Part shown: in pieces, positions 1 to 64,000 of the stretch
Layout of the letters: each line of letters opens with the position of its first letter
Position numbering within the stretch: position 1 is the first letter of the stretch
IMG/VR virus record: IMGVR_UViG_3300032288_005212
Location: 1 to 64,000 of that record
Length of the DNA stretch: 64,000 bases
DNA from: an uncultured virus (IMG/VR IMGVR_UViG_3300032288_005212)
Taxonomy: Duplodnaviria > Heunggongvirae > Uroviricota > Caudoviricetes
Direction: 5' to 3' (one strand)
Position numbers and translations under genes: made by a program
The notes under the pieces: model-generated
What the model was told of the DNA's origin: nothing
Databases searched by the model: none
The model's input: the letters and a program-made list of their open reading frames with translations, nothing else

Positions 1-877
1 CTGGTGAAGTTATAGAAGGAGATGGTGAGAAAGAATACTCTACGTTACCTGGATTATCTGTAGGAGCTGGGCTTACTCTTTTGTAAGCATAAACTATAGT
101 TGTGGTTGCTCCAGATACTCCAGGGGCTCCAGAATTATTTTTAGTAAAAGACTGAGTTCTAGATATAGAAAATGGAGTGTTATTTAATCTTTTACCAGTA
201 ATGCTATAAGTTATTTTTGCTGTAGAAGATATCATATTACTATGATCTCCTACAGTAACAAAATTTCCAGAGTCTGTTAAAGTTCCTACACTTATGCTAG
301 TACCTACTGGGGATACAGACCATGTACCTGCAGAAGTTGCTGGAGACGAGTATACTAATTCTGTTGCTCCTTCAAAGACATTTATAATAGTTCCAGATCC
401 TGCATAATCAGTTGGAGAAACATTTCCATTAGCATCAGCAGGAATATTGTGAGCTTCATTCTGTACTATTACTGTAAGAGCATCTGATCCGCTAGCTAGA
501 CCATATACCGTTATATAGTCTGACGAAATAATAGGAGAAGTATCCCCTTCATAAGCATCTACTCTAAATTGATATGCTGTATTTTTTGGGGGTATTCCAG
601 TATAGGCAGTTAGAGTATTATCTGTACTTTTAGACTGAACAGAAGCAAATCCTATTCCTACATTTCTATAGAATATATAATATGGACTAACTATATTTGT
701 TGGAGAAGCAGTTATATTAATACTACTAGGACTGGGATTACCAGCTACATCATAAATTATTGCTTGGTAATCAATTGTAGCGGTAACGGTTTTTGAAGCA
801 TTAACTATTGAGGCTGCGCTTAACCCATTAATTTTACCGCTATAATCAACATCTTCTGCTGGTCTAAAATTTGGCAT
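1..877 (-). CDS. Tail fibre / virion structural protein, 5' part (truncated by window edge)
   Basis: Hand-translated open frame from ATG at 877 (MPNFRPAEDVDYSGK...FSPSPSITSP) with AAGGA SD. S/T/G-rich beta-type composition, directly downstream of the tip protein gene. Confidence 0.7.
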   Translation of the reverse strand, partial: MPNFRPAEDVDYSGKINGLSAASIVNASKTVTATIDYQAIIYDVAGNPSPSSINITASPTNIVSPYYIFYRNVGIGFASVQSKSTDNTLTAYTGIPPKNTAYQFRVDAYEGDTSPIISSDYITVYGLASGSDALTVIVQNEAHNIPADANGNVSPTDYAGSGTIINVFEGATELVYSSPATSAGTWSVSPVGTSISVGTLTDSGNFVTVGDHSNMISSTAKITYSITGKRLNNTPFSISRTQSFTKNNSGAPGVSGATTTIVYAYKRVSPAPTDNPGNVEYSFSPSPSITSP

Positions 878-906
878 TTACTTATCCTTAAATTAATCCA
901 TAAAAC

Positions 907-3900
907 TTATGGGGCTGGAGAATACAGCTTTTTTGGAGTACCAACGAGAACACCATTCTCGCTAATATTAGTGTTAACTACTCTATATGCTTGAACCCAT
1001 GCATTATACCAATAATTAGCAGTTAAATTATTAATTTGATACTTATAATTACAAGAAGAAACATTTCCTGTATTTGTTAAGTGAGTACCAGATGAAGGGC
1101 TAACAAGAGAAATTTGGAATGATGATGCTGATACAGAAGAAGCTGTAAAATAGTCAAAACTTCCTGTACTATTAACATTTGGCATTAGTGGGCTACCAGT
1201 ACCTGTGGTTTTAACTCCAAATATTTTTATTTTCTCCCCATTAGAAAAATTGTGGGGATCCTGAGTAGTTATTGTAGCAGTAGTACCTACTGCCGATACT
1301 GTAGCTATCTTTATTCTTGGGTTTACTCGTGTTATATAATAAGATGTAGCTTTTGTATAATCATTATCCTGGTCAATTTCGGCAGAATCATTTACACTGT
1401 TTGAAGACCAAAAATATATAACAAAACCGTCAAGAGAGCTAGGAACTCCAACCCATTCCCACAATAAATTTATGTTTGCTGTACTATCCGGATTAACTCC
1501 TCCAGCCGGTACATCTATTCCAGGCGGTACAATTGAAACTTGGTCTGGCGTAATAGGTGTTTTATTATTATCATTAGATTTATTATAGTTTTCCATACCA
1601 TCGACTAAAGCAGTTGCTGAATCTCCAGTATTTCTACTTGGTCTCCATATGCCTCCAATATTTGGAACTTTCTCACTTATAGGTCTCATCCAATAACGAT
1701 ACGTACAACCCGGGCTAACAGTAGTATCAGTAAAACTAGTACCACTTACAGTTGCTAATTTAACTGCTTCGTACTTATATATGTCCACTTTATCCCCAAT
1801 ATCTAAATTTGTTACACTCTCGAGCTGTAATTTATCGTCTGAGCCATTATTTATCATATCTAATATTGAAGAATTAAACATACCTTGAACTATTTTAAAA
1901 TCATTCCCTGCTTTTTGTGTACCTACAGTAGTTATTGGCGTTGATAATACAAGCCTATCTATTTTTTTATTTCTTGCCCCACTCAACGCAGTTACATCTT
2001 TTATGTAAGCCATTTCATCTAAAGTCACGTTATAAAATATATCCCCTGGATTAGCTCTATTGAATGCACTATCAACAGCTGTGGAAACAGTATTAGTAAC
2101 TGCCGCAGGTAAAAACACATAAATCTTATCACCAACAGCTTGGTCTGATATAGGGTCAACAAAACCGACAGTAGAAGCAGTTACACTACTAATATCTCTT
2201 ACACTATTTCTAGTCATATTATAAAGTTTATACGACGTTGTAGGCGTCGGAGAAAATACAGAAGGAGCTATACTTACATTAGTTGTAGTTGTACCACTAG
2301 TCGTAGTATATATAGTTGGATGAGTATAGGATAATCTTTCTCTAAAAGAAGTAGCTGATGCTCCAGATACTACAAATACTGCATCTCCAGAGGTTTGGCC
2401 AGGTATACTTAATGCAGAATTTAAAAATCCTGTTAAAGTTACTTGGTTATTACTTATTTTAGATAAAATAACGCTACTTGTATTTCTTGTAGCATTGACT
2501 AATAAGTCTCCTTTAACTGCTGTTGTAAATAATCCAGTACACGTAACGCCTCTTGGGCTAGTAGTTGCACTAGCTATTCCAATAGTTGGATGAATATGTG
2601 TAGATATTGAAGAAGTAAAAACTTCATCTTTATCTATAAATACTACCATATCTGAGTCTTGTATCAAAGGACTCATGCTTGGTATAGTTACTATATTAAG
2701 TAGACCATCCGTAATCAATCTAGAATCTATTACTTCCGCAAAAGTACCTTTTGTAGTATTCATCATTAATGATTTATTGGGTACTGGCATATAATCAGGA
2801 TTATCATAGTTTAAAACGTTTGATGAATCTCCACCATACGCAGGCCCAATATAATCAAGAGAGTAGTCATAGATACTTCTGGCTTCTCTATCGCTAGCTT
2901 GATAGTATGCTATTATATCTCCACTAGCCTGTCCAGTAATAGTTGGACTAACAGTTATAGATTTTGGACTAACTATATTAGATACTTTGCTAGCTATTCT
3001 TCTAGTTCTATTTACTACTACATCACCTACTATTACATTGGAAAAAGTATCTGGCGAAGTAACGTTCAAAGTACTAGAGCTACTTCCTGTAACAACTTTA
3101 AATGTTTTTTGTTTAATTGCTCCAGACGGCTGTTTTTGCTCAAGAGTAACACCAACTACTCCTTTATAAGGATAAACAAAATTTCCAGAAGTTTGTCCAG
3201 AGCTACTTGGTGCAATTGAAATTTGAGATACCCATCTATTTTGACTATTTTTAGAATAAACTATAGAAGTAACATTACAAGCAGCAGGGCTATTAGTAGT
3301 TGTATTTACAATCTTATCGCCAATAGAGATATTTGGTTTTTCTTTAGTATTTAAAACCATCATAGATGGAGAAGACCCACTAGCTAATTTAAATCTAGTA
3401 TAGGGTAGCATATTAATTTCTACCCCGTATGGACTTAATGGCTCTCCGGGGCTCCATACACTAAGCCTATCAAAATTACTTAAAGTAATTTGATTATTTG
3501 GTACATCTATACTCTTAATATGGGCGGACCCTAATAGAGACCTTAGAGTCGATGCAGACTGTGGGCTAGCGGTTCTCCATATTTCATACTTTACAGGATT
3601 ATTTAATAATATATCTTCTTTCCACCCATGTGTTATAAATGTGCTACCAAAAGCGGTTTGATAAAATGTCTCAAATCTGTTTCTAGGCATTACTTCTTTG
3701 AGTTTTAAAGGACCAAGAAGTAAAGGTTCACTTTTTTGAGAAGAAGCACTGTCTAATGTATATATCTTAAAATAATAAATATCTGGAGGAGCATCTTGAT
3801 ACACATATTTTTGGGAAGTAGTACCACTAATAAGAATTTTACTTTGTGTGGCATTAATTACTTCTACCATATATTTCGTTCCAGAAATATACCTATCAGA

Positions 3901-6180
3901 ACTCCAAACAATTGTAATATCGTAATTTTTTCCGTCAATTTTATAGGTAAGATGACCTTCTGTTGGCGGTGGAATAAATAGTTTTAAAGGATTTGGATTA
4001 TATGAAGGAATAGGAGCATAAGCCTCTATCGCATCGTATTTATCAGGATAGTGTTGTAGTGCTGTAACTTCATACTCATATGGTCCATTCTCAACAACAG
4101 AAAGAACTTTAAATAAAGATGTATTTTCTACATCTCCTGGTTCTGTGTAACTCAAAGCCCACATATTTCCTGGGCTTGGTATCGGAGTAAGAGTCGTAGT
4201 AGGAGATAACGTTAATCTCGGAGATGCTACGGACGGTACAGTAGCTATAGAATATGAATTTAGCGTAGGTTTTAGAGTATTAGTTGTATTAGTATCTACT
4301 ACTTCGGTTTTTGCAGTAGGGGTTTGAACCCATAGAGTAACATTAGTAGAACCAGAGGGAACCGATACTGCAGAATCAACCGTAATTGAAGAAGAAGTTG
4401 CGGCAGCAACTCTACCAGCAGCACGATAAACTTGTCTATACGAATCTTTGATTTTAATTATAGATCCTGGCGTTACAACTCCCCCTTCCATACCAACTTT
4501 AAAGGATACAGTTTCTAATTCAAATTTTTCTGTAATTATTATATGTCTTCCAAGTCTTCTTGCTTGTCCGCGAGAAGTACACCCAAAACCATCTATTTCT
4601 ATCTCACGATAACCATAACGAGCAATTCCATCATAATCTTCTACATACTCAAGTTTTTCTGAATAAAGATCATCTGGATCAAGCCACTTAACTATAGCAA
4701 CAGTATGTCTTGCTTTTGTTCCAGAAGAAGAATAAGAAAAAATTCCATCAATTACGTTTGTATTGTTATACAAGTGTATTGGAGTAGAGGGTTTATCTTG
4801 AATAACTTCAATAATTCCTTGCTGAAAAAATGTTATACCTCTAAATAAAGATGCCATCCTTTGAACAACAGAATATGCTTCTTCTCTATTTGATATTAAA
4901 ATATTACAAGTAAATCTTGGCTCTTTTATTAAAGAGTTGGCAGCTGATGCAGCTACTCCTCCCAAACCGTCGGGAATACTAAAAGTGTAACTATTTGCAG
5001 GCTTACCTGCACGAGTATCGGCAACTACAGCATCACAATATTTTGCAATTTCATACAATCTCCACTTATTTAATAAAGTGGAATCAATATACTTTCCTAA
5101 CCCATATCTTGTATTTGTAATTAAATCATAAAAACACCATACCGGATTGTCTGTCCAATATCCATCCTTAAAAGTACCATCCCAAAGACCAGAATAATTT
5201 CTTTCAAGTACCTTTCCAGTTTTGTCATCACATACTACAGTATAATTACTCGGAACTTTTACTTTTAATAATTTTAAATCATAATTTCTTTTTGGTACTG
5301 ATCCATCAAAATTATTGGAATCAATAGTTAATCCAGCTAAAGCTGTATATGGATGAGAGTACTGATTACGGGTATATATAGTGTAAGATTTAAGGTACAT
5401 CTTACTATGAGCGCGATCATTCGTAGAATCATCCAAAGTTTTTGTGATTCTGAATAGAACTACGTCATCCACCTTGTTTACATAGTTTTGAAGATCATAA
5501 GGAGTAGCCCAGCCAGGAGGAAACTCTACTATGAAAGTCCAATCAAAAGGAGCAGAAGTCAATTCAATAGATTGTTGTTGCCAATCGAATCTTGTAGCCC
5601 AAGAACCACTTCCGTCAGCTTTTCTATTAACTTCTATCTTAAAACCTAAAGAAGTGCCATCTCTACCGCCAGATTCTTTGAAACGATAAACACCCTCTGG
5701 AAAAGTAAATGTAAAAGCAACAGCTTCTACTATTGGGTATGCCCCATCAGAATCATCCCGTATCTGAACTTGTTGTGTTACTGGGTTATTTAAAGTAAGC
5801 TCGTCTTGATAATTCGGAGCTTTTGCAGCGCCGATCAGACTATATTGAGATAGTGGGTTTTGATCGCTTGATCCATTTTTAAATTCAAATCTTAAGTTAG
5901 CAGAATTTATAGAGTTATTATAAGACTTTACAGCTGTTCCGTCTAAATAGATATGTTTTAATGGATCTGCTGTAGGCCATCCTTCAATTGGACCTTCACA
6001 AATAGCATCAATAATCTGACTTGTATTAAAAGTTCCCGTTTTGCCGGTAGTTGCACTATTAGATGCTCTTATTAAAGATGTTATATTGGAGTTATAATTT
6101 AAATTACTAGATGTAGACGAGTTTTGCGAACCAGAACCCGCGAAATATTGTCTTAATTTTTCCGTATCATAATTTATCAT
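907..6180 (-). CDS. Central tail fibre / tip attachment protein (lambda gpJ / TipJ-like)
   Basis: gpJ motifs IDAICEGPIEG, YSGLWDGTFK..WTDNPVWCFYDL, EPRFTCN and GCTSRGQARRLGR; long beta-rich C-terminal extension. Confidence 0.9.
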   Translation of the reverse strand: MINYDTEKLRQYFAGSGSQNSSTSSNLNYNSNITSLIRASNSATTGKTGTFNTSQIIDAICEGPIEGWPTADPLKHIYLDGTAVKSYNNSINSANLRFEFKNGSSDQNPLSQYSLIGAAKAPNYQDELTLNNPVTQQVQIRDDSDGAYPIVEAVAFTFTFPEGVYRFKESGGRDGTSLGFKIEVNRKADGSGSWATRFDWQQQSIELTSAPFDWTFIVEFPPGWATPYDLQNYVNKVDDVVLFRITKTLDDSTNDRAHSKMYLKSYTIYTRNQYSHPYTALAGLTIDSNNFDGSVPKRNYDLKLLKVKVPSNYTVVCDDKTGKVLERNYSGLWDGTFKDGYWTDNPVWCFYDLITNTRYGLGKYIDSTLLNKWRLYEIAKYCDAVVADTRAGKPANSYTFSIPDGLGGVAASAANSLIKEPRFTCNILISNREEAYSVVQRMASLFRGITFFQQGIIEVIQDKPSTPIHLYNNTNVIDGIFSYSSSGTKARHTVAIVKWLDPDDLYSEKLEYVEDYDGIARYGYREIEIDGFGCTSRGQARRLGRHIIITEKFELETVSFKVGMEGGVVTPGSIIKIKDSYRQVYRAAGRVAAATSSSITVDSAVSVPSGSTNVTLWVQTPTAKTEVVDTNTTNTLKPTLNSYSIATVPSVASPRLTLSPTTTLTPIPSPGNMWALSYTEPGDVENTSLFKVLSVVENGPYEYEVTALQHYPDKYDAIEAYAPIPSYNPNPLKLFIPPPTEGHLTYKIDGKNYDITIVWSSDRYISGTKYMVEVINATQSKILISGTTSQKYVYQDAPPDIYYFKIYTLDSASSQKSEPLLLGPLKLKEVMPRNRFETFYQTAFGSTFITHGWKEDILLNNPVKYEIWRTASPQSASTLRSLLGSAHIKSIDVPNNQITLSNFDRLSVWSPGEPLSPYGVEINMLPYTRFKLASGSSPSMMVLNTKEKPNISIGDKIVNTTTNSPAACNVTSIVYSKNSQNRWVSQISIAPSSSGQTSGNFVYPYKGVVGVTLEQKQPSGAIKQKTFKVVTGSSSSTLNVTSPDTFSNVIVGDVVVNRTRRIASKVSNIVSPKSITVSPTITGQASGDIIAYYQASDREARSIYDYSLDYIGPAYGGDSSNVLNYDNPDYMPVPNKSLMMNTTKGTFAEVIDSRLITDGLLNIVTIPSMSPLIQDSDMVVFIDKDEVFTSSISTHIHPTIGIASATTSPRGVTCTGLFTTAVKGDLLVNATRNTSSVILSKISNNQVTLTGFLNSALSIPGQTSGDAVFVVSGASATSFRERLSYTHPTIYTTTSGTTTTNVSIAPSVFSPTPTTSYKLYNMTRNSVRDISSVTASTVGFVDPISDQAVGDKIYVFLPAAVTNTVSTAVDSAFNRANPGDIFYNVTLDEMAYIKDVTALSGARNKKIDRLVLSTPITTVGTQKAGNDFKIVQGMFNSSILDMINNGSDDKLQLESVTNLDIGDKVDIYKYEAVKLATVSGTSFTDTTVSPGCTYRYWMRPISEKVPNIGGIWRPSRNTGDSATALVDGMENYNKSNDNNKTPITPDQVSIVPPGIDVPAGGVNPDSTANINLLWEWVGVPSSLDGFVIYFWSSNSVNDSAEIDQDNDYTKATSYYITRVNPRIKIATVSAVGTTATITTQDPHNFSNGEKIKIFGVKTTGTGSPLMPNVNSTGSFDYFTASSVSASSFQISLVSPSSGTHLTNTGNVSSCNYKYQINNLTANYWYNAWVQAYRVVNTNISENGVLVGTPKKLYSPAP

Positions 6181-6183
6181 ATT

Positions 6184-7128
6184 TTACCTATGATTTATAT
6201 TAGAATCTATGTAAGACCCTGCTATTCTAGGTGGTTTAAATACAGGAACGGCTGTTGTAGTTCCTACTGATGTTGTATGATTTACAACTTGATAAGTTCC
6301 GCCCCCAAGAAATTTTTCGGCGTTTTCAATAATAAGTGCCCATTGCTCAGGAGTATATCCACCATCATAATTTATTTGAATATTCAAACCATCTACAGCC
6401 GCCATCGGAGTATCAATTATTAATGGAGGGCCGTAGGATAATTGTTTATCTTCAGAATATCCAGTAGCAGTGTTTTCATAAGTCCAAGCAAGTGATGGAG
6501 TTTCAATATAACTCGAAGAAAACGTGGCACTTAATACAACGCTTCCTACCATTAATCTTCCATAACCAATAGGAATTGGCATTCCTTGACCTATAATATT
6601 TTCTGTATTTGAAAGTCCAGAAGACTTCGGTCCACCTCCATCAGGCCCGTCTGGACCCGCGAGTAGTGATGCTACTCCAGCAAGAGCTAATCCGGCGCCT
6701 ATCGCCGAAATTGCTGCCAAAGCTCCAGGAACATAAGATAGGCTAACTATACTTCCTGCCAACCCAGCAAAAAATCCAGTTCCTCCTGCTACGTTAGCTA
6801 ATGCCCCCAAGGCCCAGCCTTGCCCTATACTAAATAATATAGCACCTACAATAATTAATCCAAGAGACTTTAAAAATCCAGCGCCACCAATAATTGGTAT
6901 AATATCTATTGTAGAATCTGTTTTAATTGGAACAACACAACCAGTAATCTGTTGAGCTTCCGCATCGACTAAAATATTATAGGCTCTTTGGTCTTTTATA
7001 AATTCTTCAGTAAAATCGTCAAAATTTGCCTGTAAAGCATCAATTACTTCACGAACCGTTGCGGCTTCGAATTTAAATTCGGACCCAAACTTTTCTTCTA
7101 GATGTCCGTGAAGTCGAACTGTAAGCAT
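6184..7128 (-). CDS. Tail assembly protein I (lambda gpI-like, ubiquitin-like N-terminus)
   Basis: VRLHGHL..KFG, IDIIPIIGGAG and GQGMPIPIGYGRLMVGSVVLSA motifs. Confidence 0.85.
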   Translation of the reverse strand: MLTVRLHGHLEEKFGSEFKFEAATVREVIDALQANFDDFTEEFIKDQRAYNILVDAEAQQITGCVVPIKTDSTIDIIPIIGGAGFLKSLGLIIVGAILFSIGQGWALGALANVAGGTGFFAGLAGSIVSLSYVPGALAAISAIGAGLALAGVASLLAGPDGPDGGGPKSSGLSNTENIIGQGMPIPIGYGRLMVGSVVLSATFSSSYIETPSLAWTYENTATGYSEDKQLSYGPPLIIDTPMAAVDGLNIQINYDGGYTPEQWALIIENAEKFLGGGTYQVVNHTTSVGTTTAVPVFKPPRIAGSYIDSNINHR

Positions 7129-7448
7129 GATTCTTCCTTTGGTGTAATGTAGTAAAGTGTACTAGGTAAACTAACTACTAAGAACGGAATATTAATTCGT
7201 GTGCAACCAATTTTATCTTCTGCTGAAGGTTCACCACCAGAGGGGTGAGAGTGATATATTGTTTCTATTTCTTTTTTATATTTCAGAAAATGAAGTGGGT
7301 CAATCATCCAAGTTTCTACCTTATCTTCAGCAATATTCTCTAGCTCTACTATTTCTCCGGATTTAAGAATAAATCCACATATCTCTTCGTTTGTACCTCT
7401 TGCTTTTTCAGCAAGAGTATTAAATAGGTTTACCGTAAAGTCCAGCAC
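7098..7448 (-). CDS. Tail assembly protein K-like, JAB/MPN metalloprotease domain only
   Basis: EEICGFI...YHSHP....PS.ED JAB motif. Probable start is GTG at 7448 with GGAGG at 7457-7461. Confidence 0.8.
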   Translation of the reverse strand: MLDFTVNLFNTLAEKARGTNEEICGFILKSGEIVELENIAEDKVETWMIDPLHFLKYKKEIETIYHSHPSGGEPSAEDKIGCTRINIPFLVVSLPSTLYYITPKEESCLQFDFTDI

Positions 7449-8463
7449 TTGGAAATCCTCCGAATGGTAATGCTCTTGTGCCAAACCTTATCTTACACGA
7501 AGTTAAGCGTTTTCCGCACACGTCTTCAGACGCTGTTGAAACAATTAAATCATCTGCATCAAAAAATTTGGATCCTGTAACTTCGGTTATAGTTACAGTT
7601 AGGTCGTTGGCAGGAGTAGCACCTCCTAAAGCTGTTCCTAAAACTTTAATAGTATTACCAACAGTATATCCTGTTCCAGGATTTGATACTGTTGCAGAAG
7701 TATATGTTCCTGCACCACTTTTTACTACAGTAAGTTTTGCTCCAGATCCAGAACCTGTTATTTTTGTTGTAGCTACTTGTGTATAAGTAGTTGCTGTACC
7801 AGTCGCAGTGCCACTTAAACTTCCAACAGTAACAGCTCCACTAACACTCCAAGTGCATGGATCAGACTTATAGGTCCAAGGGCATATATTTGCAACTATT
7901 TGTCTTCTTGGAAGCATTATTCCTTCTACATCCCAAGCAGAAGAAAGCTCAAAAGTTACTTGACCTGGTATTGATTCAGACATTCTATCAATATTATATA
8001 CATCGTCTGGAAACTTTGCTTGTGGATCGGCCGAAGGATTTCCAGCTGTAAAATTACTTGCATTTAAAAATTTTACAAATGTTCTAACTCTTCTAATTTT
8101 TGCACCAACAAGGTTTGCATAGGCTTTGCAGGCTTGAGTAAAAAATAAATCATGATTTGCAACTGTTAAAGTTGGGCGAGGAGTTTCTCCTGCTGAAGAT
8201 ACTAGTAAGCCCTCTATTTGTATTGGACGAGCTGTATAAGTAATTTCTGGATTACCCCATTTTACTTCTTGATTAATTGTGCCGTATCTTTCATTATATC
8301 CATTATGAAAATAATAATTAGTAGTAGCAATGGGCACTCCTTTTGAGGTATAATATTCTTGTAAAGGAGTAAGATCTAGTTCAAATAGTTCTATAATCGC
8401 GGATGGATTATACTTGTATATTTCATTTAATATAGATGAGTTAGATTCTTGTTGTGTAGGCAT
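7420..8463 (-). CDS. Minor tail protein L (lambda gpL-like, Cys-ligated Fe-S)
   Basis: IELFELD, PRPTLTVAN, RTFVKFL, ICPWTY..DPC and CGKRLTSCKIRFG..LPFGGFP motifs. Confidence 0.9.
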   Translation of the reverse strand: MPTQQESNSSILNEIYKYNPSAIIELFELDLTPLQEYYTSKGVPIATTNYYFHNGYNERYGTINQEVKWGNPEITYTARPIQIEGLLVSSAGETPRPTLTVANHDLFFTQACKAYANLVGAKIRRVRTFVKFLNASNFTAGNPSADPQAKFPDDVYNIDRMSESIPGQVTFELSSAWDVEGIMLPRRQIVANICPWTYKSDPCTWSVSGAVTVGSLSGTATGTATTYTQVATTKITGSGSGAKLTVVKSGAGTYTSATVSNPGTGYTVGNTIKVLGTALGGATPANDLTVTITEVTGSKFFDADDLIVSTASEDVCGKRLTSCKIRFGTRALPFGGFPSAGLYGKPI

Positions 8464-8816
8464 TACTCATAAACCCTTTCAAAAGTAGCAGTAAGTGACG
8501 CAACAGATGTAGCATTATTTCCGCTATAATTTATAGTACTTACATTCCAACTCCTGCAAATTACTTTTACTTCAGGACTTTCACCCGGAGCACCAAATGT
8601 AAATGCTGTATTGCCGCCTTTTGCCTCTAAAAAAGCCTCCATTGCTAAAATAGTACTTAGTGGACGATTTACAAATGAGAGATCCCAACTCTCATTCATA
8701 TAGTTTATTCCATCTTGAGCTCTTTGGCTATATCCATCTCCAAATCGTACTTCTCGAATACGTGGAGCGGAATTTCTAGAAAGACCTCTATCTGGTGTAT
8801 ATGCCCAATCAGCCAT
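8463..8816 (-). CDS. Minor tail protein M (lambda gpM-like distal tail protein)
   Basis: FGDGYSQRAQDGIN, FLEAKGG..AF.F and LTATFERVYE motifs. Confidence 0.9.
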   Translation of the reverse strand: MADWAYTPDRGLSRNSAPRIREVRFGDGYSQRAQDGINYMNESWDLSFVNRPLSTILAMEAFLEAKGGNTAFTFGAPGESPEVKVICRSWNVSTINYSGNNATSVASLTATFERVYE

Positions 8817-11800
8817 TATCTTCTACCTCTAAATAATAATCCGCCAGGTCTCTGCTGGTTAAATATTTCTTGTTTTACTGCATTTGAGATTGCAGTTCCA
8901 AGTCTTCTTGAGTATTCTTCTGTGTTATCTTTTGATGACGTATTTGTTGTAGCACTTCCAGATCCATCAACTGCAACGTTAATAGCAATATTATTTGTAT
9001 TTCCGCCACCATTACTCATTGTTACAGGAATTGTGCGACCATCTGGAAGAGGTACATACGCCTCTGGGCGTGATCCTTCTCCGAACATTGCAAGTTGTGG
9101 AGTTCTTGCTATTCCTCCACGAGCATATTTTTCGAGAGGCATTGGACCAGAGGAAGACATTACGCCACCTTTTTCAAAGCTAGAGCCTACGGTTCCACCT
9201 ATTTGGCTACCAATCATTGCCCCAGCAGGGCCTCCAACTGCACCACCTATGGCTCCACCTATGGCTCCTAATACTCCGCCTAAAAGCGCTTTCTTAGGAC
9301 TAGCACCTGCAGCAAGTGCGGCAGCCATTTGTGCAAATCCTGCCGCAGCTATAGTGCCTACATTTTCTGTGGCATAAGTTTGAGCATCCCCCCAAAAACT
9401 AGTTTCTTTTACTGTATTAGCAGTATTAATACTTGTTTTATCTAAAGTATCATAAGTCATTCCACCTAACTGATAGTTTTTCTGATCCCATTTTTGTGAT
9501 TCTTTAAAATAATCTATAGTTTTTGGATCACCAGTAGGTGTAGGATTAAAACCTGCTGTATAAACTCCTTGCTCATTAATACCGCTCTTAAAACCATTCA
9601 GTGTTGGGACTAAACCGCCCGCTACTGGCATAGATGTTACAGAACCTCCGCAGCAATTTGCTGTATTATTAGCAATCTCCTGCAATAAGTCAGTATGACT
9701 TTTAGCTGTTTCAGTAATAGCCTTTGTAGTAGCTTTGGTAGCTTCAATTGCTTTATCTTGTGGGGTTTTGAATACCTCAGCTATTCCGCCCATTCCAGAG
9801 GCGGTAAATAATCCAGCTATCCCTTCTTTTAATTTATTTTTTGCAGCTTCTGCAAGTCCTTCTCTTAAACTATCGCGTACTGCAGAACCAATAGCCTTAA
9901 AAGCATTCTTTCCTTCTACTATTGCATCTACGAAGGAGTCTACAGCACTATTAACAGCATTAGAGAAAATATCAGCAAGTTCTTGAGTAATCGATTTTGC
10001 ATCTTGTAGGGTTTTTAAGAAATTTTGTCCAATCGCAGTAGAAATATCCTGCCAAGAAGTCGTCATTTTTTGCGTCCAGCCAAATACAGCTTGTTGTGCT
10101 TGTATTTGCGCTGCAGTTATTTCTGATACTGCAGCTTCTGTTTCCGAACGAGTTGCGGCTGCGGCCGCTTGAGCTGCTTGCGGTAAAAGTACGGCGGCCT
10201 CTGCAAATACTCCAGGTAATGTATCTATTAATGTTTGTATATTACCTAGCTCAGCGGGATCTGTTGTTTGATTTTTTAAAGTTTGAAGTTGGCTTTTTAA
10301 TGTAATTTCTTGTATTTTTAATTGAGCGCCCATTAATTTATATTCAAGATCTATAATTCTTAGTTTCATTTCTTCTTCTTCACGAAGCAGCGCTTTTTTC
10401 TTTTCGCCAAACTCCATTTCTAGTTGAAGAGTCTGTTGAGCTGTTAATTCATACTCACCAATACCTTTATTACGAAGATTTATAGCTTTTAATTCGTTTT
10501 CTCTAATAGTTCTTTCGTTGTCTAGTATAGTAGACTTTGAAGAATTAATTTTTTCCTGAATATTTCCGGTTACATTAGCAAGGTCAATTTGGCGCTGAAT
10601 CAAATCGGCTGAAACCTGAGCAGTGGCTTCAGTATTAGCCTTATCAAGTACAGCGACTTTTAATTTATCATCAGTTATAGCCTTTTCTCTATCTAAGTTT
10701 GCTTGTGTTCTTTGTTGTACAGCAATTTGAGAGTAGTTTAAACCTTGAAGTGCTGTATAAGCATCTTTCAATGCTACAAGATTCTGTTGTGTTTCCGTAT
10801 CTTGTGGAGTAGCTGCAGATTGTTTTTGAAGATCCTTAATATCTTTAGCAAGTTCAGCCCTTAAAATGGCTAACTTAGCATTATTAAGTTTTTCTTCCAT
10901 ATTGATTGTACGAAGTTTTAGCCCATACTCTCTATTTATATTAGCTGTTTTTTGATTTTCAAATTTGCGAAAAACTTCCAATTGCTGGCGAGCAGAGAGA
11001 GCCGCCTCACCGCCTTGTTGAATATTTTGTAGTTGTAAGGAAGTTTCTTCTATACTTATCCGAGACTCAAGTATTGATTTTGAAAGATCAAGTTGTTTTT
11101 GTAGTATTGAAACAATTTCCTGCTCACCGCTCATTCTTCTTTCTAAATTAGTATAAGCTCTTTTAGCGTTTTCGATTTCCGTGCTAGCTGAAAAATTGGC
11201 TTGTTCTGTTATAAGTATACCACGTCTTGAAGCCAATTCTATTAATTTAGTTTCAGCAGCTCGTCTATCTGCGGTTTCATCTGATACTAATTTTTGTTGT
11301 TGATTTATCTCATCAGTAATATATGAAATTTCATCTGTATATATCTTATCTTGCAGCTTTTGCCTTGAATCAAAACTAGCTTTAGTTTCAAAATTAGAAA
11401 GCTTTATTAATGAATTTATATACTCTAAACTCTGTTTTTCTCTATTTAATATCTGAAGCTTTATATCCATGGCTTCTTTTATAGCAGTTTCTTGTTCTAA
11501 TCTTTTTTCTGCTTCTTCTGATAATTTTTCTGCTCTTCCAGAAGCTTTTTGTGCAATTCTCTCAATTATCTCTAATATTTTAAGTCTATCTTTTTCACCC
11601 GTTATTTGCTCTAGACCTAAACCTTGAACTTCTAGGCCTACTGATTTTAAAGCATCTTCAATTTTTTTAACGTCTTGATAAGTAAAATTTACGCGAAAGT
11701 CTACTGATTTTATTTCAGCTACCGCTCTACTAAAGGATTCGGCCCCCTTTGTCGCAGAATCTAACTCTGCTTTAGCTACATCTAAACCTAAAAATTTTGC

Positions 11801-14215
11801 CTGGTCTGGAGTTAATTTTGAAAATGCGGCAGATACGGCTGTATTAAACTGTTGAGAATCCCCAGTTTTATCTCTTTCTGCACGGGCGCTTTGTAGAGCT
11901 TTTTTTACGTCCTCTAATTTATTAATATAATTAGTATATGGAGTAGTTTGGAATAAAGTATTATAATATTGTGAAAAAGCTTGATTTGTATCTTCTACAG
12001 TTTTAACTAAATTTAAATTAGCTTGAGACATTTTATTTATATTTTCAACATATTTTACAGAAACTTTTATCGCTTCTTCTTCCGATAAATTTTTATCCTC
12101 TATATATTTAACAAGATCAGTATAACCGCCTGTTAAGTTTTTTAACTCTCTCTGAAGTAAAATATTTGCTTGTATTTGTTGATTTAAATTATCAATTGCT
12201 GCGCTACTATCTTCATTAGCTGCAGACGCTGCGTCTTTTAATTTATAAAAACTATCAGAAACTTGTGATACTATATTTGCCTGAGATTCTATCAATGCAG
12301 AAGAACTTGTAATTGATTTAGAAGAGCCAATTATGGCCTTATTAACTTCTATAGAGTTCTTTCCCAACTCTTTAGTTGCTTCTGCAGCGGTGTCTAAAGA
12401 ATCAGAATATTGTTTTGAAGCGTCAGACCTGAAAAGATTGATTAAGCCAAGTATTGCAGATTTAAGTAAATCATAAAAAAATAAAAGTTCCCCAATTATT
12501 GGTATCGCTGTAAATATACCTTTTATAGCTATTTTTGCGGCTGTCCCAAAAGATCTCCATGCTGTAGCCCCGGTGCCTAAAGATACCCCCAGAGCCTTTA
12601 CAGTACGACCTACAAAAGATAAAGTTTTTCCGGCTGCGCCAGATATTCCACCAGCTTCTGCCATTTTTTCACCAAACTCAGACGCTTTATTACCTAATTC
12701 TGATATAGACTCACTAAAAGGAGTTACGGCTCCACCAGAAGTAGCAAGCTCTTGTCTTAATTTTTTAGCATCTTCTAATGCACCTACAAATTGTTCCTTA
12801 TAGTTTTTAAAAGTCGGAGTTTCATCTAGAGAATTAATTCTCTCAGCTCCTTTTACTAAATAGTCTGTTCTTGCTTTAATAGCGTCATCGCCGCCTCCGG
12901 CTTCTGTGGCTTTTCTTTTTGCCTCTAATTCAATTATCTCTTTTAATTTATCTCTATAGATTTCTAAAGCTTTTATAGCTTCTTCTTGGTTAGGCAACAC
13001 GCTTCTAGCTGCAATAGATCTATTTAAAGTAGATTGTACTTTTGTTAGATCTTGTATTGATTCAGCTTCTTGGAATGCCAAATCTATAGCCTCGCCCCTC
13101 TTTCCAATAACTGCCTCTAGACTCCCTATACTTTCTTTTCTGTTAGCTATTTGTCTCTGTATGTTTTCACTTTCTACTTTAGCTTCTTCTGAAGTTCTTA
13201 CAGCTAAAGCAGCCGTAGCGTTAGCCATTTGAGATAAAGCTGGCAACGCTTGTCCAATTATTCCTTTCGATAGTATAGCTATTAGTCCAGCTAAAGCTAA
13301 TTTACTATCGGCTAAGAATCCAACGATTGGACCAAGTATTGAATTAAAAGCATTAAGAACAGTAGCCGCTAGTTCTTGAAGACTAGCAGATAGTCTATCA
13401 TATGGGTTTGCATCTACGCTATCTCCAATGGCACCAAACTTTTTTTCGCCTTCTTCTAGAACAGCGTTCATGAATGCTTGGCGTTTCTCAAAATTAGTCA
13501 GCTGAGAGGCTGACTTTCCCATCCTCTCTGCATATTTTTGAGTAGCTTCATCAATACGAACCATGATACCAAGTTCGTCAAGAAGTTCAGGTTCAAGTTT
13601 TGTTGCACCTTTTACAAGTCGATTCATTGAATCTTGCAAATCTCTTCCTAGAGCAATACTTGTATTTTTTGCTACAGCACCTAGCCTATCAATAGTTGCT
13701 GGGTCAAATCCGGCGGAGGTAACCATGGCAACTTGGCGCATTGAATCTTGAAGACTGATTGCATAGCCAGTAGATTCTTGCAACCCTCTTGATAAGCTAC
13801 CCATCGCAAGTCCACTAGCTGCCCCAAGAGCACTTAAACCTTGTGTAAGTTGCTCAACCTGAGCTGCTCTTTGTAAAGCGGCAAAAGCCGCAGTAGCGGC
13901 AAATAAGTTTGCAGCAAGCGTAGCATATGCGCCAACAAGTCCGGAAGATCCGCCCATTGCATCGCGCATTTTTGAGAAGTTTTTAGTGGTATTGGATGAA
14001 ACTCCTGCCGAACCCTTTAATCCTCGATCAAAGTGATTATGGGCATCACCAGCAGCTCTCGCCGCATCAGCGTTCCTTCTAGAGGCTTTGGTATTTCTAT
14101 CTTGGGCACTTGTATTATCATTGACAGCATCAGTCACTTGTTCAACTTCACGTTGAACAACCTTGACATTTTTGCCTTCTACAACTACTTCTAAAAGTAC
14201 CTTACCATCAGCCAT
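8816..14215 (-). CDS. Tape measure protein (T5 pb2-like)
   Basis: 1799 aa, Ala/coiled-coil rich; T5-type GLVGAYATLAAN and GATKLEPELLDELGI motifs; lambda-type C-terminus (GEGSRPEAYVPL, QQRPGGLL). Confidence 0.95.
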   Translation of the reverse strand: MADGKVLLEVVVEGKNVKVVQREVEQVTDAVNDNTSAQDRNTKASRRNADAARAAGDAHNHFDRGLKGSAGVSSNTTKNFSKMRDAMGGSSGLVGAYATLAANLFAATAAFAALQRAAQVEQLTQGLSALGAASGLAMGSLSRGLQESTGYAISLQDSMRQVAMVTSAGFDPATIDRLGAVAKNTSIALGRDLQDSMNRLVKGATKLEPELLDELGIMVRIDEATQKYAERMGKSASQLTNFEKRQAFMNAVLEEGEKKFGAIGDSVDANPYDRLSASLQELAATVLNAFNSILGPIVGFLADSKLALAGLIAILSKGIIGQALPALSQMANATAALAVRTSEEAKVESENIQRQIANRKESIGSLEAVIGKRGEAIDLAFQEAESIQDLTKVQSTLNRSIAARSVLPNQEEAIKALEIYRDKLKEIIELEAKRKATEAGGGDDAIKARTDYLVKGAERINSLDETPTFKNYKEQFVGALEDAKKLRQELATSGGAVTPFSESISELGNKASEFGEKMAEAGGISGAAGKTLSFVGRTVKALGVSLGTGATAWRSFGTAAKIAIKGIFTAIPIIGELLFFYDLLKSAILGLINLFRSDASKQYSDSLDTAAEATKELGKNSIEVNKAIIGSSKSITSSSALIESQANIVSQVSDSFYKLKDAASAANEDSSAAIDNLNQQIQANILLQRELKNLTGGYTDLVKYIEDKNLSEEEAIKVSVKYVENINKMSQANLNLVKTVEDTNQAFSQYYNTLFQTTPYTNYINKLEDVKKALQSARAERDKTGDSQQFNTAVSAAFSKLTPDQAKFLGLDVAKAELDSATKGAESFSRAVAEIKSVDFRVNFTYQDVKKIEDALKSVGLEVQGLGLEQITGEKDRLKILEIIERIAQKASGRAEKLSEEAEKRLEQETAIKEAMDIKLQILNREKQSLEYINSLIKLSNFETKASFDSRQKLQDKIYTDEISYITDEINQQQKLVSDETADRRAAETKLIELASRRGILITEQANFSASTEIENAKRAYTNLERRMSGEQEIVSILQKQLDLSKSILESRISIEETSLQLQNIQQGGEAALSARQQLEVFRKFENQKTANINREYGLKLRTINMEEKLNNAKLAILRAELAKDIKDLQKQSAATPQDTETQQNLVALKDAYTALQGLNYSQIAVQQRTQANLDREKAITDDKLKVAVLDKANTEATAQVSADLIQRQIDLANVTGNIQEKINSSKSTILDNERTIRENELKAINLRNKGIGEYELTAQQTLQLEMEFGEKKKALLREEEEMKLRIIDLEYKLMGAQLKIQEITLKSQLQTLKNQTTDPAELGNIQTLIDTLPGVFAEAAVLLPQAAQAAAAATRSETEAAVSEITAAQIQAQQAVFGWTQKMTTSWQDISTAIGQNFLKTLQDAKSITQELADIFSNAVNSAVDSFVDAIVEGKNAFKAIGSAVRDSLREGLAEAAKNKLKEGIAGLFTASGMGGIAEVFKTPQDKAIEATKATTKAITETAKSHTDLLQEIANNTANCCGGSVTSMPVAGGLVPTLNGFKSGINEQGVYTAGFNPTPTGDPKTIDYFKESQKWDQKNYQLGGMTYDTLDKTSINTANTVKETSFWGDAQTYATENVGTIAAAGFAQMAAALAAGASPKKALLGGVLGAIGGAIGGAVGGPAGAMIGSQIGGTVGSSFEKGGVMSSSGPMPLEKYARGGIARTPQLAMFGEGSRPEAYVPLPDGRTIPVTMSNGGGNTNNIAINVAVDGSGSATTNTSSKDNTEEYSRRLGTAISNAVKQEIFNQQRPGGLLFRGRR

Positions 14216-14616
14216 TATTTTCTCTTTAACTTGTCGTATTCACGCTTTAAATGTTCCTGCGAACTCTTTATAGCTTGAGCGTCAAGCCTAGATAATATCT
14301 CCATTAAAAGTTCGACATTATCTATTTGATATAGTTGTATATAGATCGGAAGATTAGTAAAATCTTTTCCAATATACCCGACGTCTGGGTATACTCTATT
14401 ACCCAATCTATCATAAATATTTAGTGCATCTATTACAATTTCTGGAAAATCTTCAATACCTGGCGGGCACTTTGCCATATCTGGTTCGCGCCCCAATTGT
14501 TCTTGTATCTCCAAGTATTTACTTTTTGTCATTCCAATATCGGAATGCTTTTGCCACTCTTCAATCCTCTTCCACAGAAGCTCTTTTTGTTCCTCTTCGA
14601 AAATTGGCAAGGTCAA
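14215..14616 (-). CDS. Tail assembly chaperone, downstream (gpT-like) frame
   Basis: Overlaps the upstream chaperone and lies directly before the TMP gene; T5-like YLEIQEQLG.EPD motif. Confidence 0.75.
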   Translation of the reverse strand: MTLPIFEEEQKELLWKRIEEWQKHSDIGMTKSKYLEIQEQLGREPDMAKCPPGIEDFPEIVIDALNIYDRLGNRVYPDVGYIGKDFTNLPIYIQLYQIDNVELLMEILSRLDAQAIKSSQEHLKREYDKLKRK

Positions 14617-14992
14617 AGACTACCTCGTTTACCCAAGTATCAAATTCACTGGAATTTTGGACTAGAATTTCCGCCTGATCGGCATCATATGGAAGAATAG
14701 TGTCTGGGTCATTGGATCCAAGATCTACTAGAAGAAGATCCTCGAGATACTTCAACTTCAATCCTTTCCAACTTTTGATGGTAGCTTCGGAAAACTCTCG
14801 AATAAATTTTTCTTCATTCAGAATTTCTTCAGGTTGGCGCGTCTTACGATCAAACTTAGTTTGTACACAACGCTTTCGAAGGGCGATTAATTCTTTTCTT
14901 GATAGGTTTGCAACTTGTACTTCAAACCCAGGGCAGCCAGGAAACTCAATCCATGCAGTTTTCGTGTCTACCATTAAATCTTGTAACTTCAT
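14561..14992 (-). CDS. Tail assembly chaperone (gpG-like)
   Basis: Position between tail tube and TMP; T5-like IKSWKGLKL and FDTWVNEVVFDLANF motifs. Confidence 0.8.
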   Translation of the reverse strand: MKLQDLMVDTKTAWIEFPGCPGFEVQVANLSRKELIALRKRCVQTKFDRKTRQPEEILNEEKFIREFSEATIKSWKGLKLKYLEDLLLVDLGSNDPDTILPYDADQAEILVQNSSEFDTWVNEVVFDLANFRRGTKRASVEED

Positions 14993-15016
14993 AATTTCTC
15001 CTATTTCAGTTAGACA

Positions 15017-15049
15017 AAAAGTCGGAGGAGAAAATCTCCCCCGACTTTT
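15017..15049 (-). terminator. Intrinsic terminator-like hairpin downstream of tail tube gene
   Basis: AAAAGTCGGAGGAG-AAAAT-CTCCCCGACTTTT inverted repeat with U-tracts. Confidence 0.6.
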
Positions 15050-15052
15050 GAC

Positions 15053-15081
15053 ATTATACCTAACACCAAGTTCTTTGTCAA
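15053..15081 (-). promoter_or_regulatory. sigma70 promoter for chaperone/TMP operon
   Basis: TTGACA-17-TATAAT on the minus strand with an A-tract upstream. Confidence 0.8.
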
Positions 15082-15101
15082 GAACTTTTTTTCATTAGGT
15101 C

Positions 15102-16304
15102 TTAAACGGAGTAAGTGATATAAGCTTCATCCGTACTATCAACATTTCCATTAGCTACGATACCATGGAAGTTGACTTCAAGAGTTAGCAAATCATCAAT
15201 ACCAATATTTGGAATTTCCAAGTGAGCTGTCGGAAGTGTAAGAGCTAGTCTTGGAGTAGAGCTAGTAGTACCTCCAATATTTACAGTTAATGAGTGATTA
15301 TTTCTTACAGAGGTAGTATCACTAATCAAATCGCTCCAAAGTTCTGCTGACTTAAATGCGGTTGTATCATTATCATAATAACAAGTTAAACTTCCAGAAA
15401 TAGTACGTGCACCAGTAATGTTTGCAATTGGAGCATTAACTAATCCGAGCTGCTCAGGTATAAGATAATTAATATTGTTCTCTACAGTGAAAGAACCGCC
15501 AGTTAATATAATACTATAAGTATCCCCACCGCTCTTAGCAAGAGATACTGTAGATAATCTATTACGAATAAAATTCGTAGTAGCAGATACACCTTCACTT
15601 ACTGGATTCGCTATGGCTGCGGGAGCAGAAGCGGATCTGGTAAGAGATCTAGCAAAGCCACTCCATTGTGCCGTAGCAATTCCTTCAATATCAAAATCAA
15701 TTGTTACTGAATTTACTACCATATCGGACATAGTAAAATATTCTGTATTTGTACCATCAACGAACGATACATACATCGTATTACCTGAAGGCATGGAAGA
15801 AACGTTTGATGCAGAAAAGTCAAATACGTTTGAACTGCTTGACGTAGCATTATTGATAAATGCACCCCCAATCCCGCCAGGTGAAACAAATGGGGATATT
15901 GACGGAGATGGAGAGTTTGAGGAAGAAGGTGAGCCTAAACCAACTTGTGTAGAATAAAAAGTTCTAGTAGTTGGTTGATACCCATTAGCACCCATCAATA
16001 TTGCCCACAATACCTGTTCTGGAGCAACGGCTGTAACAGGAGTTGCTCCAGTTGTTGGACGAATATAAGTGCTAAAACTCCACTCTACAGGAGCTATTGA
16101 GTCATTAAAGAGCAAACGAGCTCTTCTTGATGCGAAACCCGCTTCATTAATCGTAATTTCACTAGAGTTTGTGGATTGTGAAAAAGAAAACCCAGCAAGT
16201 ACTGGAATTTGAAACACAGAATTATCTGGACTAGCAGATGGTGTTGTAAACGCAGTTCTTACATAAACTTTTGCGTTTCTTTGAAATTGTAAGGCCATGG
16301 GCAT
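15102..16304 (-). CDS. Major tail tube protein (T5 pb6-like)
   Basis: LQFQRNAKVYV, GFSFSQ, FNDSIAPVEWSFSTYIRP, IDFDIEGIATAQWSG, FIRNRLS and GARTISGSLTCY motifs. Confidence 0.9.
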   Translation of the reverse strand: MPMALQFQRNAKVYVRTAFTTPSASPDNSVFQIPVLAGFSFSQSTNSSEITINEAGFASRRARLLFNDSIAPVEWSFSTYIRPTTGATPVTAVAPEQVLWAILMGANGYQPTTRTFYSTQVGLGSPSSSNSPSPSISPFVSPGGIGGAFINNATSSSSNVFDFSASNVSSMPSGNTMYVSFVDGTNTEYFTMSDMVVNSVTIDFDIEGIATAQWSGFARSLTRSASAPAAIANPVSEGVSATTNFIRNRLSTVSLAKSGGDTYSIILTGGSFTVENNINYLIPEQLGLVNAPIANITGARTISGSLTCYYDNDTTAFKSAELWSDLISDTTSVRNNHSLTVNIGGTTSSTPRLALTLPTAHLEIPNIGIDDLLTLEVNFHGIVANGNVDSTDEAYITYSV

Positions 16305-16343
16305 TTCTCCTTTAGCGAATTCCTTCGCCTCTTAACCTATTGG

Positions 16344-16796
16344 TTAATATCTAACTTCGCAAATTATTTCGCCGACACCGAGAGGCTCAAGAGCACCTTC
16401 ATCAGAATCAATACTCAAAATAGTTATTATTTGCGTACTTTGCGTATTTCCATCTTGATCGAGATACTCTAGTGAAGAATTACTTTCAATAACAGTCTCA
16501 ATGTCTTCGAATAACTTCTCTAAGGCAAAGACTGCATTCTCTTCTTGTACATAAACTCTTATGGTTAAGGTAAGAAAGCGGTCTTTATATCCCCCACCTT
16601 GATATTGGCGGGTTTCTGCTCCTGCACTCACATGGACTGCAGGAAAATCTTGTACTTCATCCCAGAACTTTAACCTTGGAAGCACATTTCCAAATAAGTT
16701 TGTCCGATAGGGGGAATTACCATCAATTAGTTTGAGTTTATCCTCGAGAGCTTTCACTATCGCCATACGTCTTGTTGTATAGTCTCTTTCAGCCAT
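16344..16796 (-). CDS. Tail terminator protein (T5 p142-like)
   Basis: KFWDEVQDFP...ETRQY and IDSDEGALEPLGVGEI..EVRY motifs. Confidence 0.85.
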   Translation of the reverse strand: MAERDYTTRRMAIVKALEDKLKLIDGNSPYRTNLFGNVLPRLKFWDEVQDFPAVHVSAGAETRQYQGGGYKDRFLTLTIRVYVQEENAVFALEKLFEDIETVIESNSSLEYLDQDGNTQSTQIITILSIDSDEGALEPLGVGEIICEVRY

Positions 16797-18224
16797 TTAA
16801 ACTCTCCTAGTATAAAATCTTCCGACAATAAGCTGTGTTGCGATTTCTCGAATAGATCGATCAATCAGTGTTCTTGGATCTCTTTGGGTTGAACCTTGTT
16901 TAAAACCTGGTTCGAAGGTTTGATATGGATACTTTTGATAGGTATACGCAATAGAAGGAAAACCTTGTGATGTTTGTACAACATCTGTAACAATTGCGGA
17001 TCTTGCAAATCTTCCTGTGCGATTTTCAAGGGCCGGAGTGCCCATGTTTTTGATTACCTGCATTGAAAGTCTTGCATTAATTTGCGCCTTTAGTGCATTA
17101 AGATTGAGAGTGGGTTGTTTATTTAAATCTATAGTAAATTTTTTAGTTTCTGGTTTAAAGTTTATTTCTGCTTTATTAGTAGAACTTTTACCTTTTATTA
17201 TTTTTTTATTAGAAGTTTTACTTGATAAGTTTAAATCAGTATTTATTGACTGTACCTTAGTCTTTTTATTCTTTTTTAGAGAAGAAGTAAATGATTTTAC
17301 TATTTTCTTCTTTTCTATTGTAAATCTTGAATCAGATCCAGACCATTCTAAAAAAACCTCTCGCTTTTTTGATAACGACCAGTTTTTTAATATGCTATTT
17401 AAAGTACTTTCTAATTCTTGTATAAGCTTTTTTTCGTCTGCTGCTATACTTCTATTTTTAGAGGAGGACCCCACATGAACTTTTACATTGGTATCTGATT
17501 TTAAAGCCACATATTTTATAAAAATTTCTAATCCAAGACTTTCAAGTAAGCCAGAAGCTGCTGGACCTGTAGAACTGACGTTTTGTAAAAGCTTATTTAA
17601 TGCACCGCTTATTCTTCTTTGTGCAACGCTCTCGCCCATAGAATGCTCTAGGTCAATAGCTCCTTTTAACCAGTCTTCGCTTAAATCTTTTTTGTTAGTT
17701 ACTTTTGTAGCAATTTTTTGCCATAAAGTATTTAATGAGTCCCTATATATATTTTTTATACTTTGAAAAGAGGTTGTTTCAATTTCACGACCTCTAAATC
17801 CAATTTGTTTACCTAACTTTGCGAAACGACCGCTTTTAGTTTTTATGCGACTAATAGTTACAATAAAAGATTTATTTGATTTATCCTCTACTTCTACTGT
17901 TAATCCTTTTAAACTATTATCATTTGAAGCTTGTTTATATAACTTATTTAATTCTTTTAATACTTTTTCAGCTTCCTGCTCAATAAATTTTGATATACTA
18001 TTTTTATCCTGTTCTGATAATTCGATCCAAGCAGGATACTTTACTTTTCTTTGGCCTTTTCTATCCTCAGCATACATAAAATTTAACTGATCAATATATG
18101 CTTTATGTATTATGTCTACAGAAAATATAGCTACAGTTGTTTCTCTATTGAGCTTATCTCGTAATTCTTTTTTTAGCTCTTTTAAAGCGCTATTTAAAAT
18201 TTTATCTACGCCTTTTCCACTCAT
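16797..18224 (-). CDS. Neck / tail completion protein (T5 p143-like) with long Lys-rich N-terminal part
   Basis: C-terminal NMGTPALENRTGRFA, YTYQKYPYQTFEPG and RDPRTLIDRSIREIA motifs. Confidence 0.75.
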   Translation of the reverse strand: MSGKGVDKILNSALKELKKELRDKLNRETTVAIFSVDIIHKAYIDQLNFMYAEDRKGQRKVKYPAWIELSEQDKNSISKFIEQEAEKVLKELNKLYKQASNDNSLKGLTVEVEDKSNKSFIVTISRIKTKSGRFAKLGKQIGFRGREIETTSFQSIKNIYRDSLNTLWQKIATKVTNKKDLSEDWLKGAIDLEHSMGESVAQRRISGALNKLLQNVSSTGPAASGLLESLGLEIFIKYVALKSDTNVKVHVGSSSKNRSIAADEKKLIQELESTLNSILKNWSLSKKREVFLEWSGSDSRFTIEKKKIVKSFTSSLKKNKKTKVQSINTDLNLSSKTSNKKIIKGKSSTNKAEINFKPETKKFTIDLNKQPTLNLNALKAQINARLSMQVIKNMGTPALENRTGRFARSAIVTDVVQTSQGFPSIAYTYQKYPYQTFEPGFKQGSTQRDPRTLIDRSIREIATQLIVGRFYTRRV

Positions 18225-18823
18225 ACACGATAAAGATCTAAAACTCGACGAATATGATCTGGAAAGCCAGGATCGTTTCGTACAGCAGAAACTCCAGCGC
18301 CTTCACGGCTAGCAGATCCAATACTCTGGCGCTCTTTATATTCATCCTTATGGTAGTATGTAATTAAGTCTGCGACAGCTAGTTTCAAATCATATGGAAT
18401 TGTAGTATAGCCAGCCGTATAAATTACTTTTACGGCGCCCACGCCACGAGGCCAGTCTTGATAAGAACCACTCTCAGTTGTACGAAATACGCTCTCACTC
18501 AAGCTATCAAAATACCACTCATATTTACTATTAGTACCATTTGCAAATAATTCAGTATACGCTTCCGATTGAGAAGTTCTTTCATATACACTAGTTATAT
18601 TAATTACAGGAGTCTCTGCAAGTTGGACTGTATACGTGCTCCACTGAATATCAAAAATTTCAGTCTTGCCAGGAGAAGCTACATAAACGTCAAAATCCTG
18701 CCCAGTATACGTGCGAACAAGCTTACTGACAGACGTAATTAAATACTCGAACTTATCATCGCTCGAAGTAGAATTAATACCTTCCAATAATTTGTAATCG
18801 TCTAGTGTAATTAAATTTGCCAT
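18221..18823 (-). CDS. Head completion / head-tail connector protein (T5 p144-like)
   Basis: LITLDDYK, YTAGY..IPYDLKLA and FPDHIRRVLDLYR motifs. Confidence 0.85.
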   Translation of the reverse strand: MANLITLDDYKLLEGINSTSSDDKFEYLITSVSKLVRTYTGQDFDVYVASPGKTEIFDIQWSTYTVQLAETPVINITSVYERTSQSEAYTELFANGTNSKYEWYFDSLSESVFRTTESGSYQDWPRGVGAVKVIYTAGYTTIPYDLKLAVADLITYYHKDEYKERQSIGSASREGAGVSAVRNDPGFPDHIRRVLDLYRV

Positions 18824-18840
18824 AGTATTAATAGTAAATA

Positions 18841-18868
18841 TGAGAGAGGCCTCGAAAGGCCTCTCTCA
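18841..18868 (-). terminator. Hairpin downstream of capsid gene
   Basis: TGAGAGAGGCCT-CGAA-AGGCCTCTCTCA; 12-bp stem with a UUCG loop on the minus strand. Confidence 0.7.
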
Positions 18869-18876
18869 TTGGTACC

Positions 18877-20835
18877 TTACCAGGTGCCGACAACAACTTG
18901 ACCGGCTGTGGAGAACATACGATCAAAGCCACGACGCTGCGTAGCAACCAGAACACGACGCTGGTTTTCAACGTCATAGTCCTGCTCAACCGTAACACCA
19001 CGAAGGACTGGAATAACGAAGTTACGAACGTTTACAGCAACCGCGCAAGCATTACCGTCTGTCTTTGAGGCGAACTCATCACAAACAATAACTGGAGTTG
19101 CATAGATCGAACCTACTTGACCAGTTACCTTGGTAGCAAGACCTTGGCCAACTAGATTAACATCATCGTACTCGGAATCATCAAGAAGATCGTAGTACGC
19201 ATCAAGAGATACGATAAATACGAGATCATTTGGATTACGGCCATACTTACCCATCGCCTGACGAAGGTTAAGTAGTTTAGCAGCCGTGACTTGAAGGTTA
19301 GGTGAACCAAAGTCAAATGTCTTCGAGTCATCGCGAGCCATTTCTACAAGACCGTCATAGGCATTGGCTACAATACCCGTAGAGTGACCACCAAGCAGAA
19401 TTGAATGCTCAATAGAACGTGCATGGGCGCGAACCATTGCGTCACGGATGTATGGAAGAACTGGAATAATTGCATCCTCTTCCACTTCGTTGGCAATATA
19501 AGACTTTGAAACAAGCTTAAGAGCCTGCAGAGTCTTAATACCCATCGTAATACCGTTATTTACACCAGGTGAAGCAGCGTCACGAGCCTCAAGATTACCT
19601 TTATGTGGGTTGCTAGCACCTGAACCAGCACCTGACAAGAAGTCAGCGTAGCCAGCATCTGGAAGTGTTGGAACAACCATAGAAGCAGCATTCATAGTAA
19701 TCTTACGGAACAGCGGGTCAAGAACTAACTGAAGCTGAATATCCTCTTCGATTGAAGTTGAAACTTGCAGCTGGAAAGCATCGCCAGCCGTACCCGCACC
19801 GCTAGGAACCATAACACCGGAGTCAGTGTTTGCAGCTTTCTCTATAAATTGACGGCCAATCTTCGTGTCGAGACCCTTACGAGTAATTACACCAAGAACA
19901 TAAGCGTCTTTTGCAGCTTCAATATCAAAAGCCTTCTCATCAGAGCGATTCGAGAATACACGCTTGCTCTCACGAATCTTTTGGATTTCGTCAGCTTTCT
20001 CTTTCAGCTCTGACTGAAGCTCGCTTACAACGCGAGTATAGTCAGCATCTTTTTCCGCAAGACGCTTTTCAACATCTTGCATTAGTCTTTCTGTGCCGCT
20101 CTGAACGGCAGTTATAATGCGAGCCTCGTCGGCAGCCTTTTTCGCAGCTTCTTCTTCAAGAGCTTTTTGCTTGCGAGCTTCTTCAGCTTTCTTCTCGGCA
20201 TCCTTCATAGCCATAGCCGTTGCTGTTTTTTCTACAGCTGCAGCTACGATGGCATTGATATCAATATCACTCATAGTCTTCTCCTGTGCTTCGACTTCTT
20301 CTACGAAGTCAACCGATTCGTTCTGTTCGAAGGAATCTTTTAACGTTTTTTTGAACTCTTCATACTCACTGTCTGAGTTAAAAGATTTAGCTAAAGAAAA
20401 AGTTGCAGCTTGATTAGCAGGAACGGTGACTACCGACACTTCTAACAGTTCTGCGTCCTTGATCTTATATCCATCGGATTCCCTCAAGTATTCGGCGTCC
20501 TTGACTCGGAACCCGACAGAAAAAGCTCCAAGAACGCCCTCCTTAATTAATTCTCTCACGTGACCAGCAGATTTGGCAATTTTTGCTTTTAACTGCAGAC
20601 CATTATCTCCAGTACTAAGCTCTACCGCTCGTCCTATAGGCTGATTATAGTCGTGATTGAATAAAATTACAGGATTATTTAGATAGTTTTGTAAACCACC
20701 TTTTGTCCAAGCAGCCGCTTCGATAATGTCGCCTACTCTATCAGTATCAGCTGTACTAGCCATACCTCGAATAAAAACATCATCATCTTCTTCGAACGCT
20801 TTAAAGGTGGAGCCAATATGAAAAATTTTATTCAT
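18877..20835 (-). CDS. Fused HK97-family prohead protease + scaffold + major capsid protein
   Basis: N-terminal Peptidase_S78 motifs (ILFNHDYNQPIG, FSVGF, LLEVSVVTVPAN), coiled-coil delta domain, then HK97-fold capsid (LRQAMGKYG, VLVATQRRGF). Confidence 0.9.
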   Translation of the reverse strand: MNKIFHIGSTFKAFEEDDDVFIRGMASTADTDRVGDIIEAAAWTKGGLQNYLNNPVILFNHDYNQPIGRAVELSTGDNGLQLKAKIAKSAGHVRELIKEGVLGAFSVGFRVKDAEYLRESDGYKIKDAELLEVSVVTVPANQAATFSLAKSFNSDSEYEEFKKTLKDSFEQNESVDFVEEVEAQEKTMSDIDINAIVAAAVEKTATAMAMKDAEKKAEEARKQKALEEEAAKKAADEARIITAVQSGTERLMQDVEKRLAEKDADYTRVVSELQSELKEKADEIQKIRESKRVFSNRSDEKAFDIEAAKDAYVLGVITRKGLDTKIGRQFIEKAANTDSGVMVPSGAGTAGDAFQLQVSTSIEEDIQLQLVLDPLFRKITMNAASMVVPTLPDAGYADFLSGAGSGASNPHKGNLEARDAASPGVNNGITMGIKTLQALKLVSKSYIANEVEEDAIIPVLPYIRDAMVRAHARSIEHSILLGGHSTGIVANAYDGLVEMARDDSKTFDFGSPNLQVTAAKLLNLRQAMGKYGRNPNDLVFIVSLDAYYDLLDDSEYDDVNLVGQGLATKVTGQVGSIYATPVIVCDEFASKTDGNACAVAVNVRNFVIPVLRGVTVEQDYDVENQRRVLVATQRRGFDRMFSTAGQVVVGTW

Positions 20836-20836
20836 A

Positions 20837-21091
20837 TTAAGTCCTTGTTGAAGCTATTCTCATTTTATCGAGAATTGATGCTGAAGCGACGGAGGGCTTC
20901 GGTTGGATTTCATGCCATCGATCGGCATACGCTTTTCTTATTAATCGTATGATTCTTTTAGTGCTAATAACTTTATATCTATTTCTTATTGCTTTTAACT
21001 CTTGCGGATATTTTGTTACTAGCTCGCGAAAAGGTATTTCTCTGCCTTCGGCGACATATGCGTTAAAAATTGGTTCAAATATTGCTTTCAT
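20837..21091 (-). CDS. Hypothetical protein
   Basis: Tightly packed ORF between portal and capsid genes. Confidence 0.6.
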   Translation of the reverse strand: MKAIFEPIFNAYVAEGREIPFRELVTKYPQELKAIRNRYKVISTKRIIRLIRKAYADRWHEIQPKPSVASASILDKMRIASTRT

Positions 21092-22274
21092 CTGACTGCG
21101 ACTCTGGTCGCCCTCCTAGTGAGGGATCAACTGCTGATCCCGTTATGTTTTGTGGAATTCGAAGATCGTCATGACCGTCCATAAAGTCATAATTTAATTG
21201 ATAACGAGCTTCGTTTGCAGTAATAATACCAGTATTTACAAGTGTGGCATAATATGTGGCAGCATCACTAAGTTCCGGCTGAAGTGCTGGAACTCCTGTT
21301 ATGTCTGGCTCAATCTCGTAACCAAAATATCTCTCGAGAGCTGCACACATCTTATGAAGAATAGGAAGTATAGTTTCAAGATAATAGAGACGATGATTTG
21401 GTCTAATATTAGCATTGTTGCCAGAATTAAGTAGAATAGGTGGAACACCCAAAACTTTAAGAATCTCGACTTCCGCGGATTCAATCGACGCTTCGAAGTC
21501 AAGTTCTTTAAAGTTTACATTTGTAATATTTGCTATTTCCATACCACCATCAAGAACCATCGGTCGGCGACCGCCGCCATCTGGACGATAACGAGTAACC
21601 CATGACTGAATCATGCGCTCTTTGTTTTTTTCGCTGATAACAGAGGGGGATTTGATAACGAGGCCAGGAACAGCGCCGTTCTTAAAGAAGTTATCTTGAA
21701 ACTCTCTCATCTTTGTGAGTTGCGCCATCGTGCGGCGGGCCGCTCTTAAACGGCTAGTTCCTCGATAAATGCTTTGAAAGCTATTTTCTTTGACGTGAAT
21801 GATTTCACTAGGGGTATATGTTACATTGTGTTGAAATGTAAATTCTTTTATATAGGTTTGTTCGTCTGGCTCTATTTGAACGTAGTTAGCGGGTAGATGA
21901 TACAGCGCAGTTCCATCAAAATAAGCAAATATATTACCATCTAAAATATAATCAACGATGAGGTTCCGCTTAAATGTTGAAATATCTTGGAAGGGGTTTG
22001 GTTCTTTATTAAGAAGAAGTTCAACTCTTGTACGTCTTACGTTCTTTACTACTGGATTCATTCCTTTGATGGCTTCTCCAATTCGTAATGGAATCTCCGA
22101 CGTATCATCTACAATCATGTTTACAGCACGATTTACGACTTCAAGATATTCGTAATATGCTGTATAGTTTGTTATAATTTCTCGAGAGGAGATGGGGCCT
22201 GCCCCTTCTACCATCGACACAATGTCTGGCTGGGCTGGATTTAATTTTTCTATTAGATTTCTATACCAACCCAT
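21075..22274 (-). CDS. Portal protein (T5 pb7-like)
   Basis: LLNKEPNPFQD, FFKNGAVPG, GGRRPMVLDGG, LGVPPILL and GIITANEAR motifs. Confidence 0.95.
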   Translation of the reverse strand: MGWYRNLIEKLNPAQPDIVSMVEGAGPISSREIITNYTAYYEYLEVVNRAVNMIVDDTSEIPLRIGEAIKGMNPVVKNVRRTRVELLLNKEPNPFQDISTFKRNLIVDYILDGNIFAYFDGTALYHLPANYVQIEPDEQTYIKEFTFQHNVTYTPSEIIHVKENSFQSIYRGTSRLRAARRTMAQLTKMREFQDNFFKNGAVPGLVIKSPSVISEKNKERMIQSWVTRYRPDGGGRRPMVLDGGMEIANITNVNFKELDFEASIESAEVEILKVLGVPPILLNSGNNANIRPNHRLYYLETILPILHKMCAALERYFGYEIEPDITGVPALQPELSDAATYYATLVNTGIITANEARYQLNYDFMDGHDDLRIPQNITGSAVDPSLGGRPESQSDESNI

Positions 22275-22623
22275 ATTTCTCTCTTTGAATTCTTACCCAA
22301 CTTTCTTGTTTCTTTGCTGTCGAAAGTTTTGGGTTTTTACCATAAATACTGTGTAGTTTCATGTGGTGAGGGTTGCAGAGAGTGACTGTCGCTTCAAATA
22401 GTTCATATTTATGTTGCTCTATAAATCGATCTCTCTCTGCAATTGCTTCTTCGTCACTTTTTACTTCACCGTTTATACGTTCCCACGCATGAACTAGCTC
22501 GCTTACGCTGTAAAAGTGATGAAAATCTAATTCTTCTGTTATTCCGCAAATCTCACAATAGCTTTTTTTCTGATAAGAAGATTTTGCGGCATCTCTTATC
22601 CACTTAATGAAATATCTTTTCAT
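22261..22623 (-). CDS. HNH-type (nicking) endonuclease, T5-like
   Basis: CEICG..EELDFHH and VTLC..HH..LH.IYG motifs; same position between TerL and portal as in T5. Confidence 0.85.
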   Translation of the reverse strand: MKRYFIKWIRDAAKSSYQKKSYCEICGITEELDFHHFYSVSELVHAWERINGEVKSDEEAIAERDRFIEQHKYELFEATVTLCNPHHMKLHSIYGKNPKLSTAKKQESWVRIQREKYGLV

Positions 22624-22628
22624 AACGT

Positions 22629-22657
22629 ATTATAGTGAGGTATGAGGTAAAAGTCAA
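22629..22657 (-). promoter_or_regulatory. sigma70 promoter for HNH/portal/capsid operon
   Basis: TTGACT-17-TATAAT with T/A-tract UP region. Confidence 0.8.
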
Positions 22658-22678
22658 GAAAAATTTTTTTGCCGGTCT

Positions 22679-23959
22679 TCAAAATGTTGGCGCAGCCACT
22701 TCAAAGCTATAAAGAGCATATCTGATCGCATCTGCCATGTGGCTAGAACTGTCATGGAGTGGCTTTTCTTTTATGAGATTTGGGTTTGGGTCCCAGCGAT
22801 ACTGGTCAAGAGTTCTCAATACCTCTCCACATGATTGATCTACGATTAATTTATCATTTTCAACTAAAGATGCTACATATCCAATGCCATCAATTACAGA
22901 TTTCTTTGCATTTTCAGTAGTAATATCATAGTTTTGTGCAAAATCATAGCGCGTTTGCGCGGCAGCCGAATCAATAAAGCAATAATCCACATCACGACGC
23001 TGAATAATTTCAGATATATGGCGAGCGTGCTCTTCTGTTGTACGCTCCGCAGCATAATACTCCTCTAAACAGTAGTACTTTTCCCCATCATAGGCAAAAA
23101 CACAGAAGGCAGTTGGGTCCTTAAAGCCAATATCAATACCCGCGATAATATCCATTCCTCGAATATCAAGACTCGATAGATCCGCTACGCACTTCTCATA
23201 GTCAAAGTTCCATATCTGGCCTTGGAAAATATTAAAGTCTGCTTCGTACTCCTGAGCAAATTCGGCAGAAGACATACTTCGACGAGCTTCATCAATGTCA
23301 CTTACAGCAGCTCGAGGATTGTCCTTCCAAGTTGCTTTTATCGAAGCCCATTCGCTAAACTCATCAGTAAAGCCACGAGCGAAAAAACGGCTAAACCAAT
23401 TATTACGGCCCCGAGGAGTGGAGATAAATAAAGCTTTACTGCCCGGTTTGTCGAGTGTCGGCCGAATAGCCACGTTAAAAGCAGACTCACCATCAGCGAG
23501 TGCAGCTTCGTCAAATAGAACAAAATCATAAGAACGTCCTACTACTGAATCGATTTGATTCACTGAGCCGAGTCGTATCGTTGATCCGTTCGCCATTTCA
23601 ATTACACGATCTTTTGCGTTATCCTTTGATACCTCAAGATCAAAATGCTTTATGAGATTTCTTTGCAAATCAAAACTAATCTGGCTAAGATTATAGTTTG
23701 GTGATACAATCAATACATGAGAGTTCGGAACAAGCGAAACACACTGAGCGATGATATTTCCAATATATGTTTTTCCTTGTCGACGAGATAAAGCGCCCAC
23801 AACAAAACGATATTTTGGATTATTAAGTGCATTAATTAAGGCGATCTGAGAAGGAATAGGATCTATTCTTAATAAATCTAAATATCCAGTAATAGGTACT
23901 TTCAAAAAATCGCCCTTTAGTACTCGATCAGTTATTATATCTTTTCGGCTAATTTCCAT
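22679..23959 (-). CDS. terL: Terminase large subunit
   Basis: Walker A SRRQGKT, Walker B VLFDEAA, ISTPRG, nuclease GIDIGFKDPTA and SHMADAIRY motifs. Confidence 0.97.
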   Translation of the reverse strand: MEISRKDIITDRVLKGDFLKVPITGYLDLLRIDPIPSQIALINALNNPKYRFVVGALSRRQGKTYIGNIIAQCVSLVPNSHVLIVSPNYNLSQISFDLQRNLIKHFDLEVSKDNAKDRVIEMANGSTIRLGSVNQIDSVVGRSYDFVLFDEAALADGESAFNVAIRPTLDKPGSKALFISTPRGRNNWFSRFFARGFTDEFSEWASIKATWKDNPRAAVSDIDEARRSMSSAEFAQEYEADFNIFQGQIWNFDYEKCVADLSSLDIRGMDIIAGIDIGFKDPTAFCVFAYDGEKYYCLEEYYAAERTTEEHARHISEIIQRRDVDYCFIDSAAAQTRYDFAQNYDITTENAKKSVIDGIGYVASLVENDKLIVDQSCGEVLRTLDQYRWDPNPNLIKEKPLHDSSSHMADAIRYALYSFEVAAPTF

Positions 23960-24196
23960 TTAACACTCGCAGGGATGTAGTTTGCATCTTTCACAGATTG
24001 CAAATCCAAGAATTGACTCGTAAGGACTTAGTTGGTGTACCTCTTCAGGTACTTCAACAACTATGTTAAATTCTTGGAGGCCAAGCTGGCCTCCAATTTG
24101 AACAGTAGCATTTATTGCTTCTTCTTGAGTTGTAAACCAAAGGTGATCTTGACCTTTTAGCTTCCAAGCTCCGTTTTTTTGATAGAGGTGAAACAT
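23960..24196 (-). CDS. Small Cys-rich (CxxC..PCEC) protein, paralog 2
   Basis: Ends ICERCKLHPCEC; resembles the upstream ORF. Confidence 0.6.
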   Translation of the reverse strand: MFHLYQKNGAWKLKGQDHLWFTTQEEAINATVQIGGQLGLQEFNIVVEVPEEVHQLSPYESILGFAICERCKLHPCEC

Positions 24197-24429
24197 TCAC
24201 AGGGCTCCAAGTTACAAATTTTACAAACATTTTTTTCAATCATGATTTCATATGGAGTAGGATCAGGCGATAGTTTTTCAAGTACTTTTTTAAGCTCCAT
24301 CACTGCTCTTAATTTTGCAGCTTCTTCCTTTGCTAGCATTCTCTCGTACACTGCTGTTACAGCTTCGAGGCTAGTGTATTTTTGAGGATATCCTCTTATT
24401 GCCCAATACTCTCCTTTTTGATAAATCAT
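24157..24429 (-). CDS. Small Cys-rich (CxxC..PCEC) protein, paralog 1
   Basis: IYQKGEYW / VCKICNLEPCEC; resembles the downstream ORF. Confidence 0.6.
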   Translation of the reverse strand: MIYQKGEYWAIRGYPQKYTSLEAVTAVYERMLAKEEAAKLRAVMELKKVLEKLSPDPTPYEIMIEKNVCKICNLEPCECFTSIKKTELGS

Positions 24430-24704
24430 GCTCTTCTCACTACTTCGGCTGCTAAAAATAAAATAGCAGATCCGCTTACAGCTAAAACAAGTTTATAAAG
24501 AGCATCAATACGCATCTTTGATTCTTTCATCACATCACGCGTATGAGTTTGAAAATCTCTTAACTCGTTAAAGATTGTTTTCCATCTTTCTTCAACAACA
24601 GCTTCATGACGATAAAAATCCTCTCGAAGAGAGCGATGCTCTCTCCATAGATCATCAAGCTGCTGTTGGGCCGACCAATCACGATCCTGAGCTCTCCGTT
24701 CCAA
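24426..24704 (-). CDS. Coiled-coil protein with C-terminal TM segment
   Basis: HEAVVEERWKTIF coiled coil followed by a hydrophobic tail. Confidence 0.55.
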   Translation of the reverse strand: MERRAQDRDWSAQQQLDDLWREHRSLREDFYRHEAVVEERWKTIFNELRDFQTHTRDVMKESKMRIDALYKLVLAVSGSAILFLAAEVVRRA

Positions 24705-25113
24705 GTAATTTCTCCATTAGTTTACCATAGTTTCCTTCGCCAAAGGGAGAATTTATCTGAACATTATTCTGCTGTCGAATGGTATTTTTCGGCTCTTTTC
24801 GATGATCTTCGGCAACCTTGTGTGCAAGTGCTAGGATATCAACAAGATCCTTTGAAGAATACATACCCGCTTCTCGAGCTTCCTGTAGTTTGTTCTCGAT
24901 AATTTCATCAAGCAATTCGGCGAGACGAAAACGATTACGGTAACCTTGGTCTAAATAGACCGAATTCATGTATTCTTTTACTTCCGACTTTGCAAGTATC
25001 GAGTGCACCACGTCGGGTGTAATTCCTAAACTGGAAGCGGCTTTGATTGCACATCCCGTAGAGAGATACGCATTTGCGACTTCAAGGTTTTCAGGAGCAA
25101 GTTTAACTAACAT
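24679..25113 (-). CDS. terS: Terminase small subunit (T5-like)
   Basis: LAPENLEVANAYL, EVKEYMNSVYLDQGYRNR, KLQEA and NNVQIN..NY resemble T5 TerS. Confidence 0.85.
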   Translation of the reverse strand: MLVKLAPENLEVANAYLSTGCAIKAASSLGITPDVVHSILAKSEVKEYMNSVYLDQGYRNRFRLAELLDEIIENKLQEAREAGMYSSKDLVDILALAHKVAEDHRKEPKNTIRQQNNVQINSPFGEGNYGKLMEKLLGTESSGS

Positions 25114-25573
25114 TTATAAAACTCGGTGGTGTTGGCCATGGCGCATCTGAAATATTAATATACGCTGGTGGGTCCGCAATTACTGGTTCTGTAATATCAC
25201 GAAGTGCTTGTCGATATATTGCGCTTTCAGTAATTTGCTCCGAAGTGAGCGGAGCATCTGGTAGTTGAGTCCAGTCTGATGCAAATAAACGTCGATCTCT
25301 TTCAAATCTTAAATCTTGTAAATAATTTACTAAATTAACTTCCCAACTAGTGCCTGTCCATGAACAATATATACTTGGAGCTGTCGGCCTACTCTGTAAT
25401 GAAGTTCCATCCCAATATCTTTGTCTAATAAAATCGCCTCTACTTAATCCTTCTAAATCATTTAGATATACAACTATATTTCCATCTTCCTGCATTCCAG
25501 GTTCAGGATTATTCATCGGTAGTGCATCTGCTATATTTATAATTTCACTATTCTTAATCACAATTATCATCAT
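25103..25573 (-). CDS. Tail fibre assembly chaperone
   Basis: LR.ERDRRLFASDWTQLPDAPL...YRQALRDIT...WPTPP motif. Confidence 0.85.
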   Translation of the reverse strand: MMIIVIKNSEIINIADALPMNNPEPGMQEDGNIVVYLNDLEGLSRGDFIRQRYWDGTSLQSRPTAPSIYCSWTGTSWEVNLVNYLQDLRFERDRRLFASDWTQLPDAPLTSEQITESAIYRQALRDITEPVIADPPAYINISDAPWPTPPSFINVS

Positions 25574-26193
25574 GGAATTGCTACCTTTGCTAATAGTAAT
25601 GTTTGATTTCTAAAATAACCATTACCAAAAATTCCTAAACTTATTACAGAACTATATCTCACTGTTGACGGACTAACCCAACTAAACCCATTAAGAAAAT
25701 ATTGTCCAGTTTGATAGGAGGACTTATTTAAACACCCGTATACAGTTTGATAATCTGTTCCTGTATAAGCAATAGAAGATGAACTACTTACATCACCTCT
25801 TAGTGTGCCAGGATCAACTACTGTTACAATTTGTAAAATAACATCTTGTCCAGATGAAAAAACACCAGAATCGAATGCAAGTTGCCCGTCTGCATTATAT
25901 ACTCTTAAACCATATGTTTGGGAAGAGGGTGACTCTGAAGAAACAGGCCTTAATATATAATAGTCTGCTATTTGAGAGAAAGTTATTTTTGACGGCGGAG
26001 AGACATTGGCATGTAAAGAATTAAGACCTCCATCAGGTTTTGCAAATATTAAATCCTTACTAGTATCTAAGCCTGTCAAACCAGTCACTGTAGTTGCAGT
26101 ACCTGAAGCTACAAGTTTATGATAAGCATATGGTTGATCGCTATCAATTTGTATGTTATTACTTGTTCCTGTTACTAATAGACCATATGCCAT
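25570..26193 (-). CDS. Minor tail / fibre-associated protein
   Basis: MAYGL..., QIDS and YGLRVYNADGQLAFDS motifs typical of siphophage fibre adaptor proteins. Confidence 0.65.
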   Translation of the reverse strand: MAYGLLVTGTSNNIQIDSDQPYAYHKLVASGTATTVTGLTGLDTSKDLIFAKPDGGLNSLHANVSPPSKITFSQIADYYILRPVSSESPSSQTYGLRVYNADGQLAFDSGVFSSGQDVILQIVTVVDPGTLRGDVSSSSSIAYTGTDYQTVYGCLNKSSYQTGQYFLNGFSWVSPSTVRYSSVISLGIFGNGYFRNQTLLLAKVAIP

Positions 26194-27729
26194 TTATTTA
26201 TACCTCCCAGCATAATATGTAACCGCTATAGGGCTTGTAGTTGGGTTATTAATTCTTACAAAACCTGAATTTCGTACAGGTGAGTAATATGGATTACCCG
26301 AAAGCGGTTCAGAAGGTCCATCTGCGACAAAAAATACACTAGCGGAATTAGTTGCAGTGAGACCAGCTACAGTAACATCTACGAAAGATGATGCTGCTAT
26401 AGTAGTACCAGTTGAAGCAGAGCCAGAGATTTTGCAAGTTATAAAATTTGTAACTAGCGTACTTGTGTCAAATACTACTTTCGTTCCAGGACTATTATAT
26501 ACTCGTAATCCATATGTAGCAATCTGTGGAACAGTTTGAGCTGTTGATAAATCAAAATCTACTGAATCTGTGGATCTTCGGGCATAAAAATAATAAGTAT
26601 TTCCTCTTGTAAATGCATTATTAAACGTAGATGAAGACTGCCAATTTGTTACTGAAGCTTGTGAATTGGTACCAGTAGTATTCCACCCATATTGTAAGGT
26701 ACCTCCAATTCCTGGAGCATCTAAAGTTATAGAATGTGAGACTATAGTGGGGCTTTCATTATTAAAAGTTTGTGTATCATCTACAGTAGGTTTTCCTATT
26801 CGTAAAATACTGAAAGAAGTATTTGCTCCAGCCGGACTATACCATAGACCATCTCCTCCAGAAACCGGAGTTCTTCTTACTTGAAATTTATAATCTGCTT
26901 CTGAACCCGGACTAGGTAACTCAGAAGTTCCTCCTGGAGAAAGAGTACCACTGCCTGCTGTAGTTAAAGAAATAACAACTACGTTTGTGCCAGAATCCGT
27001 TCTTAATAATCTATAAGTATTAAACGTTGTAGTTGTCCAACTTATGTTTACTGGAGAACTATTTCCACCTGTTAATTCTGTTTTTTCTACAGTAACAGTT
27101 ACGTTTAAGTTAGGGGATATAAAAGGTACATCAAAAGGACCGTTATATACTGCAAACTGGCCTTCGTTTGTTGATACACCAACACCTCGACGAGCACCTA
27201 TGTAAACCCTCTCTCCTCTATCAAGTGTTAACCTTGCGGTAGTAGTCCATCCATTTGGAGAGTACACTGGAGGAGAAACGTTTGTGGCCCAATATTCAAG
27301 GGTTCCACCAGCTCCAGATGAAGAAAGTGTTGGACTATGAAGAATTGCTGCAACTGGAGAAGTTGCAAAAGTTTGTGTAGCGCTTACCGCAGGATTTGTA
27401 ATTGCAAGTACTACAGCCGAAGAAGTTGCTGGTGATAAATACCCATTACTTCTTATACTTTCTTGGACCCAAATTGTGACCGGACTTCCAGCATTCCTCG
27501 GCCAAGTTGGTGATAAAGCCGTAGATGGGCTTATCGTTCTAATTGTCGGGTTTGCAGTTAATGTCTGCGGCTGCCCGGTTGTGTATACTGTGGAGCCTGT
27601 AGGGCTAGCCTGGTTAGTTATTCGATAAGAATACGGACTAGTAGCATCAACTACTCCCGTATACTCAACTTGAGCATTTGGAGAAGTATCTAACTTATAA
27701 AATGTTGCCCTTGTAAATGTACCAGCCAT
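26194..27729 (-). CDS. Putative receptor-binding / fibre protein with internal domain duplication
   Basis: S/T-rich; duplicated block TQTF......HS.TL...G.GGTL.Y...RG..Y..ARR; C-terminal YGLRVYN..VFDTS; sits where T5 encodes pb5. Confidence 0.6.
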   Translation of the reverse strand: MAGTFTRATFYKLDTSPNAQVEYTGVVDATSPYSYRITNQASPTGSTVYTTGQPQTLTANPTIRTISPSTALSPTWPRNAGSPVTIWVQESIRSNGYLSPATSSAVVLAITNPAVSATQTFATSPVAAILHSPTLSSSGAGGTLEYWATNVSPPVYSPNGWTTTARLTLDRGERVYIGARRGVGVSTNEGQFAVYNGPFDVPFISPNLNVTVTVEKTELTGGNSSPVNISWTTTTFNTYRLLRTDSGTNVVVISLTTAGSGTLSPGGTSELPSPGSEADYKFQVRRTPVSGGDGLWYSPAGANTSFSILRIGKPTVDDTQTFNNESPTIVSHSITLDAPGIGGTLQYGWNTTGTNSQASVTNWQSSSTFNNAFTRGNTYYFYARRSTDSVDFDLSTAQTVPQIATYGLRVYNSPGTKVVFDTSTLVTNFITCKISGSASTGTTIAASSFVDVTVAGLTATNSASVFFVADGPSEPLSGNPYYSPVRNSGFVRINNPTTSPIAVTYYAGRYK

Positions 27730-27933
27730 TTATCTACACAAATTATCCAATTCGAACTGTTCAAAATCTGTTCTTTGTTTATGTTCAAGAACAAAACGAC
27801 GAATTTTTACTTCTTCAGCATGATGTTCTCTCGCTAAAAAGATCTCTTTTTGCAATTTTGCTATTTGAGAGTGTAGTTGAGAGATTTCATTAATCAAAAG
27901 AAGTAATAAAAATGCGGCTATTATTCTTACCAT
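27730..27933 (-). CDS. Small protein with N-terminal TM/signal and coiled coil
   Basis: Hydrophobic N-terminus; translationally coupled to neighbours. Confidence 0.5.
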   Translation of the reverse strand: MVRIIAAFLLLLLINEISQLHSQIAKLQKEIFLAREHHAEEVKIRRFVLEHKQRTDFEQFELDNLCR

Positions 27934-28214
27934 TTTACTTTATTCGCCCAATAGGCAGCAGAAAGCTTGCCTTTGGCGATATTTTTTGCATGACGCGCTT
28001 TAAACGATCTCCGACGAGCTGCATACGACTTACTCTCACCCTTCTTTTTTGGTGAACCCTTGACACCTTGCTGCCCGAATCGAATTGTTTTGACCTTTGA
28101 ACCGACTTTCGCAACTACAATATGCGATTTTTTGGGATGGCTTGGCGTTCGCTTGGGTTTGTTATACCCTGATACGCCAGCTCGCTTTAATCGTGAGTCT
28201 CGCTTCTTTTTCAT
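27927..28214 (-). CDS. Highly basic small protein of a widespread marine-phage family
   Basis: YNKPKRTPSHPKKSHIVVAK..IRFGQQG...SFKARH...SAAYWANKVKW. Confidence 0.7.
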   Translation of the reverse strand: MKKKRDSRLKRAGVSGYNKPKRTPSHPKKSHIVVAKVGSKVKTIRFGQQGVKGSPKKKGESKSYAARRRSFKARHAKNIAKGKLSAAYWANKVKW

Positions 28215-28414
28215 TTTTGTAAACTAATGCCTCCGAGAAGTCCAACGAGAGCTCCGACAATTGTAGAAAAAGCTGGTCCGAGTATCTCAAAGATTTGGTC
28301 GTTGTTTACAGAGTCGCTAAAAAATCCGAAGAGAAGAGTAGCGACCATTCCGACGCATACGAGAGCAAGTGTGGAAATTGTAATAAGAAGAATGAGTTGT
28401 ATCACTCTATCCAT
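28211..28414 (-). CDS. Small 2-TM membrane protein
   Basis: Two hydrophobic helices; coupled to neighbours. Confidence 0.55.
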   Translation of the reverse strand: MDRVIQLILLITISTLALVCVGMVATLLFGFFSDSVNNDQIFEILGPAFSTIVGALVGLLGGISLQK

Positions 28415-28733
28415 AGTTTATTGTAGTATTTCCCTTTGTTACCGTTACTTTGTTTCCATCAATGTTAACGGACATTGGTTCTTTTGCTTCTGCGATAAGC
28501 TTTTCGATGATTGCGAGTTCTGGTCGTTCTTCATCCTTGGTGCCGGTGATACCCGCTAAAATGGAAATCATTGCCATGGTGGCAGTTGAAACAAGTCCGA
28601 TTACGGCTGGAAGAGTTTCGGGTGAAAGAAATGCGGATGAGATAACTCCTACGATTACGAGAAGTACTATCCAGGGGATTGCTGTCTTTCCGATTACTTT
28701 ACTTGTAAGTTCCTTTGCGGTTTCTTCTTTCAT
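28407..28733 (-). CDS. 2-TM membrane protein
   Basis: Start reassigned to ATG 28733 (GGAGG SD), downstream of the promoter at 28756-28784. Confidence 0.55.
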   Translation of the reverse strand: MKEETAKELTSKVIGKTAIPWIVLLVIVGVISSAFLSPETLPAVIGLVSTATMAMISILAGITGTKDEERPELAIIEKLIAEAKEPMSVNIDGNKVTVTKGNTTINYG

Positions 28734-28755
28734 AATGGGCACCTCCATGAAGAGT

Positions 28756-28784
28756 AGTATAAAGGGTATGAAGATAAAAGTCAA
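28756..28784 (-). promoter_or_regulatory. sigma70 promoter heading the fibre/terminase operon
   Basis: TTGACT-17-TATACT. Confidence 0.75.
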
Positions 28785-28914
28785 GATAAAATTTTTGGAA
28801 GGGTTAATTTAGATTATTAAGCGCCTTTCGAGTTGAAAAAATCCCAAAGTTGCGCGTGAAGGTGTGCGCCCGGCTGTGTGAATATTACCAGTCTCGGAAC
28901 CGCCCCTCCCCACC

Positions 28915-28930
28915 TGGCACGCCCCTTGCA
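28915..28930 (+). promoter_or_regulatory. sigma54 -24/-12 box
   Basis: TGGCAC-GCCCC-TTGCA. Confidence 0.7.
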
Positions 28931-28966
28931 TGTTCAAAACCTGGCACGAAATTTTCCACAGCAAAA

Positions 28967-29010
28967 TGGTAATATTACCACTTGCCTTTGCCCAAAGCCA
29001 CCACTATACT
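28967..29010 (+). promoter_or_regulatory. TGGTAATATTACCA palindrome + sigma70 promoter
   Basis: Perfect 14-bp palindrome at 28967-28980, then TTGCCT-17-TATACT. Confidence 0.7.
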
Positions 29011-29036
29011 GTGCCCATCACATAGAGGAACACGTC

Positions 29037-29345
29037 ATGCCGAAGATCACCCAAGCCCAAGAGTATATGTGGAAGCCCGCGATGGAAGCCTACAATTCTT
29101 GCTGTGGCGGATGCGGCAGCCCGCTTGATCTGGAATACGATCACATTGTGCCCCGTTGCCTTGGCGGTTCCGATCATGTTTCTAATATTCAAATCCTGTG
29201 CCATCATTGCAACCAACACAAAGGCAAGGTAGCCTTTCCCAAGGTATCGCCCCGTATGCCTGAGATGTCGATTCCGCAGATTCTCGAGAATCGCAAGGCC
29301 TTTGTGTACTCGATCAGAACATGGAAAATTACCATTGCATCCTGA
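29037..29345 (+). CDS. HNH endonuclease
   Basis: CGGCG..LEYDHIVPR..GGSD..SNIQILCHHCNQHKG; start ATG 29037 after GAGGA. Confidence 0.85.
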   Translation: MPKITQAQEYMWKPAMEAYNSCCGGCGSPLDLEYDHIVPRCLGGSDHVSNIQILCHHCNQHKGKVAFPKVSPRMPEMSIPQILENRKAFVYSIRTWKITIAS

Positions 29346-29391
29346 TTCGACCTACCCTATACTGACTCCACCTAAACAAGGAAACGCAAAC

Positions 29392-29613
29392 ATGAACGCA
29401 CAACAGATCCTCGACGTACTCAAAACCGGCGTGTACTTCGTCACGTTCGAGAAGGACAACGGAGAAATCCGCAGCATTAAGGGCTCGGCCCCTACTACTG
29501 CGAACATTCGCACAGATGGAATCGTTCCCATTGTGGAAGATGGAACAGGAGCATGGAAATCCTTCCGCGCTTCTGCTATGCTCACGATCGTACCCGAAAC
29601 CCTTGTACTCTAA
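29392..29613 (+). CDS. WYL_2-like / Sm-like SH3 beta-barrel protein
   Basis: L..G...VTFEK.NGEIR...G....WKSFR motif. Confidence 0.65.
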   Translation: MNAQQILDVLKTGVYFVTFEKDNGEIRSIKGSAPTTANIRTDGIVPIVEDGTGAWKSFRASAMLTIVPETLVL

Positions 29614-29623
29614 GGAATACGCC

Positions 29624-29922
29624 ATGAACAATTGCAAATCGTTCGCCCAATACCTCGCCCTGATCGCAAACCAAAAGCAACGGCAACGGCCCGCGATCTT
29701 CTGGCCCGTACCCTCCAGCAAGAGGAAGGCGGCATGAAAGACTTTAACATGAACCCGGAACTCTATCGCAAATTCCGGGCCGATCTTCTGGGATGGTGTG
29801 CCTTTTATCGCGCATACTCTGCGAACGAATGCGCGACGGTTGGCAAGGTAGCCCACCGTGCAATCCGCCGACAGATGGCCCACCTTCGTCAATCCTACTT
29901 TGTGGGGAATATTACCTATTGA
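29624..29922 (+). CDS. Two coupled small hypothetical ORFs (29624-29737, 29734-29922)
   Basis: AAGGA SD; ATGA overlap. Confidence 0.5.
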
Positions 29923-29979
29923 CGAGATGCCTGGCCGTATGTCATAATGGTGGCAACGGCCAGGGCCGCGCCGAAAACC

Positions 29980-29995
29980 TGGCACGCTTATTGCA
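29980..29995 (+). promoter_or_regulatory. sigma54 -24/-12 box
   Basis: TGGCAC-GCTTA-TTGCA. Confidence 0.7.
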
Positions 29996-30003
29996 TCAGT
30001 TGA

Positions 30004-30034
30004 CCTAGGGCCAAGATGCGAATCATTCTCATTT
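30004..30034. repeat. CCTAGG-N4-Fur-like palindrome, copy 1
   Basis: CCTAGG gcca AGATGCGAATCATTCTCATTT. Confidence 0.85.
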
Positions 30035-30161
30035 AGGCCTGGTCCGCGCCGATTTTACCACACTAAAATATGCGCTGTCAATACCTCAAGAATGTGAACA
30101 AATACCATTGCAATTCGAGTCTTCCTCTGTCATACTGATCCCACCAGATAGAGGAAAACAT

Positions 30162-31036
30162 ATGTCACACGTAGCCTTTGAACTTCGCAACGAACGCAGC
30201 AACATAGACTGGGCCGTATATATCGACGGCAAACACTGGAAAACCTTTCCGGGCGATCGCCACCTTGCAGAATACAAGGTCAAGGAAATGTGCAAGCGGA
30301 AGACCGCCGAGACTGGCCGTCGTTGGGATGTGGTCGCTGTCCACTGGTAATATTACCGCTTGACGGCGAGCGATTGATCCGCCATACTGTGCCCATGTTC
30401 AACGGAGATCAGACAATGCAAAACGAAATCCGCGCTGCACAATTCCAAGCCGCACAAGCCAGCTTGGCCGCCTTTGACTGCTACCGCACTGCGAAGCGTG
30501 AGATCATCAAGGGAGATCGCCAGATCGGCCAGCTCTGGAGCCGGTGGGGCGATATGCTGATGGCGATCAACGCGAAGGCGAACGATGACATTCGTTTTCT
30601 GGAATGGGCGCAAAGCATGGAAGAAGCCTACGTTGACGGGTACTATGGGGAGTGATTATGAGAATCGGAAAACTGCCGAACCGCGGCATAGTTGACAAAC
30701 TACTAGTAATAGTTCAAGGCCTGGCAACAGTGGCGGATGGCCTAATCATGATCGGCAGCTTCGGATTCTATGGTTCGATGATGTCGATGGATATTTCACG
30801 GTATCGTGCATGGCGCATGATTCAGAGAGGCAGAAAAAATGCAGTGTGAACACCAGTTCAAACCCGGAAAGATTGTAATCGGCACGCCAACAAATGGTAG
30901 CAGTTACAATCCGAAAATGTGGGGCCGTGGCGAAGGCATCTGGCTCGATGGTCGAAAGGCCAGGCTAGTTCCATGCGAAAAGTGTGCCAAGTGTGGTAAG
31001 ACTCTTGTAGACCATAATTTGTACTACGGCTGGTAA
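30162..31036 (+). CDS. Four small pre-early ORFs (30162-30350, 30416-30655, 30652-30849, 30839-31036)
   Basis: SD sequences, coupled overlaps, own promoters at 30108-30136 and 30360-30388. Confidence 0.55.
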
Positions 31037-31039
31037 ATC

Positions 31040-31055
31040 TGGCACGCGTCTTGCA
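31040..31055 (+). promoter_or_regulatory. sigma54 -24/-12 box
   Basis: TGGCAC-GCGTC-TTGCA. Confidence 0.7.
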
Positions 31056-31064
31056 GGGCGAGGC

Positions 31065-31095
31065 CCTAGGTAGTTGTTGCGAATTATTCTCATTT
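31065..31095. repeat. CCTAGG-N4-Fur-like palindrome, copy 2
   Basis: CCTAGG tagt TGTTGCGAATTATTCTCATTT. Confidence 0.85.
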
Positions 31096-31236
31096 AGCGC
31101 GCTTGACAAAAAGGCGCGCTTCGCGCCAACGCGTGCAAAATCAAGAGTAAATTTTATGTACTAAGTCACAAATAATTCTTGACTCCTGGGATTGTCAGTC
31201 TGTATAATGGCGACTTCAGCAATGGAGATCGAAACG

Positions 31237-31461
31237 ATGCATCACTACACTGAAACTCTGGAATCTGGCAACTGGCTCATCGAACTCAGCCCGACCACTG
31301 AATACGGGTATTTTGAGAATCAAAAAACCGGCAGCGGTGGCGGCCTTTGGTTTGAAGGAAACGAGCTGGTAGACTATGATGGTGTTCTGTCGCTGCCAGT
31401 AGCAGTTGCAAGCGCGCTCACTGGCGCTGGATATGTACTCGGAGAGGAGTTTTTTGCGTGA
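31237..31461 (+). CDS. Hypothetical phage protein
   Basis: GGAG SD; YGYFE....G.GGLWF....LVDYDGV motif; promoter TTGACT-18-TATAAT at 31179-31208. Confidence 0.6.
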   Translation: MHHYTETLESGNWLIELSPTTEYGYFENQKTGSGGGLWFEGNELVDYDGVLSLPVAVASALTGAGYVLGEEFFA

Positions 31462-31859
31462 AACTGGTTATCAGTAAAAAGTTCCCGAGAGCCGTTCGGA
31501 GAATAATCCGAGCGGCTATCGCTGCAAGTAATGCACACGCTCCGATGAACGTGAGAACTCTTATTGTAAAACCTACAAAAGGTCACGATTATCACGGACT
31601 AGCGAAAGAAAACGAAGGTGTGGCGATTATTGAAATCTGCCATACTGAGCCCGATTATCTCGATACTGTATTTCATGAATGCTACCATATTTATCAATAC
31701 TCGCAGGGTATTGTAAAATCAGAATATAATGGATTTAAATGGCGCGGTGTTTATATTCCGCTGTTTCTTTACAATATGTTTCATTCGTTTGTGCCTTTTG
31801 AAATATCAGCAAAGGCATATGCTAAGAAAATGTGCAAAAAGGTGGAGGCATTGCAATGA
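31458..31859 (+). CDS. Zincin-like metallopeptidase
   Basis: TVFHECYHIYQ (HExxH)...PFEISA. Confidence 0.7.
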   Translation: MKLVISKKFPRAVRRIIRAAIAASNAHAPMNVRTLIVKPTKGHDYHGLAKENEGVAIIEICHTEPDYLDTVFHECYHIYQYSQGIVKSEYNGFKWRGVYIPLFLYNMFHSFVPFEISAKAYAKKMCKKVEALQ

Positions 31860-32065
31860 TTCGAATTACTGCAGCATATGGGCGCAATTACTATTCCGCT
31901 GAAATTGTGCGTCAAGATTGGGAAAGCGATAAAGACTTTCGAATGATTGACGGCGGCGGATATATTAATCGCTCCGATTGGCTAAAATATAATAAAGGGT
32001 TGGATAGCATTGTGTTTTCTAATGGTGTGGTATTAATGCACCTTGAGCATGGTGTACTTCCATGA
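31856..32065 (+). CDS. Hypothetical protein
   Basis: GGAGG SD; AYGRNY.S...DW...KDF motif. Confidence 0.55.
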   Translation: MIRITAAYGRNYYSAEIVRQDWESDKDFRMIDGGGYINRSDWLKYNKGLDSIVFSNGVVLMHLEHGVLP

Positions 32066-32073
32066 TGGAGGTA

Positions 32074-32107
32074 CCTAGGTGCCAAATGAGAATAATTCTC
32101 ATTTGGC
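32074..32107. repeat. CCTAGG-N4-Fur-like palindrome, copy 3 (perfect 13-1-13)
   Basis: CCTAGG t GCCAAATGAGAAT-A-ATTCTCATTTGGC. Confidence 0.9.
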
Positions 32108-32210
32108 TGTCACTGCGCCAAATAGCGTGCAAAATCAAGAGTAAAAATTCACACTTGAACCTGGGCGGTGAGATGCTATACTGCTCAAGTCTAAACCGGA
32201 GAGCCAAACC

Positions 32211-33535
32211 ATGATGACTCGCTCGCAACACGCCGAACTCGCCGCAGAAGTCGCTGAGGCCGTAGTAAAGCCCACGCAAACCGTCGGGCAGGTGGCAGAG
32301 CATATTTTTAATGCGGCTGAAGTCATGCGGAACATTATGCTTGATTCCGCAAACATGACGCAGCAGGAACTGCACGGGCATATCCAGTTTGCAACCGAAT
32401 TGCAACGTGCATATGTACGTCGCGCAACTATGCTGGGGATACTCTGATGCTGTATAATCTCGGCACACTGGTAATGCTTTTTACTGGCATACTAGTCTCG
32501 GGGTATGTTGCTATAAAAATGCTCGAACACTACTTTGGAGAGTAAAACATGAATTTTTCGATGACGATTGAGAATGCTACGGTTTCGACTGTCGTTCGGA
32601 ACGAATACGAAATTATTCGGCATATCGAAGCCTGCTTTCTCGCGGCTGGATATGACTCCGATACTTTTGCTGAGTATCTGGCACACTATCTGGAGCTTTA
32701 TCATGAGATGACGGTACTTCCGGAAAAAGAGTACACGCAGGCGCTCGCCGAAGCTCGGGAGGAAGCCTATGATGAAGGTTTCGATGATGCTACTGCCGAA
32801 AAAAAGGAAGAGGCAGAATATGCCTGCAATTGCCCGATGTGCAAAGATCCCGTCGCCTATGATGCGGGCTGGAATGATGGATTCCAAGGCGAAGAAAATC
32901 TCGACGAAGATATGGCAAAAATTCCCGCCTATATGGTAGGATACGAGAATGGAAAGATCGACCGAGAAAAAGGCCGCTACAATGGCGAAGCAATCTGAGG
33001 AGTAATGATATGATCATCACGCGTATGTCGATTTTCTCTGGCAAGATTCACTCTTGGGATATTCCGGTAACGGAAGAGCAGATCGATCGCTGGCAGCGCG
33101 GTTGTCTGATTCAGAATGCGATGCCGCACTTGACTGCGGATCAGCGAGAGTTTATTATGACGGGCACCACTCCTGATGAGTGGAATCAAATGTTTGGGGA
33201 GGATGCAGCCTAATGCACGCTTTTCAAATGAACTACGGTACAGTGGATATGGGAATGAATAAATATACACGGGCCGCGATTGCTTTGGGCGCTACCGTCG
33301 AGGACGGTATAAACTGGACGTGGGCAAATCATTTTGCCACGCGAGAGCTGGCTCAGGAATTTATCAATATGTTTCCTGAGATGGAAACACGCGGCATCTA
33401 TACTGATAGCCCGGGCTTTTCTGTGAGGTTTCGATGAAAAATCCTGTAGCAAAGTTTAGCCGCCAGGTCAACCGATCGGCGGTTCAGCGGGATCGTAAAA
33501 AAGCCGCAAAGCGCGGATATAGGAAACACAAATGA
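32211..33535 (+). CDS. Five small pre-early ORFs (32211-32447, 32549-32998 acidic, 33010-33213, 33213-33437, 33434-33535 basic MKNPVAK...RKHK peptide)
   Basis: GGAG SDs, coupled stops/starts; 33010 ORF has the IQNAMPHLTADQREFIMTG phage motif. Confidence 0.6.
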
Positions 33536-33867
33536 GAAACACAAAAAACTATCTTGCACTCGGGCACGATATTGAAGAAAACTTTTTCTTTATAAAGATT
33601 GGGTTATCTGATGACCCCGAAGAACGTGTATCTAAACTCAGAATGAAACTGCTACACGTTTGGGAAAACATATGGATATCTGATGGCGACTACTCTTGCA
33701 CAGTAGAAGCTTTTTTCTTAAAAACTATGGGTTACTCTCATTATACTTATAGTAACCATAAATTTTCAGGGTCATCCGATTGCATTGGAAGATTTAAAAC
33801 AAAAGAAGAAGCTTTATTCATTGGCAGGCAAATGGTAAAGTTTATTTTATCCCTTCAATATGACTAG
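33532..33867 (+). CDS. GIY-YIG / T5orf172-like protein
   Basis: FIKIGLSDDPEERV..L motif; AT-rich relative to flanks. Confidence 0.55.
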   Translation: MRNTKNYLALGHDIEENFFFIKIGLSDDPEERVSKLRMKLLHVWENIWISDGDYSCTVEAFFLKTMGYSHYTYSNHKFSGSSDCIGRFKTKEEALFIGRQMVKFILSLQYD

Positions 33868-33878
33868 GGCAGAAGGCC

Positions 33879-33934
33879 CGATGCGACCCATTCGCATCGG
33901 CGACCTAGGTCGTTGTTGAGAATCATTCTTATTT
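33879..33934. repeat. Double Fur-like boxes flanking one CCTAGG (copies 4 and 5)
   Basis: CGATGCGACCCATTCGCATCG-N4-CCTAGG-N4-TGTTGAGAATCATTCTTATTT. Confidence 0.8.
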
Positions 33935-33949
33935 CCGCGCGGAGCGCCA

Positions 33950-33978
33950 ATTATAGCGTGCAAAATCAACGGCGTCAA
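33950..33978 (-). promoter_or_regulatory. Leftward sigma70 promoter with GC-rich discriminator
   Basis: TTGACG-17-TATAAT-TGGCGC. Confidence 0.75.
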
Positions 33979-34009
33979 GTGTAAATGTGTGTAATATTGC
34001 ACAAACTCC

Positions 34010-34040
34010 AAATGAGTCTGGTTCTCATCTCGCACCTAGG
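34010..34040. repeat. Fur-like box-N4-CCTAGG, copy 6 (inverted)
   Basis: AAATGAGTCTGGTTCTCATCT cgca CCTAGG. Confidence 0.75.
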
Positions 34041-34267
34041 GCGCGCCCCTGGCGCTTGTCAATAGGAAATATTTCACATTCCTGGGGGTGGATCTGCGGG
34101 CGGGGAGGCCTCATAATAGCGGCTTCTGGTGAGGGTTCACCGGAAACCGAAAGGGGAAGTCAATGGCAATATTCACACAAATTCGGAATGCGCTGCGGTC
34201 ATTCTTTCGGGTACAATGTGAAACATCGGTGGGGCAGTGTGCTTCACCCAAATCGGAGAGTAAAACT

Positions 34268-34579
34268 ATGTCGCTCTACACTGAGTCGATGGTGTCGGAA
34301 CTGATGGCTCGCGCGAGCTGGTCGTATGATGACGCGGTTGCGTTCGCTGAGAAGCATTCCAGCGTGTCGGTACGTTCGGTTATCAGCAAAATCAAGTCTC
34401 TGAAGCTGGACTACACCGCGAAGCCGAAAGCTGCGACGGCGAAGACTGACAAGGTGCGGAAGTCGGAGATCGTGGGCGAGATCGCACTCGCGCTCGGTAT
34501 TCAGGCTGACGCAATCTCGGGCCTTGCCAAGGCTGACGCCGCTTGCCTTCGCGTTCTTCTGGCGAAGGTTGCGGGCTAA
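34268..34579 (+). CDS. T5 A2-like small DNA-binding protein, paralog 1
   Basis: YT..M......SVRSVISKIKSL.LDY...VRK.EIV.EIA...I.GL.KAD resembles T5 A2/D3-type proteins; GGAG SD. Confidence 0.65.
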   Translation: MSLYTESMVSELMARASWSYDDAVAFAEKHSSVSVRSVISKIKSLKLDYTAKPKAATAKTDKVRKSEIVGEIALALGIQADAISGLAKADAACLRVLLAKVAG

Positions 34580-34779
34580 TGGTTCGGGTCGCTGCCATCT
34601 TGGGAACCGGGGCAATGTGCATTGCCCCCTTTTTCATCGACACGCTTCCTGGCAAATTGTGTGCCATATGCGGCCTGTTACTTTTGACAATACAGGCACT
34701 TGATCTGCGCGCTTACAATCTGGTACTCTTAAATCTGGTCGGCATTGCTGGCTACACTTTTTCAAGCATGGGAGCCTAG
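34579..34779 (+). CDS. Small membrane protein
   Basis: Hydrophobic; TAATG coupling. Confidence 0.55.
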   Translation: MVRVAAILGTGAMCIAPFFIDTLPGKLCAICGLLLLTIQALDLRAYNLVLLNLVGIAGYTFSSMGA

Positions 34780-34782
34780 AAT

Positions 34783-35259
34783 ATGTACCGCTCGATTTTT
34801 GATCTCGATGGGACTGTAATCGATTCCACACACCGCCACGCTACGCTGCCTGATGGGTCGCTTGATCTGGCACATTGGATTGAAAATTCCACGCCTGAGA
34901 AAATCGCTGCGGACTCTTTGCTGCCGCTTGCCGATTATATGCGGATGTTCTTCCCGCATCACGAGGTGCTGGTATGCACTGCCCGCGTGATGGGGGAAGC
35001 CGATTACGAATTTTTGTTCGATAACGGATTGCAGGCTGATGCGATTCTTTCGCGCCCTGCTGGCAACCGTCTGCCGGATGGGTTCCTTAAGGAAATGCTG
35101 CTGCGCGATCATGCAACACGCCGCGGCCTTACTTGGGTGGAATTTGTAAAAAATACCACGATCTTCGATGACAACGCTTCTGTGCTTGACACGCTCGGAC
35201 GGGTTGGAATTCGGACGATCTGCGCCCGCACTCTTAACCGGGTGCTGGCGGAGGACTGA
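34783..35259 (+). CDS. HAD-superfamily phosphatase (possible nucleotidase, T5 Dmp analogue)
   Basis: FDLDGTVIDS motif I, VCTAR motif II, K and FDDN motifs III/IV. Confidence 0.8.
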   Translation: MYRSIFDLDGTVIDSTHRHATLPDGSLDLAHWIENSTPEKIAADSLLPLADYMRMFFPHHEVLVCTARVMGEADYEFLFDNGLQADAILSRPAGNRLPDGFLKEMLLRDHATRRGLTWVEFVKNTTIFDDNASVLDTLGRVGIRTICARTLNRVLAED

Positions 35260-35270
35260 CACCGACCAGG

Positions 35271-35307
35271 TGCTGCGAATGGTTCTCATTCGCATTGCCG
35301 CCCTAGG
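35271..35307. repeat. Fur-like hexamer array-N4-CCTAGG, copy 7 (inverted)
   Basis: TGCTGCGAATGGTTCTCATTCGCATTG ccgc CCTAGG. Confidence 0.75.
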
Positions 35308-35405
35308 TCGCCGACCTGGGCGTGTCAATAGGAAATAATACCGCTTAACTGGGATGTGCATCATGGTATACTCCACGTCCCAACTACTGCTCGGGAGAGC
35401 ATTTC

Positions 35406-36125
35406 ATGGCTAAAAAGCAATTCTATCTGATCATCGATACCGAAACGACAATCGATGAAAAAGTCGCAGATTTCGGTGCCGTTATCGTTGATCGGAAAGG
35501 CCGCATTGCTGCCCAATGTGGAATTCTCATTAATGGCATTTACAATGATCGGGAAAACCATCCGCTCTTTTATAATGAATACTCGGGCGACCTTTGGAAA
35601 AAGTCGAGCCTTGATAAGCGATATAATAACTATTCGGCAATGCTCGCCAACGGTTCCCGTATGCTCGCATCAATTCCTGCGATTAATACTTGGCTCGCAA
35701 AAGCGGCAAACAAGTTTAATCCCACACTGACCGCATATAATCTGGCATTCGATCTCGGTAAATGCGTCAATACTGGAATTGATCTTTCCTATTTCGAGAA
35801 TCGGTTTTGCCTTTGGCACGCTGCATTTAATAAATGGGCGCATACTAAAAACTATCGCAATTTCGCTCTACAAATGCACGCTTTTAATGCTCCGACTAAA
35901 TTGCAAAATATGTCGTTTAAAACGAATGCGGAAACAATGGCACGTTTTATTACTAATTCGCCCGATATGCCTGATGAACCGCATACCGCACTCGAAGACG
36001 CAATCTATTATGAATTGCCAATTCTGAAACGATTAATCGAAACGACAGAGCGTAATGTATTTATGAATCCCGAGCCTTTTGACTGGCGCAAGGTTCAGGT
36101 CAAAGATTGGTTTACCGCTAAATAG
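35406..36125 (+). CDS. DEDDh 3'-5' exonuclease
   Basis: IIDTET, AYNLAFD and EPHTALEDA motifs. Confidence 0.9.
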   Translation: MAKKQFYLIIDTETTIDEKVADFGAVIVDRKGRIAAQCGILINGIYNDRENHPLFYNEYSGDLWKKSSLDKRYNNYSAMLANGSRMLASIPAINTWLAKAANKFNPTLTAYNLAFDLGKCVNTGIDLSYFENRFCLWHAAFNKWAHTKNYRNFALQMHAFNAPTKLQNMSFKTNAETMARFITNSPDMPDEPHTALEDAIYYELPILKRLIETTERNVFMNPEPFDWRKVQVKDWFTAK

Positions 36126-36233
36126 GTGACATATGACAGAATTGGAAACTTTGAAAATGCGAATGGAAATTATTCGGACGGTTTGTCCGATTCTTTCCCT
36201 CATCCTTCAATTGATAATTCTGGGGCGTTTGAT

Positions 36234-36644
36234 ATGAAAATATCTAAATCCTTTCGCAATTCGCAACGCAAAATAATCGAGGCGGCTGTTAAAAATAGCC
36301 GCCTTGATTTGAATCTGCCCGATCTGCGCGATATTAAAGTAAAATCGAATAAATCAAAATCGCTCGACGGTTGGGCTGATGTTTCAAATGGGTATGCGGT
36401 AATTTCAATTAATCGCCGATTAAAAGGCGCGGAATTGTTTTGCTGCGTTGCACATGAAATGGTACACGTTAGCCAATTACTATCCGGCCGCCTTGTAACT
36501 GCCGCTCCGAATCTTTTTATCTGGAATGGAAAGGTTACGCGATTAACGGAGGAAAAAATGGCTAAAATGAATCCCGCAAAATATCGGGCATTGCCTTGGG
36601 AGCGGGAAGCATATTATTATGGCGATTCTTTTTTGGGAGATTAA
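36234..36644 (+). CDS. Zincin-like metallopeptidase (paralog of 31458)
   Basis: VAHEMVHVSQ...Y..LPWEREAY. Confidence 0.75.
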   Translation: MKISKSFRNSQRKIIEAAVKNSRLDLNLPDLRDIKVKSNKSKSLDGWADVSNGYAVISINRRLKGAELFCCVAHEMVHVSQLLSGRLVTAAPNLFIWNGKVTRLTEEKMAKMNPAKYRALPWEREAYYYGDSFLGD

Positions 36645-36647
36645 AAC

Positions 36648-36794
36648 ATGGGACCGTGGCTTGTTTTGTTTGTCGGTTTGATTTATTTAATTATTGCGGC
36701 GGATTTTGCCTTTCGGAATAATAACTGGTGGATGGCATCCGTTTATTTTGGATATGCGTTTGCCAATGTGGGGCTTTTTCAAATAGGGAAATAA
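36648..36794 (+). CDS. Small 2-TM protein (48 aa)
   Basis: Hand translation MGPWLVLFVGLIYL...FGYAFANVGL; GGAG SD. Confidence 0.55.
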   Translation: MGPWLVLFVGLIYLIIAADFAFRNNNWWMASVYFGYAFANVGLFQIGK

Positions 36795-36822
36795 TACCGC
36801 TTGACGCCAGGAGGGCGCGGGC

Positions 36823-36853
36823 CCTAGGTAGATGATGCGAATCATTCTCATCT
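36823..36853. repeat. CCTAGG-N4-Fur-like palindrome, copy 8
   Basis: CCTAGG taga TGATGCGAATCATTCTCATCT. Confidence 0.85.
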
Positions 36854-36871
36854 CGCTCCTAGCTTGCGCCT

Positions 36872-36887
36872 AGCAAGAACCATGCCA
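36872..36887 (-). promoter_or_regulatory. sigma54 -24/-12 box (minus strand)
   Basis: TGGCAT-GGTTC-TTGCT. Confidence 0.65.
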
Positions 36888-36915
36888 ACATTTGTGGGAA
36901 TAATGCCAGCGCTTC

Positions 36916-37104
36916 GCGCCAGCCAGAGTGGGAAATCAATGTCAAGTTGCGTACGTGCAATTTTATTGGGAATTTTTCACATACTTGTCTCCGCGCCAGC
37001 GTACCACAGTGCGAAATCAATGTCAAGTAAGAAAGACAAAGAACATATGTGAATTTTTCTCAGGTCTGCGCCATTATACGAGTGCGAAATCAATAATGTC
37101 AAGT
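36916..37104 (-). repeat. Three tandem ~76-bp units, each a leftward sigma70 promoter-like element
   Basis: GCGCCA...AGTG(C/G)GAAATCAAT..GTCAAGT at 36916, 36993 and 37068. Confidence 0.8.
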
Positions 37105-37225
37105 AATTTCCACACAGAATAAATGTGAATATTACAGCAGTCTTCCGCTTGCGTTTTCTCCTGCCAGCCTTCATAATACTCTTGTTGTTGAGGCAGTCCC
37201 TAGTTCAAATTCAATGGAGAAATAT

Positions 37226-37522
37226 ATGAGTGCTTATTCTAATTCGATGGTCACCGAGCTCTGCGCCTCCGCGCACACTTATGAAAGCGCAGCAGCTTTT
37301 GCTAGCAAGCACAATCTGTCGACGCGCAGTGTTGTGAGCAAGATCAAGTCGCTTGGCCTGGACTATAGGAAAAAAGAAGTAGTTTCTGTTAGCCAGACGC
37401 GGATTCGGAAGGCTGACGTGGTTGCAGAGATTGCCGCCCGGCTTTCGCTTGACAGCGAAAAGTTGGCGGGGCTGGGGAAAGCGGACGCTGCTAGTTTGCA
37501 GCAGCTTTTGAAAGCTATTTAA
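37226..37522 (+). CDS. T5 A2-like small DNA-binding protein, paralog 2
   Basis: Clearly alignable to the 34268 ORF (STRSVVSKIKSLGLDY, IRKADVVAEIA, GLGKADAA). Confidence 0.65.
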   Translation: MSAYSNSMVTELCASAHTYESAAAFASKHNLSTRSVVSKIKSLGLDYRKKEVVSVSQTRIRKADVVAEIAARLSLDSEKLAGLGKADAASLQQLLKAI

Positions 37523-37525
37523 AGC

Positions 37526-37552
37526 AAAAGCCGGCATTTGCCGGCTTTTTTT
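37526..37552 (+). terminator. Intrinsic terminator
   Basis: AAAAGCCGGC-ATTT-GCCGGCTTTTTT. Confidence 0.85.
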
Positions 37553-37733
37553 ATATTTGTCCACTTTTGGCAAAAAAACTTGACTTTTTTGGGCTAGAAA
37601 GCCCGCCACCGAGTTGCAATCCGTTTTCCCCCAGCTACCCCTCTTCGAGGGAAAATTCTGAATACCTATTCGAAAAAACTTGACTTTTTTTGCTCATGAT
37701 GATATAATATATACTTTTTTGGAGGGTCTAAAA

Positions 37734-38033
37734 ATGTATACAGAAGATGAAGTAACTATTCTACAGCAATATCCGAGTCTTTCCGTGGAAGAACTGGCAG
37801 CTCAGCTGGGACGCAGTGAGAGATCAATTATTGGAAAGCTGAGTCGCCTGGGAATTTATCAGCGAAAAACCTATGTGAGCAAAACTGGTTCACCACCCAT
37901 TAGCAAACTGGAAATTGTGGCTGAGATAGAGTCTGCATTGCAGATGAAGCTTGAAGGGCTAGAAAAGAGTCCAAAAGGTGTATTGCTTTCTTTGCGAGAT
38001 AAACTGAGCGGCGGGGCATTTCCAAATTGCTAG
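37734..38033 (+). CDS. T5 A2-like small DNA-binding protein, paralog 3
   Basis: MYTEDE...SERSIIGKLSRLGIY...ISKLEIVAEI...LEGLEKSPK; promoter TTGACT-17-TATAAT at 37680-37708. Confidence 0.65.
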   Translation: MYTEDEVTILQQYPSLSVEELAAQLGRSERSIIGKLSRLGIYQRKTYVSKTGSPPISKLEIVAEIESALQMKLEGLEKSPKGVLLSLRDKLSGGAFPNC

Positions 38034-38061
38034 GAGAAGCTCCTTCGAAGGGAGAAAAAGT

Positions 38062-38090
38062 AAAGGGAAGCTTAGTTGCTTCCCTTTTTT
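38062..38090. terminator. Bidirectional-looking intrinsic terminator
   Basis: AAAGGGAAGC-TTAGTT-GCTTCCCTTTTTTT. Confidence 0.8.
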
Positions 38091-38094
38091 ATTA

Positions 38095-38468
38095 GTCCAT
38101 GAAAGTCGCATTAGTGTAAAAGTTACAGGCAAAATTAGCCCCTTCAGTAGAAGCAAGCCAAGTAGTTATTTAACGAAGATTAACTACTTGGCAATTGATT
38201 TAAACAAGTCAATGTTAAGAATACGCTGCTTAGAGTTAGTTCTTAATGTTCTATTTGATTTAGTTACAGTCGAAAAAAGATTAAACGACGAAGAACAATA
38301 AGTTGTGTCATTCACGGGACCGGGAGTCAAACTCCACCCTGAAACAGGGTACCCTCCGTGTGACCCGGTCCCGTTATAGGACACTAACTATTGTAACTTC
38401 TACTGTATAATTTTTTTCTCCGTCGGATTAGAACAATAAGAAGTTTCTGTTTTAGCTTCTCAAAAACA
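38095..38468. other. Non-coding, stem-loop-rich segment (injection-stop-signal-like DNA or ncRNA)
   Basis: 12-bp perfect stem at 38157-38192, multibranch stem at 38300-38390, long-range pairings; leftward promoter at 38475-38503. Confidence 0.5.
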
Positions 38469-38553
38469 TGAGATATAATATCATTTCGAGAGCAAAAAGT
38501 CAAGAACTTTTTTTCTGATGTATGACAATAAAAAAGGGCCTTCAAAGAGACCC

Positions 38554-38985
38554 TTATTCAACAACCTCATACACTGGTTCTACATAGTCAGCGCACTTCG
38601 GCGCAATCTTAGGAAAGTCGGGAGGATTATTCACTACCCTTTTCTCTCTTTCTGCAGGCTCATTCGGGCCAAGTGCAATTTCTGGAAACAGTTCTAATTG
38701 AATGGGCGAAGGCCCATAGCTGATATGTCGAAAGTATTTAATCGGCTTAGAACCAAATGGATGCTCTAAAGTTTCAGGAAATATATCAGGCTGAAGTACA
38801 TAATATGCAATTCTTTCAGGATATGTCCATCTAGTCCAATTTCCAAGCTCCGGAAAGTTTCTACGAACCCAGGAAGTAGATACTTCAGCTTCTTTCAATC
38901 CACCTCGATATAGTTTCTCAACTATTTCTGCTTGCTCAACAGTCCATGTATCATAAATTCTTTTAATAATATTCAAAACGACCAC
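38554..38985 (-). CDS. Hypothetical protein
   Basis: 143-aa ORF with GGAG SD and downstream terminator-like hairpin. Confidence 0.55.
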   Translation of the reverse strand: MVVLNIIKRIYDTWTVEQAEIVEKLYRGGLKEAEVSTSWVRRNFPELGNWTRWTYPERIAYYVLQPDIFPETLEHPFGSKPIKYFRHISYGPSPIQLELFPEIALGPNEPAEREKRVVNNPPDFPKIAPKCADYVEPVYEVVE

Positions 38986-39096
38986 TCCGCTTCATATGTA
39001 TATTTTAAAAAAGAAAACTGCAACGTAAAAAAGAAAATTCCCGTTAGCTTTTCATATTGTACTACAACAGTGGGAATTAAATATATTTTACCGCTC

Positions 39097-39309
39097 TTAA
39101 CTCGTCTTCGATACAGCAAACTTTTCTGCACCCGAAATGCCCAGACCCGCGATCGTAATGTACATAACGCCTTCAAAAATGAATTTTTCGACATTGTAAC
39201 CTCCAAAAAGGTTTGCTAGAAACCCGATACAAATAAGTACAGAACAAGCAAAAGTAACCAAACGCTTCGAAGAAAGGTGCCCATCATTATCTTGAAAAAA
39301 CCCATTCAT
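39097..39309 (-). CDS. Small 2-TM membrane protein (holin-like family)
   Basis: LSSKRLVTF...AGLGISGAEKF motif. Confidence 0.55.
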   Translation of the reverse strand: MNGFFQDNDGHLSSKRLVTFACSVLICIGFLANLFGGYNVEKFIFEGVMYITIAGLGISGAEKFAVSKTS

Positions 39310-39566
39310 CTCCGTCTCCTTTTTAGCGTTGCTCGATTCGTACGTTTGTTATACTTGTACGAACTAGCAGAACGCCCTGATGCTTTTCCGGCGCGCGCCT
39401 TCGCGCGAGCAGCGGGAGTCATCGCATTTCTCTTCTTTCCTTTCGCAGTGAGCTTTGTTCCTCGCAGAACACCAGCTTTATTTAAAAAAGCGTAAGCTGC
39501 GCTCTTGGCGTTTTTCACGCCTTTGGCACGAAGTTGCCTCGTTAATCTCTCGACTATGGCAGGCAT
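39306..39566 (-). CDS. Highly basic K/R/A-rich protein
   Basis: 86 aa with almost no acidic residues. Confidence 0.65.
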   Translation of the reverse strand: MPAIVERLTRQLRAKGVKNAKSAAYAFLNKAGVLRGTKLTAKGKKRNAMTPAARAKARAGKASGRSASSYKYNKRTNRATLKRRRR

Positions 39567-39650
39567 TTATTTCTTCTTTTTCTTACGCTTTTTTTCTTCT
39601 TTATGAGGTTTGCCTTCGTCGTGACGCTCTTTTCTCTTTTTACCGGCCAT
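39567..39650 (-). CDS. 27-aa Lys-rich peptide
   Basis: MAGKKRKERHDEGKPHKEEKKRKKKKK; AGGAG SD; stop abuts next ATG. Confidence 0.55.
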   Translation of the reverse strand: MAGKKRKERHDEGKPHKEEKKRKKKKK

Positions 39651-39685
39651 TCTAATTCTCCTTCGCTTTGGCTTTTATTAGCCAC

Positions 39686-40186
39686 AAAAAAAGCCTCACG
39701 AAGAGGCTTGAAGATGAAATCTTCCGAGGATGCGAGGGGGGAACAGCCTAAGTGTGGTCTTACGTTCGCCCCCCTCGCTGGGGAAAAGGGGAGAGGTTTC
39801 TAACGAACCACCTCTCTAAAACGTGTTGCCTAGGACTGTAATGGAATACACTAGGACTGTCCATCAGAAGAAATTAGATAACCCATCTTCTTTCTTCCTA
39901 CGGCCTCGAGGGCGCTGCTTTTTTGATACGGAAAGTTGTAAACCGGCGTTTTTTCAAAACTGCAAAAATAAGACAGTTCACGCAATGTCAATTCGGCGTT
40001 TATACAAAACTGCAAAAGGAACAAGGGATTTCTGTTCAATTGTATCTCCGTCGAGATAGCACCCTGGTATGAGTTAAAATATAAGGCGAATATCCGGTTT
40101 AATATTCATTAATCTTTTATCTCTTAACTGGAAGAGGCCCTAACAACCTTTTTAACTCAATTCGAACTCCCTTTCTCTCACAACAT
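39686..40186 (-). ncRNA. Candidate ~500-nt structured non-coding RNA
   Basis: Promoter TTGACT-17-TATAAT (40193-40221), terminator AAGCCTC-TTCGT-GAGGCTTTTTTT (39686-39709), no credible ORF, about 10 hairpins. Confidence 0.6.
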
Positions 40187-40259
40187 GGGAATATTATAAG
40201 GGTTGGGAGTTCAAAAGTCAAGAACTTTTTTTGGCCTGGTGACTTGAAAATTAAAAGAG

Positions 40260-40970
40260 TTAACTCCTTGTATTTTTAAGAAAAAGCCGATCACTCTTCT
40301 CTCCTTCAATAACATTTTCAACTACAAAACTTTCAAGAAGTTTCTCTACTCCGTTGTTTACACCTCTTCGACTATCAAATATAATTATAGCATTTTTAGC
40401 TGCATTATTCTTGATAAAAGAAATATATTCATCACAGGGGTAATGAAACCCCATTGAAAGAAGTGAAAGAAACAGTGTAAATTCAAATTTTGGAACTTCT
40501 TCCTTTTGAGGATTGCAGATTCTTACATTTGCATTTACATTACTTAAAATAAAAGATTTAGTACTTTCCAGGTTTGCATAGCCTGCTCCTTTTGAAGCAA
40601 AACCATGGTTACGATTATCAGTATCTTCTACATCAATTAGTACAATTTCAGAAGTAAGTTCTTCTGTAAGAAGAAGTAGTTCGATTATTCCATTGCCTGG
40701 ACCAATCGAAACTATTTTATTTAAACATTCTTTATTAAGAAATGCTTTTAGCTCCTTTACTTCAGTACTAATTTCTGAGACAAGTTCTTGAATATAAGAT
40801 TTAGTAAGATTATTATTATTTAAAAAATTTACAATACCTTGTTTATCTCCATAATTAAACCAGTTATGAAGAGCAGCACCACCGCCAAGGCGTAAAAAAG
40901 ACCCAGTTCTTTGAATAACTAGATCAGCTAGAAACTCTGGATTGACCGGCAGTTTTATTTCCGACAGCAT
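40260..40970 (-). CDS. Class I SAM-dependent methyltransferase
   Basis: IVSIGPGNG, LIDVE and SLLSMGFHYP motifs. Confidence 0.7.
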   Translation of the reverse strand: MLSEIKLPVNPEFLADLVIQRTGSFLRLGGGAALHNWFNYGDKQGIVNFLNNNNLTKSYIQELVSEISTEVKELKAFLNKECLNKIVSIGPGNGIIELLLLTEELTSEIVLIDVEDTDNRNHGFASKGAGYANLESTKSFILSNVNANVRICNPQKEEVPKFEFTLFLSLLSMGFHYPCDEYISFIKNNAAKNAIIIFDSRRGVNNGVEKLLESFVVENVIEGEKSDRLFLKNTRS

Positions 40971-41194
40971 TTTTCAGCCATCCGACTGACAGCTTCAACA
41001 GCATCATTTGATGTTGTGTTCGCTTCGACGGCGAGAGCTTTTGCTTCAACGGCGAGAGCCTTTGCTTCTTCGGCAACAACTCGCGCATCAAGAGCAGCAG
41101 CCATCGCCTGCTTGCTTTCCGTAATCTCTACCGTTGGTCCTTCCGTGGTGCAGCCTACCAAAGTGAGTGCCGCTACTAGTGCAAAATACTTCAT
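40955..41194 (-). CDS. OprI/Lpp-like alanine-zipper lipoprotein
   Basis: Lipobox LVGC, repeated AEEAKALAVEAKALA, C-terminal RMAEKCCRK. Confidence 0.7.
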   Translation of the reverse strand: MKYFALVAALTLVGCTTEGPTVEITESKQAMAAALDARVVAEEAKALAVEAKALAVEANTTSNDAVEAVSRMAEKCCRK

Positions 41195-41333
41195 TCATAC
41201 TCCTTTTCAATTATCTTAGCCGTTAGCTCTATTGCATATTCATGCGAAAGAGCAAATTGCTTTACAAGTTCATTTACAATATCATCAAAAGGTTCGTGCC
41301 ACATCTCGAGCACTACAGCTTCAATTTCTGGAT

Positions 41334-41746
41334 TCATCGTCCAATATCTTTTATATTCTCTCTGCTAATAACCTGGTAAGCACCTTTGTTATAAGCAATC
41401 GCAACAGTGTACTTCGAACTCACTTCCTTTTGATAAGAAAGATCCTTAGGCTCCACATATTTTCCAATAGGTGCAGAAGGAATCTTGCTCTCTGCTTTGC
41501 GATTACTAGAGACTTGCAGAGGAACAAACGGAGCTCGAGGCTTCCTTGCCCGAGCAGTTTTACGACGCTTTGAAGGCATCGGATTTACATAGACCATCAT
41601 CGGCCTTGACCTCGATACGCTTTGTAAGACCTCCTCTGTGTTTTATTCATTGAAGAAGTCTTAACCATCGCAGGGTTGCCGCTGACAGCGGTCTTCTTCG
41701 GTGGATTAGTTTTAGTCTTCTGATTACCAGTACCAATTCTTGCCAT
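41334..41746 (-). CDS. Two small basic phage proteins (41597-41746 ending YKAYRGQGR; 41334-41600 with IAYNKGAYQVI)
   Basis: Motifs recurrent in T4/T5-like phages; coupled. Confidence 0.6.
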
Positions 41747-41748
41747 TT

Positions 41749-42276
41749 TTAGTCCCAAAGATTACGATAATATTTACCAAACAAACGAAAACCATTCTGA
41801 GCGCGAAGCTCTCGTTTTGAGTCATACGGCTGATCGTCTTCCACAATATGTTCAAAAGCGTAGATCATTTCGTTCAGAATCCAGTCCCAACGATAGAAAT
41901 GATAAACGTCTGTATCCCAGTCATTTTCTTTTGGAGGAGCATACGTGCTACGAATATATTCGGGCACATCCTCATCATCCGTGTAGGGCGCTCCGTGCTT
42001 TGTATCTCGAAGTTGTTTCAACATTGGAAGAATGATCGGAGCGAGAGTCGAGTCCATTCCCCAGGTATCGTACTTATCAATACGAACACTCACACGACGC
42101 TTTTCAAAAAACTTTAGACGAGCCGTGCCAATCTTATCTACCAGCTTACCAAGTCGAGTACAAGCAAACTTCTCCCCAATCTCAAAACGCCGGTCTTCCG
42201 AAAGAAAGAAAAAAACGCTATCAATCAACTGATACGGGCCGTACCAGTTCGTATACTTTCGAATTACGACTTTCAT
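41749..42276 (-). CDS. Conserved phage hypothetical protein
   Basis: IDKYDTWGMDSTLAPIILPMLKQL...WDWILNEMIYAFE...GFRLFGKYYRNLWD. Confidence 0.7.
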   Translation of the reverse strand: MKVVIRKYTNWYGPYQLIDSVFFFLSEDRRFEIGEKFACTRLGKLVDKIGTARLKFFEKRRVSVRIDKYDTWGMDSTLAPIILPMLKQLRDTKHGAPYTDDEDVPEYIRSTYAPPKENDWDTDVYHFYRWDWILNEMIYAFEHIVEDDQPYDSKRELRAQNGFRLFGKYYRNLWD

Positions 42277-42383
42277 TGATTTGCCTCTTTAGATCACGAA
42301 TTTCGTCAGCAGCAAGAAACATAATTCCTGCGTAGATAGACATATTTGCCATACGAAGAAGTTTTTCTCCGTACTCTTCGAGT

Positions 42384-45300
42384 TTACTCTCCATGATCCA
42401 CCTCAAAACAAATATCCGTTTTGTCCAGATAGATACGAGTAACCACTTTATTTACATCAGGAAGCATAGTTCCAACAGCAATAAAAGGGCCGCCAGAAGG
42501 ATCTACAAAACCGAGTTCGTTGTAGTTGACAGTTTCTTGTCCTTCCTTACCGCCAAAACGAAAGTAGCTACCACCCTTCATTACATAATGGTCACCTTCA
42601 GCATCAAAGGTAATTATTTCGCCATAACGATTTCGCATACATTCTCTCCCGTAAAGAAGATATTATAAGGCTTTTTTAGTTGCAAGTCAAGAACTATTTT
42701 TCCCACCACTCGTAGACAGAGTTTGCAGTACGAAAACGCACATAATTTCTCACTTCGAGCAGTATCTCTTCAATTGGCGAAGTCTGCCAGGCAAGGTTTT
42801 TTCCAATTGAAAGAGGGCCTACTCGCATACAGACCCCCACTCGAGGACTTGCGTGATATTGAATACACTCCTCTCGATTTTCGTACCATATAGCAGCAGA
42901 AAGCGGGCCACTAGAGCCCGCTCCATCACCAACCCTCTTCAGAAAGTAGGCCATCTTTCCACTCCTGAAACTGACGAGGAGACATATAGAACTCCAGTAC
43001 AGTTTCAAGTGCCGCAAGAAGTCGATGGTCGTTCTCTTTTATTACGTCATCATAGGCTTGAGCAAGCTCATTTCGAATAAGAGTAGCAATTTGCTCGTGC
43101 TCAATATCAATTTCAAATTTCATAGTGAACTCCAGTGTGAAAAGAAAAAATTAGCAATAATAAAAAGATTAGTAATCACTGATTGAACAATGAGAAAAGT
43201 ACGAATCCAAGCAACTTTATCTGCTTCGGAATCGCTACCTACTTTCTCTCCGAGAGCTTTTGCCCACAGTGACCACATTTTCATTCTTCGTCTTCGACTA
43301 CAAAGTGAATTTCAGAACCTAACGCAGCTTGAAAAGCTGACTCAATATATGCCGTATCTTCGACATATTCCCAGCTATCATCCTTTTCAATATGCTTGAT
43401 CCACTCTCCATCAGGACCACGCTCAAAAGTTCCGTTTTCTGTTTCCATCGTGTAAAAACGTCTTTCATAAATTGCAGTAATCATATATGCTCCCACCACT
43501 CGTATATTGAGTTGCTTGTTCGAAATCGAACGTAGTTTTCAGACTCTTCGAGAATCTCTGTAATCAGAGATGTTTGCCACCAATCCTGGTAACTATAGGT
43601 TCGTCCACCAATTGAACCCACTCGCATAGCAACGCCCACTACGGGGCGCGCTCCATGAGAGAGCTTAACTTGTCCATTTTCTAACCAAAGTGCAAGAGAC
43701 ATTCCACCACTGTCGCCAGCCCCATCACTTTCTCGTCGAAGATTATACATTCTGTTCCTCTATACTATTGTGCAGGTCAAGATAGCCTGCGCACTGTGCT
43801 TGAGCATATGCTTCTGGCCCAAAGCCAAAGGTATCATACAGCACGCCACGATAAGTTCGATTTTCAACTAGTTCTGCTTTATGTATTCTTCGTACAACTG
43901 CACAAAATGCTTTTAGTTGATCCTCTTTTGAAAGAGAATTCCAAAATTCCTCTTGTTCTGCTTCTAGTGACTCCATTGCTTCCTTAAAGATTTTACTAAA
44001 TTCTTCCAAAGCTTCAAGCATGATTGTCGCACCTCGTTTTGAGCCAACCACCTTTTACGAAATTTTGCCCAGGTGATCCACAGATTTCACAAACATTATT
44101 GCTCATGCACTCTGCCATTCCAATCGCACCTTCGATGAATTCGTCAGCATAATGAGAATAAACTCGAAGTCCACCAAACTTTTCTTTGATTTGAACAACT
44201 TCGAATACGCCATCAAGCGGAGTGCGAGCTACATGACAATTAATCGTATGCAAAAGATTTTTAATCAAAGAATGCCATCCTTTTCCTACTGCAAAAATGC
44301 AATCATGTGATAGAATATCTTCATATTTTTCTCGAAGATCGTTCATTTTTTCTTTTCCCACGCCCAGTTATCTGTTGCCCAATCAAGTATACAATCATTA
44401 AATGAATACTCTCCGTCCCCATACTTTCGGCACATCGCCTTATGCCAGAATGGAAAATAGTCACGACGAATATCTTCTTCGGTGACAGTTACAATATGAC
44501 CATCACCATATTCATCGTATGCGTCATATTGAAAATATCTCATTCGTCACCATCCCATTCAATACCGTTATTATAACACCATTCTTTAATAATGTCAATG
44601 CTTTTTTGCGCCTGGGCCTCTTCTGCATCCCAAGTTTCTTGAGTGTAGTTATCTCCGCCACAACCACAGTCACAGCCAAAACGCACAGCCATACGAGTAG
44701 GACTCCAGAGAGCTTGCTCGTAGTTTGAAAACATATACTTGAGTTCAGAAAATTTCATTTCTTTTTTGCAGCCTTATTTGCCTATTTAAGTCTTCCCAAA
44801 GATTGATAGCTTCTTCTCGCGTATCTGCAGTTATATTTATACCACATTCATCATCCAAGTCAGGACATCGAATAGTCCAACACCAGTTCGACTGGGGAGC
44901 TTCTGCGTTTGAAATATAAGTTTTGGTTCCATCTTCTTCAAGAACCCATGCTTCGCCAGTAGGCTCTGGCTTAAATATAGTACCACATACAGGACATTTC
45001 ATTTTTTAACTCCAAAGTGTTCCTTTATCTCATCACCAATAATATCAAGACCGTAGTCATCTACATGAACATCAATACATTCCTGAATAATCAACTGTAC
45101 GAAATATTCAAGCTCATCATCAGTAAACACCCAAGCAGGAGCAGAGATGTTCTCTACAATGGCTTCCAGAGCCAGGTCTCTAATTCGTATATTCATGCTA
45201 GTCTCTCATCCAAGGTCTTGGAGCATACGCTGCCATCATTATTTCACGCATTAGCATATTTTCTTTTCGCAACTCTTCCACTTCTTTTTTCAGAGCTGCG

Positions 45301-48300
45301 TACTCACACGTTTGATGATGCGTCTTTGCATTTACGTTAAATTTGCAATGAGGGCACCACTGAGCATGAGTGAATATGTCAAAACACTCACAGAGATCTA
45401 TCGGAGAAAAGCACGTTCCGCAGACTTCACGATTCATGTTTACTCCTTGCGCGAATGGCGGCAGCTTTAATGTCAAGAAGCTCGACACCTTCTTCACCAC
45501 CAATGTATCCCCATATAGCGTCGCGGCGGTGTTCTTCATCTGGCTCTACCAACTTCGCACACGCTTCCCGCTCATGCGCTGCGATGAGGGCGGCAAACTT
45601 CTCTAGCTGTACTATACCCATCATCCAGACTGTGTTCTGAGATGGCAGTGCAACTTCTGCGTAAGGCTCTTCTGAGATAGCCTTTCGTGCCATCTCAATT
45701 AGATTAAGACGATTCATGTTTACTCCTTGCGCGCATGGAGTCATAAATAACTTGTACTGGAGACTCACGTATGGCGGCGGCAACCTCTGATAACGTTAAA
45801 TAGTGTTCAGCGAGGATGCTATCTTCGCATACTCGTGCACACGCTTCTCGCTCATGCGCTGCGACAAGGGCGGCGAAGCGTTCAAGAAATGCAATATCAC
45901 TTGAAGACATCGCCCAAGTGAAATTGACTTCACGTGCCATGCGGATGATATCATCACGATTCATGTTGCCACCAGGTGATTTTTCCATGAACTTTTTCAT
46001 ACTCGGCGATCAACTCTTCGTATGGCATGACTTCTTCTGTTTCAAAGGTGTCCAGCCAGTTTGTCAGATTGCCCCAGTCTTGCCGATGCATCATGCTCAA
46101 CGCATACTCCTCTGGGTACTCTGAGTCTGTGCCGTAGATGTCGATGCGACCAGTGGCCCAACAGTCGCCGTGTTTCTCGGTCCAGTCAAGAGATACAGGT
46201 CCCATCCAGTTGGTGCTATAGTGGATCATCGCTTGAGTCCAAAACGATTGACTTTGAGCCAGTCTAATTGACTAACCGCTTCATCATGTCCATGCCATGA
46301 CAAATTATCCTGACATTCCCGAATCAATAACTCGGCGAATTTTTCAACATCCATCATTGCTGGAACTATACTGTCTCCCCACTCACCTGCACCTGCCTGC
46401 AGGGCAAGTTCTCTAATTCGTTCGTTCATACCCGTTTCACCTGCCAGCAATGACTGCGACCTTTGACACCGTCATCATATTGTAACTCCAAGTCGCCCCA
46501 GAAGGACTCTGGTCCATCGTAGTGACGAATCTGACGAATCACTGTGGCTTCCATTTTTGCGGGACCCACATATACACGATCCCCCGCCTGAAATGGTGCA
46601 GGCTTCTGAACGATATCATTCTCCATAATATACACCCTTTGGTAGATCAGGTCGATACTTCCACAGCCAAAAGTCTGCCATGGGCATATGCCTGCTGGGA
46701 AAGTACCAGACTTTTCGATAGCCCAGACTCTGCATGAATTTGTCAAAGTACCAGCGTATCATCACTCAATACCAAAGTGTTCTCGCCAAGCAGCAGCAAT
46801 ATGGCGATTATAGAGTTCGTTGTCAACCAAAGCATTTGCACACTCCGAAATAATCAGACGAGCAAACTGCTCTAGTTCTGCATCGTAGAACTGCCACACA
46901 GGCGGAACGTGCTTTCGTGTGCCTGCGGCGTCTTCAGCAAGTTTACGCAAGAGCACATCATTCATTTCAGTATGCTCCCCAGTCCCCGCCGCTCAGTGCG
47001 GCTTCAACTCTTGTGACGATATAGCCGTCATTGCTGTAGTCGTGGATGTACCTTAGCAACTCCTCCAACTCCGCGATGCGGGCGCGGAGGTAGGCGATTT
47101 CTTCCGTGATGCTTTCCTGATCTCCAATGGTCAGACGAATATCACCCAAGCCGAGATGGAAGTCTTTATGATGCCGCCGCATCTCAAACATCGATTCAAT
47201 GTCCATCATTCCCTCCCGCCGCTCAGGGCGGCTTTAGCGTTGCGGTATGTAGCCGATCCGAATCCGAGAGCGCGCCATGTTTTGTACTCGCTTTCTCCGT
47301 AGTCGCGTATATTATCTCTGAGAAACCAATACTCCATGTTATCTACTGCGCCGCGAAGAGCAGCCTCCAACTCCGCGATGCGGCGGTCCTTCGCAGCGTT
47401 CTCCGCGCGGAGGCGTTCAAGCTCAGCGGTTTGCTCTTGAGCGATATCGTCATCATGATTCATGTTTAATTCTCGCAAGAACATTTAGAAGTTCAAATTC
47501 GCCATACGTCAAACTAAAATGCTTATCGTCAATAGTTACGTCAAACCCTTCGCCATTGTTCCACTCAGTAACTTCCATGAAAGAGTGATCTTTTGCCAAA
47601 TGGCAGTACTCTTTCAAGGGTGCGAATACAGCTTTACGATTATAGAATTCCATCGTCATCCTCCAGGCAATATCCAATGCCAATATCAACGTAAGTTTGA
47701 CCATTTTCATTATAGCGACGAACATTATAATTACCACGATAATGGTAACTACGAACGCCGTCACTAATCAAAATCTCTACGTCTCCAATATCAGCTTGGA
47801 GAAGTTGAAGTTCACTAATCATATCACTGATTTTCATTTATCACCATTGCATTATGCATTTCAAGAAAGCCCGCATCCATTGCACGAACATAGGAATTGA
47901 AATCAAACTCAAATACGTCGTAAAGAATGTGACGGTAAGTTCCTTTTACTACAAACTCTCCGTCACAAATCCGTCGCACTACGGCGCAAAATACATCAAG
48001 TTGTTGCTCTTTTGAAAGCGAACTCCAAGTTTCCTCTTCTCGAGCACGATATACTTTTCGAGCCTGTTCAAAAGCTCCCCGAAGTTCTTCAATCACTTCT
48101 TTCATCTGTAACTTTCCAAAGAAGAATTATTATAGTGCATAAAACTAAAAAAGTCAACATTCATTCAGTCGTGCTTCTGCATAAAGAGCGGCGTATGCAA
48201 TGAGATCTTCGCAACTATCAACGTGCCCTTTTTCTCTCTGCCTATCTCGTACCATTTTGAGTAGCGCAAGAATCAACATACCTTCAGCTTCGGTTAAATC

Positions 48301-48854
48301 TCTACCCGTAATTGCGTTAAAGGCCGCAATAGTGCGGCCCATGCTACGCTCTCCACTAGGAGAATCATACTGAAGCCCTCTTTCGGAAAGAAGGCACAGT
48401 GCGTTTTCTAGCAATGTTTCAACTTTCATGGCCAATCTCAAACATTTCATCAATGTTAAGCATTACGGATGCTACGATTGCATCAGTAATAGCTTCCATG
48501 CTTGGCTGATCGTTATGCTTATAAGCACGGCGATAGCCTGCCGTTACTCCGGCAGCGATAGCGTCTTCAATAAGATCACGAAGTGCGGTCGGTCGAATTT
48601 GCATCATTTTTAATAAACCTCAGTTTTTGTTCGGGCTTCCAGTTTTTGAGATAGTCTGACATTTCATCAAACTGTCGAATATATTCGGCAGTAGTAACTT
48701 CTCGAGTAGAAGTAATAAGTTCATCAAGATGAGTTTGTCCAAACTCTTCTACTTCTTCGCAGGTTACATAGTCTTTTGCATACTCTGCTTTTTCACATTC
48801 AATCGCATAAGCGTGACGAAAAATCTGTACAGTTTCAACAATATAAAGTGGCAT
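42384..48854 (-). CDS. Dense array of about 25 small coupled early ORFs, including several paralog sets
   Basis: ATGA overlaps; promoters TTGACT-17-TATAAT at 42662-42690 and 48129-48157; internal paralogy. Confidence 0.65.
48154..48429 (-). CDS. DUF6378-like (nucleotide hydrolase-associated) protein
   Basis: ERG.QYD...GERSM...FNAITG..LTE.EG...LK.VR......DS.ED..AY.AL. Confidence 0.65.
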   Translation of the reverse strand: MKVETLLENALCLLSERGLQYDSPSGERSMGRTIAAFNAITGRDLTEAEGMLILALLKMVRDRQREKGHVDSCEDLIAYAALYAEARLNEC

Positions 48855-48876
48855 AATGGCCTCCTTGTGTAAAAAT

Positions 48877-48951
<75 letters not shown>

Positions 48952-48992
48952 AGTTGCTGCTCAATTTACCCTCGGAGTAGCAAACGAGAATA

Positions 48993-49076
48993 TGGTACCG
49001 ATGAGAAGACTCGAACTTCCACAACTTACGTCACTAGAACCTAAATCTAGCGTGTCTACCATTCCACCACATCGGC
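48993..49076 (-). tRNA. tRNA-Leu (TAG)
   Basis: GCCGATG acceptor, loop TTTAGGT, long variable arm, AGTTCGAG, CCA. Confidence 0.95.
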
Positions 49077-49185
49077 AAGTACGGTTTTTATCTGCATCAC
49101 ACTCTCGGGTTACCCGTGCCGCAACTTAATCGGATGAAGGTAACTTGCCTCATGGCAGACCGGACAGCAACCGAAAACCGGTAAT

Positions 49186-49845
49186 TTAACTTAACGAAGA
49201 ATTAGTCAAATACTTATTTTGAATAGGAAATTTAAGTGGCTCAGCACTGAGTCTTTTAGCTATTACATAAATAGAACACTCAGAACTTGCTTGAAACCTT
49301 GCTGTTGGATGCACTTCAGAAGAATTTGATCCATTAGTTACTATCATAAGCTCTATTTTCCAGTTATTTTGAGTGTACAAATCATGGTAAAAAGTAGGCT
49401 GTATACAATAAAACCCATGATTTAACATCGTTAATGGGGGAGTATGAAAAATGACTCCACCAGGTTTAACAGCATTTGCTGCATTAATCGTAGCCTGCCA
49501 AATATTGGCACAATGTTCAGTAGTACCACAGTCTAAAACTATATCGTACTTTCCAAAATCTTGGGGTTGATTTAGGTCAAAAATTTCTTCTCTACCACGA
49601 CTAGCTACAATATCAACATATCGTATTGTATTAATACCCAACTTCCTGAATACTTCGTCTGTCTCTGGCAATCTGTGGTGTCTTCCATGCCATCTACCAA
49701 AATCAGTTTCTGCAGTAGTTTGAAAGCCTGTAATAGTTTTAAGCTCATCCTGTGACATAACCATGTCTGGATATGACAAAGATAGCAATGAATCGCAGGG
49801 CATAAATTTTTTGATATTGCTAAGCCCTAATGCATTAATTCCCAT
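49186..49845 (-). CDS. SAM-dependent methyltransferase inside the tRNA cluster
   Basis: DLN....KYDIVLDCGTTEH..N....A..AVKPGG...NHGFY. Confidence 0.75.
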   Translation of the reverse strand: MGINALGLSNIKKFMPCDSLLSLSYPDMVMSQDELKTITGFQTTAETDFGRWHGRHHRLPETDEVFRKLGINTIRYVDIVASRGREEIFDLNQPQDFGKYDIVLDCGTTEHCANIWQATINAANAVKPGGVIFHTPPLTMLNHGFYCIQPTFYHDLYTQNNWKIELMIVTNGSNSSEVHPTARFQASSECSIYVIAKRLSAEPLKFPIQNKYLTNSSLS

Positions 49846-49861
49846 AATTATTACCTGTTTA

Positions 49862-49935
49862 TGGAGCCCACACTCGGAATCGAACCAAGGATAGATGATT
49901 ACAAATCAACTGTTATACCATTTAACTATGCGGGC
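49862..49935 (-). tRNA. tRNA-Thr (TGT)
   Basis: GCCCGCA acceptor, loop TTTGTAA, GGTTCGATTCC, CCA; promoter at 49945-49973. Confidence 0.95.
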
Positions 49936-50109
49936 AGAAAATATATTATCAATCCTGGCGAGTAAAAAGTCAAGAATTTTGTGGCCCTGTAGCAACAAAT
50001 TTTCTACCGCCTTTATGTTCTCGCATAATTGATCGTTGATTTGCTTCGATTTTTTCGAGCAGGTTTGAAATTTTGCGAAGCGTAAAAAGAACTTCTTTCG
50101 CCCAAGTAA

Positions 50110-50496
50110 TCATAAATCACCTTTTGCACGATTTTCGCTACGAGCGACTTCAAATCCGTCAGGATAGCGAGCTTGTAGCTTTTCTACATTCATTTTTACG
50201 ATCTCTTCAAGATTAACTGAAAGAGCGTTGGCAGCATTGGCGAGATACCAACATATATCTCCCAACTCACGTAGCATATGATAATGAACGTCAGCATTAT
50301 ATTCTTTTCCTTGAAAAATAATTTTCTTTACAATTTCAGAGAATTCACCGCTCTCGCTAGCCAGTCCAACACTTGCCGTCAGCAAGAGTGGGACATTCAC
50401 GTTCAGCGTAACAATGCGATCAATAAACTCACTCAGTCCTTTTGATTCCGCACTCGTTGTATACTTTACAAACTTCTGATATTCATTTAAATCCAC
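50110..50496 (-). CDS. MazG-like nucleotide pyrophosphohydrolase
   Basis: GLASESGEFSEIVKK, ELGDICWY and N.EKL.ARYP motifs. Confidence 0.9.
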   Translation of the reverse strand: MDLNEYQKFVKYTTSAESKGLSEFIDRIVTLNVNVPLLLTASVGLASESGEFSEIVKKIIFQGKEYNADVHYHMLRELGDICWYLANAANALSVNLEEIVKMNVEKLQARYPDGFEVARSENRAKGDL

Positions 50497-51107
50497 AGTT
50501 CAATTCCTTTTTCTTCCAAAGCGCGTTTACAGTCTTGAGCAACTTTCATATGCTCACGTTGAGTACCGTTTCCAGTACGAGTTTCAATATAATGCATCCA
50601 GGAACGTAGTGTTCCATTCATATAAATGCGCGAGAGTGTCATTCCTTCTGGAAGAACTGCTCGAGCCTGCTCTTTTGCAATTCCGTTGCTTAGCGCCCAT
50701 TCATACATTTCACGAGCAACATCACTTACTTCTTTTTGGCGCTCTTCCCACTCAGTCACAAGGCTAGACATTCCATCAATTGGAAGACTATTTTGACGAT
50801 TCTTCGTATCTTGAAGACGCGCTTCACGAGTAACAAACTCTTCTTTTACTTCCGCGTAACGCTGGCTAAACTCTTGAAAAGTAAAAGAGCGATGACGAAG
50901 AATTTGTCGAGCAATATCTCTCGTAGTTGTAATTTCAAGACAAGCATTTACCATCTCAAATGGAGAAAAATGTTTGTTTCGAATCAAATATTTAATCAGT
51001 TGCGGAGCAGTAGTCATATTATACTGATTTGCAGGGTTTGATACCCTCGCACAGTATGCAACTGTTTCCATTGCTCCAGGTGTAATCCATACTACTTTTA
51101 CTGTCAT
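50487..51107 (-). CDS. thyX: FAD-dependent thymidylate synthase
   Basis: H.SPFE, RQILRHRSF.FQEFSQRY and EQARAVLP motifs. Confidence 0.97.
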   Translation of the reverse strand: MTVKVVWITPGAMETVAYCARVSNPANQYNMTTAPQLIKYLIRNKHFSPFEMVNACLEITTTRDIARQILRHRSFTFQEFSQRYAEVKEEFVTREARLQDTKNRQNSLPIDGMSSLVTEWEERQKEVSDVAREMYEWALSNGIAKEQARAVLPEGMTLSRIYMNGTLRSWMHYIETRTGNGTQREHMKVAQDCKRALEEKGIELWI

Positions 51108-51136
51108 ATTTTTCTCTCCTTAGTGGAATTTCACAT

Positions 51137-51231
51137 ATTATATCACTTATCTATGTAAAAAGTCAAGGTTTATTTTTCGAAGTACCAATTAAAAAATAGT
51201 GCTTGACATAGTGTTCTAAACTTGTTACAAT
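51137..51231. promoter_or_regulatory. Divergent sigma70 promoters (thyX leftward, phoH rightward)
   Basis: Minus TTGACT-18-TATAAT at 51137-51166; plus TTGACA-17-TACAAT at 51203-51231. Confidence 0.75.
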
Positions 51232-51251
51232 ATTAAAATAAGGAGTACTAA

Positions 51252-51944
51252 ATGGCAAAACATTATCAGCCTCAGCATTTTCAGCCAAAGTCATTCTCCC
51301 CAATAACAAGAAACCAGAGAAAAGTATTTGAGTACTTTCCACATAATCATCTTGTATTGCACGGAATGGCTGGAACTGGAAAATCATTTCTTTCACTCTA
51401 TCTATCTCTTCAAGCAGTTCTTGCTAAAAAATCACCGTATTTTAAAGTTATTGTGGTACGCAGTGCAGTGCCAACTCGAGATATTGGATTTTTACCTGGT
51501 TCGCTAAAAGAAAAAATAGAGGCGTATGAAGAACCCTATAAAATAATTGTTGATGAAATTTTTGGTCGTGGAGATGCCTATGGTATTCTCAAAAATAAAG
51601 GACAGATTGAATTTGTTACTACCTCCTATCTTCGAGGCGTGACTCTCGACGATTGCATTGTAATAGTAGATGAATTTCAAAACTGTACTTTCCAAGAATT
51701 AGATACTATTATAACGCGTATAGGCGAAAATGGCAAGATAATTTTCTGCGGAGACTATCGTCAAAGTGATCTTGACAAGAGTCGAGAGCGTAGAGGAATG
51801 ATGAAATTTCTTGACATTCTCGAAAAAATGTACGAATTTGAGTTTGTAGAATTTGAAGCAGAAGATATTGTTCGAAGCGGCCTCGTAAAGTCCTACATTA
51901 TAGCTAAGTCGGAACTTGAAGACCACTTAAAAAATAGTGCTTGA
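51252..51944 (+). CDS. phoH: PhoH-family ATPase
   Basis: GMAGTGKS, GFLPG, YLRGVT, VDEFQN, TRIG, GD..QSD and DIVRS motifs. Confidence 0.95.
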   Translation: MAKHYQPQHFQPKSFSPITRNQRKVFEYFPHNHLVLHGMAGTGKSFLSLYLSLQAVLAKKSPYFKVIVVRSAVPTRDIGFLPGSLKEKIEAYEEPYKIIVDEIFGRGDAYGILKNKGQIEFVTTSYLRGVTLDDCIVIVDEFQNCTFQELDTIITRIGENGKIIFCGDYRQSDLDKSRERRGMMKFLDILEKMYEFEFVEFEAEDIVRSGLVKSYIIAKSELEDHLKNSA

Positions 51945-52041
51945 TTTTTTAGTTCACTCCTGTTATAATATATGACAGTGTGAGGGTCTGCCCACACTGT
52001 TATAATAACGCTACCGAAAGGGGCAGCATAAGGAGAAACTT

Positions 52042-52413
52042 ATGAAACTTGATACTTTTTTTGTCGGCTTCGACAATTTTGCACGAAATATTCCCGTTAC
52101 CGACTATCCACGTTACAATACATTAAAAACTGATGACGATGGATATCTGCTTCAAGTAGCTCTTCCAGGCTGGGAGCCTGAGCACGTTGAAGTATCCCTT
52201 CATAAAGGTGTACTTACAATTAAGGGTGAGAAGCAGCCAGAGAATGAGAATCTTCAGTGGATTCATAAAGGCATCTCTACTAAGAGCTTTGAGCGCAACT
52301 TTAAATTGGACACTGATCTCGAAGTGAAATCTGCAAAATTTCATAATGGTATGCTAGAGGTATATTTACAATATTCCTTTAACAGTAAGCCTATCAAGAT
52401 CGAGGTACACTAA
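52042..52413 (+). CDS. Small heat-shock protein (Hsp20)
   Basis: VGFD, YPRYN, ALPG, HKGIS..SF.R.F.L and NGML motifs. Confidence 0.95.
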   Translation: MKLDTFFVGFDNFARNIPVTDYPRYNTLKTDDDGYLLQVALPGWEPEHVEVSLHKGVLTIKGEKQPENENLQWIHKGISTKSFERNFKLDTDLEVKSAKFHNGMLEVYLQYSFNSKPIKIEVH

Positions 52414-52468
52414 AAAGCTAGGCCGCCTACGGGGCGGCCTTGTTCTTATTGTACATTGGAATAAACCA

Positions 52469-52831
52469 ATGCTACTACCTATAATTGGAGGAGTTGTTGA
52501 GCTAGGGAAAACCTGGCTAGAAGGTAAGAATACAAAAATAAAAGCAAAGGCTGAAGCCGAGGCTACAGTTCTTGTTAAATCAGCTGAAAGTGAGGCAAAC
52601 TGGGAAACTATAATGGCCCAAAATAGTGCTTCTTCTTGGAAAGATGAGTGGATTACAATTCTTTTTAGCATTCCTATGATACTATGTTTCTTTCCCAGCA
52701 CTGTTCAATATGTTAGAGATGGTTTTGCCGCTCTTGAAGGTATGCCGGACTGGTATCAGTATACTCTTTCAATAATTGTTGCGGCTTCATTTGGCGTTCG
52801 TTCTGCAATAGGATTTATGAAGAAAAAATGA
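52469..52831 (+). CDS. Holin (3TM / GTA-type family)
   Basis: SSWKDEW...L..MPDWYQY...ASFGVR; upstream of lysozyme. Confidence 0.7.
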   Translation: MLLPIIGGVVELGKTWLEGKNTKIKAKAEAEATVLVKSAESEANWETIMAQNSASSWKDEWITILFSIPMILCFFPSTVQYVRDGFAALEGMPDWYQYTLSIIVAASFGVRSAIGFMKKK

Positions 52832-52933
52832 AAGAAGTAAGCCTGATAGTAGATTCTACATCAAGAAAGTGGCGTAAAAAGTTAAAAAAGATTAGAAAAA
52901 CCAAACAACGGCGCTACGATAGGGAGCTAGTGA

Positions 52934-53377
52934 ATGGATTATCAAAAATTAAAAGATGAGTTATCAGTAGATGAAGGATATAGAAATGAAATATATCTAG
53001 ATCATCTTGGGTACCCAACAATAGGTATTGGACATTTAATTTTAAAAAGCGATCCAGAATACGGAAAGCCCGTAGGTACTTTAGTAAGTGGAGAAAGAAT
53101 AACTGAACTATTTATAGCTGATGTTGAAAATTCAATAAAAGACGCTAAAAAATTATTTTCAAACTTTGATACTTGTTCTGACGACATCCAAAGAGTTTTA
53201 GTAAATATGATGTTTAATCTTGGGTATACAAGGTTTTCAAAATTTAAAAAATTTAAAGCCGCAATAGAAGCTAGGAATTGGAAGCAGGCAGCAATAGAAG
53301 GTGCCGATTCTTTATGGTATAAACAAGTGCCTAATAGAGCACGCAGATTAATGGAAAGATTAAAAAATGGAGTATAA
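52934..53377 (+). CDS. Endolysin, T4-type lysozyme (GH24)
   Basis: DEG....Y.D.LGYPTIGIGH, NM.FNLG and DS.WY.QVP.RA motifs. Confidence 0.95.
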   Translation: MDYQKLKDELSVDEGYRNEIYLDHLGYPTIGIGHLILKSDPEYGKPVGTLVSGERITELFIADVENSIKDAKKLFSNFDTCSDDIQRVLVNMMFNLGYTRFSKFKKFKAAIEARNWKQAAIEGADSLWYKQVPNRARRLMERLKNGV

Positions 53378-53981
53378 AATACCCCACAAACACAGAAACA
53401 AAAAATTTGTTCTTTGTGCAACTGGACCTTCTCTTACCCCTGAAGTAGTAGAAACTATCAGAAAGTATAAAACTGAGGATCACGTTATTTTTGGAATAAA
53501 TGACAGTTATCGAATAATTGATTTCCTAGATGAACACTATGCTTGTGATGAAAAATGGTGGAGCACTTGGGGTAAAGACTTTAGAGAAAAATATCCATAT
53601 CTTTCTGCGTGGGCTTATGGAGATAACGCAGCAGAATATGGTGTAAAAGTTGTAAAAGGATTTCATAATCCAGGACTTAGTTTACGTCAAGATAAACTTC
53701 ATTATGGCTCAAATTCAGGATATCAAGCATTAAATATTGCATTTTTAATGGGGGGTAGAAAGTTCATCCTTGTTGGCTACAATATGAGAAGAGTTGAGCA
53801 TAAAAGCCACTTTTTCGGAGACCACGTAGGAATGAATAATACCAGCCCATACGACATATTTATAAAAAATTATAGCACAATACAAGGATCTATAAAAGAA
53901 CTCATAGTAAACTGTACAGAAAACTCTGCTTTAAATTGTTTTAGAATGGGAAATTTGGAAGAGGAACTTCAGCGTGATTAA
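53367..53981 (+). CDS. Maf/MptE-like (sialyltransferase-fold) glycosyltransferase-related protein
   Basis: ATGPSL, GIND and NSGYQALNIAFLMG..FILVGY motifs. Confidence 0.65.
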   Translation: MEYKIPHKHRNKKFVLCATGPSLTPEVVETIRKYKTEDHVIFGINDSYRIIDFLDEHYACDEKWWSTWGKDFREKYPYLSAWAYGDNAAEYGVKVVKGFHNPGLSLRQDKLHYGSNSGYQALNIAFLMGGRKFILVGYNMRRVEHKSHFFGDHVGMNNTSPYDIFIKNYSTIQGSIKELIVNCTENSALNCFRMGNLEEELQRD

Positions 53982-54603
53982 AATTTTTGTAGGCACTTCT
54001 CAGAATGGGGAGGATGCTTTAGCAGAAAAAACTTTAGAATACTCTTTAAGAAAACATAGTTCTGAAGAGCTGGAAGTTATATTTATGCGAAATAATGACT
54101 CGTATATGGGCTATTTCAATAACTCCACCTGGGCCACTCCATTCACCAACCTTCGCTGGACAATCCCGGAGTATTGTGGATTTACTGGACGAGCCATTTA
54201 TATGGATGTGGATCAACTCAACCTTCGAGATATTTCAGAACTTTATCATATTGATCTTCAAGGAAAACCATTTGCCTCTAGAGAAGATAGATTATGTGTT
54301 ATGGTCATTGACTGTGAAGCAATGCAGCCGTTGCTGCAGCCAGTACCAGTCATTAAAAATACTCCAAACTACGGTAATAGTATTTACTGGGATATTGTGA
54401 AAAAAAGCCATCATTTTGATCCTCGCTGGAACTGTCTCGATGGGGAGGATCGTCCTATTTCAGATATATGGCATCTTCATTTTACCTCTATGCCAACACA
54501 GCCCTGGAAACCTGCTTGGTTTCGCGGAATGCCAAGACCACATTGGAGACAGGATTTAGTTGACCTATGGGAAAAATATAAAATAGAAGCCCATGCACGA
54601 TGA
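53974..54603 (+). CDS. GT8-like glycosyltransferase
   Basis: WATPFT.LRW.IP...GRAIYMDVD, WN.LD and LHFT...QPW motifs. Confidence 0.8.
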   Translation: MIKIFVGTSQNGEDALAEKTLEYSLRKHSSEELEVIFMRNNDSYMGYFNNSTWATPFTNLRWTIPEYCGFTGRAIYMDVDQLNLRDISELYHIDLQGKPFASREDRLCVMVIDCEAMQPLLQPVPVIKNTPNYGNSIYWDIVKKSHHFDPRWNCLDGEDRPISDIWHLHFTSMPTQPWKPAWFRGMPRPHWRQDLVDLWEKYKIEAHAR

Positions 54604-55277
54604 AAATTAGTATTCTTCTTACAACCCACAATAGAGAGCAAGAAGCAATTTATTGTATATCTAATCTGCTTGAACAAATAACCAATCATATAGAAGTTAT
54701 ATTGTTAGACGATTATCATATTTATAATCCAAACTTAAATACTTTTTGCAATGAAAATTCTATACAGTATGTCCATACGGGTATACAAAAGAATGGACAA
54801 TACTTATGGAGAATGCCTGGGTATGCTTTAAATATTGGGGCAAAACTTGCTGGTGCTGATTATTTAATCATAGGTAATTGTGAAATATTACATACAGATA
54901 AAGATTGTATAAATAAAATGTATGAGTTTAAAGATTCTGTATCCAGCCCTATTGTTCTTCGACAAAAAGAAAAAGGTAACTTTGAGTCTTTTAATTTAAT
55001 GCCTAATCGTTTTCCATTTTTTTGGGGGCTACCAAAACATATGTACATAGATATAGGCGGATTTGACGAAGATTTTACAGGAACAGCTTTTGATGATGCG
55101 GATTTTTCTGATCGAATTTTAAGTATGTTAAAGTTTACTGAAATAGATTCAAAAGTTATACATTTGTGGAATCCTGATGTTGGTGGGGGCGATCGATGGG
55201 TGCATAATAAAAATCTTTATGAGACCCGCAAAGGGATTATAAAAAGAAATGTTGATAGAGAGTGGGGAGTTTTATGA
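54600..55277 (+). CDS. GT2-family glycosyltransferase
   Basis: ISILL...NR, EVILLDD, NIG and GGFDE.F.G..DD.D motifs. Confidence 0.85.
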   Translation: MKISILLTTHNREQEAIYCISNLLEQITNHIEVILLDDYHIYNPNLNTFCNENSIQYVHTGIQKNGQYLWRMPGYALNIGAKLAGADYLIIGNCEILHTDKDCINKMYEFKDSVSSPIVLRQKEKGNFESFNLMPNRFPFFWGLPKHMYIDIGGFDEDFTGTAFDDADFSDRILSMLKFTEIDSKVIHLWNPDVGGGDRWVHNKNLYETRKGIIKRNVDREWGVL

Positions 55278-56053
55278 AATTTATATGTTTCGCACAGTTA
55301 AGAAATGAGCTAGAGAATGGAAATTTAGAGTTGTGGCTTCAACAACAGACTTCTCTATGCGATAAGATTTATGTGTACGATCAAAACTCAACCGATGGAA
55401 GCAAAGATTTATATAAAAAATATAAAAATCTTGAAGTAATCTACTCAGATAAAAATGATTTTGGAAATGAGATAGTTTGTAAACACCAGTTACTTCAACT
55501 ACTGCAGAAAAATGAAGGCTATGATAATATCATTTTTTGGATAGACGGCGATACTTTTATTGATACAACTTTTGATAGACAAAATATAGAAAATATTTTT
55601 GCACAAACCGAATTAACACACTTACGCTTACGACACTATAATCTATGGAGAAGCGATACATTTTATAGAACAGATGGAAAATATCATAACTTATATAGAA
55701 ATGGAGTAGTTGCTTTATGGAAAAACTCTCCTGATTTAAGTTTTAATCCTCGTTCTGGACTTCATACACAAGTAGCCCCAGATAGGTTAAATAGTCAAAA
55801 TAACCATGGATTAATTGAAACCTCACTGATTCATCGTGGGTTTGCAACTGATTTTCAAATAATTAAAAGATATAAAACATATAAAAGTTTTGGTCAAACC
55901 GGATATAGATTAGAAATGCTATTAGATGAACAAAATTTATCTGTTACACAACTTGATATAAATTTGGTCCCAACATTTATACCAAAAAATTTAGACAGCC
56001 CCATAGGTAAAGAGTTAATTTTAGAAAAATATAGGAGAGGGTGCTTAGAATGA
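55274..56053 (+). CDS. GT2-like glycosyltransferase
   Basis: RNE...L..W......D..YVYD..STDGS and WIDGD motifs. Confidence 0.75.
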   Translation: MKFICFAQLRNELENGNLELWLQQQTSLCDKIYVYDQNSTDGSKDLYKKYKNLEVIYSDKNDFGNEIVCKHQLLQLLQKNEGYDNIIFWIDGDTFIDTTFDRQNIENIFAQTELTHLRLRHYNLWRSDTFYRTDGKYHNLYRNGVVALWKNSPDLSFNPRSGLHTQVAPDRLNSQNNHGLIETSLIHRGFATDFQIIKRYKTYKSFGQTGYRLEMLLDEQNLSVTQLDINLVPTFIPKNLDSPIGKELILEKYRRGCLE

Positions 56054-56628
56054 GCGATTTTTGGGAAAATAAACACAGACTAGAAGACTCGTATTGGCTA
56101 ACTGGATCCGGTGTTGATACTTATTCTTTTTATCATAATATTAATTGGGAATTTTTTAAGGGTAAAAAAATACTAGAGATAGGTATCGGTACTGGAAAAT
56201 TTTTAAATCAGTGTAATAATAATTTTTTATTGTATGCTTCTGATATATCTACTATAGCTTTAAATAAAATAAACCATTTAGTAATTAATTCTTATTTATC
56301 TAAAAATATAAAGCAGTGCCCAGAAGTAGATTTAGCAATTTGTCATTTAGTTTTTCAACATAACAATATATCAGAAGTAGAAAGAATAATAAATGATGTT
56401 AACTTAACTACAACTGGTATATTTAGCTTTCAATATGCTGAGTGTACAGATTTTAAATTAGCAAAAGAGAAAGATCCCAATATGGTACTAAATGAAACTC
56501 ATTTTTTTCACTCTTACGAAGATATTGAAAATGCCATAAACAATAGCAATAAAAAATTATTACAACATCATGGTAGAGTTAAAGTTAGTACGGGTATACA
56601 TTGGAATATTTGTAGAGTGTGCATATGA
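56050..56628 (+). CDS. Class I SAM methyltransferase
   Basis: ILEIGIGTG, DIS and LVFQH motifs. Confidence 0.8.
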   Translation: MSDFWENKHRLEDSYWLTGSGVDTYSFYHNINWEFFKGKKILEIGIGTGKFLNQCNNNFLLYASDISTIALNKINHLVINSYLSKNIKQCPEVDLAICHLVFQHNNISEVERIINDVNLTTTGIFSFQYAECTDFKLAKEKDPNMVLNETHFFHSYEDIENAINNSNKKLLQHHGRVKVSTGIHWNICRVCI

Positions 56629-57347
56629 AAAATATAGAAGTCATATCCCTAATCTTTAAGTCTGTAGACTATTTAGATTTTATTGTTAATCAATTAAAAA
56701 CAAACTGTAAAGCCGAAGGATGGGACGTAGGAGTACGCATTGTAGCTAATGATGCCAATGAAAAAGTTTTACATAGATTAAAAGATAGCGATATACCTTA
56801 TTCTATTTATAATGATCCATATCCAGATCAATATTACTTAAATAGAGTTTATAGATGCTGGAATTTTGCCGGTAAAAGTTCCGAGTATGATAACATATGT
56901 TTTGTAAATTCCGATATGGCGTTTAGCACTAATTGGCTAACTAACTTGCTAAAATTTCATGATGGAAAAAATATACCTACTAGCAGATTGGTTGAAAGCG
57001 GAAAAATGTTAAGTGGTATGCACGGCATTAGCTATGACTGTGGCAAACACCCTAAAATCTTTGATGCATCAAAGTGGGAATCTTATGCTGAAGAAATCAA
57101 AGAAAATACTTGCCACAACGGTGGACTTTATATGCCATGTATATTTGAAAAATCAAGGTTTATAGAGAGCGGAATGTACCCTGAGGGAAACATATACGTT
57201 GATGGGGTTGGAACCTGTAACGGTAGAAAAATTTGTAGTGGCGATAGATGGTTTTTTAATAATTTAGAACAAAACTTTGGGATGAAACATATTACTGTGT
57301 TTAATTCTTTAGTGTATCATATACAGGAAGGTGAAATGGATGATTAA
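56625..57347 (+). CDS. GT-A fold glycosyltransferase
   Basis: WN.A......FVNSDM.F..NWL..L, LVESG, MP and GD..FF...VYH motifs. Confidence 0.7.
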   Translation: MKNIEVISLIFKSVDYLDFIVNQLKTNCKAEGWDVGVRIVANDANEKVLHRLKDSDIPYSIYNDPYPDQYYLNRVYRCWNFAGKSSEYDNICFVNSDMAFSTNWLTNLLKFHDGKNIPTSRLVESGKMLSGMHGISYDCGKHPKIFDASKWESYAEEIKENTCHNGGLYMPCIFEKSRFIESGMYPEGNIYVDGVGTCNGRKICSGDRWFFNNLEQNFGMKHITVFNSLVYHIQEGEMDD

Positions 57348-57924
57348 GTCAAACTGGGATGGAAGCAAAACTTTATCAATAGACGGAACCGGTAGTCTTG
57401 CATCTGTGGACTGTAAAGTCGCACAAAACCTACATAAATTTATAGTTGATAATATCATAACAGAAGGTGCTATAATAGACTTTGGAGCAGGCCAAGGTTA
57501 TTTTCAAAAATACTTTGAAGAAAATACTAATTTTGATGTGTGGTCTATCGAAGGTTATTCTGGATTGGATTTTAAAGCAAATAAAGATAAGTGGTTGCTC
57601 AGTAATCTCGGGACAAAGTTGACTCAGGAATATCACAAAAAATTTGACTTAGTAGTTTCTTTTGAATGTATAGAGCACATCCATAAAACAGAGCAAGAAG
57701 TATTTTGGGAAAATGTATTTTTATGCTCTAATAAAGCTTTAATAGGAATACATACAGAAAATGAGGAACATGACGCCCATTGCTTTATAAGAAACACTGA
57801 TTGGTGGGTGAATTTTTTTGAATCAAAAGGCTATAAGTACAAAATTCTTGGGCATTCTAAAGATTATTGGCCAGTTTGGCCAGAAGCACAGTGTTCTTTA
57901 TTTGCATACTTAGAGGTACAATAA
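57340..57924 (+). CDS. Class I SAM methyltransferase
   Basis: IDFGAGQG, FDLVVSFECIEHI and H......WW...F motifs. Confidence 0.8.
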   Translation: MIKSNWDGSKTLSIDGTGSLASVDCKVAQNLHKFIVDNIITEGAIIDFGAGQGYFQKYFEENTNFDVWSIEGYSGLDFKANKDKWLLSNLGTKLTQEYHKKFDLVVSFECIEHIHKTEQEVFWENVFLCSNKALIGIHTENEEHDAHCFIRNTDWWVNFFESKGYKYKILGHSKDYWPVWPEAQCSLFAYLEVQ

Positions 57925-58695
57925 GTGAAAAAGGTAGCTTTATACTGTCAAGTCGGCTCTGCAATTGATATGTTAGATTTTAGCATAAATAATGCTATAA
58001 AAAATTCTGGCCTATCGAAGGAAGATTATGATATAATTTTTATATGCTGGAAAACTTCTGCGGAAGTTTATAGCTGGTTACATAAAAACAGTCATCACTA
58101 TGAAGAAATGGACTATGATGAAGGAAAGGGGTTTTTATGGAACCTGTACAAAGGCTGGAATTTTGGATATGAAGTTGGTTATAAGTATTCAGATACAGTG
58201 TGCCCTATAGCTACTGACCACGCTTTTTATACTAATTGGTTAGCAAATTTATTAAAGCATCGACAAAATAATAGAATAGTTAATTGCAAGTTGATAGAAC
58301 CAGGCACCTTACCTTCTTTACACACAACTAAAAATTTTGGATTAACTACTAATACCGATTTTAAAGAGGAAGAATTTTTAAAATTTTGTTCTACGATAAG
58401 TCAAGATAAATTAATTTTTGAGGATAATCTAGAGCCTTATTGGAAAAATAGAGGTGTAGGTGGTTCATACGGACATAGGCTTGATGCTATGCCATTTATA
58501 TGTCCAAAAGATGTTTGGGAAAGATTTGGGCCAATGCTACAAACAAAAAATTCTCATAGCGTAACAGGAGATACGGATTTTTTTGATAGGTGCAAAGCGG
58601 GTGGCGTAGAGGTAACTAAATCTTTAGATGCAATTAGTTATCATTGCGGCGGTATAGAGACAAAAAGAAATATGTCTAATAATATTTACACTTGA
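57925..58695 (+). CDS. GT-A fold glycosyltransferase (paralog of 56625)
   Basis: WN.G, TD..F..NWL.NLLK, LIEPG, MP and GD..FF...YH motifs. Confidence 0.7.
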   Translation: MKKVALYCQVGSAIDMLDFSINNAIKNSGLSKEDYDIIFICWKTSAEVYSWLHKNSHHYEEMDYDEGKGFLWNLYKGWNFGYEVGYKYSDTVCPIATDHAFYTNWLANLLKHRQNNRIVNCKLIEPGTLPSLHTTKNFGLTTNTDFKEEEFLKFCSTISQDKLIFEDNLEPYWKNRGVGGSYGHRLDAMPFICPKDVWERFGPMLQTKNSHSVTGDTDFFDRCKAGGVEVTKSLDAISYHCGGIETKRNMSNNIYT

Positions 58696-58702
58696 GGCTA
58701 TT

Positions 58703-59500
58703 ATGATAAAAATAGGTATAATAGGTTTAGGCGTAATAGGTTCGGCGTGTAAGTACGGTTTTGAAAAGCTAGGGCATACAGTATTAGTGCACGATATAAA
58801 ACTCCAAACTAAATTGGAGGATTTAATTATCTGCGATATTATATATGTATGTGTTCCCACCCCCTCAGATTACTTGGGTAATTGCAATACGTCTATAGTG
58901 GAACAAGTAGTATATGCTTTAAAAAATTTAAATTACCAGAATATAGTTGCTATAAAATCTACGGTTAAACCAACTACAACACAGAAACTTATTGATGACA
59001 CTAATTTATCTATTTGTTTTGTTCCAGAGTTTTTAAGAGAAAGATGCGCTATAGCCGATTTCACGGAAAACCACGACTTATTAGCAATTGGAACAGAAGA
59101 TAACGATGTATTCAATAGAGTAAAAGAATGTCATGGATTTTTTCCAAGGAATATTATAAAGTTAACCCCAACAGAAGCAGAAATATTAAAGTACTACTCT
59201 AACACCTTTAATGCCTTAAAAGTTATTTTTGCTAATGAGATGTATGAAGTCTGTAAAAAAATAGGCGCTAACTACACAAAAGTTAAAGATACTTATATTT
59301 TACGAAATACTACTAAAGATATGTATTTAGATGTGAATGATAATTTTAGAGGCTACGCTGGAGTATGTCTACCAAAAGATACAAAAGCACTCAGTATGTT
59401 TATTAAGGATCTCGGCCTAGACTTAAAATTGTTTGAAACTTTAGAGCAAGAAAATGAGAAATTTAAAAAGACAGTGTTTGATGGTATGAGGCTAGAATGA
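58703..59500 (+). CDS. UDP-glucose/GDP-mannose dehydrogenase family protein (short form)
   Basis: GLGVIG, CVPTP, IKSTV.P, PEFLRE, KY..N and G.CLPKD motifs; lacks the C-terminal domain. Confidence 0.9.
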   Translation: MIKIGIIGLGVIGSACKYGFEKLGHTVLVHDIKLQTKLEDLIICDIIYVCVPTPSDYLGNCNTSIVEQVVYALKNLNYQNIVAIKSTVKPTTTQKLIDDTNLSICFVPEFLRERCAIADFTENHDLLAIGTEDNDVFNRVKECHGFFPRNIIKLTPTEAEILKYYSNTFNALKVIFANEMYEVCKKIGANYTKVKDTYILRNTTKDMYLDVNDNFRGYAGVCLPKDTKALSMFIKDLGLDLKLFETLEQENEKFKKTVFDGMRLE

Positions 59501-60525
59501 AAAAAGTTCTGTTAACTGGTAGTGAAGGATTTATTGGTTCTTATATATGTAATGAATTATTGGATTACAACTATGTTGTAGTTGGGGTTGATAACTATTC
59601 TAAATATGGAAAAATTATTAGGCCACATAATTCCCATAAAAACTTTAAATTATATAATGAAGATATACTGTCTAGCAATTTCCTAAAAATAGTTAACAAT
59701 GAAAAACCGGATATTATTATAGCTGGGGCAGCTATGATAGGCGGAATTTCCTATTTTCATAAATATGCTTATGACCTGTTAGCTACAAATGAAAGAATAC
59801 TAGCACAAACTTTTGATGCCGCAATATGTGGGCATAAAGAAGGCTGGCTCGAAAGAATAATTGTTATGTCTAGTTCTATGGTTTTTGAAGAGACGTCAAT
59901 TTATCCTACCCCAGAAACAGAAATAAAGAAATGTCCCCCGCCTTCCTCTACTTATGGGTTTCAGAAGCTGGCATCCGAATATTTTGCAAAAGGGGCGTTT
60001 GAGCAATACGGATTACCTTATACAATACTTAGGCCTTTTAATTGTGTTGGTATTGGAGAGGAAGATTCAATATCAGAACATGAGGTTACATCTGGTAATA
60101 TTAAATTATTGATGTCGCACGTTCTCCCAGATTTAGTTAATAAAATATTAAAAAAACAGTACCCATTACACATATTAGGAGACGGAGGCCAGGTTAGGTG
60201 TTACACTAATGGTGTAGACCTAGCAAGAGGCGTTAGGCTCGCTATTGAGTCTGATAAAGCCATAAATAATGATTTTAATTTATCTACAGAAGTATCTACT
60301 AGCGTCCTAGAATTGGCGGAGTTAATTTGGGAATTGATTAATCCAGAAAAACCTTTTAAATATGTTTCTGACGCTGCTTTTGATTATGATGTTCAAAAAA
60401 GAATTCCAGACGTAAGCAAGGCTAGAGATATTTTAAATTTTGAGGCTAAAGTTTCCTTGGAGGAATCCGTTATAGAAGTTATAAATTATATGAGTAAGAA
60501 GCATGAAAGAAATACAGTTATGTAA
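59497..60525 (+). CDS. NAD-dependent epimerase/dehydratase
   Basis: TGSEGFIGS, SSSMV, YGFQK and RPFN motifs. Confidence 0.9.
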   Translation: MKKVLLTGSEGFIGSYICNELLDYNYVVVGVDNYSKYGKIIRPHNSHKNFKLYNEDILSSNFLKIVNNEKPDIIIAGAAMIGGISYFHKYAYDLLATNERILAQTFDAAICGHKEGWLERIIVMSSSMVFEETSIYPTPETEIKKCPPPSSTYGFQKLASEYFAKGAFEQYGLPYTILRPFNCVGIGEEDSISEHEVTSGNIKLLMSHVLPDLVNKILKKQYPLHILGDGGQVRCYTNGVDLARGVRLAIESDKAINNDFNLSTEVSTSVLELAELIWELINPEKPFKYVSDAAFDYDVQKRIPDVSKARDILNFEAKVSLEESVIEVINYMSKKHERNTVM

Positions 60526-61162
60526 ATCAAAAATAAACGCTATAGACCTATACAGTATATACTGTCAAGTTGATACAGAAGGTAAATGGGCAGACGGCTG
60601 GAATAAATTTTTGAATGCTAAATCAGGGGAATGGCACGGCCACTATAAACTTTTAGCTTATTTATCAACTTTTTTTAGCCCAGGAGACACTTTATTAGAT
60701 ATAGGAACATTAACAGGAGCGTCTAGTCTAGCGCTGTCTTTTAACGAAACTGTAAAAGTTTATTCTTTTGATCTTGCCAAGCAAACTTTTCATTCAGGAA
60801 ACCCTGGTGATAGTAGGTACATTTATGAATCAGATGAGCAAGTGTTAGCAAAAAATACAAGAGAAAATATTACCTATATTGTAGGAGATTGTCTACAACA
60901 TGGTAAATTATTACTAAACTCATCTTTAATATACGTCGATATAGACCATAGCGGAGAAATAGAGGCCAATATTTTGAATTTCTTGCACAGTAATAATTGG
61001 AGAGGTATAGTAATATTAGATGATATTTATTGGACAACTATGCAACCTCTTTGGAGCAGTATTCCTGAAAAAATGAAACTAGACATTAGTATCTACGGCA
61101 ATGGCAAGGACGGAACAGGGCTCATTAACTTTGGAAATATTTATTCGGTGACCTATGAATAA
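60503..61162 (+). CDS. SAM methyltransferase (Methyltransf_24-like)
   Basis: LDIGT..G.S, YVDIDH and ILDDI motifs. Confidence 0.75.
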   Translation: MKEIQLCKSKINAIDLYSIYCQVDTEGKWADGWNKFLNAKSGEWHGHYKLLAYLSTFFSPGDTLLDIGTLTGASSLALSFNETVKVYSFDLAKQTFHSGNPGDSRYIYESDEQVLAKNTRENITYIVGDCLQHGKLLLNSSLIYVDIDHSGEIEANILNFLHSNNWRGIVILDDIYWTTMQPLWSSIPEKMKLDISIYGNGKDGTGLINFGNIYSVTYE

Positions 61163-61511
61163 TATAAGCTATCTAATAGAACAAATAATATTAAATTCTA
61201 TACAAGAATATGACGGTACTTACGACTCTGACAATTCTTTTAAAGAACTAGTTTCGATAGGCGAATTGGTAGATAGATTGTCCATAGTAAATTTTAAACT
61301 TTATAAATTAAAAGATGAAGTAATGATGAGACCAGAGGATACGAACTTTAAAGCGTGGGCGTCCACAGAAGATGTAAAATTAGTTATTGAAAGGTCAAGA
61401 CTAAAAAAGTGCATAGATGAGAAATTAATTTTTATGATACACAAAATTTATAATAATGATTTTTTGGCAGGCTTTAACTCCGAAGTTAAAAAATACGGTA
61501 ATCAAATATGA
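61155..61511 (+). CDS. DUF4254-like helical protein
   Basis: SIGELVDRLSI...K......ER..LK..ID...EVK.Y. Confidence 0.55.
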   Translation: MNNISYLIEQIILNSIQEYDGTYDSDNSFKELVSIGELVDRLSIVNFKLYKLKDEVMMRPEDTNFKAWASTEDVKLVIERSRLKKCIDEKLIFMIHKIYNNDFLAGFNSEVKKYGNQI

Positions 61512-62533
61512 AGTGCTTAGTTATATTGGGGACTAGACCCGAAGCAATAAGGTTATACCATACTATAAAAGAACTTAATCCTTACAAAATATTTTGGACA
61601 GGCCAAAATTTTTCCAAGAATTTAAGTACAGATATTATTCAAGATCCTAGATTTGATAATATTTATAAAGATATGGTATTGTCTTCTATAGAAGAAACAG
61701 ATTTTTTTCAACAATTTACAAAAATGTTGTTAAATATCGATAGTTTTATAAAACAATGTAGCCCAGACAAAATTTTAATTCTAGGAGATACTAACTCTAG
61801 TTTAGCCGCTGCTTTAGCTGCTAAAAAGAATGATATTCCGTTATACCATATGGAAGCTGGGAATAGATGTTATAACCCCAAATCTCCGGAAGAGATTAAT
61901 AGGAGAATGATAGATAGTATCGCTGACGTACATTTATGCTATACTAAATTCGCTAAACAAAACTTATTAAATGAAGGTGTGCCGCTAAATAAAATTCATG
62001 TAATTGGTAACCCAATGGCCGAGTTTCCAGAACTCCATTCATATGATACAAAAGAAAAAAGTCAGGTACTGGTTACTTTACATAGAAAAGAGAATGAAGA
62101 GTATTTACCGAATTTACTTAATTTTTTTAATAGTTTAAATTCTAAAGTCAAAGTTAAATTAGTATTACATCCAAGATATTATAAATTTTTTACTGAAAAA
62201 TTTACCGATGTGGTTCCAAGCGTAAACTTTTCTGATTTTGTAAAGTTACAGCAAGAGTCGAGCTTAATAATAACAGATTCTGGTACCGTATGTGAAGAAG
62301 CCGCTATTCTTAAAAAACCTTGCCTAATAATAAGAGAAACAACAGAGAGACCAGAACTTTTAGAGTTAGGTAGCACAATTTTGGGGGATATAAAAAACAC
62401 AGATAATCTATTAAGCAGCTCAGACGCTTTATTAAATTTAACACGAGACTGGGACTTACCAGATGAGTACAAGTATCAAAAAGTTTCTAAGAAAGTAAAA
62501 ACTATTCTATTAAGTAAGCAAAACTATATATGA
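61508..62533 (+). CDS. UDP-N-acetylhexosamine 2-epimerase (WecB/FnlC-like)
   Basis: GTRPEAIRL, LGDTNS, HMEAGNR, PEE.NR, TDSG..EE and R.TTERPE motifs. Confidence 0.92.
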   Translation: MKCLVILGTRPEAIRLYHTIKELNPYKIFWTGQNFSKNLSTDIIQDPRFDNIYKDMVLSSIEETDFFQQFTKMLLNIDSFIKQCSPDKILILGDTNSSLAAALAAKKNDIPLYHMEAGNRCYNPKSPEEINRRMIDSIADVHLCYTKFAKQNLLNEGVPLNKIHVIGNPMAEFPELHSYDTKEKSQVLVTLHRKENEEYLPNLLNFFNSLNSKVKVKLVLHPRYYKFFTEKFTDVVPSVNFSDFVKLQQESSLIITDSGTVCEEAAILKKPCLIIRETTERPELLELGSTILGDIKNTDNLLSSSDALLNLTRDWDLPDEYKYQKVSKKVKTILLSKQNYI

Positions 62534-63249
62534 TAAATTTACAAAAGTTAAGCCTAGAAGAACTTAGAGATAGTTTTACAACCTCTTACCCATTTAATTA
62601 TTTGGTTCTGGATAATTTTCTTGAGGAGAAAATAGCGGACAGCATATTAAACGATTTAAATACTGATGACTATTCGACTTGGGATAAGAGAGCCGATGCT
62701 GGAGTACAAGTAAAAGATCGTTCCAATTGGAAGAATGATGCGGATGTGCCGCAGTCTACAAGAAATTTAATTCAGTACTTAAACTCAGGAGATTTTTTAC
62801 GGTGGCTATCAGAAGCCACAGGCATTCAAGGAATTATTCCAGACCCGTATCTTACCGGAGGAGGGTTTAATAAAATTAATAGGGGCGGCACTCTTGCTAT
62901 ACACGCTGACGGTAATTGGCATGATTTGATGGCAGTACACCGCAGGCTTAATTTAATTATATACCTAAATAAAAATTGGTTGCCAGAATGGGGCGGCAAT
63001 CTTGAGCTATGGTCTAATAAAGATAGTAGGCCAGATAAATGTGAAAAAGAAATTGAGCCTTATTTTAATAGGCTGGTATTATTTAAAACTGATGATTACA
63101 GTTTTCATGGCCACCCAAAGCAACTAAACTGCCCAGAAAATGTTTCAAGAAAATCTTTGATATTGTATTATTATACAAGCACCAGACCCAGTACAGAAGT
63201 TGAGTCTTTAGAGAATAAGCACAGAGCTATATTTCATAAATCCGTATAA
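62530..63249 (+). CDS. 2OG-Fe(II) oxygenase
   Basis: PF....DNF, DP...GGG, HAD, RRLN..YLN..W...GG.LELW and HG...RKS motifs. Confidence 0.9.
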   Translation: MINLQKLSLEELRDSFTTSYPFNYLVLDNFLEEKIADSILNDLNTDDYSTWDKRADAGVQVKDRSNWKNDADVPQSTRNLIQYLNSGDFLRWLSEATGIQGIIPDPYLTGGGFNKINRGGTLAIHADGNWHDLMAVHRRLNLIIYLNKNWLPEWGGNLELWSNKDSRPDKCEKEIEPYFNRLVLFKTDDYSFHGHPKQLNCPENVSRKSLILYYYTSTRPSTEVESLENKHRAIFHKSV

Positions 63250-63260
63250 GAGGAAAAATA

Positions 63261-64000
63261 ATGTTTAATAATTCTACTGTATTAATAACTGGCGGCACTG
63301 GTTCTTGGGGTCAAACACTAACCACAAAATTAATTGAACTATATAGCCCTAAAAAAATTATTATATTTTCTAGGGGAGAATTACAACAAGTATTAATGCA
63401 AAGAAAGTTTAATAATCCTATTATCCAATATATAATAGGAGACGTAAGAGACTATGAAGCTATAAAATTTGCTACACTTGGCGTAGATTATGTTTTTCAC
63501 CTGGCTGCATTGAAACACGTTCCAATATGTGAAAATCAACCACAAGAAGCTATAAAAACTAATATAACAGGCACTACAAATGTTATCAATGCAGCAATAC
63601 TTAATAAAGTAAAAAAAGTAATAGATGTATCTACAGATAAAGCAGTAGACCCTATTAATTTATATGGTATGACAAAGGCTGTAGGAGAAAAAGCAATAAT
63701 TCAAGCAAACGACCTCAGCTCGCATACAAAATTTGTATGCGTGCGCGGAGGAAACGTAATGGGATCAAACGGTAGTGTGATTCCATTTTTCATAGAGCAG
63801 ATTAAATCTGGCGGACCAATTACTATCACAGACTCCAATATGACTAGATTTTTCTTAACTTTAAATGAAGCTATTGGATTATTATTTAAAGCAGCAGAAG
63901 ATAGCATTGGAGGAGAAACATTTGTTATGAAAATGCCTTCTTGCTACATAGAAGATATCGCGTCTATCCTAATGCAAAAATACGGTATAGTGCCTATAAA
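63261..64000 (+). CDS. UDP-GlcNAc 4,6-dehydratase (PseB/FnlA/CapD family), truncated by window edge
   Basis: Hand translation MFNNSTVLITGGTGSWG, GDVRD, HLAALKHVP.CE, STDKA..P.N.YG.TK and RGGNV.GS.GSV.P. Confidence 0.9.
   Translation, partial: MFNNSTVLITGGTGSWGQTLTTKLIELYSPKKIIIFSRGELQQVLMQRKFNNPIIQYIIGDVRDYEAIKFATLGVDYVFHLAALKHVPICENQPQEAIKTNITGTTNVINAAILNKVKKVIDVSTDKAVDPINLYGMTKAVGEKAIIQANDLSSHTKFVCVRGGNVMGSNGSVIPFFIEQIKSGGPITITDSNMTRFFLTLNEAIGLLFKAAEDSIGGETFVMKMPSCYIEDIASILMQKYGIVPI

Follow-up and report, generated by a model that had tools for sequence, protein, structure and literature searches.

The genome studied here is that of a T5-like aquatic phage and is complete at 106-kb; the window, that is, the whole stretch of DNA that was analysed, covers its first 64,000 nt. 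The structural genes and features of the window considered here are as follows:

1..877 (ORF 2-877), minus strand: N-terminal 292 aa of a 1516-aa repeat-containing fibre protein, the rest of which lies at genome positions 102411-106084
907-6180, minus strand: TipJ, with a hub part matching Pfam Phage-tail_3 and FNIII-A_GpJ
907..4224, minus strand: distal two thirds of TipJ (aa 653-1757), 18 Ser-Pro (SP) among 72 Pro, z 3.4
4225..6180, minus strand: TipJ hub (aa 1-652), 0 SP among 27 Pro, used as an internal control
8816..14215, minus strand: tape measure, 1799 aa, 1 SP among 31 Pro and 8 Thr-Pro (TP), used as a negative control
15102..16304, minus strand: tail tube protein, 400 aa, T5 pb6-like (phrog_3575)
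15879..15932, minus strand: hypervariable loop of the tube (aa 125-142), 5 SP
18877..20835, minus strand: prohead protease and major capsid protein in one ORF (652 aa), SP at aa 422 and 511
25103..26193, minus strand: 207-aa fibre-associated protein and 156-aa tail-fibre-assembly-like chaperone (phrog_4912, tail fibre assembly)
26194..27729, minus strand: 511-aa side-fibre-like protein, a chain of Ig/FN3-like domains

The 511-aa fibre contains 63 Ser, 79 Thr and 36 Pro residues, with 20 SP and one TP. The original prediction had counted 20 of 36 prolines after Ser and one after Thr, and the recount was identical, as every other hand count of SP was also reproduced. Among all 400 dipeptides, SP is the most over-represented in this fibre (z 8.4) and ranks first as well in an 812-aa protein encoded outside the window (20 of 41 Pro, z 7.2). 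Shuffling gave SP z-scores of 8.3 for the fibre, 7.3 for the 812-aa protein, 4.3 for a 142-aa protein and 8.6 for the 1516-aa protein. In these four SP-rich proteins, 88 of 189 prolines follow Ser, compared with 103 of 1163 in the remaining proteome (Fisher odds ratio 9.0, p 4e-33), while TP is not enriched in them, though Thr is as frequent there as Ser. Other loop-favouring pairs, GP, DP and NP, are not enriched either, and SP stands in varied sequence contexts in the fibre and the 812-aa protein. The latter is an orphan; besides two weak partial matches (29-34% identity), only its N-terminal 50-200 aa recurs elsewhere, in giant proteins. The 1516-aa fibre protein spans the contig ends (genome 102411-106084 plus 1-877) and has 44 SP among 106 prolines, a count inflated by about five internal repeats of ~190 aa (repeat block z 8.2, non-repeat N-terminus z 3.7); the 292-aa fragment noticed originally is its N-terminus, and the 11 of 21 prolines reported there in SP were found again.

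In this phage and its closest relatives, SP is four to five times as frequent as expected by chance in the fibre, tail and capsid proteins that face outward, and non-structural proteins show no excess (O/E 1.09). Serine at SP is encoded by 47 TCN and 41 AGY codons, and the use of both codon families places selection on SP at the protein level. A DNA-level motif or mutational bias was ruled out on the same ground, together with the lack of excess in non-structural genes. The proposal that the structural genes have been selected for SP is supported, in that SP is selected as a unit on the protein level, with strong specificity for Ser.

The strong excess is limited to the four proteins and to loops of the tube and capsid, and does not include all exposed proteins. 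The claim of enrichment across exposed virion proteins therefore held for the four proteins and these loops, but not for the 1597-aa and 509-aa proteins of the same fibre block, which show no SP enrichment. The 207-aa fibre-associated protein has 3 SP among 9 prolines and the 156-aa chaperone 0 among 14. No enrichment was found in portal, terminase, chaperones, tape measure or TipJ hub, and the tape measure, described earlier as nearly free of SP, has a single one.

The AF2 model of the 511-aa fibre (pLDDT 78.6) matches tandem Ig/FN3 proteins in fold, and 19 of its 20 SP serines lie outside strands according to the secondary structure of the model, as do most other prolines. A location of SP sites in loops of outward-facing proteins is supported; the surface exposure originally proposed was judged from secondary structure. 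Ten homologues of the fibre (51-65% identity) retain SP z-scores of 5.6-10.6, while two others (P0014 and P0015) are poor in SP. Over these homologues, the preceding residue is Ser in 88 of the 95 cases in which Pro is present at an SP site, residues other than Ser or Thr precede Pro only twice, and Ser without Pro occurs 35 times. About ten SP sites are conserved and many others are lineage-specific. In TipJ, the roughly 18 SP ascribed to the C-terminal two thirds were confirmed as 18, all at residue 653 or beyond, and none falls in the N-terminal 652 aa; TipJ of a relative (G005) shows the same polarity, with an SP-poor hub versus an enriched distal part.

The SP-bearing loop claimed for the tail tube was verified, with five SP within residues 125-142 and one elsewhere, at aa 25. 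The loop sequence differs in every close relative, and 1-5 SP have been kept or regained in most of them; none of 44 distant orthologues has SP at the loop position. The mean number of SP in the tube is 4.6 in orthologues of the SP-rich clade (expected 1.9) and 0.4 in others. The capsid contexts AASPG (aa 422) and FGSPN (aa 511) and the VASPG of the head completion or adaptor protein are present as claimed. SP at or adjoining each of capsid aa 422 and 511 occurs in up to six of nine clade sequences, counting that of this phage, and in none of 35 others, and the capsid sites move position inside loops among relatives. Neither tube nor capsid has a C-terminal SP cluster. For portal, terminase, chaperones, adaptor and tape measure, SP content does not differ between the clade and other phages.

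A 12-kb island of about 17 genes extends from 53367 to about 65.7 kb, with the following features:

53367..53981, plus strand: minimal Maf/sialyltransferase-like transferase, 204 aa (phrog_4603, E 1.9e-28), first island gene, part of a conserved head
53974..54603, plus strand: GT8-like glycosyltransferase, 209 aa (PF01501, 27.2 bits, above cut-off), second head gene
54600..64000 and on to ~65.7 kb, plus strand: variable island body with sugar-enzyme genes and unknowns
62530..63249, plus strand: 2OG-Fe(II) oxygenase of the prolyl-hydroxylase superfamily (PF13640, E 1.9e-16)

The body encodes two GT2 glycosyltransferases, three to four methyltransferases, a short UDP-sugar dehydrogenase, an epimerase, a cassette in the order FnlC-oxygenase-FnlA-FnlB, and unknowns. 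All island proteins are predicted to be soluble, with no transmembrane segment in any of them, and no flippase, polymerase or initiating transferase was found in the island, so that a glycan would have to be built on a soluble cytoplasmic acceptor. The Maf-like enzyme is 78% identical to its counterpart in the close relative L155 and 60% to that of relative G011, and the GT8-like enzyme 92% and 68%, respectively. Both relatives have island bodies that differ from the one here, and the body of L155, at the same locus, is non-homologous to it. A conserved head with a swapped body is the architecture that would be expected if fixed acceptor recognition were followed by a diversifying surface glycan.

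The AF2 model of the Maf-like enzyme (pLDDT 93.8) has the Maf 5MU5 structure as its best PDB match (E 7.7e-5, TM 0.65 on query), followed by CstII and ST8Sia enzymes, and the predicted model thus has the Maf/sialyltransferase-type catalytic fold. The profile PF01973 (MptE-like/DUF115) reached 24.9 bits against a curated cut-off of 34.6, over residues 8-50 only, although the protein collection lists a precomputed PF01973 match for most of its homologues. At 204 aa (180-320 aa in homologues), the phage protein is shorter than a full-length Maf, which includes flanking domains and measures ~600 aa. Searches of the complete 106-kb genome detected neither a PF02348 cytidylyltransferase nor a PF03102 NeuB, while the control genomes matched, so that a Maf-type donor would have to come from the host.

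Three T5-like relatives (G001-G003; 86-94-kb, 77-91% complete) lack the 12-kb island and the Maf-like gene and show no SP excess in tube, TipJ or any other ORF. Of these three, G002 has just a short gene set with GT8 at the island locus, which is empty in the other two; the island is the sole large clade-specific gene set found at that locus. As background, z 4 is reached by only two ORFs among the 880 of 80 related T5-like loci, each with 4-5 SP, and by none of ~990 ORFs in six larger phage contigs, related or unrelated. The SP excess is confined to one clade, and SP has been repeatedly gained and lost. Relative G011 carries both head genes on a contig without tube or capsid, and the SP excess of its distal fibre proteins is weak (z up to 2.5). 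A fibre homologue (P0002; 21 SP, z 10.6) and an oxygenase 95% identical to the one described here each lie on a contig of 90,797 bp, probably one and the same. None of 15 IMG/VR contigs holds tube and island genes together; viral contigs scanned with the fibre homologues P0002 and P0015 gave no match, and one metagenome scan gave short contigs only. Possession of any Maf-like family member was not supported as a general predictor of SP excess, as phages with more distant homologues, namely a D3-like phage and phiNP (at 27% identity) and L162 and L166, are all without it. The comparison of relatives with and without the glycosyltransferase island, which the original prediction called for, came out as expected for the three island-free genomes; it involves only one SP-rich lineage, and G011 combines the head with a weak excess. 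As one lineage is set against three distant relatives, the association of island and motif is not phylogenetically replicated.

The explanation that we favour, at a likelihood just short of even, is that S-P in surface loops serves as a recognition signal for a trans-acting enzyme that modifies virion proteins, during or after assembly, in the host cytoplasm, with O-glycosylation of Ser as the likeliest modification. The excess of SP across unrelated folds (the Ig/FN3 fibre, the 812-aa orphan, the repeat fibre, and loops of tube and capsid) argues for such a reader rather than for one structural role. Glycosylation would start with the head enzymes, Maf-like and GT8-like, which would add one or more initial sugars to Ser of S-P; the Maf-like enzyme would draw on a host-made CMP-sugar or another donor. 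The variable body, with its GT2 enzymes, methyltransferases and FnlABC-type cassette with oxygenase, would then elaborate a lineage-specific, partly methylated oligosaccharide from nucleotide sugars, giving a glycan coat on side fibres, distal tail tip, tail tube and capsid. The word methylated comes solely from the three to four methyltransferase genes of the island. As a virion O-glycosylation sequon, S-P is plausible and unproven, with a probability close to but under the halfway mark, and it is from the genome data that we infer the existence of a modification, the modified residue and the enzyme that reads it. The island may act on the virion, a virion protein may be modified, and Ser rather than Pro may be the acceptor. 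The original claim that Ser of S-P is an O-glycan acceptor fits the protein-level selection, the loop positions, the clade specificity and the soluble island; the weak excess in G011, which has the head, fits it poorly.

An unmodified S-P could also be a structural or evolutionary feature of loops, that is, a Ser-capped proline turn that stiffens them or protects them from proteases, kept by lineage history, while the island serves the host envelope, DNA or another protein. The loop position of the fibre sites, shared with most prolines, is consistent with this, as are the weak excess of G011 despite its island head and the fact that repeat consensus alone can yield an SP excess, for example in the five repeats of the 1516-aa protein. 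Another example is Marine virus AG-345-E08, which has an oxygenase homologue and three proteins of z 4.5-5.7 and was dismissed as independent support, as its SP belongs to an RCC1-repeat consensus (YSSPVQIPGTTW). We consider this explanation unlikely, because the excess is found across unrelated folds and also in vertically inherited loops of tube and capsid in only one clade, while the same folds lack it in distant relatives, GP, DP and NP are not enriched, the residues around SP vary in the fibre and in the 812-aa protein, and the near absence of TP and of non-Ser residues before Pro is left unexplained. Clade and Ser specificity demand a trans factor without naming it, so S-P might instead be read by a factor from outside the island, such as a host modifying enzyme, another phage enzyme, or a binding partner (host surface ligand or assembly factor). 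The phage has dozens of small ORFs without assigned function, and the link to the island is weakened by G011. Yet among the proteins scanned from outside the island there was no recognisable kinase, acyltransferase or other enzyme that modifies proteins, and the island is the only large clade-specific set at a locus that is empty, or holds a short GT8 set, in the island-free relatives; we therefore regard such a reader as improbable.

A further alternative places the modification on Pro, which would be hydroxylated by the island oxygenase so that hydroxyproline bears the glycan, after the model of plant and algal Ser-Hyp glycoproteins or Dictyostelium Skp1. In arabinogalactan proteins, extensins and the Skp1 PhyA/Gnt1 system, S-P is a glycosylation determinant, as is proposed here; as in those systems, a prolyl-hydroxylase-superfamily oxygenase lies beside glycosyltransferases, here in the phage island. 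Over 23 homologues of the oxygenase, H125, D127, H195 and R207 are invariant and S209 nearly so, corresponding to the HxD...H triad and the RxS 2OG site. Its PDB sequence relatives at E < 0.6 are OGFOD1, a Dictyostelium-type P4H (6T8M), PHDs, or unnamed putative proteins, and the tube loop is similar to SPSP-type arabinogalactan motifs. However, every locus found has the oxygenase flanked by an FnlC-like 2-epimerase on one side and an FnlA-like/FnlB-like pair on the other, those of a Planctomycete MAG and a Bacteroidetes MAG included besides phages, and this fixed synteny suggests that it probably acts in a nucleotide-sugar pathway. The cassette also occurs in two jumbo phages (59-60% identity), whose genome-wide SP O/E is 0.93-0.97 and in which no ORF reaches z 4. 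L155 has the island head and no cassette homologue in its island. Unlike in the plant and Skp1 systems, the oxygenase thus travels with a sugar cassette, and its presence does not track SP-rich substrates. Prolyl hydroxylation has lost support accordingly, and we consider it very improbable. The conserved FnlC-oxygenase-FnlA-FnlB cassette is itself common to phages and bacteria, and points to an undescribed oxidised 6-deoxy-hexosamine pathway in both.

O-glycosylation of Ser by the island, the reading preferred here, has partial parallels in known systems. Maf is a protein Ser/Thr O-glycosyltransferase that modifies many surface-exposed residues of a cytoplasmically made, self-assembling structural protein. 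The Maf flagellin O-glycosyltransferases (PF01973; Magnetospirillum magneticum Maf 5MU5) and the CstII-type enzymes of Campylobacter share the fold of the first island enzyme. However, Maf has about 630 aa with flanking domains, while the phage enzyme is the catalytic core alone; Maf systems use a CMP-activated sugar, for which this phage encodes no maker; and flagellin glycosylation has no S-P sequon, unlike the candidate motif here. The autotransporter heptosyltransferases Aah and TibC (BAHT), which act on AIDA-I and TibA, recognise a beta-helix structural motif; they resemble the proposed system in being soluble cytoplasmic enzymes that glycosylate numerous serines of an exposed adhesin-type protein. 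No homologue of the BAHT enzymes was recognised here, and the motif here is S-P. A literature search for an S-P sequon or glycosylated tail fibres returned nothing relevant, and we know of no O-glycosyltransferase with such a sequon. To our knowledge, actinobacteriophages are the only phages in which glycosylation of the virion by phage enzymes has been demonstrated, with no acceptor motif defined for it.

According to the summary in PMC12619734, virions of mycobacteriophages Che8, Corndog and Myrna are glycosylated by phage-encoded glycosyltransferases (Freeman et al. 2023, Cell Host Microbe). The phage studied here likewise encodes soluble glycosyltransferases (GT8, two GT2 and Maf-like, none with a transmembrane segment), and capsid and tail tube subunits are among its candidate targets also. 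The glycans of the mycobacteriophages reportedly sit on C-terminal extensions of capsid and tube subunits, whereas the candidate sites here are in internal loops and fibres are the main SP carriers. The phage is T5-like with a host that is not an actinobacterium; its island, of about 17 genes with that of a Maf-like enzyme in first place, is much larger. A virion glycan has reportedly been demonstrated in the mycobacteriophages, whereas glycosylation here is a prediction from sequence.

A broader proposal, which we hold to be somewhat unlikely, is that the Maf-like and GT8-like enzymes form a portable two-enzyme priming module that O-glycosylates virion S-P in the cytoplasm through a host CMP-sugar, with swappable bodies building methylated lineage-specific glycans, as a general and undescribed system in phages of Gram-negative aquatic bacteria. 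Were it true, there would be a defined sequon that structural genes accumulate and lose. If the sequon itself is real, its two residues would be readable from sequence, so that glycosylated virion proteins could be predicted across metagenomes, and mutation of S-P or removal of the two head genes would offer an experimental handle. It would also help account for the frequent occurrence in aquatic phages of large sugar-gene islands without export genes. If fibres, tube and capsid do carry a glycan coat, it would matter for host recognition, for the stability of the particle, and for grazing or immune recognition.

The phage genome, of which the window is the first 64 kb, is a single contig of 106,084 bp rated complete by CheckV. 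Window positions 1-28 kb hold a morphogenesis module of siphovirus type, whose tail tip is of the lambda/T5 kind, and more fibre-type genes lie at genome 90-106 kb, also on the minus strand.

Genes of the 1-28 kb module, all on the minus strand
Small terminase, large terminase and portal
18877-20835: prohead protease (aa 12-235) and major capsid protein, in one 652-aa ORF
Adaptor and terminator
Tube protein, 400 aa, T5 pb6-like
Chaperones; tape measure, 1799 aa
gpM/L/K/I-like proteins; TipJ, 1757 aa

The best GenBank matches of the capsid are Vibrio phages of 120-129 kb, with an identity of only 37%; in the nearest GenBank relatives, the region matching the 652-aa ORF is annotated as two genes. 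A 1516-aa fibre protein with about five repeats of about 190 aa spans the contig ends (window 1-877 and genome 102411-106084), which indicates that the assembly was cut within a gene; either circular permutation of the genome or a collapse of its terminal repeats lies behind this. Window 28000-37000 forms a block of 46-51% G+C in a genome of about 38% G+C.

The original prediction proposed Ser-Pro (SP) as the sequon of a phage-encoded virion glycosylation system. Its hand counts were all reproduced; the "292-aa fragment" at 1-877 is the N-terminus of the 1516-aa protein. The per-protein scoring that it proposed, run as shuffles on all 165 ORFs, bore out the excess in four proteins.

Proteins with SP excess (z, per-protein shuffle score)
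511-aa fibre: SP at 20 of 36 prolines, z 8.3
812-aa protein, genome 97135-99573 (L008:11035-13473), minus strand: SP at 20 of 41 prolines, no Thr-Pro (TP), z 7.3
142-aa protein adjoining the 812-aa protein: SP at 4 of 6 prolines, z 4.3
1516-aa protein: SP at 44 of 106 prolines, z 8.6

The count in the 1516-aa protein is raised by its repeats, and its non-repeat N-terminus alone gives z 3.7. Ser precedes 47% of prolines in the four rich proteins versus 9% in the remaining proteome (odds ratio 9.0, p 4e-33), while TP is not enriched in them, though Thr is as frequent there as Ser. In both the 511-aa fibre and the 812-aa protein, SP ranks first in over-representation among all 400 dipeptides; the observed/expected ratio (O/E) in non-structural proteins is 1.09. 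The SP serines use both TCN (47) and AGY (41) codons, so the signal lies at the protein level. As background, 80 related T5-like loci (880 ORFs) contain two ORFs that reach z 4, each with only 4-5 SP, and six other large phage contigs contain none. Thousands of giant proteins (1000-6000 aa) in public data share the N-terminal 50-200 aa of the 812-aa protein (YWVGGSGNW-type motif), often in several copies each; the remainder is almost without relatives.

The claimed enrichment in exposed proteins was confirmed, though not for every putative fibre protein: the 1597-aa and 509-aa proteins of the fibre block lack it. No enrichment was found in the tape measure, portal, terminase, chaperones or neck proteins. 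The 511-aa fibre is modelled as a chain of Ig/FN3-like sandwiches (pLDDT 78.6), in which 19 of 20 SP serines fall outside strands, compared with 27 of 43 other serines. In TipJ, the hub (first 652 residues) has no SP among 27 prolines, whereas the distal part has 18 among 72 (z 3.4); TipJ of a relative, G005, shows the same polarity (0/25 and 14/49). Five SP of the tube lie within one loop (aa 125-142) and one elsewhere. The Thr-rich 1597-aa protein (genome 90225-95018, L008:4125-8918, minus strand) has strong QP, PA, NE and LQ excesses (z 7-12), which probably reflect a different internal repeat.

Ten full-length homologues of the 511-aa fibre (51-65% identity) keep the SP excess (z 5.6-10.6), with about ten SP positions conserved and many others lineage-specific; two distant homologues sharing only the C-terminal part have no excess. 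At the SP sites of the query fibre, homologues that carry Pro have Ser before it in 88 of 95 cases, Thr in five and another residue in two, whereas Ser without Pro is common (35 cases); SP therefore behaves as a unit gained on pre-existing Ser. SP serines are better conserved than other loop serines (identity 0.62 versus 0.37). The most telling result on motif evolution is from the vertically inherited core proteins, tube and capsid. IMG/VR yielded 53 distinct tube orthologues, of which the nine most similar (46-64% identity) average 4.6 SP (expected 1.9), versus 0.4 in the 44 distant ones. The loop at aa 125-142 differs in sequence in each close relative, yet SP is again present in most, in runs such as SPSP-x-x-SP-x-x-SP. 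The capsid follows the same pattern (3.4 in close versus 1.4 in distant orthologues), and its clade-specific sites (aa 423, 492 and 510-517), which include the two originally singled out, move within loops and occur in none of 35 distant orthologues. The clades do not differ in portal, terminase, adaptor, terminator or chaperones. A shift that runs through a whole lineage, yet touches only exposed proteins whose folds are unrelated, requires a trans-acting factor.

A glycan island at 53.4-65.7 kb is flanked by the lysozyme gene on one side and by a core gene on the other.

Genes of the glycan island
53367-53981: Maf/sialyltransferase-like protein
GT8-like enzyme; two GT2 enzymes
Three to four methyltransferases
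Short UDP-sugar dehydrogenase; epimerase
WecB/FnlC-like 2-epimerase, 2OG oxygenase, FnlA-like dehydratase and RmlD/FnlB-like reductase
Several proteins without assigned function

No island protein has a membrane segment, so the acceptor on which the glycan is built must be soluble and cytoplasmic. The two-gene head (Maf-like and GT8-like, 53367-54603) is up to 92% identical in close relatives, whereas the body shows no detectable homology between them (compared with L155:8757-17445 and with G011, L169). At the relatives' loci L155/L156, the Maf-like (78%) and GT8-like (92%) genes and the flanking genes (72-92%) are kept, and the body is replaced by ten non-homologous genes, including GT29-like, nucleotidyltransferase, kinase-like, DHQ-synthase-like and SDR enzymes. 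The relative G011 combines the same head (60% and 68% identity, respectively) with a third body. This layout, which resembles O-antigen and flagellin-glycosylation islands, is what one would expect if the acceptor-recognition step stays fixed and the surface glycan added afterwards diversifies.

The Maf-like protein, predicted with high confidence (pLDDT 93.8), best matches the flagellin glycosyltransferase Maf (5MU5) in the PDB, followed by CstII sialyltransferases. Neither a CMP-sugar synthetase nor a NeuB-type synthase is encoded in the complete phage genome. Homologues of this minimal Maf-like protein (26-28% identity), to which RefSeq gives the name alpha-2,3-sialyltransferase, a putative function, lie in or beside structural or morphogenetic modules of cultured phages, namely P1 (PmgO), Pseudomonas D3-like phages (between capsid and adaptor genes) and Citrobacter phiNP.

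The island and the SP excess are both present in the studied genome and both absent from three distant T5-like relatives: G001, G002 and G003 have neither a Maf-like gene nor an SP excess, and at the island site G001 and G003 carry nothing, while G002 has only a short run of unrelated genes, one of them GT8-like. They probably co-occur in a sibling too, since a fibre homologue with 21 SP (P0002) and an oxygenase 95% identical to that of the island are each recorded on a contig of the same length (90,797 bp). The association comes from a single lineage. In G011, which has the head, distal fibres are weakly SP-enriched (z up to 2.5). No SP excess accompanies the distant Maf-like homologues of a D3-like phage, phiNP and two further contigs; a Maf-like homologue of any kind thus failed as a predictor in four test cases. 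Marine virus AG-345-E08 was rejected as an independent case because its SP belongs to an RCC1-repeat consensus. In this virus (L009:8942-17024), three RCC1-like beta-propeller proteins with the consensus YSSPVQIPGTTW in each blade adjoin tail-fibre genes, directly followed by a sugar-modification cluster of four 2OG-type oxygenase-like genes (two 2OG-FeII_Oxy_5, DUF6445 and an island-oxygenase homologue), a GT25 enzyme, a sulfotransferase, a GDP-mannose-dehydratase-like enzyme and a PfkB kinase.

The FnlC-like 2-epimerase, 2OG-Fe(II) oxygenase, FnlA-like dehydratase and RmlD/FnlB-like reductase form a cassette (window 61508-64000, on to genome 65017; L007:1-2017). The cassette recurs in 15 contigs of IMG/VR, jumbo phages of 198 and 282 kb among them, and its gene order is constant in phage contigs. 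In a Planctomycete MAG the four genes are all present but arranged differently, and two of them occur in a Bacteroidetes MAG fragment. Because every informative PDB relative of the oxygenase is a prolyl hydroxylase, and the iron-site and 2OG-site residues do not vary, hydroxylation of the Pro in S-P followed by glycosylation, as in plant Ser-Hyp glycoproteins, was considered. However, the oxygenase gene is wedged between the FnlC-like and FnlA-like/FnlB-like genes in every locus recovered (15 viral contigs and two bacterial MAGs among them), the SP O/E across the whole genome is 0.93-0.97 in two cassette-bearing jumbo phages, and the L155 island keeps the head without a cassette homologue. This route is therefore very improbable; the oxygenase is more likely a nucleotide-sugar enzyme, and the cassette may represent an undescribed oxidised 6-deoxy-hexosamine pathway.

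The SP observation thus proved stronger than first stated, being clade-specific, Ser-specific and turning over in hypervariable loops. That S-P is an unmodified structural motif seems unlikely, though a real contender, and that it serves another reader or modification is more doubtful still. It is plausible, if tentative, that the island uses S-P as its O-glycosylation sites: the Maf-like and GT8-like enzymes of the head would prime them in a fixed acceptor-recognition step, after which the body would supply a diversifying surface glycan. If true, phage virion glycosylation would thereby gain a new variant whose sequon can be read from sequence.

Follow-up and report, generated by a model that had tools for sequence, protein, structure and literature searches.

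Bacterial sigma-54 promoters depend for opening on an AAA+ enhancer-binding protein that works from an upstream enhancer, and transcription begins about 12 nt beyond the GC doublet. Sites that fit the consensus and have a T-rich spacer, the S. meliloti nifH promoter for one, form strong closed complexes, and their activation is possible even when no enhancer lies close by. T7 has a sigma70-type arrangement: its host promoters A1-A3 stand in tandem, about 100 nt apart, at the leading end of the genome, all face inward and fire without an activator. Use of sigma-54 by phages has so far been known from essentially one case, the Pseudomonas phage YuA, whose sigma-54 sites, in the work of Ceyssens et al. 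2008, reportedly drive the late genes (virion and lysis). According to PMC5053324 and bioRxiv 10.1101/2023.10.13.562163, both of which cite Ceyssens et al. 2008, its development depends on host sigma-54, and it uses host sigma-54 sites with neither a sigma-54 nor an activator of its own.

The biology of T5 is described as purely sigma70-driven (PMC7472727). Its terminal repeat contains untranslated repeat regions, for which an injection stop signal with paired DnaA boxes was proposed (Davison, bioRxiv 10.1101/866236), and sigma factors find no mention in that preprint. In the literature on sigma-54 and T5-like phages we found only an indirect rpoN effect through RpoS in Salmonella, and no phage use of sigma-54 of the kind considered here. 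Contrary to the sigma70-only view, a whole T5-like branch, cultured Vibrio phages included, has sigma-54-type sites.

The locus analysed here resembles YuA in lacking its own sigma-54 and activator, but its boxes lie in a T5-like pre-early block and are tied to a Fur-like palindrome and CCTAGG module, and its relatives have arrayed boxes adjoining DnaA boxes. As in the T5 terminal repeat, there are conserved non-coding blocks rich in sites for host proteins, in a dmp-bearing region of the type that is injected first; unlike T5, in which we count no sigma-54 box, the window has no enrichment of DnaA boxes and no A1 or A2 homologue was detected in the phage by tblastn. With T7 it has in common a cluster of sites for host polymerase where the early region begins, close to the first-entering end of the genome; it differs in sigma type, distance, direction and the need for an activator.

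The pre-early-type block and its boxes

The window, meaning the whole analysed stretch of 64,000 nt, belongs to a 106,084-bp assembly that has no end repeats. Its terminase is 49% identical to that of Vibrio T5-like phages and its portal 38% to that of enteric T5-like phages; judged by these, by the head and tail proteins and by a size of 106 kb, within the range of about 105-125 kb, the phage is T5-like (Demerecviridae-like). The pre-early-type block has 47% GC against 35-39% in its flanks, and its dmp homologue is 36% identical to dmp of Vibrio phage X1 and 31% to T5 dmp (E-values 1e-14 to 1e-18). Neither the block nor a 511-aa protein matched isolated phages by megablast and tblastn, and a protein search of IMG/VR returned no relatives of a 239-aa exonuclease-like protein. 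The features first needed are as follows.

28785..37213, plus strand: pre-early-type block, 24 small genes in six operons
28915..28930, plus strand: box 1, TGGCACGCCCCTTGCA, sigma-54-type, PWM score 21.5
28942..28957, plus strand: near-box TGGCACGAAATTTTCC, 27 nt after box 1, -12 GC absent
29037-29345: HNH endonuclease gene, within the block
29919..29948, plus strand: sigma70-like promoter TTGACG-18-CATAAT preceded by palindrome GGGAATATTACC, a consensus match only
starting at 28968, 30346, 35331 and 36787: similar pairs of promoter and palindrome, consensus matches only
29980..29995, plus strand: box 2, TGGCACGCTTATTGCA, sigma-54-type, CCTAGG 8 nt further on
31040..31055, plus strand: box 3, TGGCACGCGTCTTGCA, sigma-54-type, PWM score 21.9, CCTAGG 9 nt further on
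34652-34666, minus strand: fifth exact match, TGGCACACAATTTGC(C), with TTGCC, antisense in the membrane-protein ORF 34579-34779, PWM score 16.0
34783-35259: dmp homologue, within the block
36872..36887, minus strand: box 4, TGGCATGGTTCTTGCT, sigma-54-type, PWM score 27.7, the best

The motif TGGCAY-N5-TTGC occurs five times in the window, where 0.22 would be expected, and none of 100 shuffles reaches five. The same five copies are the only ones in the whole genome and all fall in the 28.8-37.2 kb block. Four are intergenic and the remaining one lies inside a small ORF. A sorting of boxes into coding and non-coding by longest ORF was discarded, as it assigned obviously intergenic ones to spurious GC-rich ORFs. 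The first-pass annotation had listed four exact sites (28915, 29980, 31040 and minus-strand 36872-36887) and the near match at 28942, all of which are present at these positions, and had overlooked the copy at 34652. That copy is probably fortuitous, and we rejected it as a real site on its low score and its loss, by two synonymous changes, in the related locus L037.

The four intergenic boxes fully match the TGGCAC-N5-TTGCW type with GG and GC doublets 10 nt apart (PWM scores 21.5-27.7). Box 1 occupies the divergent gap between the late (minus-strand) genes and the first pre-early operon, with a sigma70-like -35 hexamer 52 nt downstream; box 2 stands between the sigma70-like promoter at 29919-29948 and the promoter of gene 30162-30350; box 3 begins 4 nt past the stop codon of gene 30839-31036, upstream of the promoter TTGACT-18-TATAAT at 31179-31208. 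These three share the direction of the next operon, with an ATG 96-172 nt beyond the predicted start, so the earlier statement that no box serves an ORF directly was too strong; the sigma70 promoters ascribed to the downstream genes are seen as consensus matches only. Box 4, behind the last pre-early operon, is directed back at this operon, at a gene 3' end and at a palindrome. With boxes 1-3 facing forward and box 4 backward, the block is therefore bracketed by inward-facing sites. The near-box, lacking its -12 GC, has the look of a tandem partner that has decayed; its distance of 27 nt from box 1 is the usual tandem spacing of the box family, and a 16-mer differing from it by 1 nt, TGGCACGAAAATTTCC, is found in the relative L011 and in Vibrio phage Chester.

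In L011, box 1 retains GG and GC with TTGC changed to GTGC, and box 2 is identical within a module (29932-30060) that is almost identical as a whole, in flanks of about 78% identity. Box 4 keeps its consensus bases in L036 with an altered spacer. The order of box, palindrome, sigma70 promoter and gene recurs. Chance, or a functionless relic of segmental duplication, could be suggested by the even intervals of boxes 1-3 (1065 and 1060 nt), as though cassettes had been duplicated, and by the fortuitous look of the match at 34652. We nevertheless regard this explanation as extremely improbable: it is opposed by the shuffles, by the retention of the boxes in relatives and by their recurrence in loci picked irrespective of the motif, and the three segments of about 1.06 kb have no coding similarity in common, on which ground duplication was rejected.

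Spacing rule and conservation in related loci

For comparison we used 80 loci (379 kb) picked by dmp homology only, regardless of the motif, and these contain 48 boxes against none for the reversed control. All 48 have the N5 spacing; N4 and N6 give no match and other spacings 0-4. The half-site TGGCAYG alone stands at chance level in these loci (108 against about 92 expected), and 44 of the 108 copies have TTGC at the exact distance. At positions not forced by the search, G follows TGGCAY in 43 of 49 boxes and Y precedes TGG in 42 of 49. In relatives the consensus bases are retained and the spacer drifts. Upstream of dmp there are 32 boxes, 22 of which have its orientation; the 16 that lie downstream of the operon are all directed back.

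Two G after TTGCW are over-represented and absent from the published sigma-54 consensus, reportedly that of Barrios et al. 1999. A profile from 764 independent boxes reads YTGGCACGr-N3-TTGCWw. The boxes are like the ChIP-verified Salmonella sigma-54 sites (PMC3844500), several differing from these in the spacer only, and, taken with glnAp2, pspA and S. meliloti nifH, bacterial RpoN promoters show the same -24/-12 elements, strict spacing and flank and spacer preferences. The phage boxes differ from them in having no evident activator gene or enhancer, in standing beside sigma70 promoters in a lytic phage and, for some, in facing gene ends.

The earlier proposal that the host's sigma54-RNA polymerase recognises the four intergenic boxes has strong comparative support in the strict N5 spacing, the consensus at unforced positions, the conserved bases with drifting spacers and the recurrence in relatives and in cultured Vibrio T5-like phages. 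From the observed sequence, enrichment, spacing rule, conservation and distribution of the boxes we infer that they bind sigma-54.

Another reader of the boxes, be it a phage regulator, a packaging protein or a different host factor whose sites merely resemble those of sigma-54, would suit the extra G residues, the head-to-head pairs found in other phages, which form long imperfect, operator-like palindromes, and the frequent location of arrays beside the terminase operon, a known place for packaging sites. We consider it improbable, since the bases that never vary coincide exactly with those contacted by sigma-54, spacing included, in phages of 30 to 70% GC and at least three unrelated genome types, distances over which phage-specific binding proteins would not hold one specificity. 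The boxes of the window are, besides, dispersed across 8 kb instead of being concentrated in one packaging site. Paired boxes lack complementary spacers, and therefore the conserved thing is not a hairpin.

Arrays in other phages and possible roles of the boxes

Cultured Vibrio T5-like phages have 4-6 boxes each: X1 has six, PG07 five, 234P1 six and Chester two per repeat, all confined to pre-early or terminal-repeat regions. Box arrays, tandem or head-to-head, with up to 11 boxes, were found in more than 200 viral contigs; blastn of the L002 and L008 box regions against isolated phages gave no match, and PHROG searches with the genes adjoining two arrays (L189, L268) yielded nothing informative.

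Our first choice, and of the two main readings the one we find most likely, although we hold it tentatively and at somewhat less than an even chance, is that the boxes are selected docking sites for host sigma-54 holoenzyme at pre-early genes, working as promoters with no enhancer of their own. Each of boxes 1-3 precedes a pre-early operon and the sigma70 promoter of that operon, and has the same direction. The holoenzyme would park on the boxes as a closed complex, which any active host activator ATPase might open from solution, the candidates being PspF, freed by membrane damage at injection, and NtrC under nitrogen limitation. The outcome would be a second, sigma70-independent entry into the first operons, with a convergent transcript at the far end. 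Firing of the boxes by host activators is speculative.

The competing explanation, static docking, to which we give a little less credence, is that sigma-54 or its holoenzyme sits on the boxes in a lasting closed complex without ever firing, so that the bound protein itself matters, as a roadblock to head-on traffic or an insulator where operons border on each other, as a sink removing sigma-54 from host responses, or as a plug that with DnaA and a Fur-like protein acts on the first-injected DNA (injection stop, end protection). Arrays count in its favour: up to 11 boxes occur in 300 bp at near-minimal spacing and in both orientations, and tandem pairs and head-to-head pairs are each present in at least 120 viral contigs, against one match for the reversed control. 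In related phages the tandem spacing is 26-27 nt and the distance within head-to-head pairs 18-22 nt, at which neighbouring polymerases would block one another, an odd feature for promoters. Bacteria, in which such arrays are nearly absent, have only four three-box arrays in 596 Gb of prokaryote genomes, three of them plain tandem repeats, and this, too, speaks against a promoter reading.

The absence of an activator weighs in the same direction. Sigma54_activat (PF00158) and Sigma54_DBD (PF04552) have no match anywhere in the phage genome, which extends the earlier remark that no enhancer-binding protein is visible in the window, and PF00158 matches only 1 of 50 array-bearing phage records; no recognisable shared upstream enhancer was seen in this phage or in 49 of these 50. 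A phage-encoded sigma-54 or activator was on these grounds rejected. Every operon already has a sigma70-like promoter before it, which tells against the promoter reading. Gene 3' ends are faced by box 4, by the Chester box at nt 182 and by 16 metagenome boxes, again at odds with promoters and in keeping with docking. In X1, Chester and L019/L021, DnaA-box pairs with a 3-nt gap adjoin boxes, in a layout like that of the proposed T5 injection stop signal; the segment with the pair is common to X1 and enteric T5-like phages at 80-87% identity.

Against static docking, the boxes of the window are single, and three are positioned and oriented as ordinary upstream promoters. Conserved orientation would be superfluous for a pure sink, and the sites of one infecting genome are too few to titrate a sigma-54 pool of about a hundred molecules. 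DnaA boxes are not enriched in the window, and some reverse boxes already have intrinsic terminators after them.

More broadly, we may suggest, as a possibility short of probable, that sigma-54 boxes are a phage-specific class of DNA element that docks silent holoenzyme on first-entering DNA and are not ordinary promoters; such an element may serve as a barrier, either between operons or at the ends of the genome, as a component of the injection stop alongside DnaA and a Fur-like protein, or as a sigma-54 sink. If true, phages would exploit the sole form of bacterial polymerase that is silent although tightly bound. The arrays imply either a novel enhancer-free opening of sigma-54 promoters or the silent closed complex as a phage tool. 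The boxes of the Vibrio phages lie in untranslated parts of DNA that, by analogy with T5, would enter first, beside the DnaA boxes of the proposed injection stop, and the question bears on two matters long open, the control of two-step injection of the T5 type and the switching of pre-early genes. These readings are directly testable, because X1, PG07, 234P1 and Chester are in culture together with Vibrio hosts.

The CCTAGG module and other elements of the block

Among the functions listed in the first-pass annotation (clamp, decoy, roadblock, promoter of short RNAs, activation by PspF), that of short-RNA promoter gains no support. We found no plus-strand terminator between box and gene, leaders of unremarkable structure and no Rfam match, and rejected a role of the boxes in making short structured RNAs or members of a known RNA family. 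It had further placed boxes 2, 3 and 4 close to a CCTAGG/Fur-like element, which holds (8, 9 and 9 nt), with an imperfect hexamer at box 4.

30004..30032: CCTAGG with Fur-box-like palindrome ATGCGAATCATTCTCAT, downstream of box 2
31065-31093 and 36823-36851: equivalent modules with a box
32074-32102, 33904-33932 and 35273-35307: modules without a box
34008-34040: more degenerate copy without a box
36923..37116: three iteron-like repeats, GAGTGCGAAATCAATGTCAAGT, 73-81 nt apart, adjoining box 4

Seven of the genome's eight CCTAGG hexamers fall within 30-37 kb. Box 4 ends 9 nt before CTAGG, part of the imperfect hexamer (CCTAGC on the plus strand), and a perfect CCTAGG lies beyond the palindrome. 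As boxes end 8-9 nt before the hexamer, a start about 12 nt after GC would fall within it. Near the boxes of other phages CCTAGG is found in 4 of 942 cases; a general link was rejected on this count, and the association is lineage-specific. The pattern of CCTAGG plus palindrome has no exact match in IMG/VR.

DnaA-box near-matches number 15 in the window against 17.6 expected, with one degenerate copy inside the pre-early block and no paired boxes of the T5-type region, and were dismissed as a feature of the window. A permuted tmRNA gave a below-threshold match to a betaproteobacterial family. The iteron-like repeats are kept in L036 and may correspond to the inner, repeat-rich end of the terminal repeat in T5.

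The phage and its putative pre-early block

The 106,084-bp IMG/VR record, whose first 64 kb form the window, is rated complete, and phage-family matches in the window were obtained for terminase, portal, a head protease/capsid fusion, tail tube and tail-tip proteins. Since the terminase shows 49% identity to that of T5-like Vibrio phages and the portal 38% identity to that of enteric T5-like phages, we regard the phage as a distant T5-like siphovirus. Its leftward late genes begin at about 28.8 kb, and the stretch of 28.8-37.2 kb carries 24 small plus-strand genes arranged in six operons, with 47% GC versus 35-39% around the block. As these small genes include a homologue of dmp, the pre-early deoxynucleotidase gene of T5, we take the block to represent the pre-early region; a homology search for A1 and A2 gave no match. 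By analogy with T5, such a block would enter first and lie in a terminal repeat; the assembly of the record holds no end repeats.

Features of the putative pre-early block (positions in the window; box, a match to TGGCAY-N5-TTGC)
28915, plus strand: box 1, upstream of the operon starting at 29037
28942-28957, plus strand: near-box, 27 nt past box 1
29037-29345, plus strand: HNH endonuclease (Pfam HNH_5 and HNH), first gene of the block
29980, plus strand: box 2, upstream of the operon starting at 30162
31040, plus strand: box 3, upstream of the operon starting at 31237
34652, minus strand: fifth match, inside a 66-codon ORF; profile score 16.0 versus 21.5-27.7 for the others
34783-35259, plus strand: dmp homologue, 36% identity to Vibrio phage X1 dmp and 31% to T5 dmp
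36872-36887, minus strand: box 4, behind the last operon and pointing back

By position, 28000-38000 has 46-51% GC versus 32-42% for the remaining genome and, related dmp loci being of 42-52% GC, a GC-richer relative may have been the source of the block. The T5 terminal repeat likewise carries an HNH insert. Beyond the window, three tRNA genes lie directly upstream of a permuted (two-piece) tmRNA gene (genome 75458-75833, L114:958-1334; RF04321, 93.7 bits), whose match to the betaproteobacterial tmRNA family is below threshold and may be a hint of the host.

The boxes and their sigma-54-type character

The first-pass annotation had described sigma-54-type boxes at 28915, 29980, 31040 and 36872. 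All four are present and are not due to chance: the window holds five exact matches to TGGCAY-N5-TTGC where 0.22 are expected, a number reached by no shuffle, and the genome-wide count that it had proposed returned just these five. Four of them occupy the gaps between operons, about 22% of the block in all. Boxes 1-3 are co-oriented with their operons, each with a sigma70-like promoter (by consensus match) downstream; their spacing of roughly 1060 nt was considered as a trace of gene duplication, which was ruled out. The match at 34652 is destroyed in a relative (L037) by two synonymous changes and, taking into account its position in an ORF, its low score and this loss, we treat it as fortuitous. 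The distance from box 1 to the near-box is the usual tandem spacing of related arrays, and the near-box looks like a decayed second copy of box 1. The 16-mer TGGCACGAAAATTTCC has a -24 element but lacks the -12 GC; it is common to the relative L011 (4222-4237) and the very distant Vibrio phage Chester (L119:3573-3588), and the near-box copy, TGGCACGAAATTTTCC, differs from it by 1 nt. The 16-mer may be a separate conserved element.

In L011, which is about 80% identical, the box 2 module is almost unchanged between divergent flanks, and in another relative, L036, all consensus bases of box 4 are retained while the spacer is altered. Box 1 of L011 has GTGC in place of TTGC, a variant found also at the Salmonella glmZ site (PMC3844500).

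A wider sample was provided by 80 metagenome loci (379 kb), selected by dmp homology alone, without reference to boxes. They contain 48 boxes versus 0 for the reversed pattern, with about 1.4 expected, and enrichment is confined to the N5 spacing (48 matches, and 0 for both N4 and N6). The half-site TGGCAYG by itself occurs at chance level, yet TTGC stands at precisely the right distance from 44 of the 108 copies. The sigma-54 consensus published by Barrios et al. in 1999 is reportedly YTGGCACGr-N3-TTGCW, and the positions left free by our pattern agree with it: of 49 boxes, 43 have a G directly after TGGCAY and 42 a pyrimidine directly before TGG, and the spacer is rich in T. A profile built from 764 further boxes is alike, with the G followed by a purine and TTGC by A or T. 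ChIP-verified Salmonella sigma-54 sites (PMC3844500) closely resemble the phage boxes. The simplest reading of the motif is that host sigma-54 holoenzyme very probably binds these boxes; recognition by some other protein appears quite improbable, because a single specificity persists across unrelated phages and base compositions.

Arrays in other phages and the possible function of the boxes

Searching for a box with CCTAGG after it also yielded phages of another group, which are podovirus-like, about 37 kb long, and encode primase-helicase, DNA polymerase, terminase and portal. In these phages, arrays of up to 11 boxes fill the divergent gap that separates the terminase operon from small early genes. 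IMG/VR scans gave at least 120 matches for tandem pairs and at least 120 for head-to-head pairs, and 1 for the reversed control; among the matches listed, 219 new loci carry arrays of 2-10 boxes at 30 to 70% GC, and the bases that stay constant are in every case those contacted by sigma-54.

Examples of long arrays
L019:3394-3705 and L021:1882-2194: 11 boxes in about 300 bp, with a perfect DnaA-box pair (3-nt gap) in mid-array, located in the terminase/early-gene gap; a related group (L008) includes a complete record of 36.9 kb
L189:1964-2205: ten boxes in one orientation, at intervals of 26-30 nt, in a complete phage record of 55.9 kb and 64% GC; on a crude ORF map they appear to aim at the 3' end of an operon on the minus strand

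Cultured T5-like phages of Vibrio share the feature: the 6 boxes of X1 (genome of 116 kb) all fall inside 3.2 kb, the 5 of PG07 inside 3 kb and the 6 of 234P1 inside 4 kb, and each terminal repeat of Chester bears 2. A single box is present in Pectobacterium phage DU_PP_V, and T5 lacks the motif. The boxes of X1 and Chester occupy untranslated stretches of the pre-early region, beside DnaA-box pairs (3-nt gap), Fur-like palindromes and CCTAGG. Part of the X1 stretch is 80-87% identical to enteric T5-like terminal repeats, the region where Davison placed the injection stop signal, in a preprint that does not mention sigma factors (bioRxiv 10.1101/866236).

As to what bound holoenzyme would do, we tentatively rank first that the boxes serve as ordinary sigma-54 promoters. 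Such use is suggested by three of the four window boxes being positioned like upstream promoters, by the recurrence in relatives of the order box, AT-rich palindrome, sigma70 promoter and gene, and by the orientation of boxes upstream of dmp, 22 of 32 of which share its direction in the dmp loci. Host sigma-54 use by Pseudomonas phage YuA is a precedent (PMC5053324; bioRxiv 10.1101/2023.10.13.562163). Promoter use is also favoured by the behaviour of T-rich consensus sites like that of nifH, whose closed complexes are strong and can be opened by activators from solution without a nearby enhancer.

Ranked second, and possible, is that holoenzyme stays docked as a non-firing closed complex and that the bound protein itself is what matters. 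Neither activator nor enhancer was found: the first-pass annotation had seen no enhancer-binding protein in the window, the phage genome lacks both a sigma-54 activator domain and a sigma-54 DNA-binding domain, and only 1 of 50 array-bearing phage records gave a match to the activator domain, a weak one. All 16 boxes downstream of the dmp operon face gene 3' ends, likewise box 4 of the window and the Chester box at nt 182. Within arrays, tandem boxes are 26-27 nt apart and head-to-head boxes 18-22 nt, ranges partly set by the search patterns, and polymerases so adjacent would interfere with each other. DnaA boxes adjoining the sigma-54-type boxes also speak for docking, as does the near-absence of arrays from bacteria: 596 Gb of prokaryote genomes contain the three-box tandem pattern 4 times, three of these being plain tandem repeats, as against no fewer than 44 viral loci among the matches listed. 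Short structured RNAs as products of the boxes were unsupported; the first-pass annotation had listed promoters for short RNAs among several options.

Among the papers found, YuA is the only case of sigma-54 use by phages, and nothing was found on sigma-54 sites in T5-like phages. The window adds a T5-like, pre-early setting, a dmp operon bracketed by inward-facing boxes and a link with a Fur-like palindrome, and the question of what the boxes do is open to an answer in cultured Vibrio phages.

Fur-like palindromes, CCTAGG and neighbouring repeats

CCTAGG begins 8-9 nt past the end of the boxes at 29980 and 31040, and an imperfect copy lies 9 nt past that at 36872, a distance at which a sigma-54 start would land within the hexamer. 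Past CCTAGG there is a Fur-box-like palindrome, ATGAGAAT-N-ATTCTCAT; in the form AATGAGAAT-N-ATTCTCATT it has seven copies (window 30016-36851) and is one symmetric base apart from the Fur box of Vibrio type. X1 has the canonical form as well as the window-type variant. In the window the palindrome is downstream of the box, but it directly precedes the box in L040-type loci and precedes it by 25 nt in L053-type loci. In the window's genome it is the palindrome, not the box, that is the partner of CCTAGG. The association of boxes with CCTAGG noted in the first-pass annotation holds in this lineage and fails as a general rule.

Another palindrome, GGTAATATTACC (or GGAAATAATACC), stands 2 nt upstream of the -35 in five sigma70-like promoters (28968, 29905, 30346, 35331, 36787); relatives have GTGAATATTACC or GTGTAATATTCAC at the equivalent position, and it may serve as a regulator site or in the manner of an UP element. 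The inverted repeat CCTGGCCGT / ACGGCCAGG (window 29919-29975) flanks the -10 hexamer of a sigma70-like promoter, is fully kept in L011 together with the GC-rich stretch after it, and brings to mind cassettes of T4-type phages in which a promoter is combined with a stem-loop. Past the last pre-early operon (window 36923-37116) come three iteron-like repeats, GAGTGCGAAATCAATGTCAAGT, and the related motif GCGTGCAAAATCAA occurs in three further inter-operon gaps (31128, 32122, 33953); both are kept in L036 and other dmp loci.

Follow-up and report, generated by a model that had tools for sequence, protein, structure and literature searches.

The repeated intergenic modules of this phage are best explained, at what we judge to be about an even chance, as host-gated early-promoter cassettes that double as recombination joints. 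They would represent a multiplied, dispersed version of the set of non-coding elements found in the terminal repeat of T5-like phages, and they lie in an island at 28.85-37.5 kb of the window (the whole stretch of 64,000 nucleotides analysed) that homology supports as candidate counterpart of the T5 first-step-transfer terminal repeat. The edge and the genes of this island comprise the following features.

28836..28912, + strand: non-coding conserved junction (alignment with T5, phi 3 and relatives)
~28854, + strand: predicted left terminus of a T5-type terminal repeat (terminus alignment)
28890-28905, + strand: terminus-proximal motif AGTCTC..ACCGCC, within the junction 28836..28912
28915..28930, + strand: sigma-54 box 0, TGGCACG-N4-TTGCA, not followed by a CCTAGG-Fur unit
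28968..29010, + strand: first rightward promoter, with AT palindrome GGTAATATTACC, -35 TTGCCT and -10 TATACT (motif scoring)
29037-29345, + strand: HNH endonuclease, first island gene, served by the promoter at 28968..29010
34268..34579, + strand: ~100-aa protein, possibly A2-type DNA-binding, paralog of 37226-37522, common to relatives
34783..35259, + strand: homolog of Dmp, the T5 pre-early deoxynucleoside-5'-monophosphatase (31% identity, E 4e-18)
37226..37522, + strand: second ~100-aa paralog, directly downstream of the F/G repeat cluster, common to relatives

The initial annotation spoke of first-injected DNA, a designation that holds as far as homology, its sole support, carries it: through Dmp, the alignment of the left-edge termini and the match to injection-stop repeats. 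The physical left termini of T5 and of phi 3, a Vibrio phage, can be aligned with the left edge of the island; the GTCT and ACCGCC blocks are invariant in this alignment, which includes five relatives, and the junction is conserved in nine TerL-relatives. Dmp matches 905 phage records, nearly all T5-like by name, and in T5 and phi 3 the match falls inside the terminal repeat as annotated. In addition, the GCGCC/GTGCRAAATCAA elements of the island agree both with the consensus of the T5 nicks and with the repeats in the injection-stop regions of T5 and phi 3. The two ~100-aa paralogs are 46% identical to each other, and the ~100-aa island proteins show weak similarity to phi 3 A2 (pairwise E 0.002-0.05); a homology search of the phage detected no A1 homolog.

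Motif counts over the whole genome (106,084 bp) bear out the remark that the module is not seen outside the island, as the motifs occur almost only in 28.9-37.1 kb of the 106-kb genome. This segment holds all three perfect sigma-54 boxes, seven of the eight CCTAGG sites, all good Fur-type palindromes and all six GCGCC...GTGCRAAATCAA elements. The sigma-54 boxes (TGGCAC-N5-TTGCA at 28915, 29980 and 31040, against 0.01 expected in the window) are all on the + strand, and the 15-mer TGMGAATNATTCTCA, allowing at most one mismatch, is found at 30017, 31078, 32087, 33917, 35274 and 36836 only. GCGCC-N(5-13)-GTG(C/G)RAAATCAA occurs six times, always on the + strand and in gaps, and nowhere else on either strand. 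The seven island copies of CCTAGG lie within 30004-36823 and compare with 1.9 expected, whereas the single copy outside compares with 12 expected from composition or 3 from a Markov model; ACATGT, TACGTA and CTTAAG are avoided genome-wide as strongly as CCTAGG. The modules themselves, for which no overall strand is assigned, are built as follows.

29905..30136: module A, with rightward promoters 29919-29948 and 30108-30136, sigma-54 box 29980-29995, CCTAGG 30004-30009, Fur 15-mer 30017-30031, GCGCC 30046-30050 and leftward promoter 30081-30052
31040..31208: module B, with sigma-54 box 31040-31055, CCTAGG 31065, Fur 31078-31092, GC hairpin with leftward terminator-like site 31113-31133, GCGCC...GTGCAAAATCAA 31123-31144 and rightward promoter 31179-31208
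32074..32182: module C, without sigma-54 box, with CCTAGG 32074, perfect Fur palindrome 32085-32103, GCGCC...GTGCAAAATCAA 32115-32138 and rightward promoter 32155-32182
33879..34117: module D, with half-degenerate palindrome 33882-33896, CCTAGG 33904, Fur 33917-33931, GCGCC...GTGCAAAATCAA 33944-33969 inside leftward promoter 33978-33950, an inverted unit (Fur-like 34013-34027, CCTAGG 34035, -35 TTGACA 34062-34057) and then a weak rightward promoter
35274..35372: module E, an inverted unit, with Fur-type site 35274-35294, CCTAGG 35302, leftward -35 TTGACA 35328-35323, AT palindrome 35331-35342 and rightward promoter 35345-35372
36787..37177: module F/G, likely counterpart of T5 Repeat Region 3 (families D7, D13, D17), with AT palindrome 36787, -35 TTGACG 36801, CCTAGG 36823, Fur 36836-36850, three diverged direct repeats GCGCC...GTG(C/G)RAAATCAA ~76-81 bp apart (36916, 36993, 37068), leftward promoter matches 37026-36998 (weak -10) and 37102-37073 (strong), and rightward promoter 37149-37177

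All six gaps listed by the initial annotation hold the parts it named. The constant order of these parts is found in gaps A-D, but the orientation of the CCTAGG-Fur unit is reversed in gap E (35.26-35.41 kb) and in part of gap D, and the sigma-54 box, which had been taken as a usual part, is present in only two of the six gaps, the third lying at 28915 before the first gene; in gap F (36.79 kb) a -35 box replaces it. The pairing of CCTAGG with a Fur-like palindrome is likewise real, but instead of the N4 arrangement it consists of a 19-bp 9-1-9 site five bases from CCTAGG. Three leftward sigma-70 promoters (30081, 33978, 37102) reach scores of 11-12 out of 12, and D-type modules in six relatives keep the leftward -35 and -10 with varying adjoining bases. 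The AT palindrome GGTAATATTACC or a near copy lies two bases upstream of the rightward -35 at 28968, 29905, 30346, 35331 and 36787. Tandem Repeats Finder reported no repeats at module F/G because the copies are too diverged.

The core unit is rigid. The distance from CCTAGG to the 15-mer core is exactly 7 in 72 of 73 units from this phage and 25 related metagenome contigs, with a variable spacer sequence, and this spacing is tighter than promoter/operator logic requires. Among the 50 distinct units, 32 carry a sigma-54 or TTGAC -35 box at a fixed upstream distance: in 11 the sigma-54 box lies 8-10 bases upstream, with TGGCAYG-N4-TTGCM unchanged across eight different spacers, and in 21 TTGAC(A/G) lies 15-16 bases upstream. 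Units of the latter type have a poor E. coli-type -10 (TAGGNN) and may bind polymerase without firing; compared with the Caulobacter housekeeping consensus TTGAC-N16-(G/C)CTANA, five of six -10 positions agree (PMC2724300). The position of CCTAGG relative to the start site differs between the two classes. A fixed upstream box at 32 of 50 units is, for the predicted sites, ordinary operator geometry, and as the Fur box sits just downstream of the polymerase recognition element we prefer operator control to the ratchet or anchor put forward earlier, which this geometry suits less well. Counting against control are the remaining 18 units, which lack a recognisable polymerase element upstream, the outcome of a search for a sigma-54 enhancer site, which found none, and the placement of the T5 Fur-type boxes in a gene-free stretch of 1.2 kb, where controlling genes is not an obvious purpose.

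That these are host-protein binding sites, as initially claimed, is sustained by agreement with Fur and sigma-54 consensus sequences and by conservation in relatives, the sites being predicted ones. The palindrome equals the Fur consensus AATGAgAATcATTctCATT of Xanthomonas (PMC1790865) and the Fur sites TGAGAATGATTCTCA of E. faecalis (PMC6056675), either of which may differ from that of the host, and it shares the TGCGAA/TTCTCA asymmetry with validated Caulobacter Fur sites (PMC2724300). Its symmetry is kept to +/-9 and decays beyond, which suits a 19-bp protein site and not a long hairpin. Hexamer-array extensions are present at 35274-35294 and in L009, and five TerL-relatives carry Fur boxes at the equivalent place. 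L050 has two sigma-54 boxes plus a third copy facing them; in the cultured phage phi 3 the terminal repeat contains two perfect ones, where 0.00 would be expected. In T5, 16 hits within the first 12 kb (both strands counted; 1.1 expected) agree with the Fur consensus of E. coli at 14 or more of 19 positions, including a cluster at 9653-9700 beside the major nick. The T5 stop region, too, holds strong Fur boxes. A homology search found no genes for Fur, sigma-54 or a sigma-54 activator in the phage.

We propose that the cassettes would operate as follows. Upon DNA entry, a strong outward sigma-70 early promoter with its AT-palindrome upstream element would drive the next small-gene cassette. 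Just downstream of an RNA polymerase element facing it would lie the core, CCTAGG-N5-(19-bp Fur box). In the sigma-54 -24/-12 class the start site would fall inside CCTAGG and the Fur box at ~+10 to +28; in the class with AT palindrome and -35 TTGAC 15-16 bases before CCTAGG, the Fur box would span the start site. Many modules would add a leftward sigma-70 promoter also firing into the Fur box. The fourth part would be a GCGCC...GTGCRAAATCAA element of the nick-and-repeat type known from T5. Iron-loaded host Fur on the core would block the facing polymerases; with Fur off, the rightward auxiliary sigma-54/sigma-70 units would boost downstream expression and the leftward units would direct antisense or convergent transcription against the upstream cassette. 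The pre-early accessory genes would in this way be tuned to the iron status and sigma-54 activator status of the host.

A recurring cassette of 100-400 bp would also provide a homology patch for gain, loss and swapping of gene cassettes. The recombination junction suggested earlier finds direct, if modest, comparative support: 24 of 71 distinct breakpoints fall in modules, which make up 18% of the island (p 0.001), and plain gene boundaries are frequent breakpoints too. In near relatives, indels begin exactly at CCTAGG (33904, 36823) or at the GCGC element (31116), and E-type units are found between genes that lack them in the window. Most ORFs of 29.0-34.2 kb have no homolog in the TerL-relatives.

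The statement that no such module had been described went too far, as there are precedents both in T5, with its repeat regions and the signal that stops injection (Davison, bioRxiv 10.1101/866236), and in T4-like myoviruses, with their promoter-early stem-loop (PeSL) cassettes (Arbiol 2010, PMC2839356; Comeau 2014, PMC4122927). T5 shares a Dmp-bearing, terminus-proximal block of small early genes and, in identical order, AAATGAGAATCATT-type Fur boxes, R-GCGC (nick consensus) and GTGCRAA(A)TC repeats (9 copies in T5, 12 in phi 3, 6 in the window); in both, the elements are highly repeated, palindrome-rich and conserved, and the flanking ORFs are not. T5, however, packs them in three gene-free regions, whereas here six or more promoter-tied intergenic cassettes are dispersed. 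T5 also lacks the CCTAGG coupling and the sigma-54 boxes, the latter being present in phi 3. No A1 homolog was detected here, and the DnaA boxes that define the T5 model are not enriched in the window. The available part of the T5 repeat-region text does not mention Fur or sigma (bioRxiv 10.1101/866236). PeSLs are likewise short composite regulatory cassettes recurring among small variable early ORFs of a hyperplastic region, at which indels and replacements between close relatives start and stop. They belong to another phage family, have a regular stem-loop terminator that the modules lack (palindrome symmetry ends at +/-9), and have not been described with host regulator sites (Fur, sigma-54) or backward-facing promoters. 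A 19-bp 9-1-9 box overlapping or just downstream of the polymerase site is also a feature of ordinary Fur-repressed bacterial promoters, examples being those of TonB-receptor genes in Caulobacter (PMC2724300) and the Fur box that precedes sitABCD in lambdoid phages (PMC6969025). Here, in contrast, the boxes (at most eight per genome) stand in the first-expressed region of a virulent-type phage, often have promoters firing into them from both sides, are rigidly coupled to CCTAGG and have no iron gene beneath them.

In 1998 Stewart reportedly described a host-takeover module of Bacillus phage SPO1, located in its terminal redundancy. This module too is a terminal-repeat block, in which each of numerous small early genes has a strong host-type promoter to itself; we know of no report of host-regulator operators, sigma-54 boxes or backward promoters in it.

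An unlikely but serious alternative is that the modules are not mainly gene switches and instead load abundant host proteins on the entering DNA, Fur and sigma-54/sigma-70 polymerase in closed complexes holding, pausing or protecting the first-injected segment as an injection stop or anchor. The F/G cluster (36.79-37.18 kb) points this way, sharing with T5 Repeat Region 3, the site of the stop signal, three elements in identical order (Fur-type boxes, R-GCGC, GTGCRAA repeats), as does the GCGCC-GTGCRAAA array at the right end of the annotated phi 3 terminal repeat. Both unit classes would recruit poorly opening polymerase (sigma-54 without a phage activator gene, -35 units without a good -10), the L050 sigma-54 boxes stand face to face, and one relative has a consensus parS adjoining a Fur box. 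The logic is that of Davison's proposal that membrane-bound DnaA on DnaA boxes stops T5 injection (bioRxiv 10.1101/866236). However, one stop signal does not account for six to eight inter-gene modules over 7 kb, DnaA boxes are not enriched, and a Fur anchor would be unreliable because binding depends on iron load. To our knowledge, T5 host-gene screens recover mainly the receptor gene fhuA, and not fur or rpoN.

Less likely again, palindrome and CCTAGG could be operators of phage-encoded proteins (either the helix-turn-helix proteins, A2-like or GcrA-like, that the island encodes, or a small repressor not recognised as such) with a convergent likeness to Fur boxes. The CCTAGG-N7 coupling is invariant and lineage-specific, being absent from dmp-bearing TerL-relatives that retain the palindrome; the composite is at chance level in bacteria (7 matches in 185,579 genomes); three ~100-aa island proteins are HTH-like with weak similarity to phi 3 A2; and in phi 3 and L009 the conserved terminus motif partly coincides with a Fur-like half-site. 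Against this reading, the 19-mer agrees base for base with experimentally defined Fur sites of several bacteria. It also persists among phages whose TerL proteins share just 67-83% identity, and T5 keeps it with a half-site of the E. coli type, whereas one would expect drift in an operator that co-evolves with a repressor of the phage. Least probable is that the modules are mainly DNA-processing sites with secondary promoter likeness, GCGCC (G|GCGC, minus strand) being a T5-type site-specific nick and CCTAGG a cleavage site of a phage pre-early nuclease, avoided by the rest of the genome. According to the T5 record, nicks follow the minus-strand consensus 5'-N-Pu-pGCGC-N-3', and the major one (9748/9749) separates the Fur-type boxes from the first GTGCAAATCC repeat; the single-strand confinement of the GCGCC...GTGCRAAATCAA elements to modules, the skewed CCTAGG counts and an HNH endonuclease as first island gene fit as well. 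On the other hand, R-GCGC is low in information, the equal avoidance of three other palindromes means that CCTAGG avoidance may be mere restriction avoidance, T5 and phi 3 offer no CCTAGG link, and the search for an A1 homolog found none.

With their host-type control sites, the modules supply named host proteins to test for the start of T5-type infection.

Based on its large terminase (TerL), which shares 49% identity with the terminases of Vibrio T5-like Demerecviridae, and on head and tail genes consistent with a siphovirus of that kind, we assign the virus to the distant T5-like phages. The record is a linear assembly of 106,084 bp (CheckV completeness 100%) with a gene interrupted at its ends, the window being its first 64 kb. 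The structural and packaging genes make up a leftward block that reaches to 28784, and leftward genes resume as another block at about 38.1 kb; the small genes between the two blocks are all rightward and form a putative early-gene island (about 28.85-37.5 kb) with a G+C content of 44-54% vs 30-42% over most of the remaining genome. Few island proteins belong to any family, among those that do being an HNH endonuclease, a HAD phosphatase, a DEDD-exonuclease-like protein and a GcrA-like helix-turn-helix (HTH) protein. A search for cultured close relatives among 50,697 phage records gave no nucleotide match to the island and no protein match to two island ORFs, and the exonuclease-like gene, used as a query for relatives, found none among viral contigs. 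The genes needed for the argument are the following.

Island genes referred to in the text.
34783-35259, rightward: homolog of Dmp, the T5 pre-early deoxynucleoside-5'-monophosphatase (HAD phosphatase; 31% identity to T5 Dmp, E 4e-18)
34268-34579, 37226-37522 and 37734-38033, rightward: HTH-like proteins of about 100 aa, two of them paralogs (46% identical)

Two long ORFs, 29329-29985 (-) and 34762-35376 (-), encoding 218 and 204 aa, run antisense to real rightward genes, dmp included, and both start close to backward-facing promoter units; they are probably by-products of high G+C. Further right, a 55-nt inverted repeat (37679-37733 / 38450-38504) forms a pair of strong promoters that face each other; enclosed between them are the GcrA-like gene, a two-way terminator (38062-38087) and, at about 38290-38390, hairpin-rich sequence with no clear ORF.

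The island genes are separated by repeated intergenic cassettes, here called modules A to F/G. According to the initial annotation, most of the larger gaps share a sigma-54 box, CCTAGG with a Fur-like palindrome, GCGCC with a leftward promoter, an AT palindrome and a rightward promoter, usually in one order. Genome-wide motif counts recover all of these parts in the six gaps and limit them to the island. The sigma-54 box is less widespread than claimed, being present in only two of the six gaps, with a third box preceding the first gene, and the common order holds with exceptions: the core unit (CCTAGG plus a 19-bp Fur-type palindrome) is inverted in gap E and in part of gap D, and the position of the sigma-54 box of A and B is occupied in gap F by a -35 box. 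The perfect form TGGCAC-N5-TTGCA occurs three times in the genome, at 28915, 29980 and 31040 (0.01 expected in the window), 7 of the 8 genomic CCTAGG sites fall within 30004-36823, the Fur-type 15-mer (at most one mismatch) occupies six positions, all in the island, and the GCGCC...GTGCRAAATCAA element is found six times in the genome, on the + strand only and each time in a gap. A promoter consensus scan places leftward promoters at 30081, 33978 and 37102 (11-12 of 12 consensus matches) and rightward promoters before each cassette, with the 12-bp AT palindrome GGTAATATTACC ending two bases ahead of the -35 of the latter.

Outside 28.8-37.6 kb several 6-bp palindromes are scarce (observed vs expected: ACATGT 0 vs 32, TACGTA 1 vs 32, CTTAAG 3 vs 32, CCTAGG 1 vs 12), in what looks like restriction avoidance; CCTAGG alone among them is enriched within the island. 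The window holds no parS site and no enrichment of DnaA boxes. A single copy of the parS consensus core GTTTCACGTGAAAC lies in the island of a relative (4113-4126 of L084, from the same contig as L009), some five bases beyond a Fur-type palindrome. The idea that the modules derive from a captured common host promoter was rejected, the composite CCTAGG-N7-Fur motif having 7 matches in 185,579 species genomes, which is about chance level. Two candidate relatives (G001, G003) that seemed to keep the genes in the absence of modules were discarded as counterexamples, as both also lack dmp and both are incomplete.

The core unit has a fixed geometry. The distance between CCTAGG and the 15-mer TGMGAAT-N-ATTCTCA is 7 bases in every copy in the island, and the inverted or degenerate ones at 33882, 34013 and 35280 conform to it. 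Scanning metagenomes with the composite motif yielded 35 contigs, 25 of them clearly island-related (70-92% identity) and many with two or three copies, while viral contigs gave no match. Taken together, the island and the 25 contigs contain 96 CCTAGG sites, from which 73 oriented units with a Fur-like box could be defined, with a spacing of exactly 7 in all except one (72/73); since the spacer letters vary between units, it is the geometry that is kept. The two palindrome arms are complementary in 33-41 of 41 cases at offsets 2-4 and 6-8, in fewer at offsets 1 and 5, in 26 of 41 at offset 9 and at about chance level further out. With symmetry thus confined to +/-9, the element is a 19-bp palindrome of the 9-1-9 protein-binding type and not a long hairpin, and a role as RNA hairpin or terminator was rejected on the same grounds, no U-tract following it. 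Known RNA families (27.5-41 kb, E up to 1) gave nothing except weak matches at a terminator.

Two classes of promoter element are found at a fixed distance upstream of the core unit, together accounting for 32 of 50 distinct units. In 11 of the 50, a sigma-54 box lies 8-10 bases upstream of CCTAGG; in 21, TTGAC(A/G) lies 15-16 bases upstream, preceded by the AT palindrome. By the usual conventions, transcription in the sigma-54 class would start inside CCTAGG, placing the Fur box at about +10 to +28, and in the -35 class CCTAGG would span -14 to -9, with the Fur box at about -3 to +16. Units of the latter class read TTGAC-N16-CCTAGG and resemble the Caulobacter housekeeping promoter consensus TTGAC-N16-(G/C)CTANA (PMC2724300), for which reason CCTAGG may serve there as a -10 of alphaproteobacterial type; such a role leaves the CCTAGG that follows sigma-54 boxes unaccounted for.

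Three perfect copies of the sigma-54 box match the extended consensus TGGCACG-N4-TTGCW, with GG at -24, GC at -12 and exact spacing, and eleven distinct boxes in relatives differ in their spacers with the core letters invariant. Across the units, TGGCAYG-N4-TTGCM is constant and the four spacer letters come in eight versions, as would be expected if selection maintained a -24/-12 promoter. The relative L050 has, at about 3230-3290 on the minus strand of the locus, two boxes in tandem at a distance of 28 bp and after them a third facing the opposite way; the facing pair there forms a 35-bp palindrome with CTAG at its centre. No upstream enhancer site could be recognised. The phage genome encodes neither Fur nor sigma-54 nor a sigma-54 activator, no PF00158 or sigma-54 domain being found.

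The palindrome itself has the consensus rATGmGAAT-n-ATTCkCATy, identical to the Xanthomonas campestris Fur box (PMC1790865) and to E. faecalis Fur sites (PMC6056675), and it shares the TGCGAA...TTCTCA asymmetry of Caulobacter Fur sites validated by gel shift and footprinting (PMC2724300). Seven island sites match AATGAGAATCATTCTCATT at 15-18 of 19 positions. Outside the island, the sole Fur-type site with 15 of 19 matches is at 64128-64146 of the genome, 128 bases past the window. Some copies are extended into hexamer arrays in the manner of Fur sites (35274-35294; also in the relative L009), and relatives whose TerL is only 67-83% identical keep the palindrome, without CCTAGG, at the equivalent place adjoining a conserved junction. 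Strong leftward promoters, too, read into a Fur-type box. By consensus and promoter placement, the 19-mers thus qualify as putative Fur boxes.

The flavour of these Fur sites and the CCTANA-like -10, combined with the GcrA-like gene and a permuted tmRNA, hint with low confidence at an alphaproteobacterial host. The tmRNA gene, in two pieces, lies beside a tRNA cluster at 75504-75803 of the genome (11504-11803 of L089, the stretch beyond the window; Rfam RF04321, 93.7 bits), and a search with it against genomes for the host returned only 34-nt matches.

Five lines of evidence agree that the island is the probable counterpart of the terminal repeat that T5 transfers in its first step. Phage records give 905 matches to the Dmp homolog, nearly all of them from T5-like phages, and the left terminal repeats annotated in T5 and in the cultured T5-like Vibrio phage phi 3 both contain dmp. 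In Vibrio T5-likes, 1-4 kb separate dmp from the terminase gene when counted across the genome ends, which fits an island beside the packaging block. The non-coding junction at 28836-28912 is conserved in nine relatives and can be aligned to the first 60 bases of T5 and phi 3 with GTCT and ACCGCC invariant, base 1 of phi 3 falling at about 28854. Bases 32-46 of phi 3 form a Fur-like box that overlaps the terminus motif. Second-step transfer requires the genes A1 and A2; the A1 of T5 and phi 3 and the A2 of T5 have no match in the phage genome, divergence past detection being possible, and the three proteins of about 100 aa resemble phi 3 A2 only weakly, with pairwise E-values from 4e-4 to 0.05. 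A motif, S-x-R-S-V-x-x-K-L-x-x-L-G, is common to these three, phi 3 A2 and GcrA-type HTH domains.

The GCGCC...GTGCRAAATCAA element in turn matches the repeat region found at the right end of T5-type terminal repeats. The T5 record gives the nick consensus as 5'-N-Pu-pGCGC-N-3' on the minus strand and places the major nick at 9748/9749, directly before the first of nine (T)GTGC(A/G)AATCCGAC repeats (9753-10478); GCGCC on the + strand equals G|GCGC on the minus strand. In phi 3, twelve GTGC(A/G)AAAC(C/T)GA repeats occupy 7514-7783, two of them preceded by GCGCCA, and the terminal repeat ends inside the array. The combination GCGC-N(0-14)-GTGCRAA(W)HC is found at the T5 major nick, twice at the end of the phi 3 repeat and six times here. 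In the T5 stop region, AAATGAGAATCATT appears four to five times at 9554-9713, some 35 bp from the major nick and with 15-16 of 19 positions as in the E. coli Fur consensus, and the first 12 kb of T5 contain 16 sites with at least 14 of 19 matches (both strands counted) vs 1.1 in shuffles. T5 and the window modules share one order, Fur boxes followed by R-GCGC and GTGCRAA repeats, with the T5 boxes standing in gene-free DNA. Examined directly, both T5 and phi 3 have Fur-type boxes, DnaA boxes and repeats; sigma-54 boxes are absent from T5, whereas phi 3 has two perfect copies, 4415-4430 (+) and 7336-7351 (-), in untranslated parts of its annotated left terminal repeat (0.00 expected). Within the island, the F/G cluster (36.79-37.18 kb) combines a single core unit with three diverged repeats and is likely the counterpart of Repeat Region 3, to which the T5 injection stop maps; three of the six GCGCC...GTGCRAAATCAA elements are clustered there (36916-37093), and Tandem Repeats Finder is blank on this triple repeat (36.9-37.1 kb) because the copies are too diverged.

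The modules also coincide with sites of gene turnover. Most ORFs of 29.0-34.2 kb lack a homolog in the TerL-relatives, which share with the island the genes for Dmp and the exonuclease-like protein, the paralog pair and the GcrA-like gene. As, in addition, dmp is about 1 kb from the junction in these relatives vs 6 kb here, the G+C-rich ORFan stretch with modules A-D is an expansion. In nearer metagenome relatives, alignment breaks recur at 33904 and 36823, each the first base of CCTAGG, and at 31116, in a GCGC element; the gene at 33532-33867 is present or absent between relatives with one breakpoint at CCTAGG; and two of these relatives (L102, L104) carry inverted, E-type units between genes that have no such units in the window. 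Overall, 24 of 71 distinct internal breakpoints lie in modules, which make up 18% of the island (p 0.001), and many others lie at plain gene borders. This is akin to the promoter-early stem-loop (PeSL) cassettes of T4-like phages, which mark the boundaries of indels and replacements between close relatives in a hyperplastic region (PMC2839356, PMC4122927). Early promoters are present here too, but the stem-loop terminator is absent, a terminator-like hairpin being found only in module B.

Based on these analyses, we propose, with the balance of evidence close to even, that the modules are host-gated early-promoter cassettes. In each, a constitutive outward promoter would be paired with an operator for Fur, binding of which would block the polymerase elements that face the operator on one or both sides. 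Through this pairing, pre-early accessory genes would be tuned to iron and, via sigma-54, to an activator, and the repeated cassette would also act as a recombination joint. Other roles can coexist with the one proposed. The modules may form a platform for docking or pausing, along the lines of Davison's DnaA model; in the accessible part of that T5 preprint (bioRxiv 10.1101/866236), DnaA is the sole host candidate named and Fur goes unmentioned. They may also comprise operators for phage proteins, the three proteins of about 100 aa being candidate readers of the GTGCRAAATCAA repeats, or nick or cleavage sites, the GCGC elements corresponding to the T5 nick consensus.

A wider reading, which we consider unlikely, joins several of these roles and extends them to T5 itself. 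T5-type phages would equip the DNA that is first to enter with sites for host Fur and for promoter-bound, non-firing RNA polymerase (with sigma-54, or with sigma-70 at sites that lack a usable -10). The loaded proteins, the R-GCGC nick and a phage protein on the GTGCRAAA repeats would together make up the device that stops and restarts injection, copied between every gene cassette in the lineage of the window, and CCTAGG, avoided in the rest of the genome, would be recognised by a partner protein or nuclease.

How DNA entry of T5 is stopped and restarted, and what the conserved repeats of its first segment do, has been an open question since the 1960s-80s. The window and its relatives, taken with phi 3 and T5, show Fur-type boxes recurring in first-entry DNA across hosts, next to the T5 nick site and the GTGCRAA repeats, and sigma-54 boxes recur in the lineage of the window and in phi 3, but not in T5; these boxes make the question approachable in T5 and E. 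coli K-12 with simple tests. The PeSL idea, that regulatory cassettes double as recombination joints, is here carried to another phage family. T5-like phages enter their hosts via iron-regulated TonB-dependent receptors, which is why wiring to iron status would be notable: if true, it would represent an unusual case of a virulent phage that ties its very first genes to the iron status of the host.
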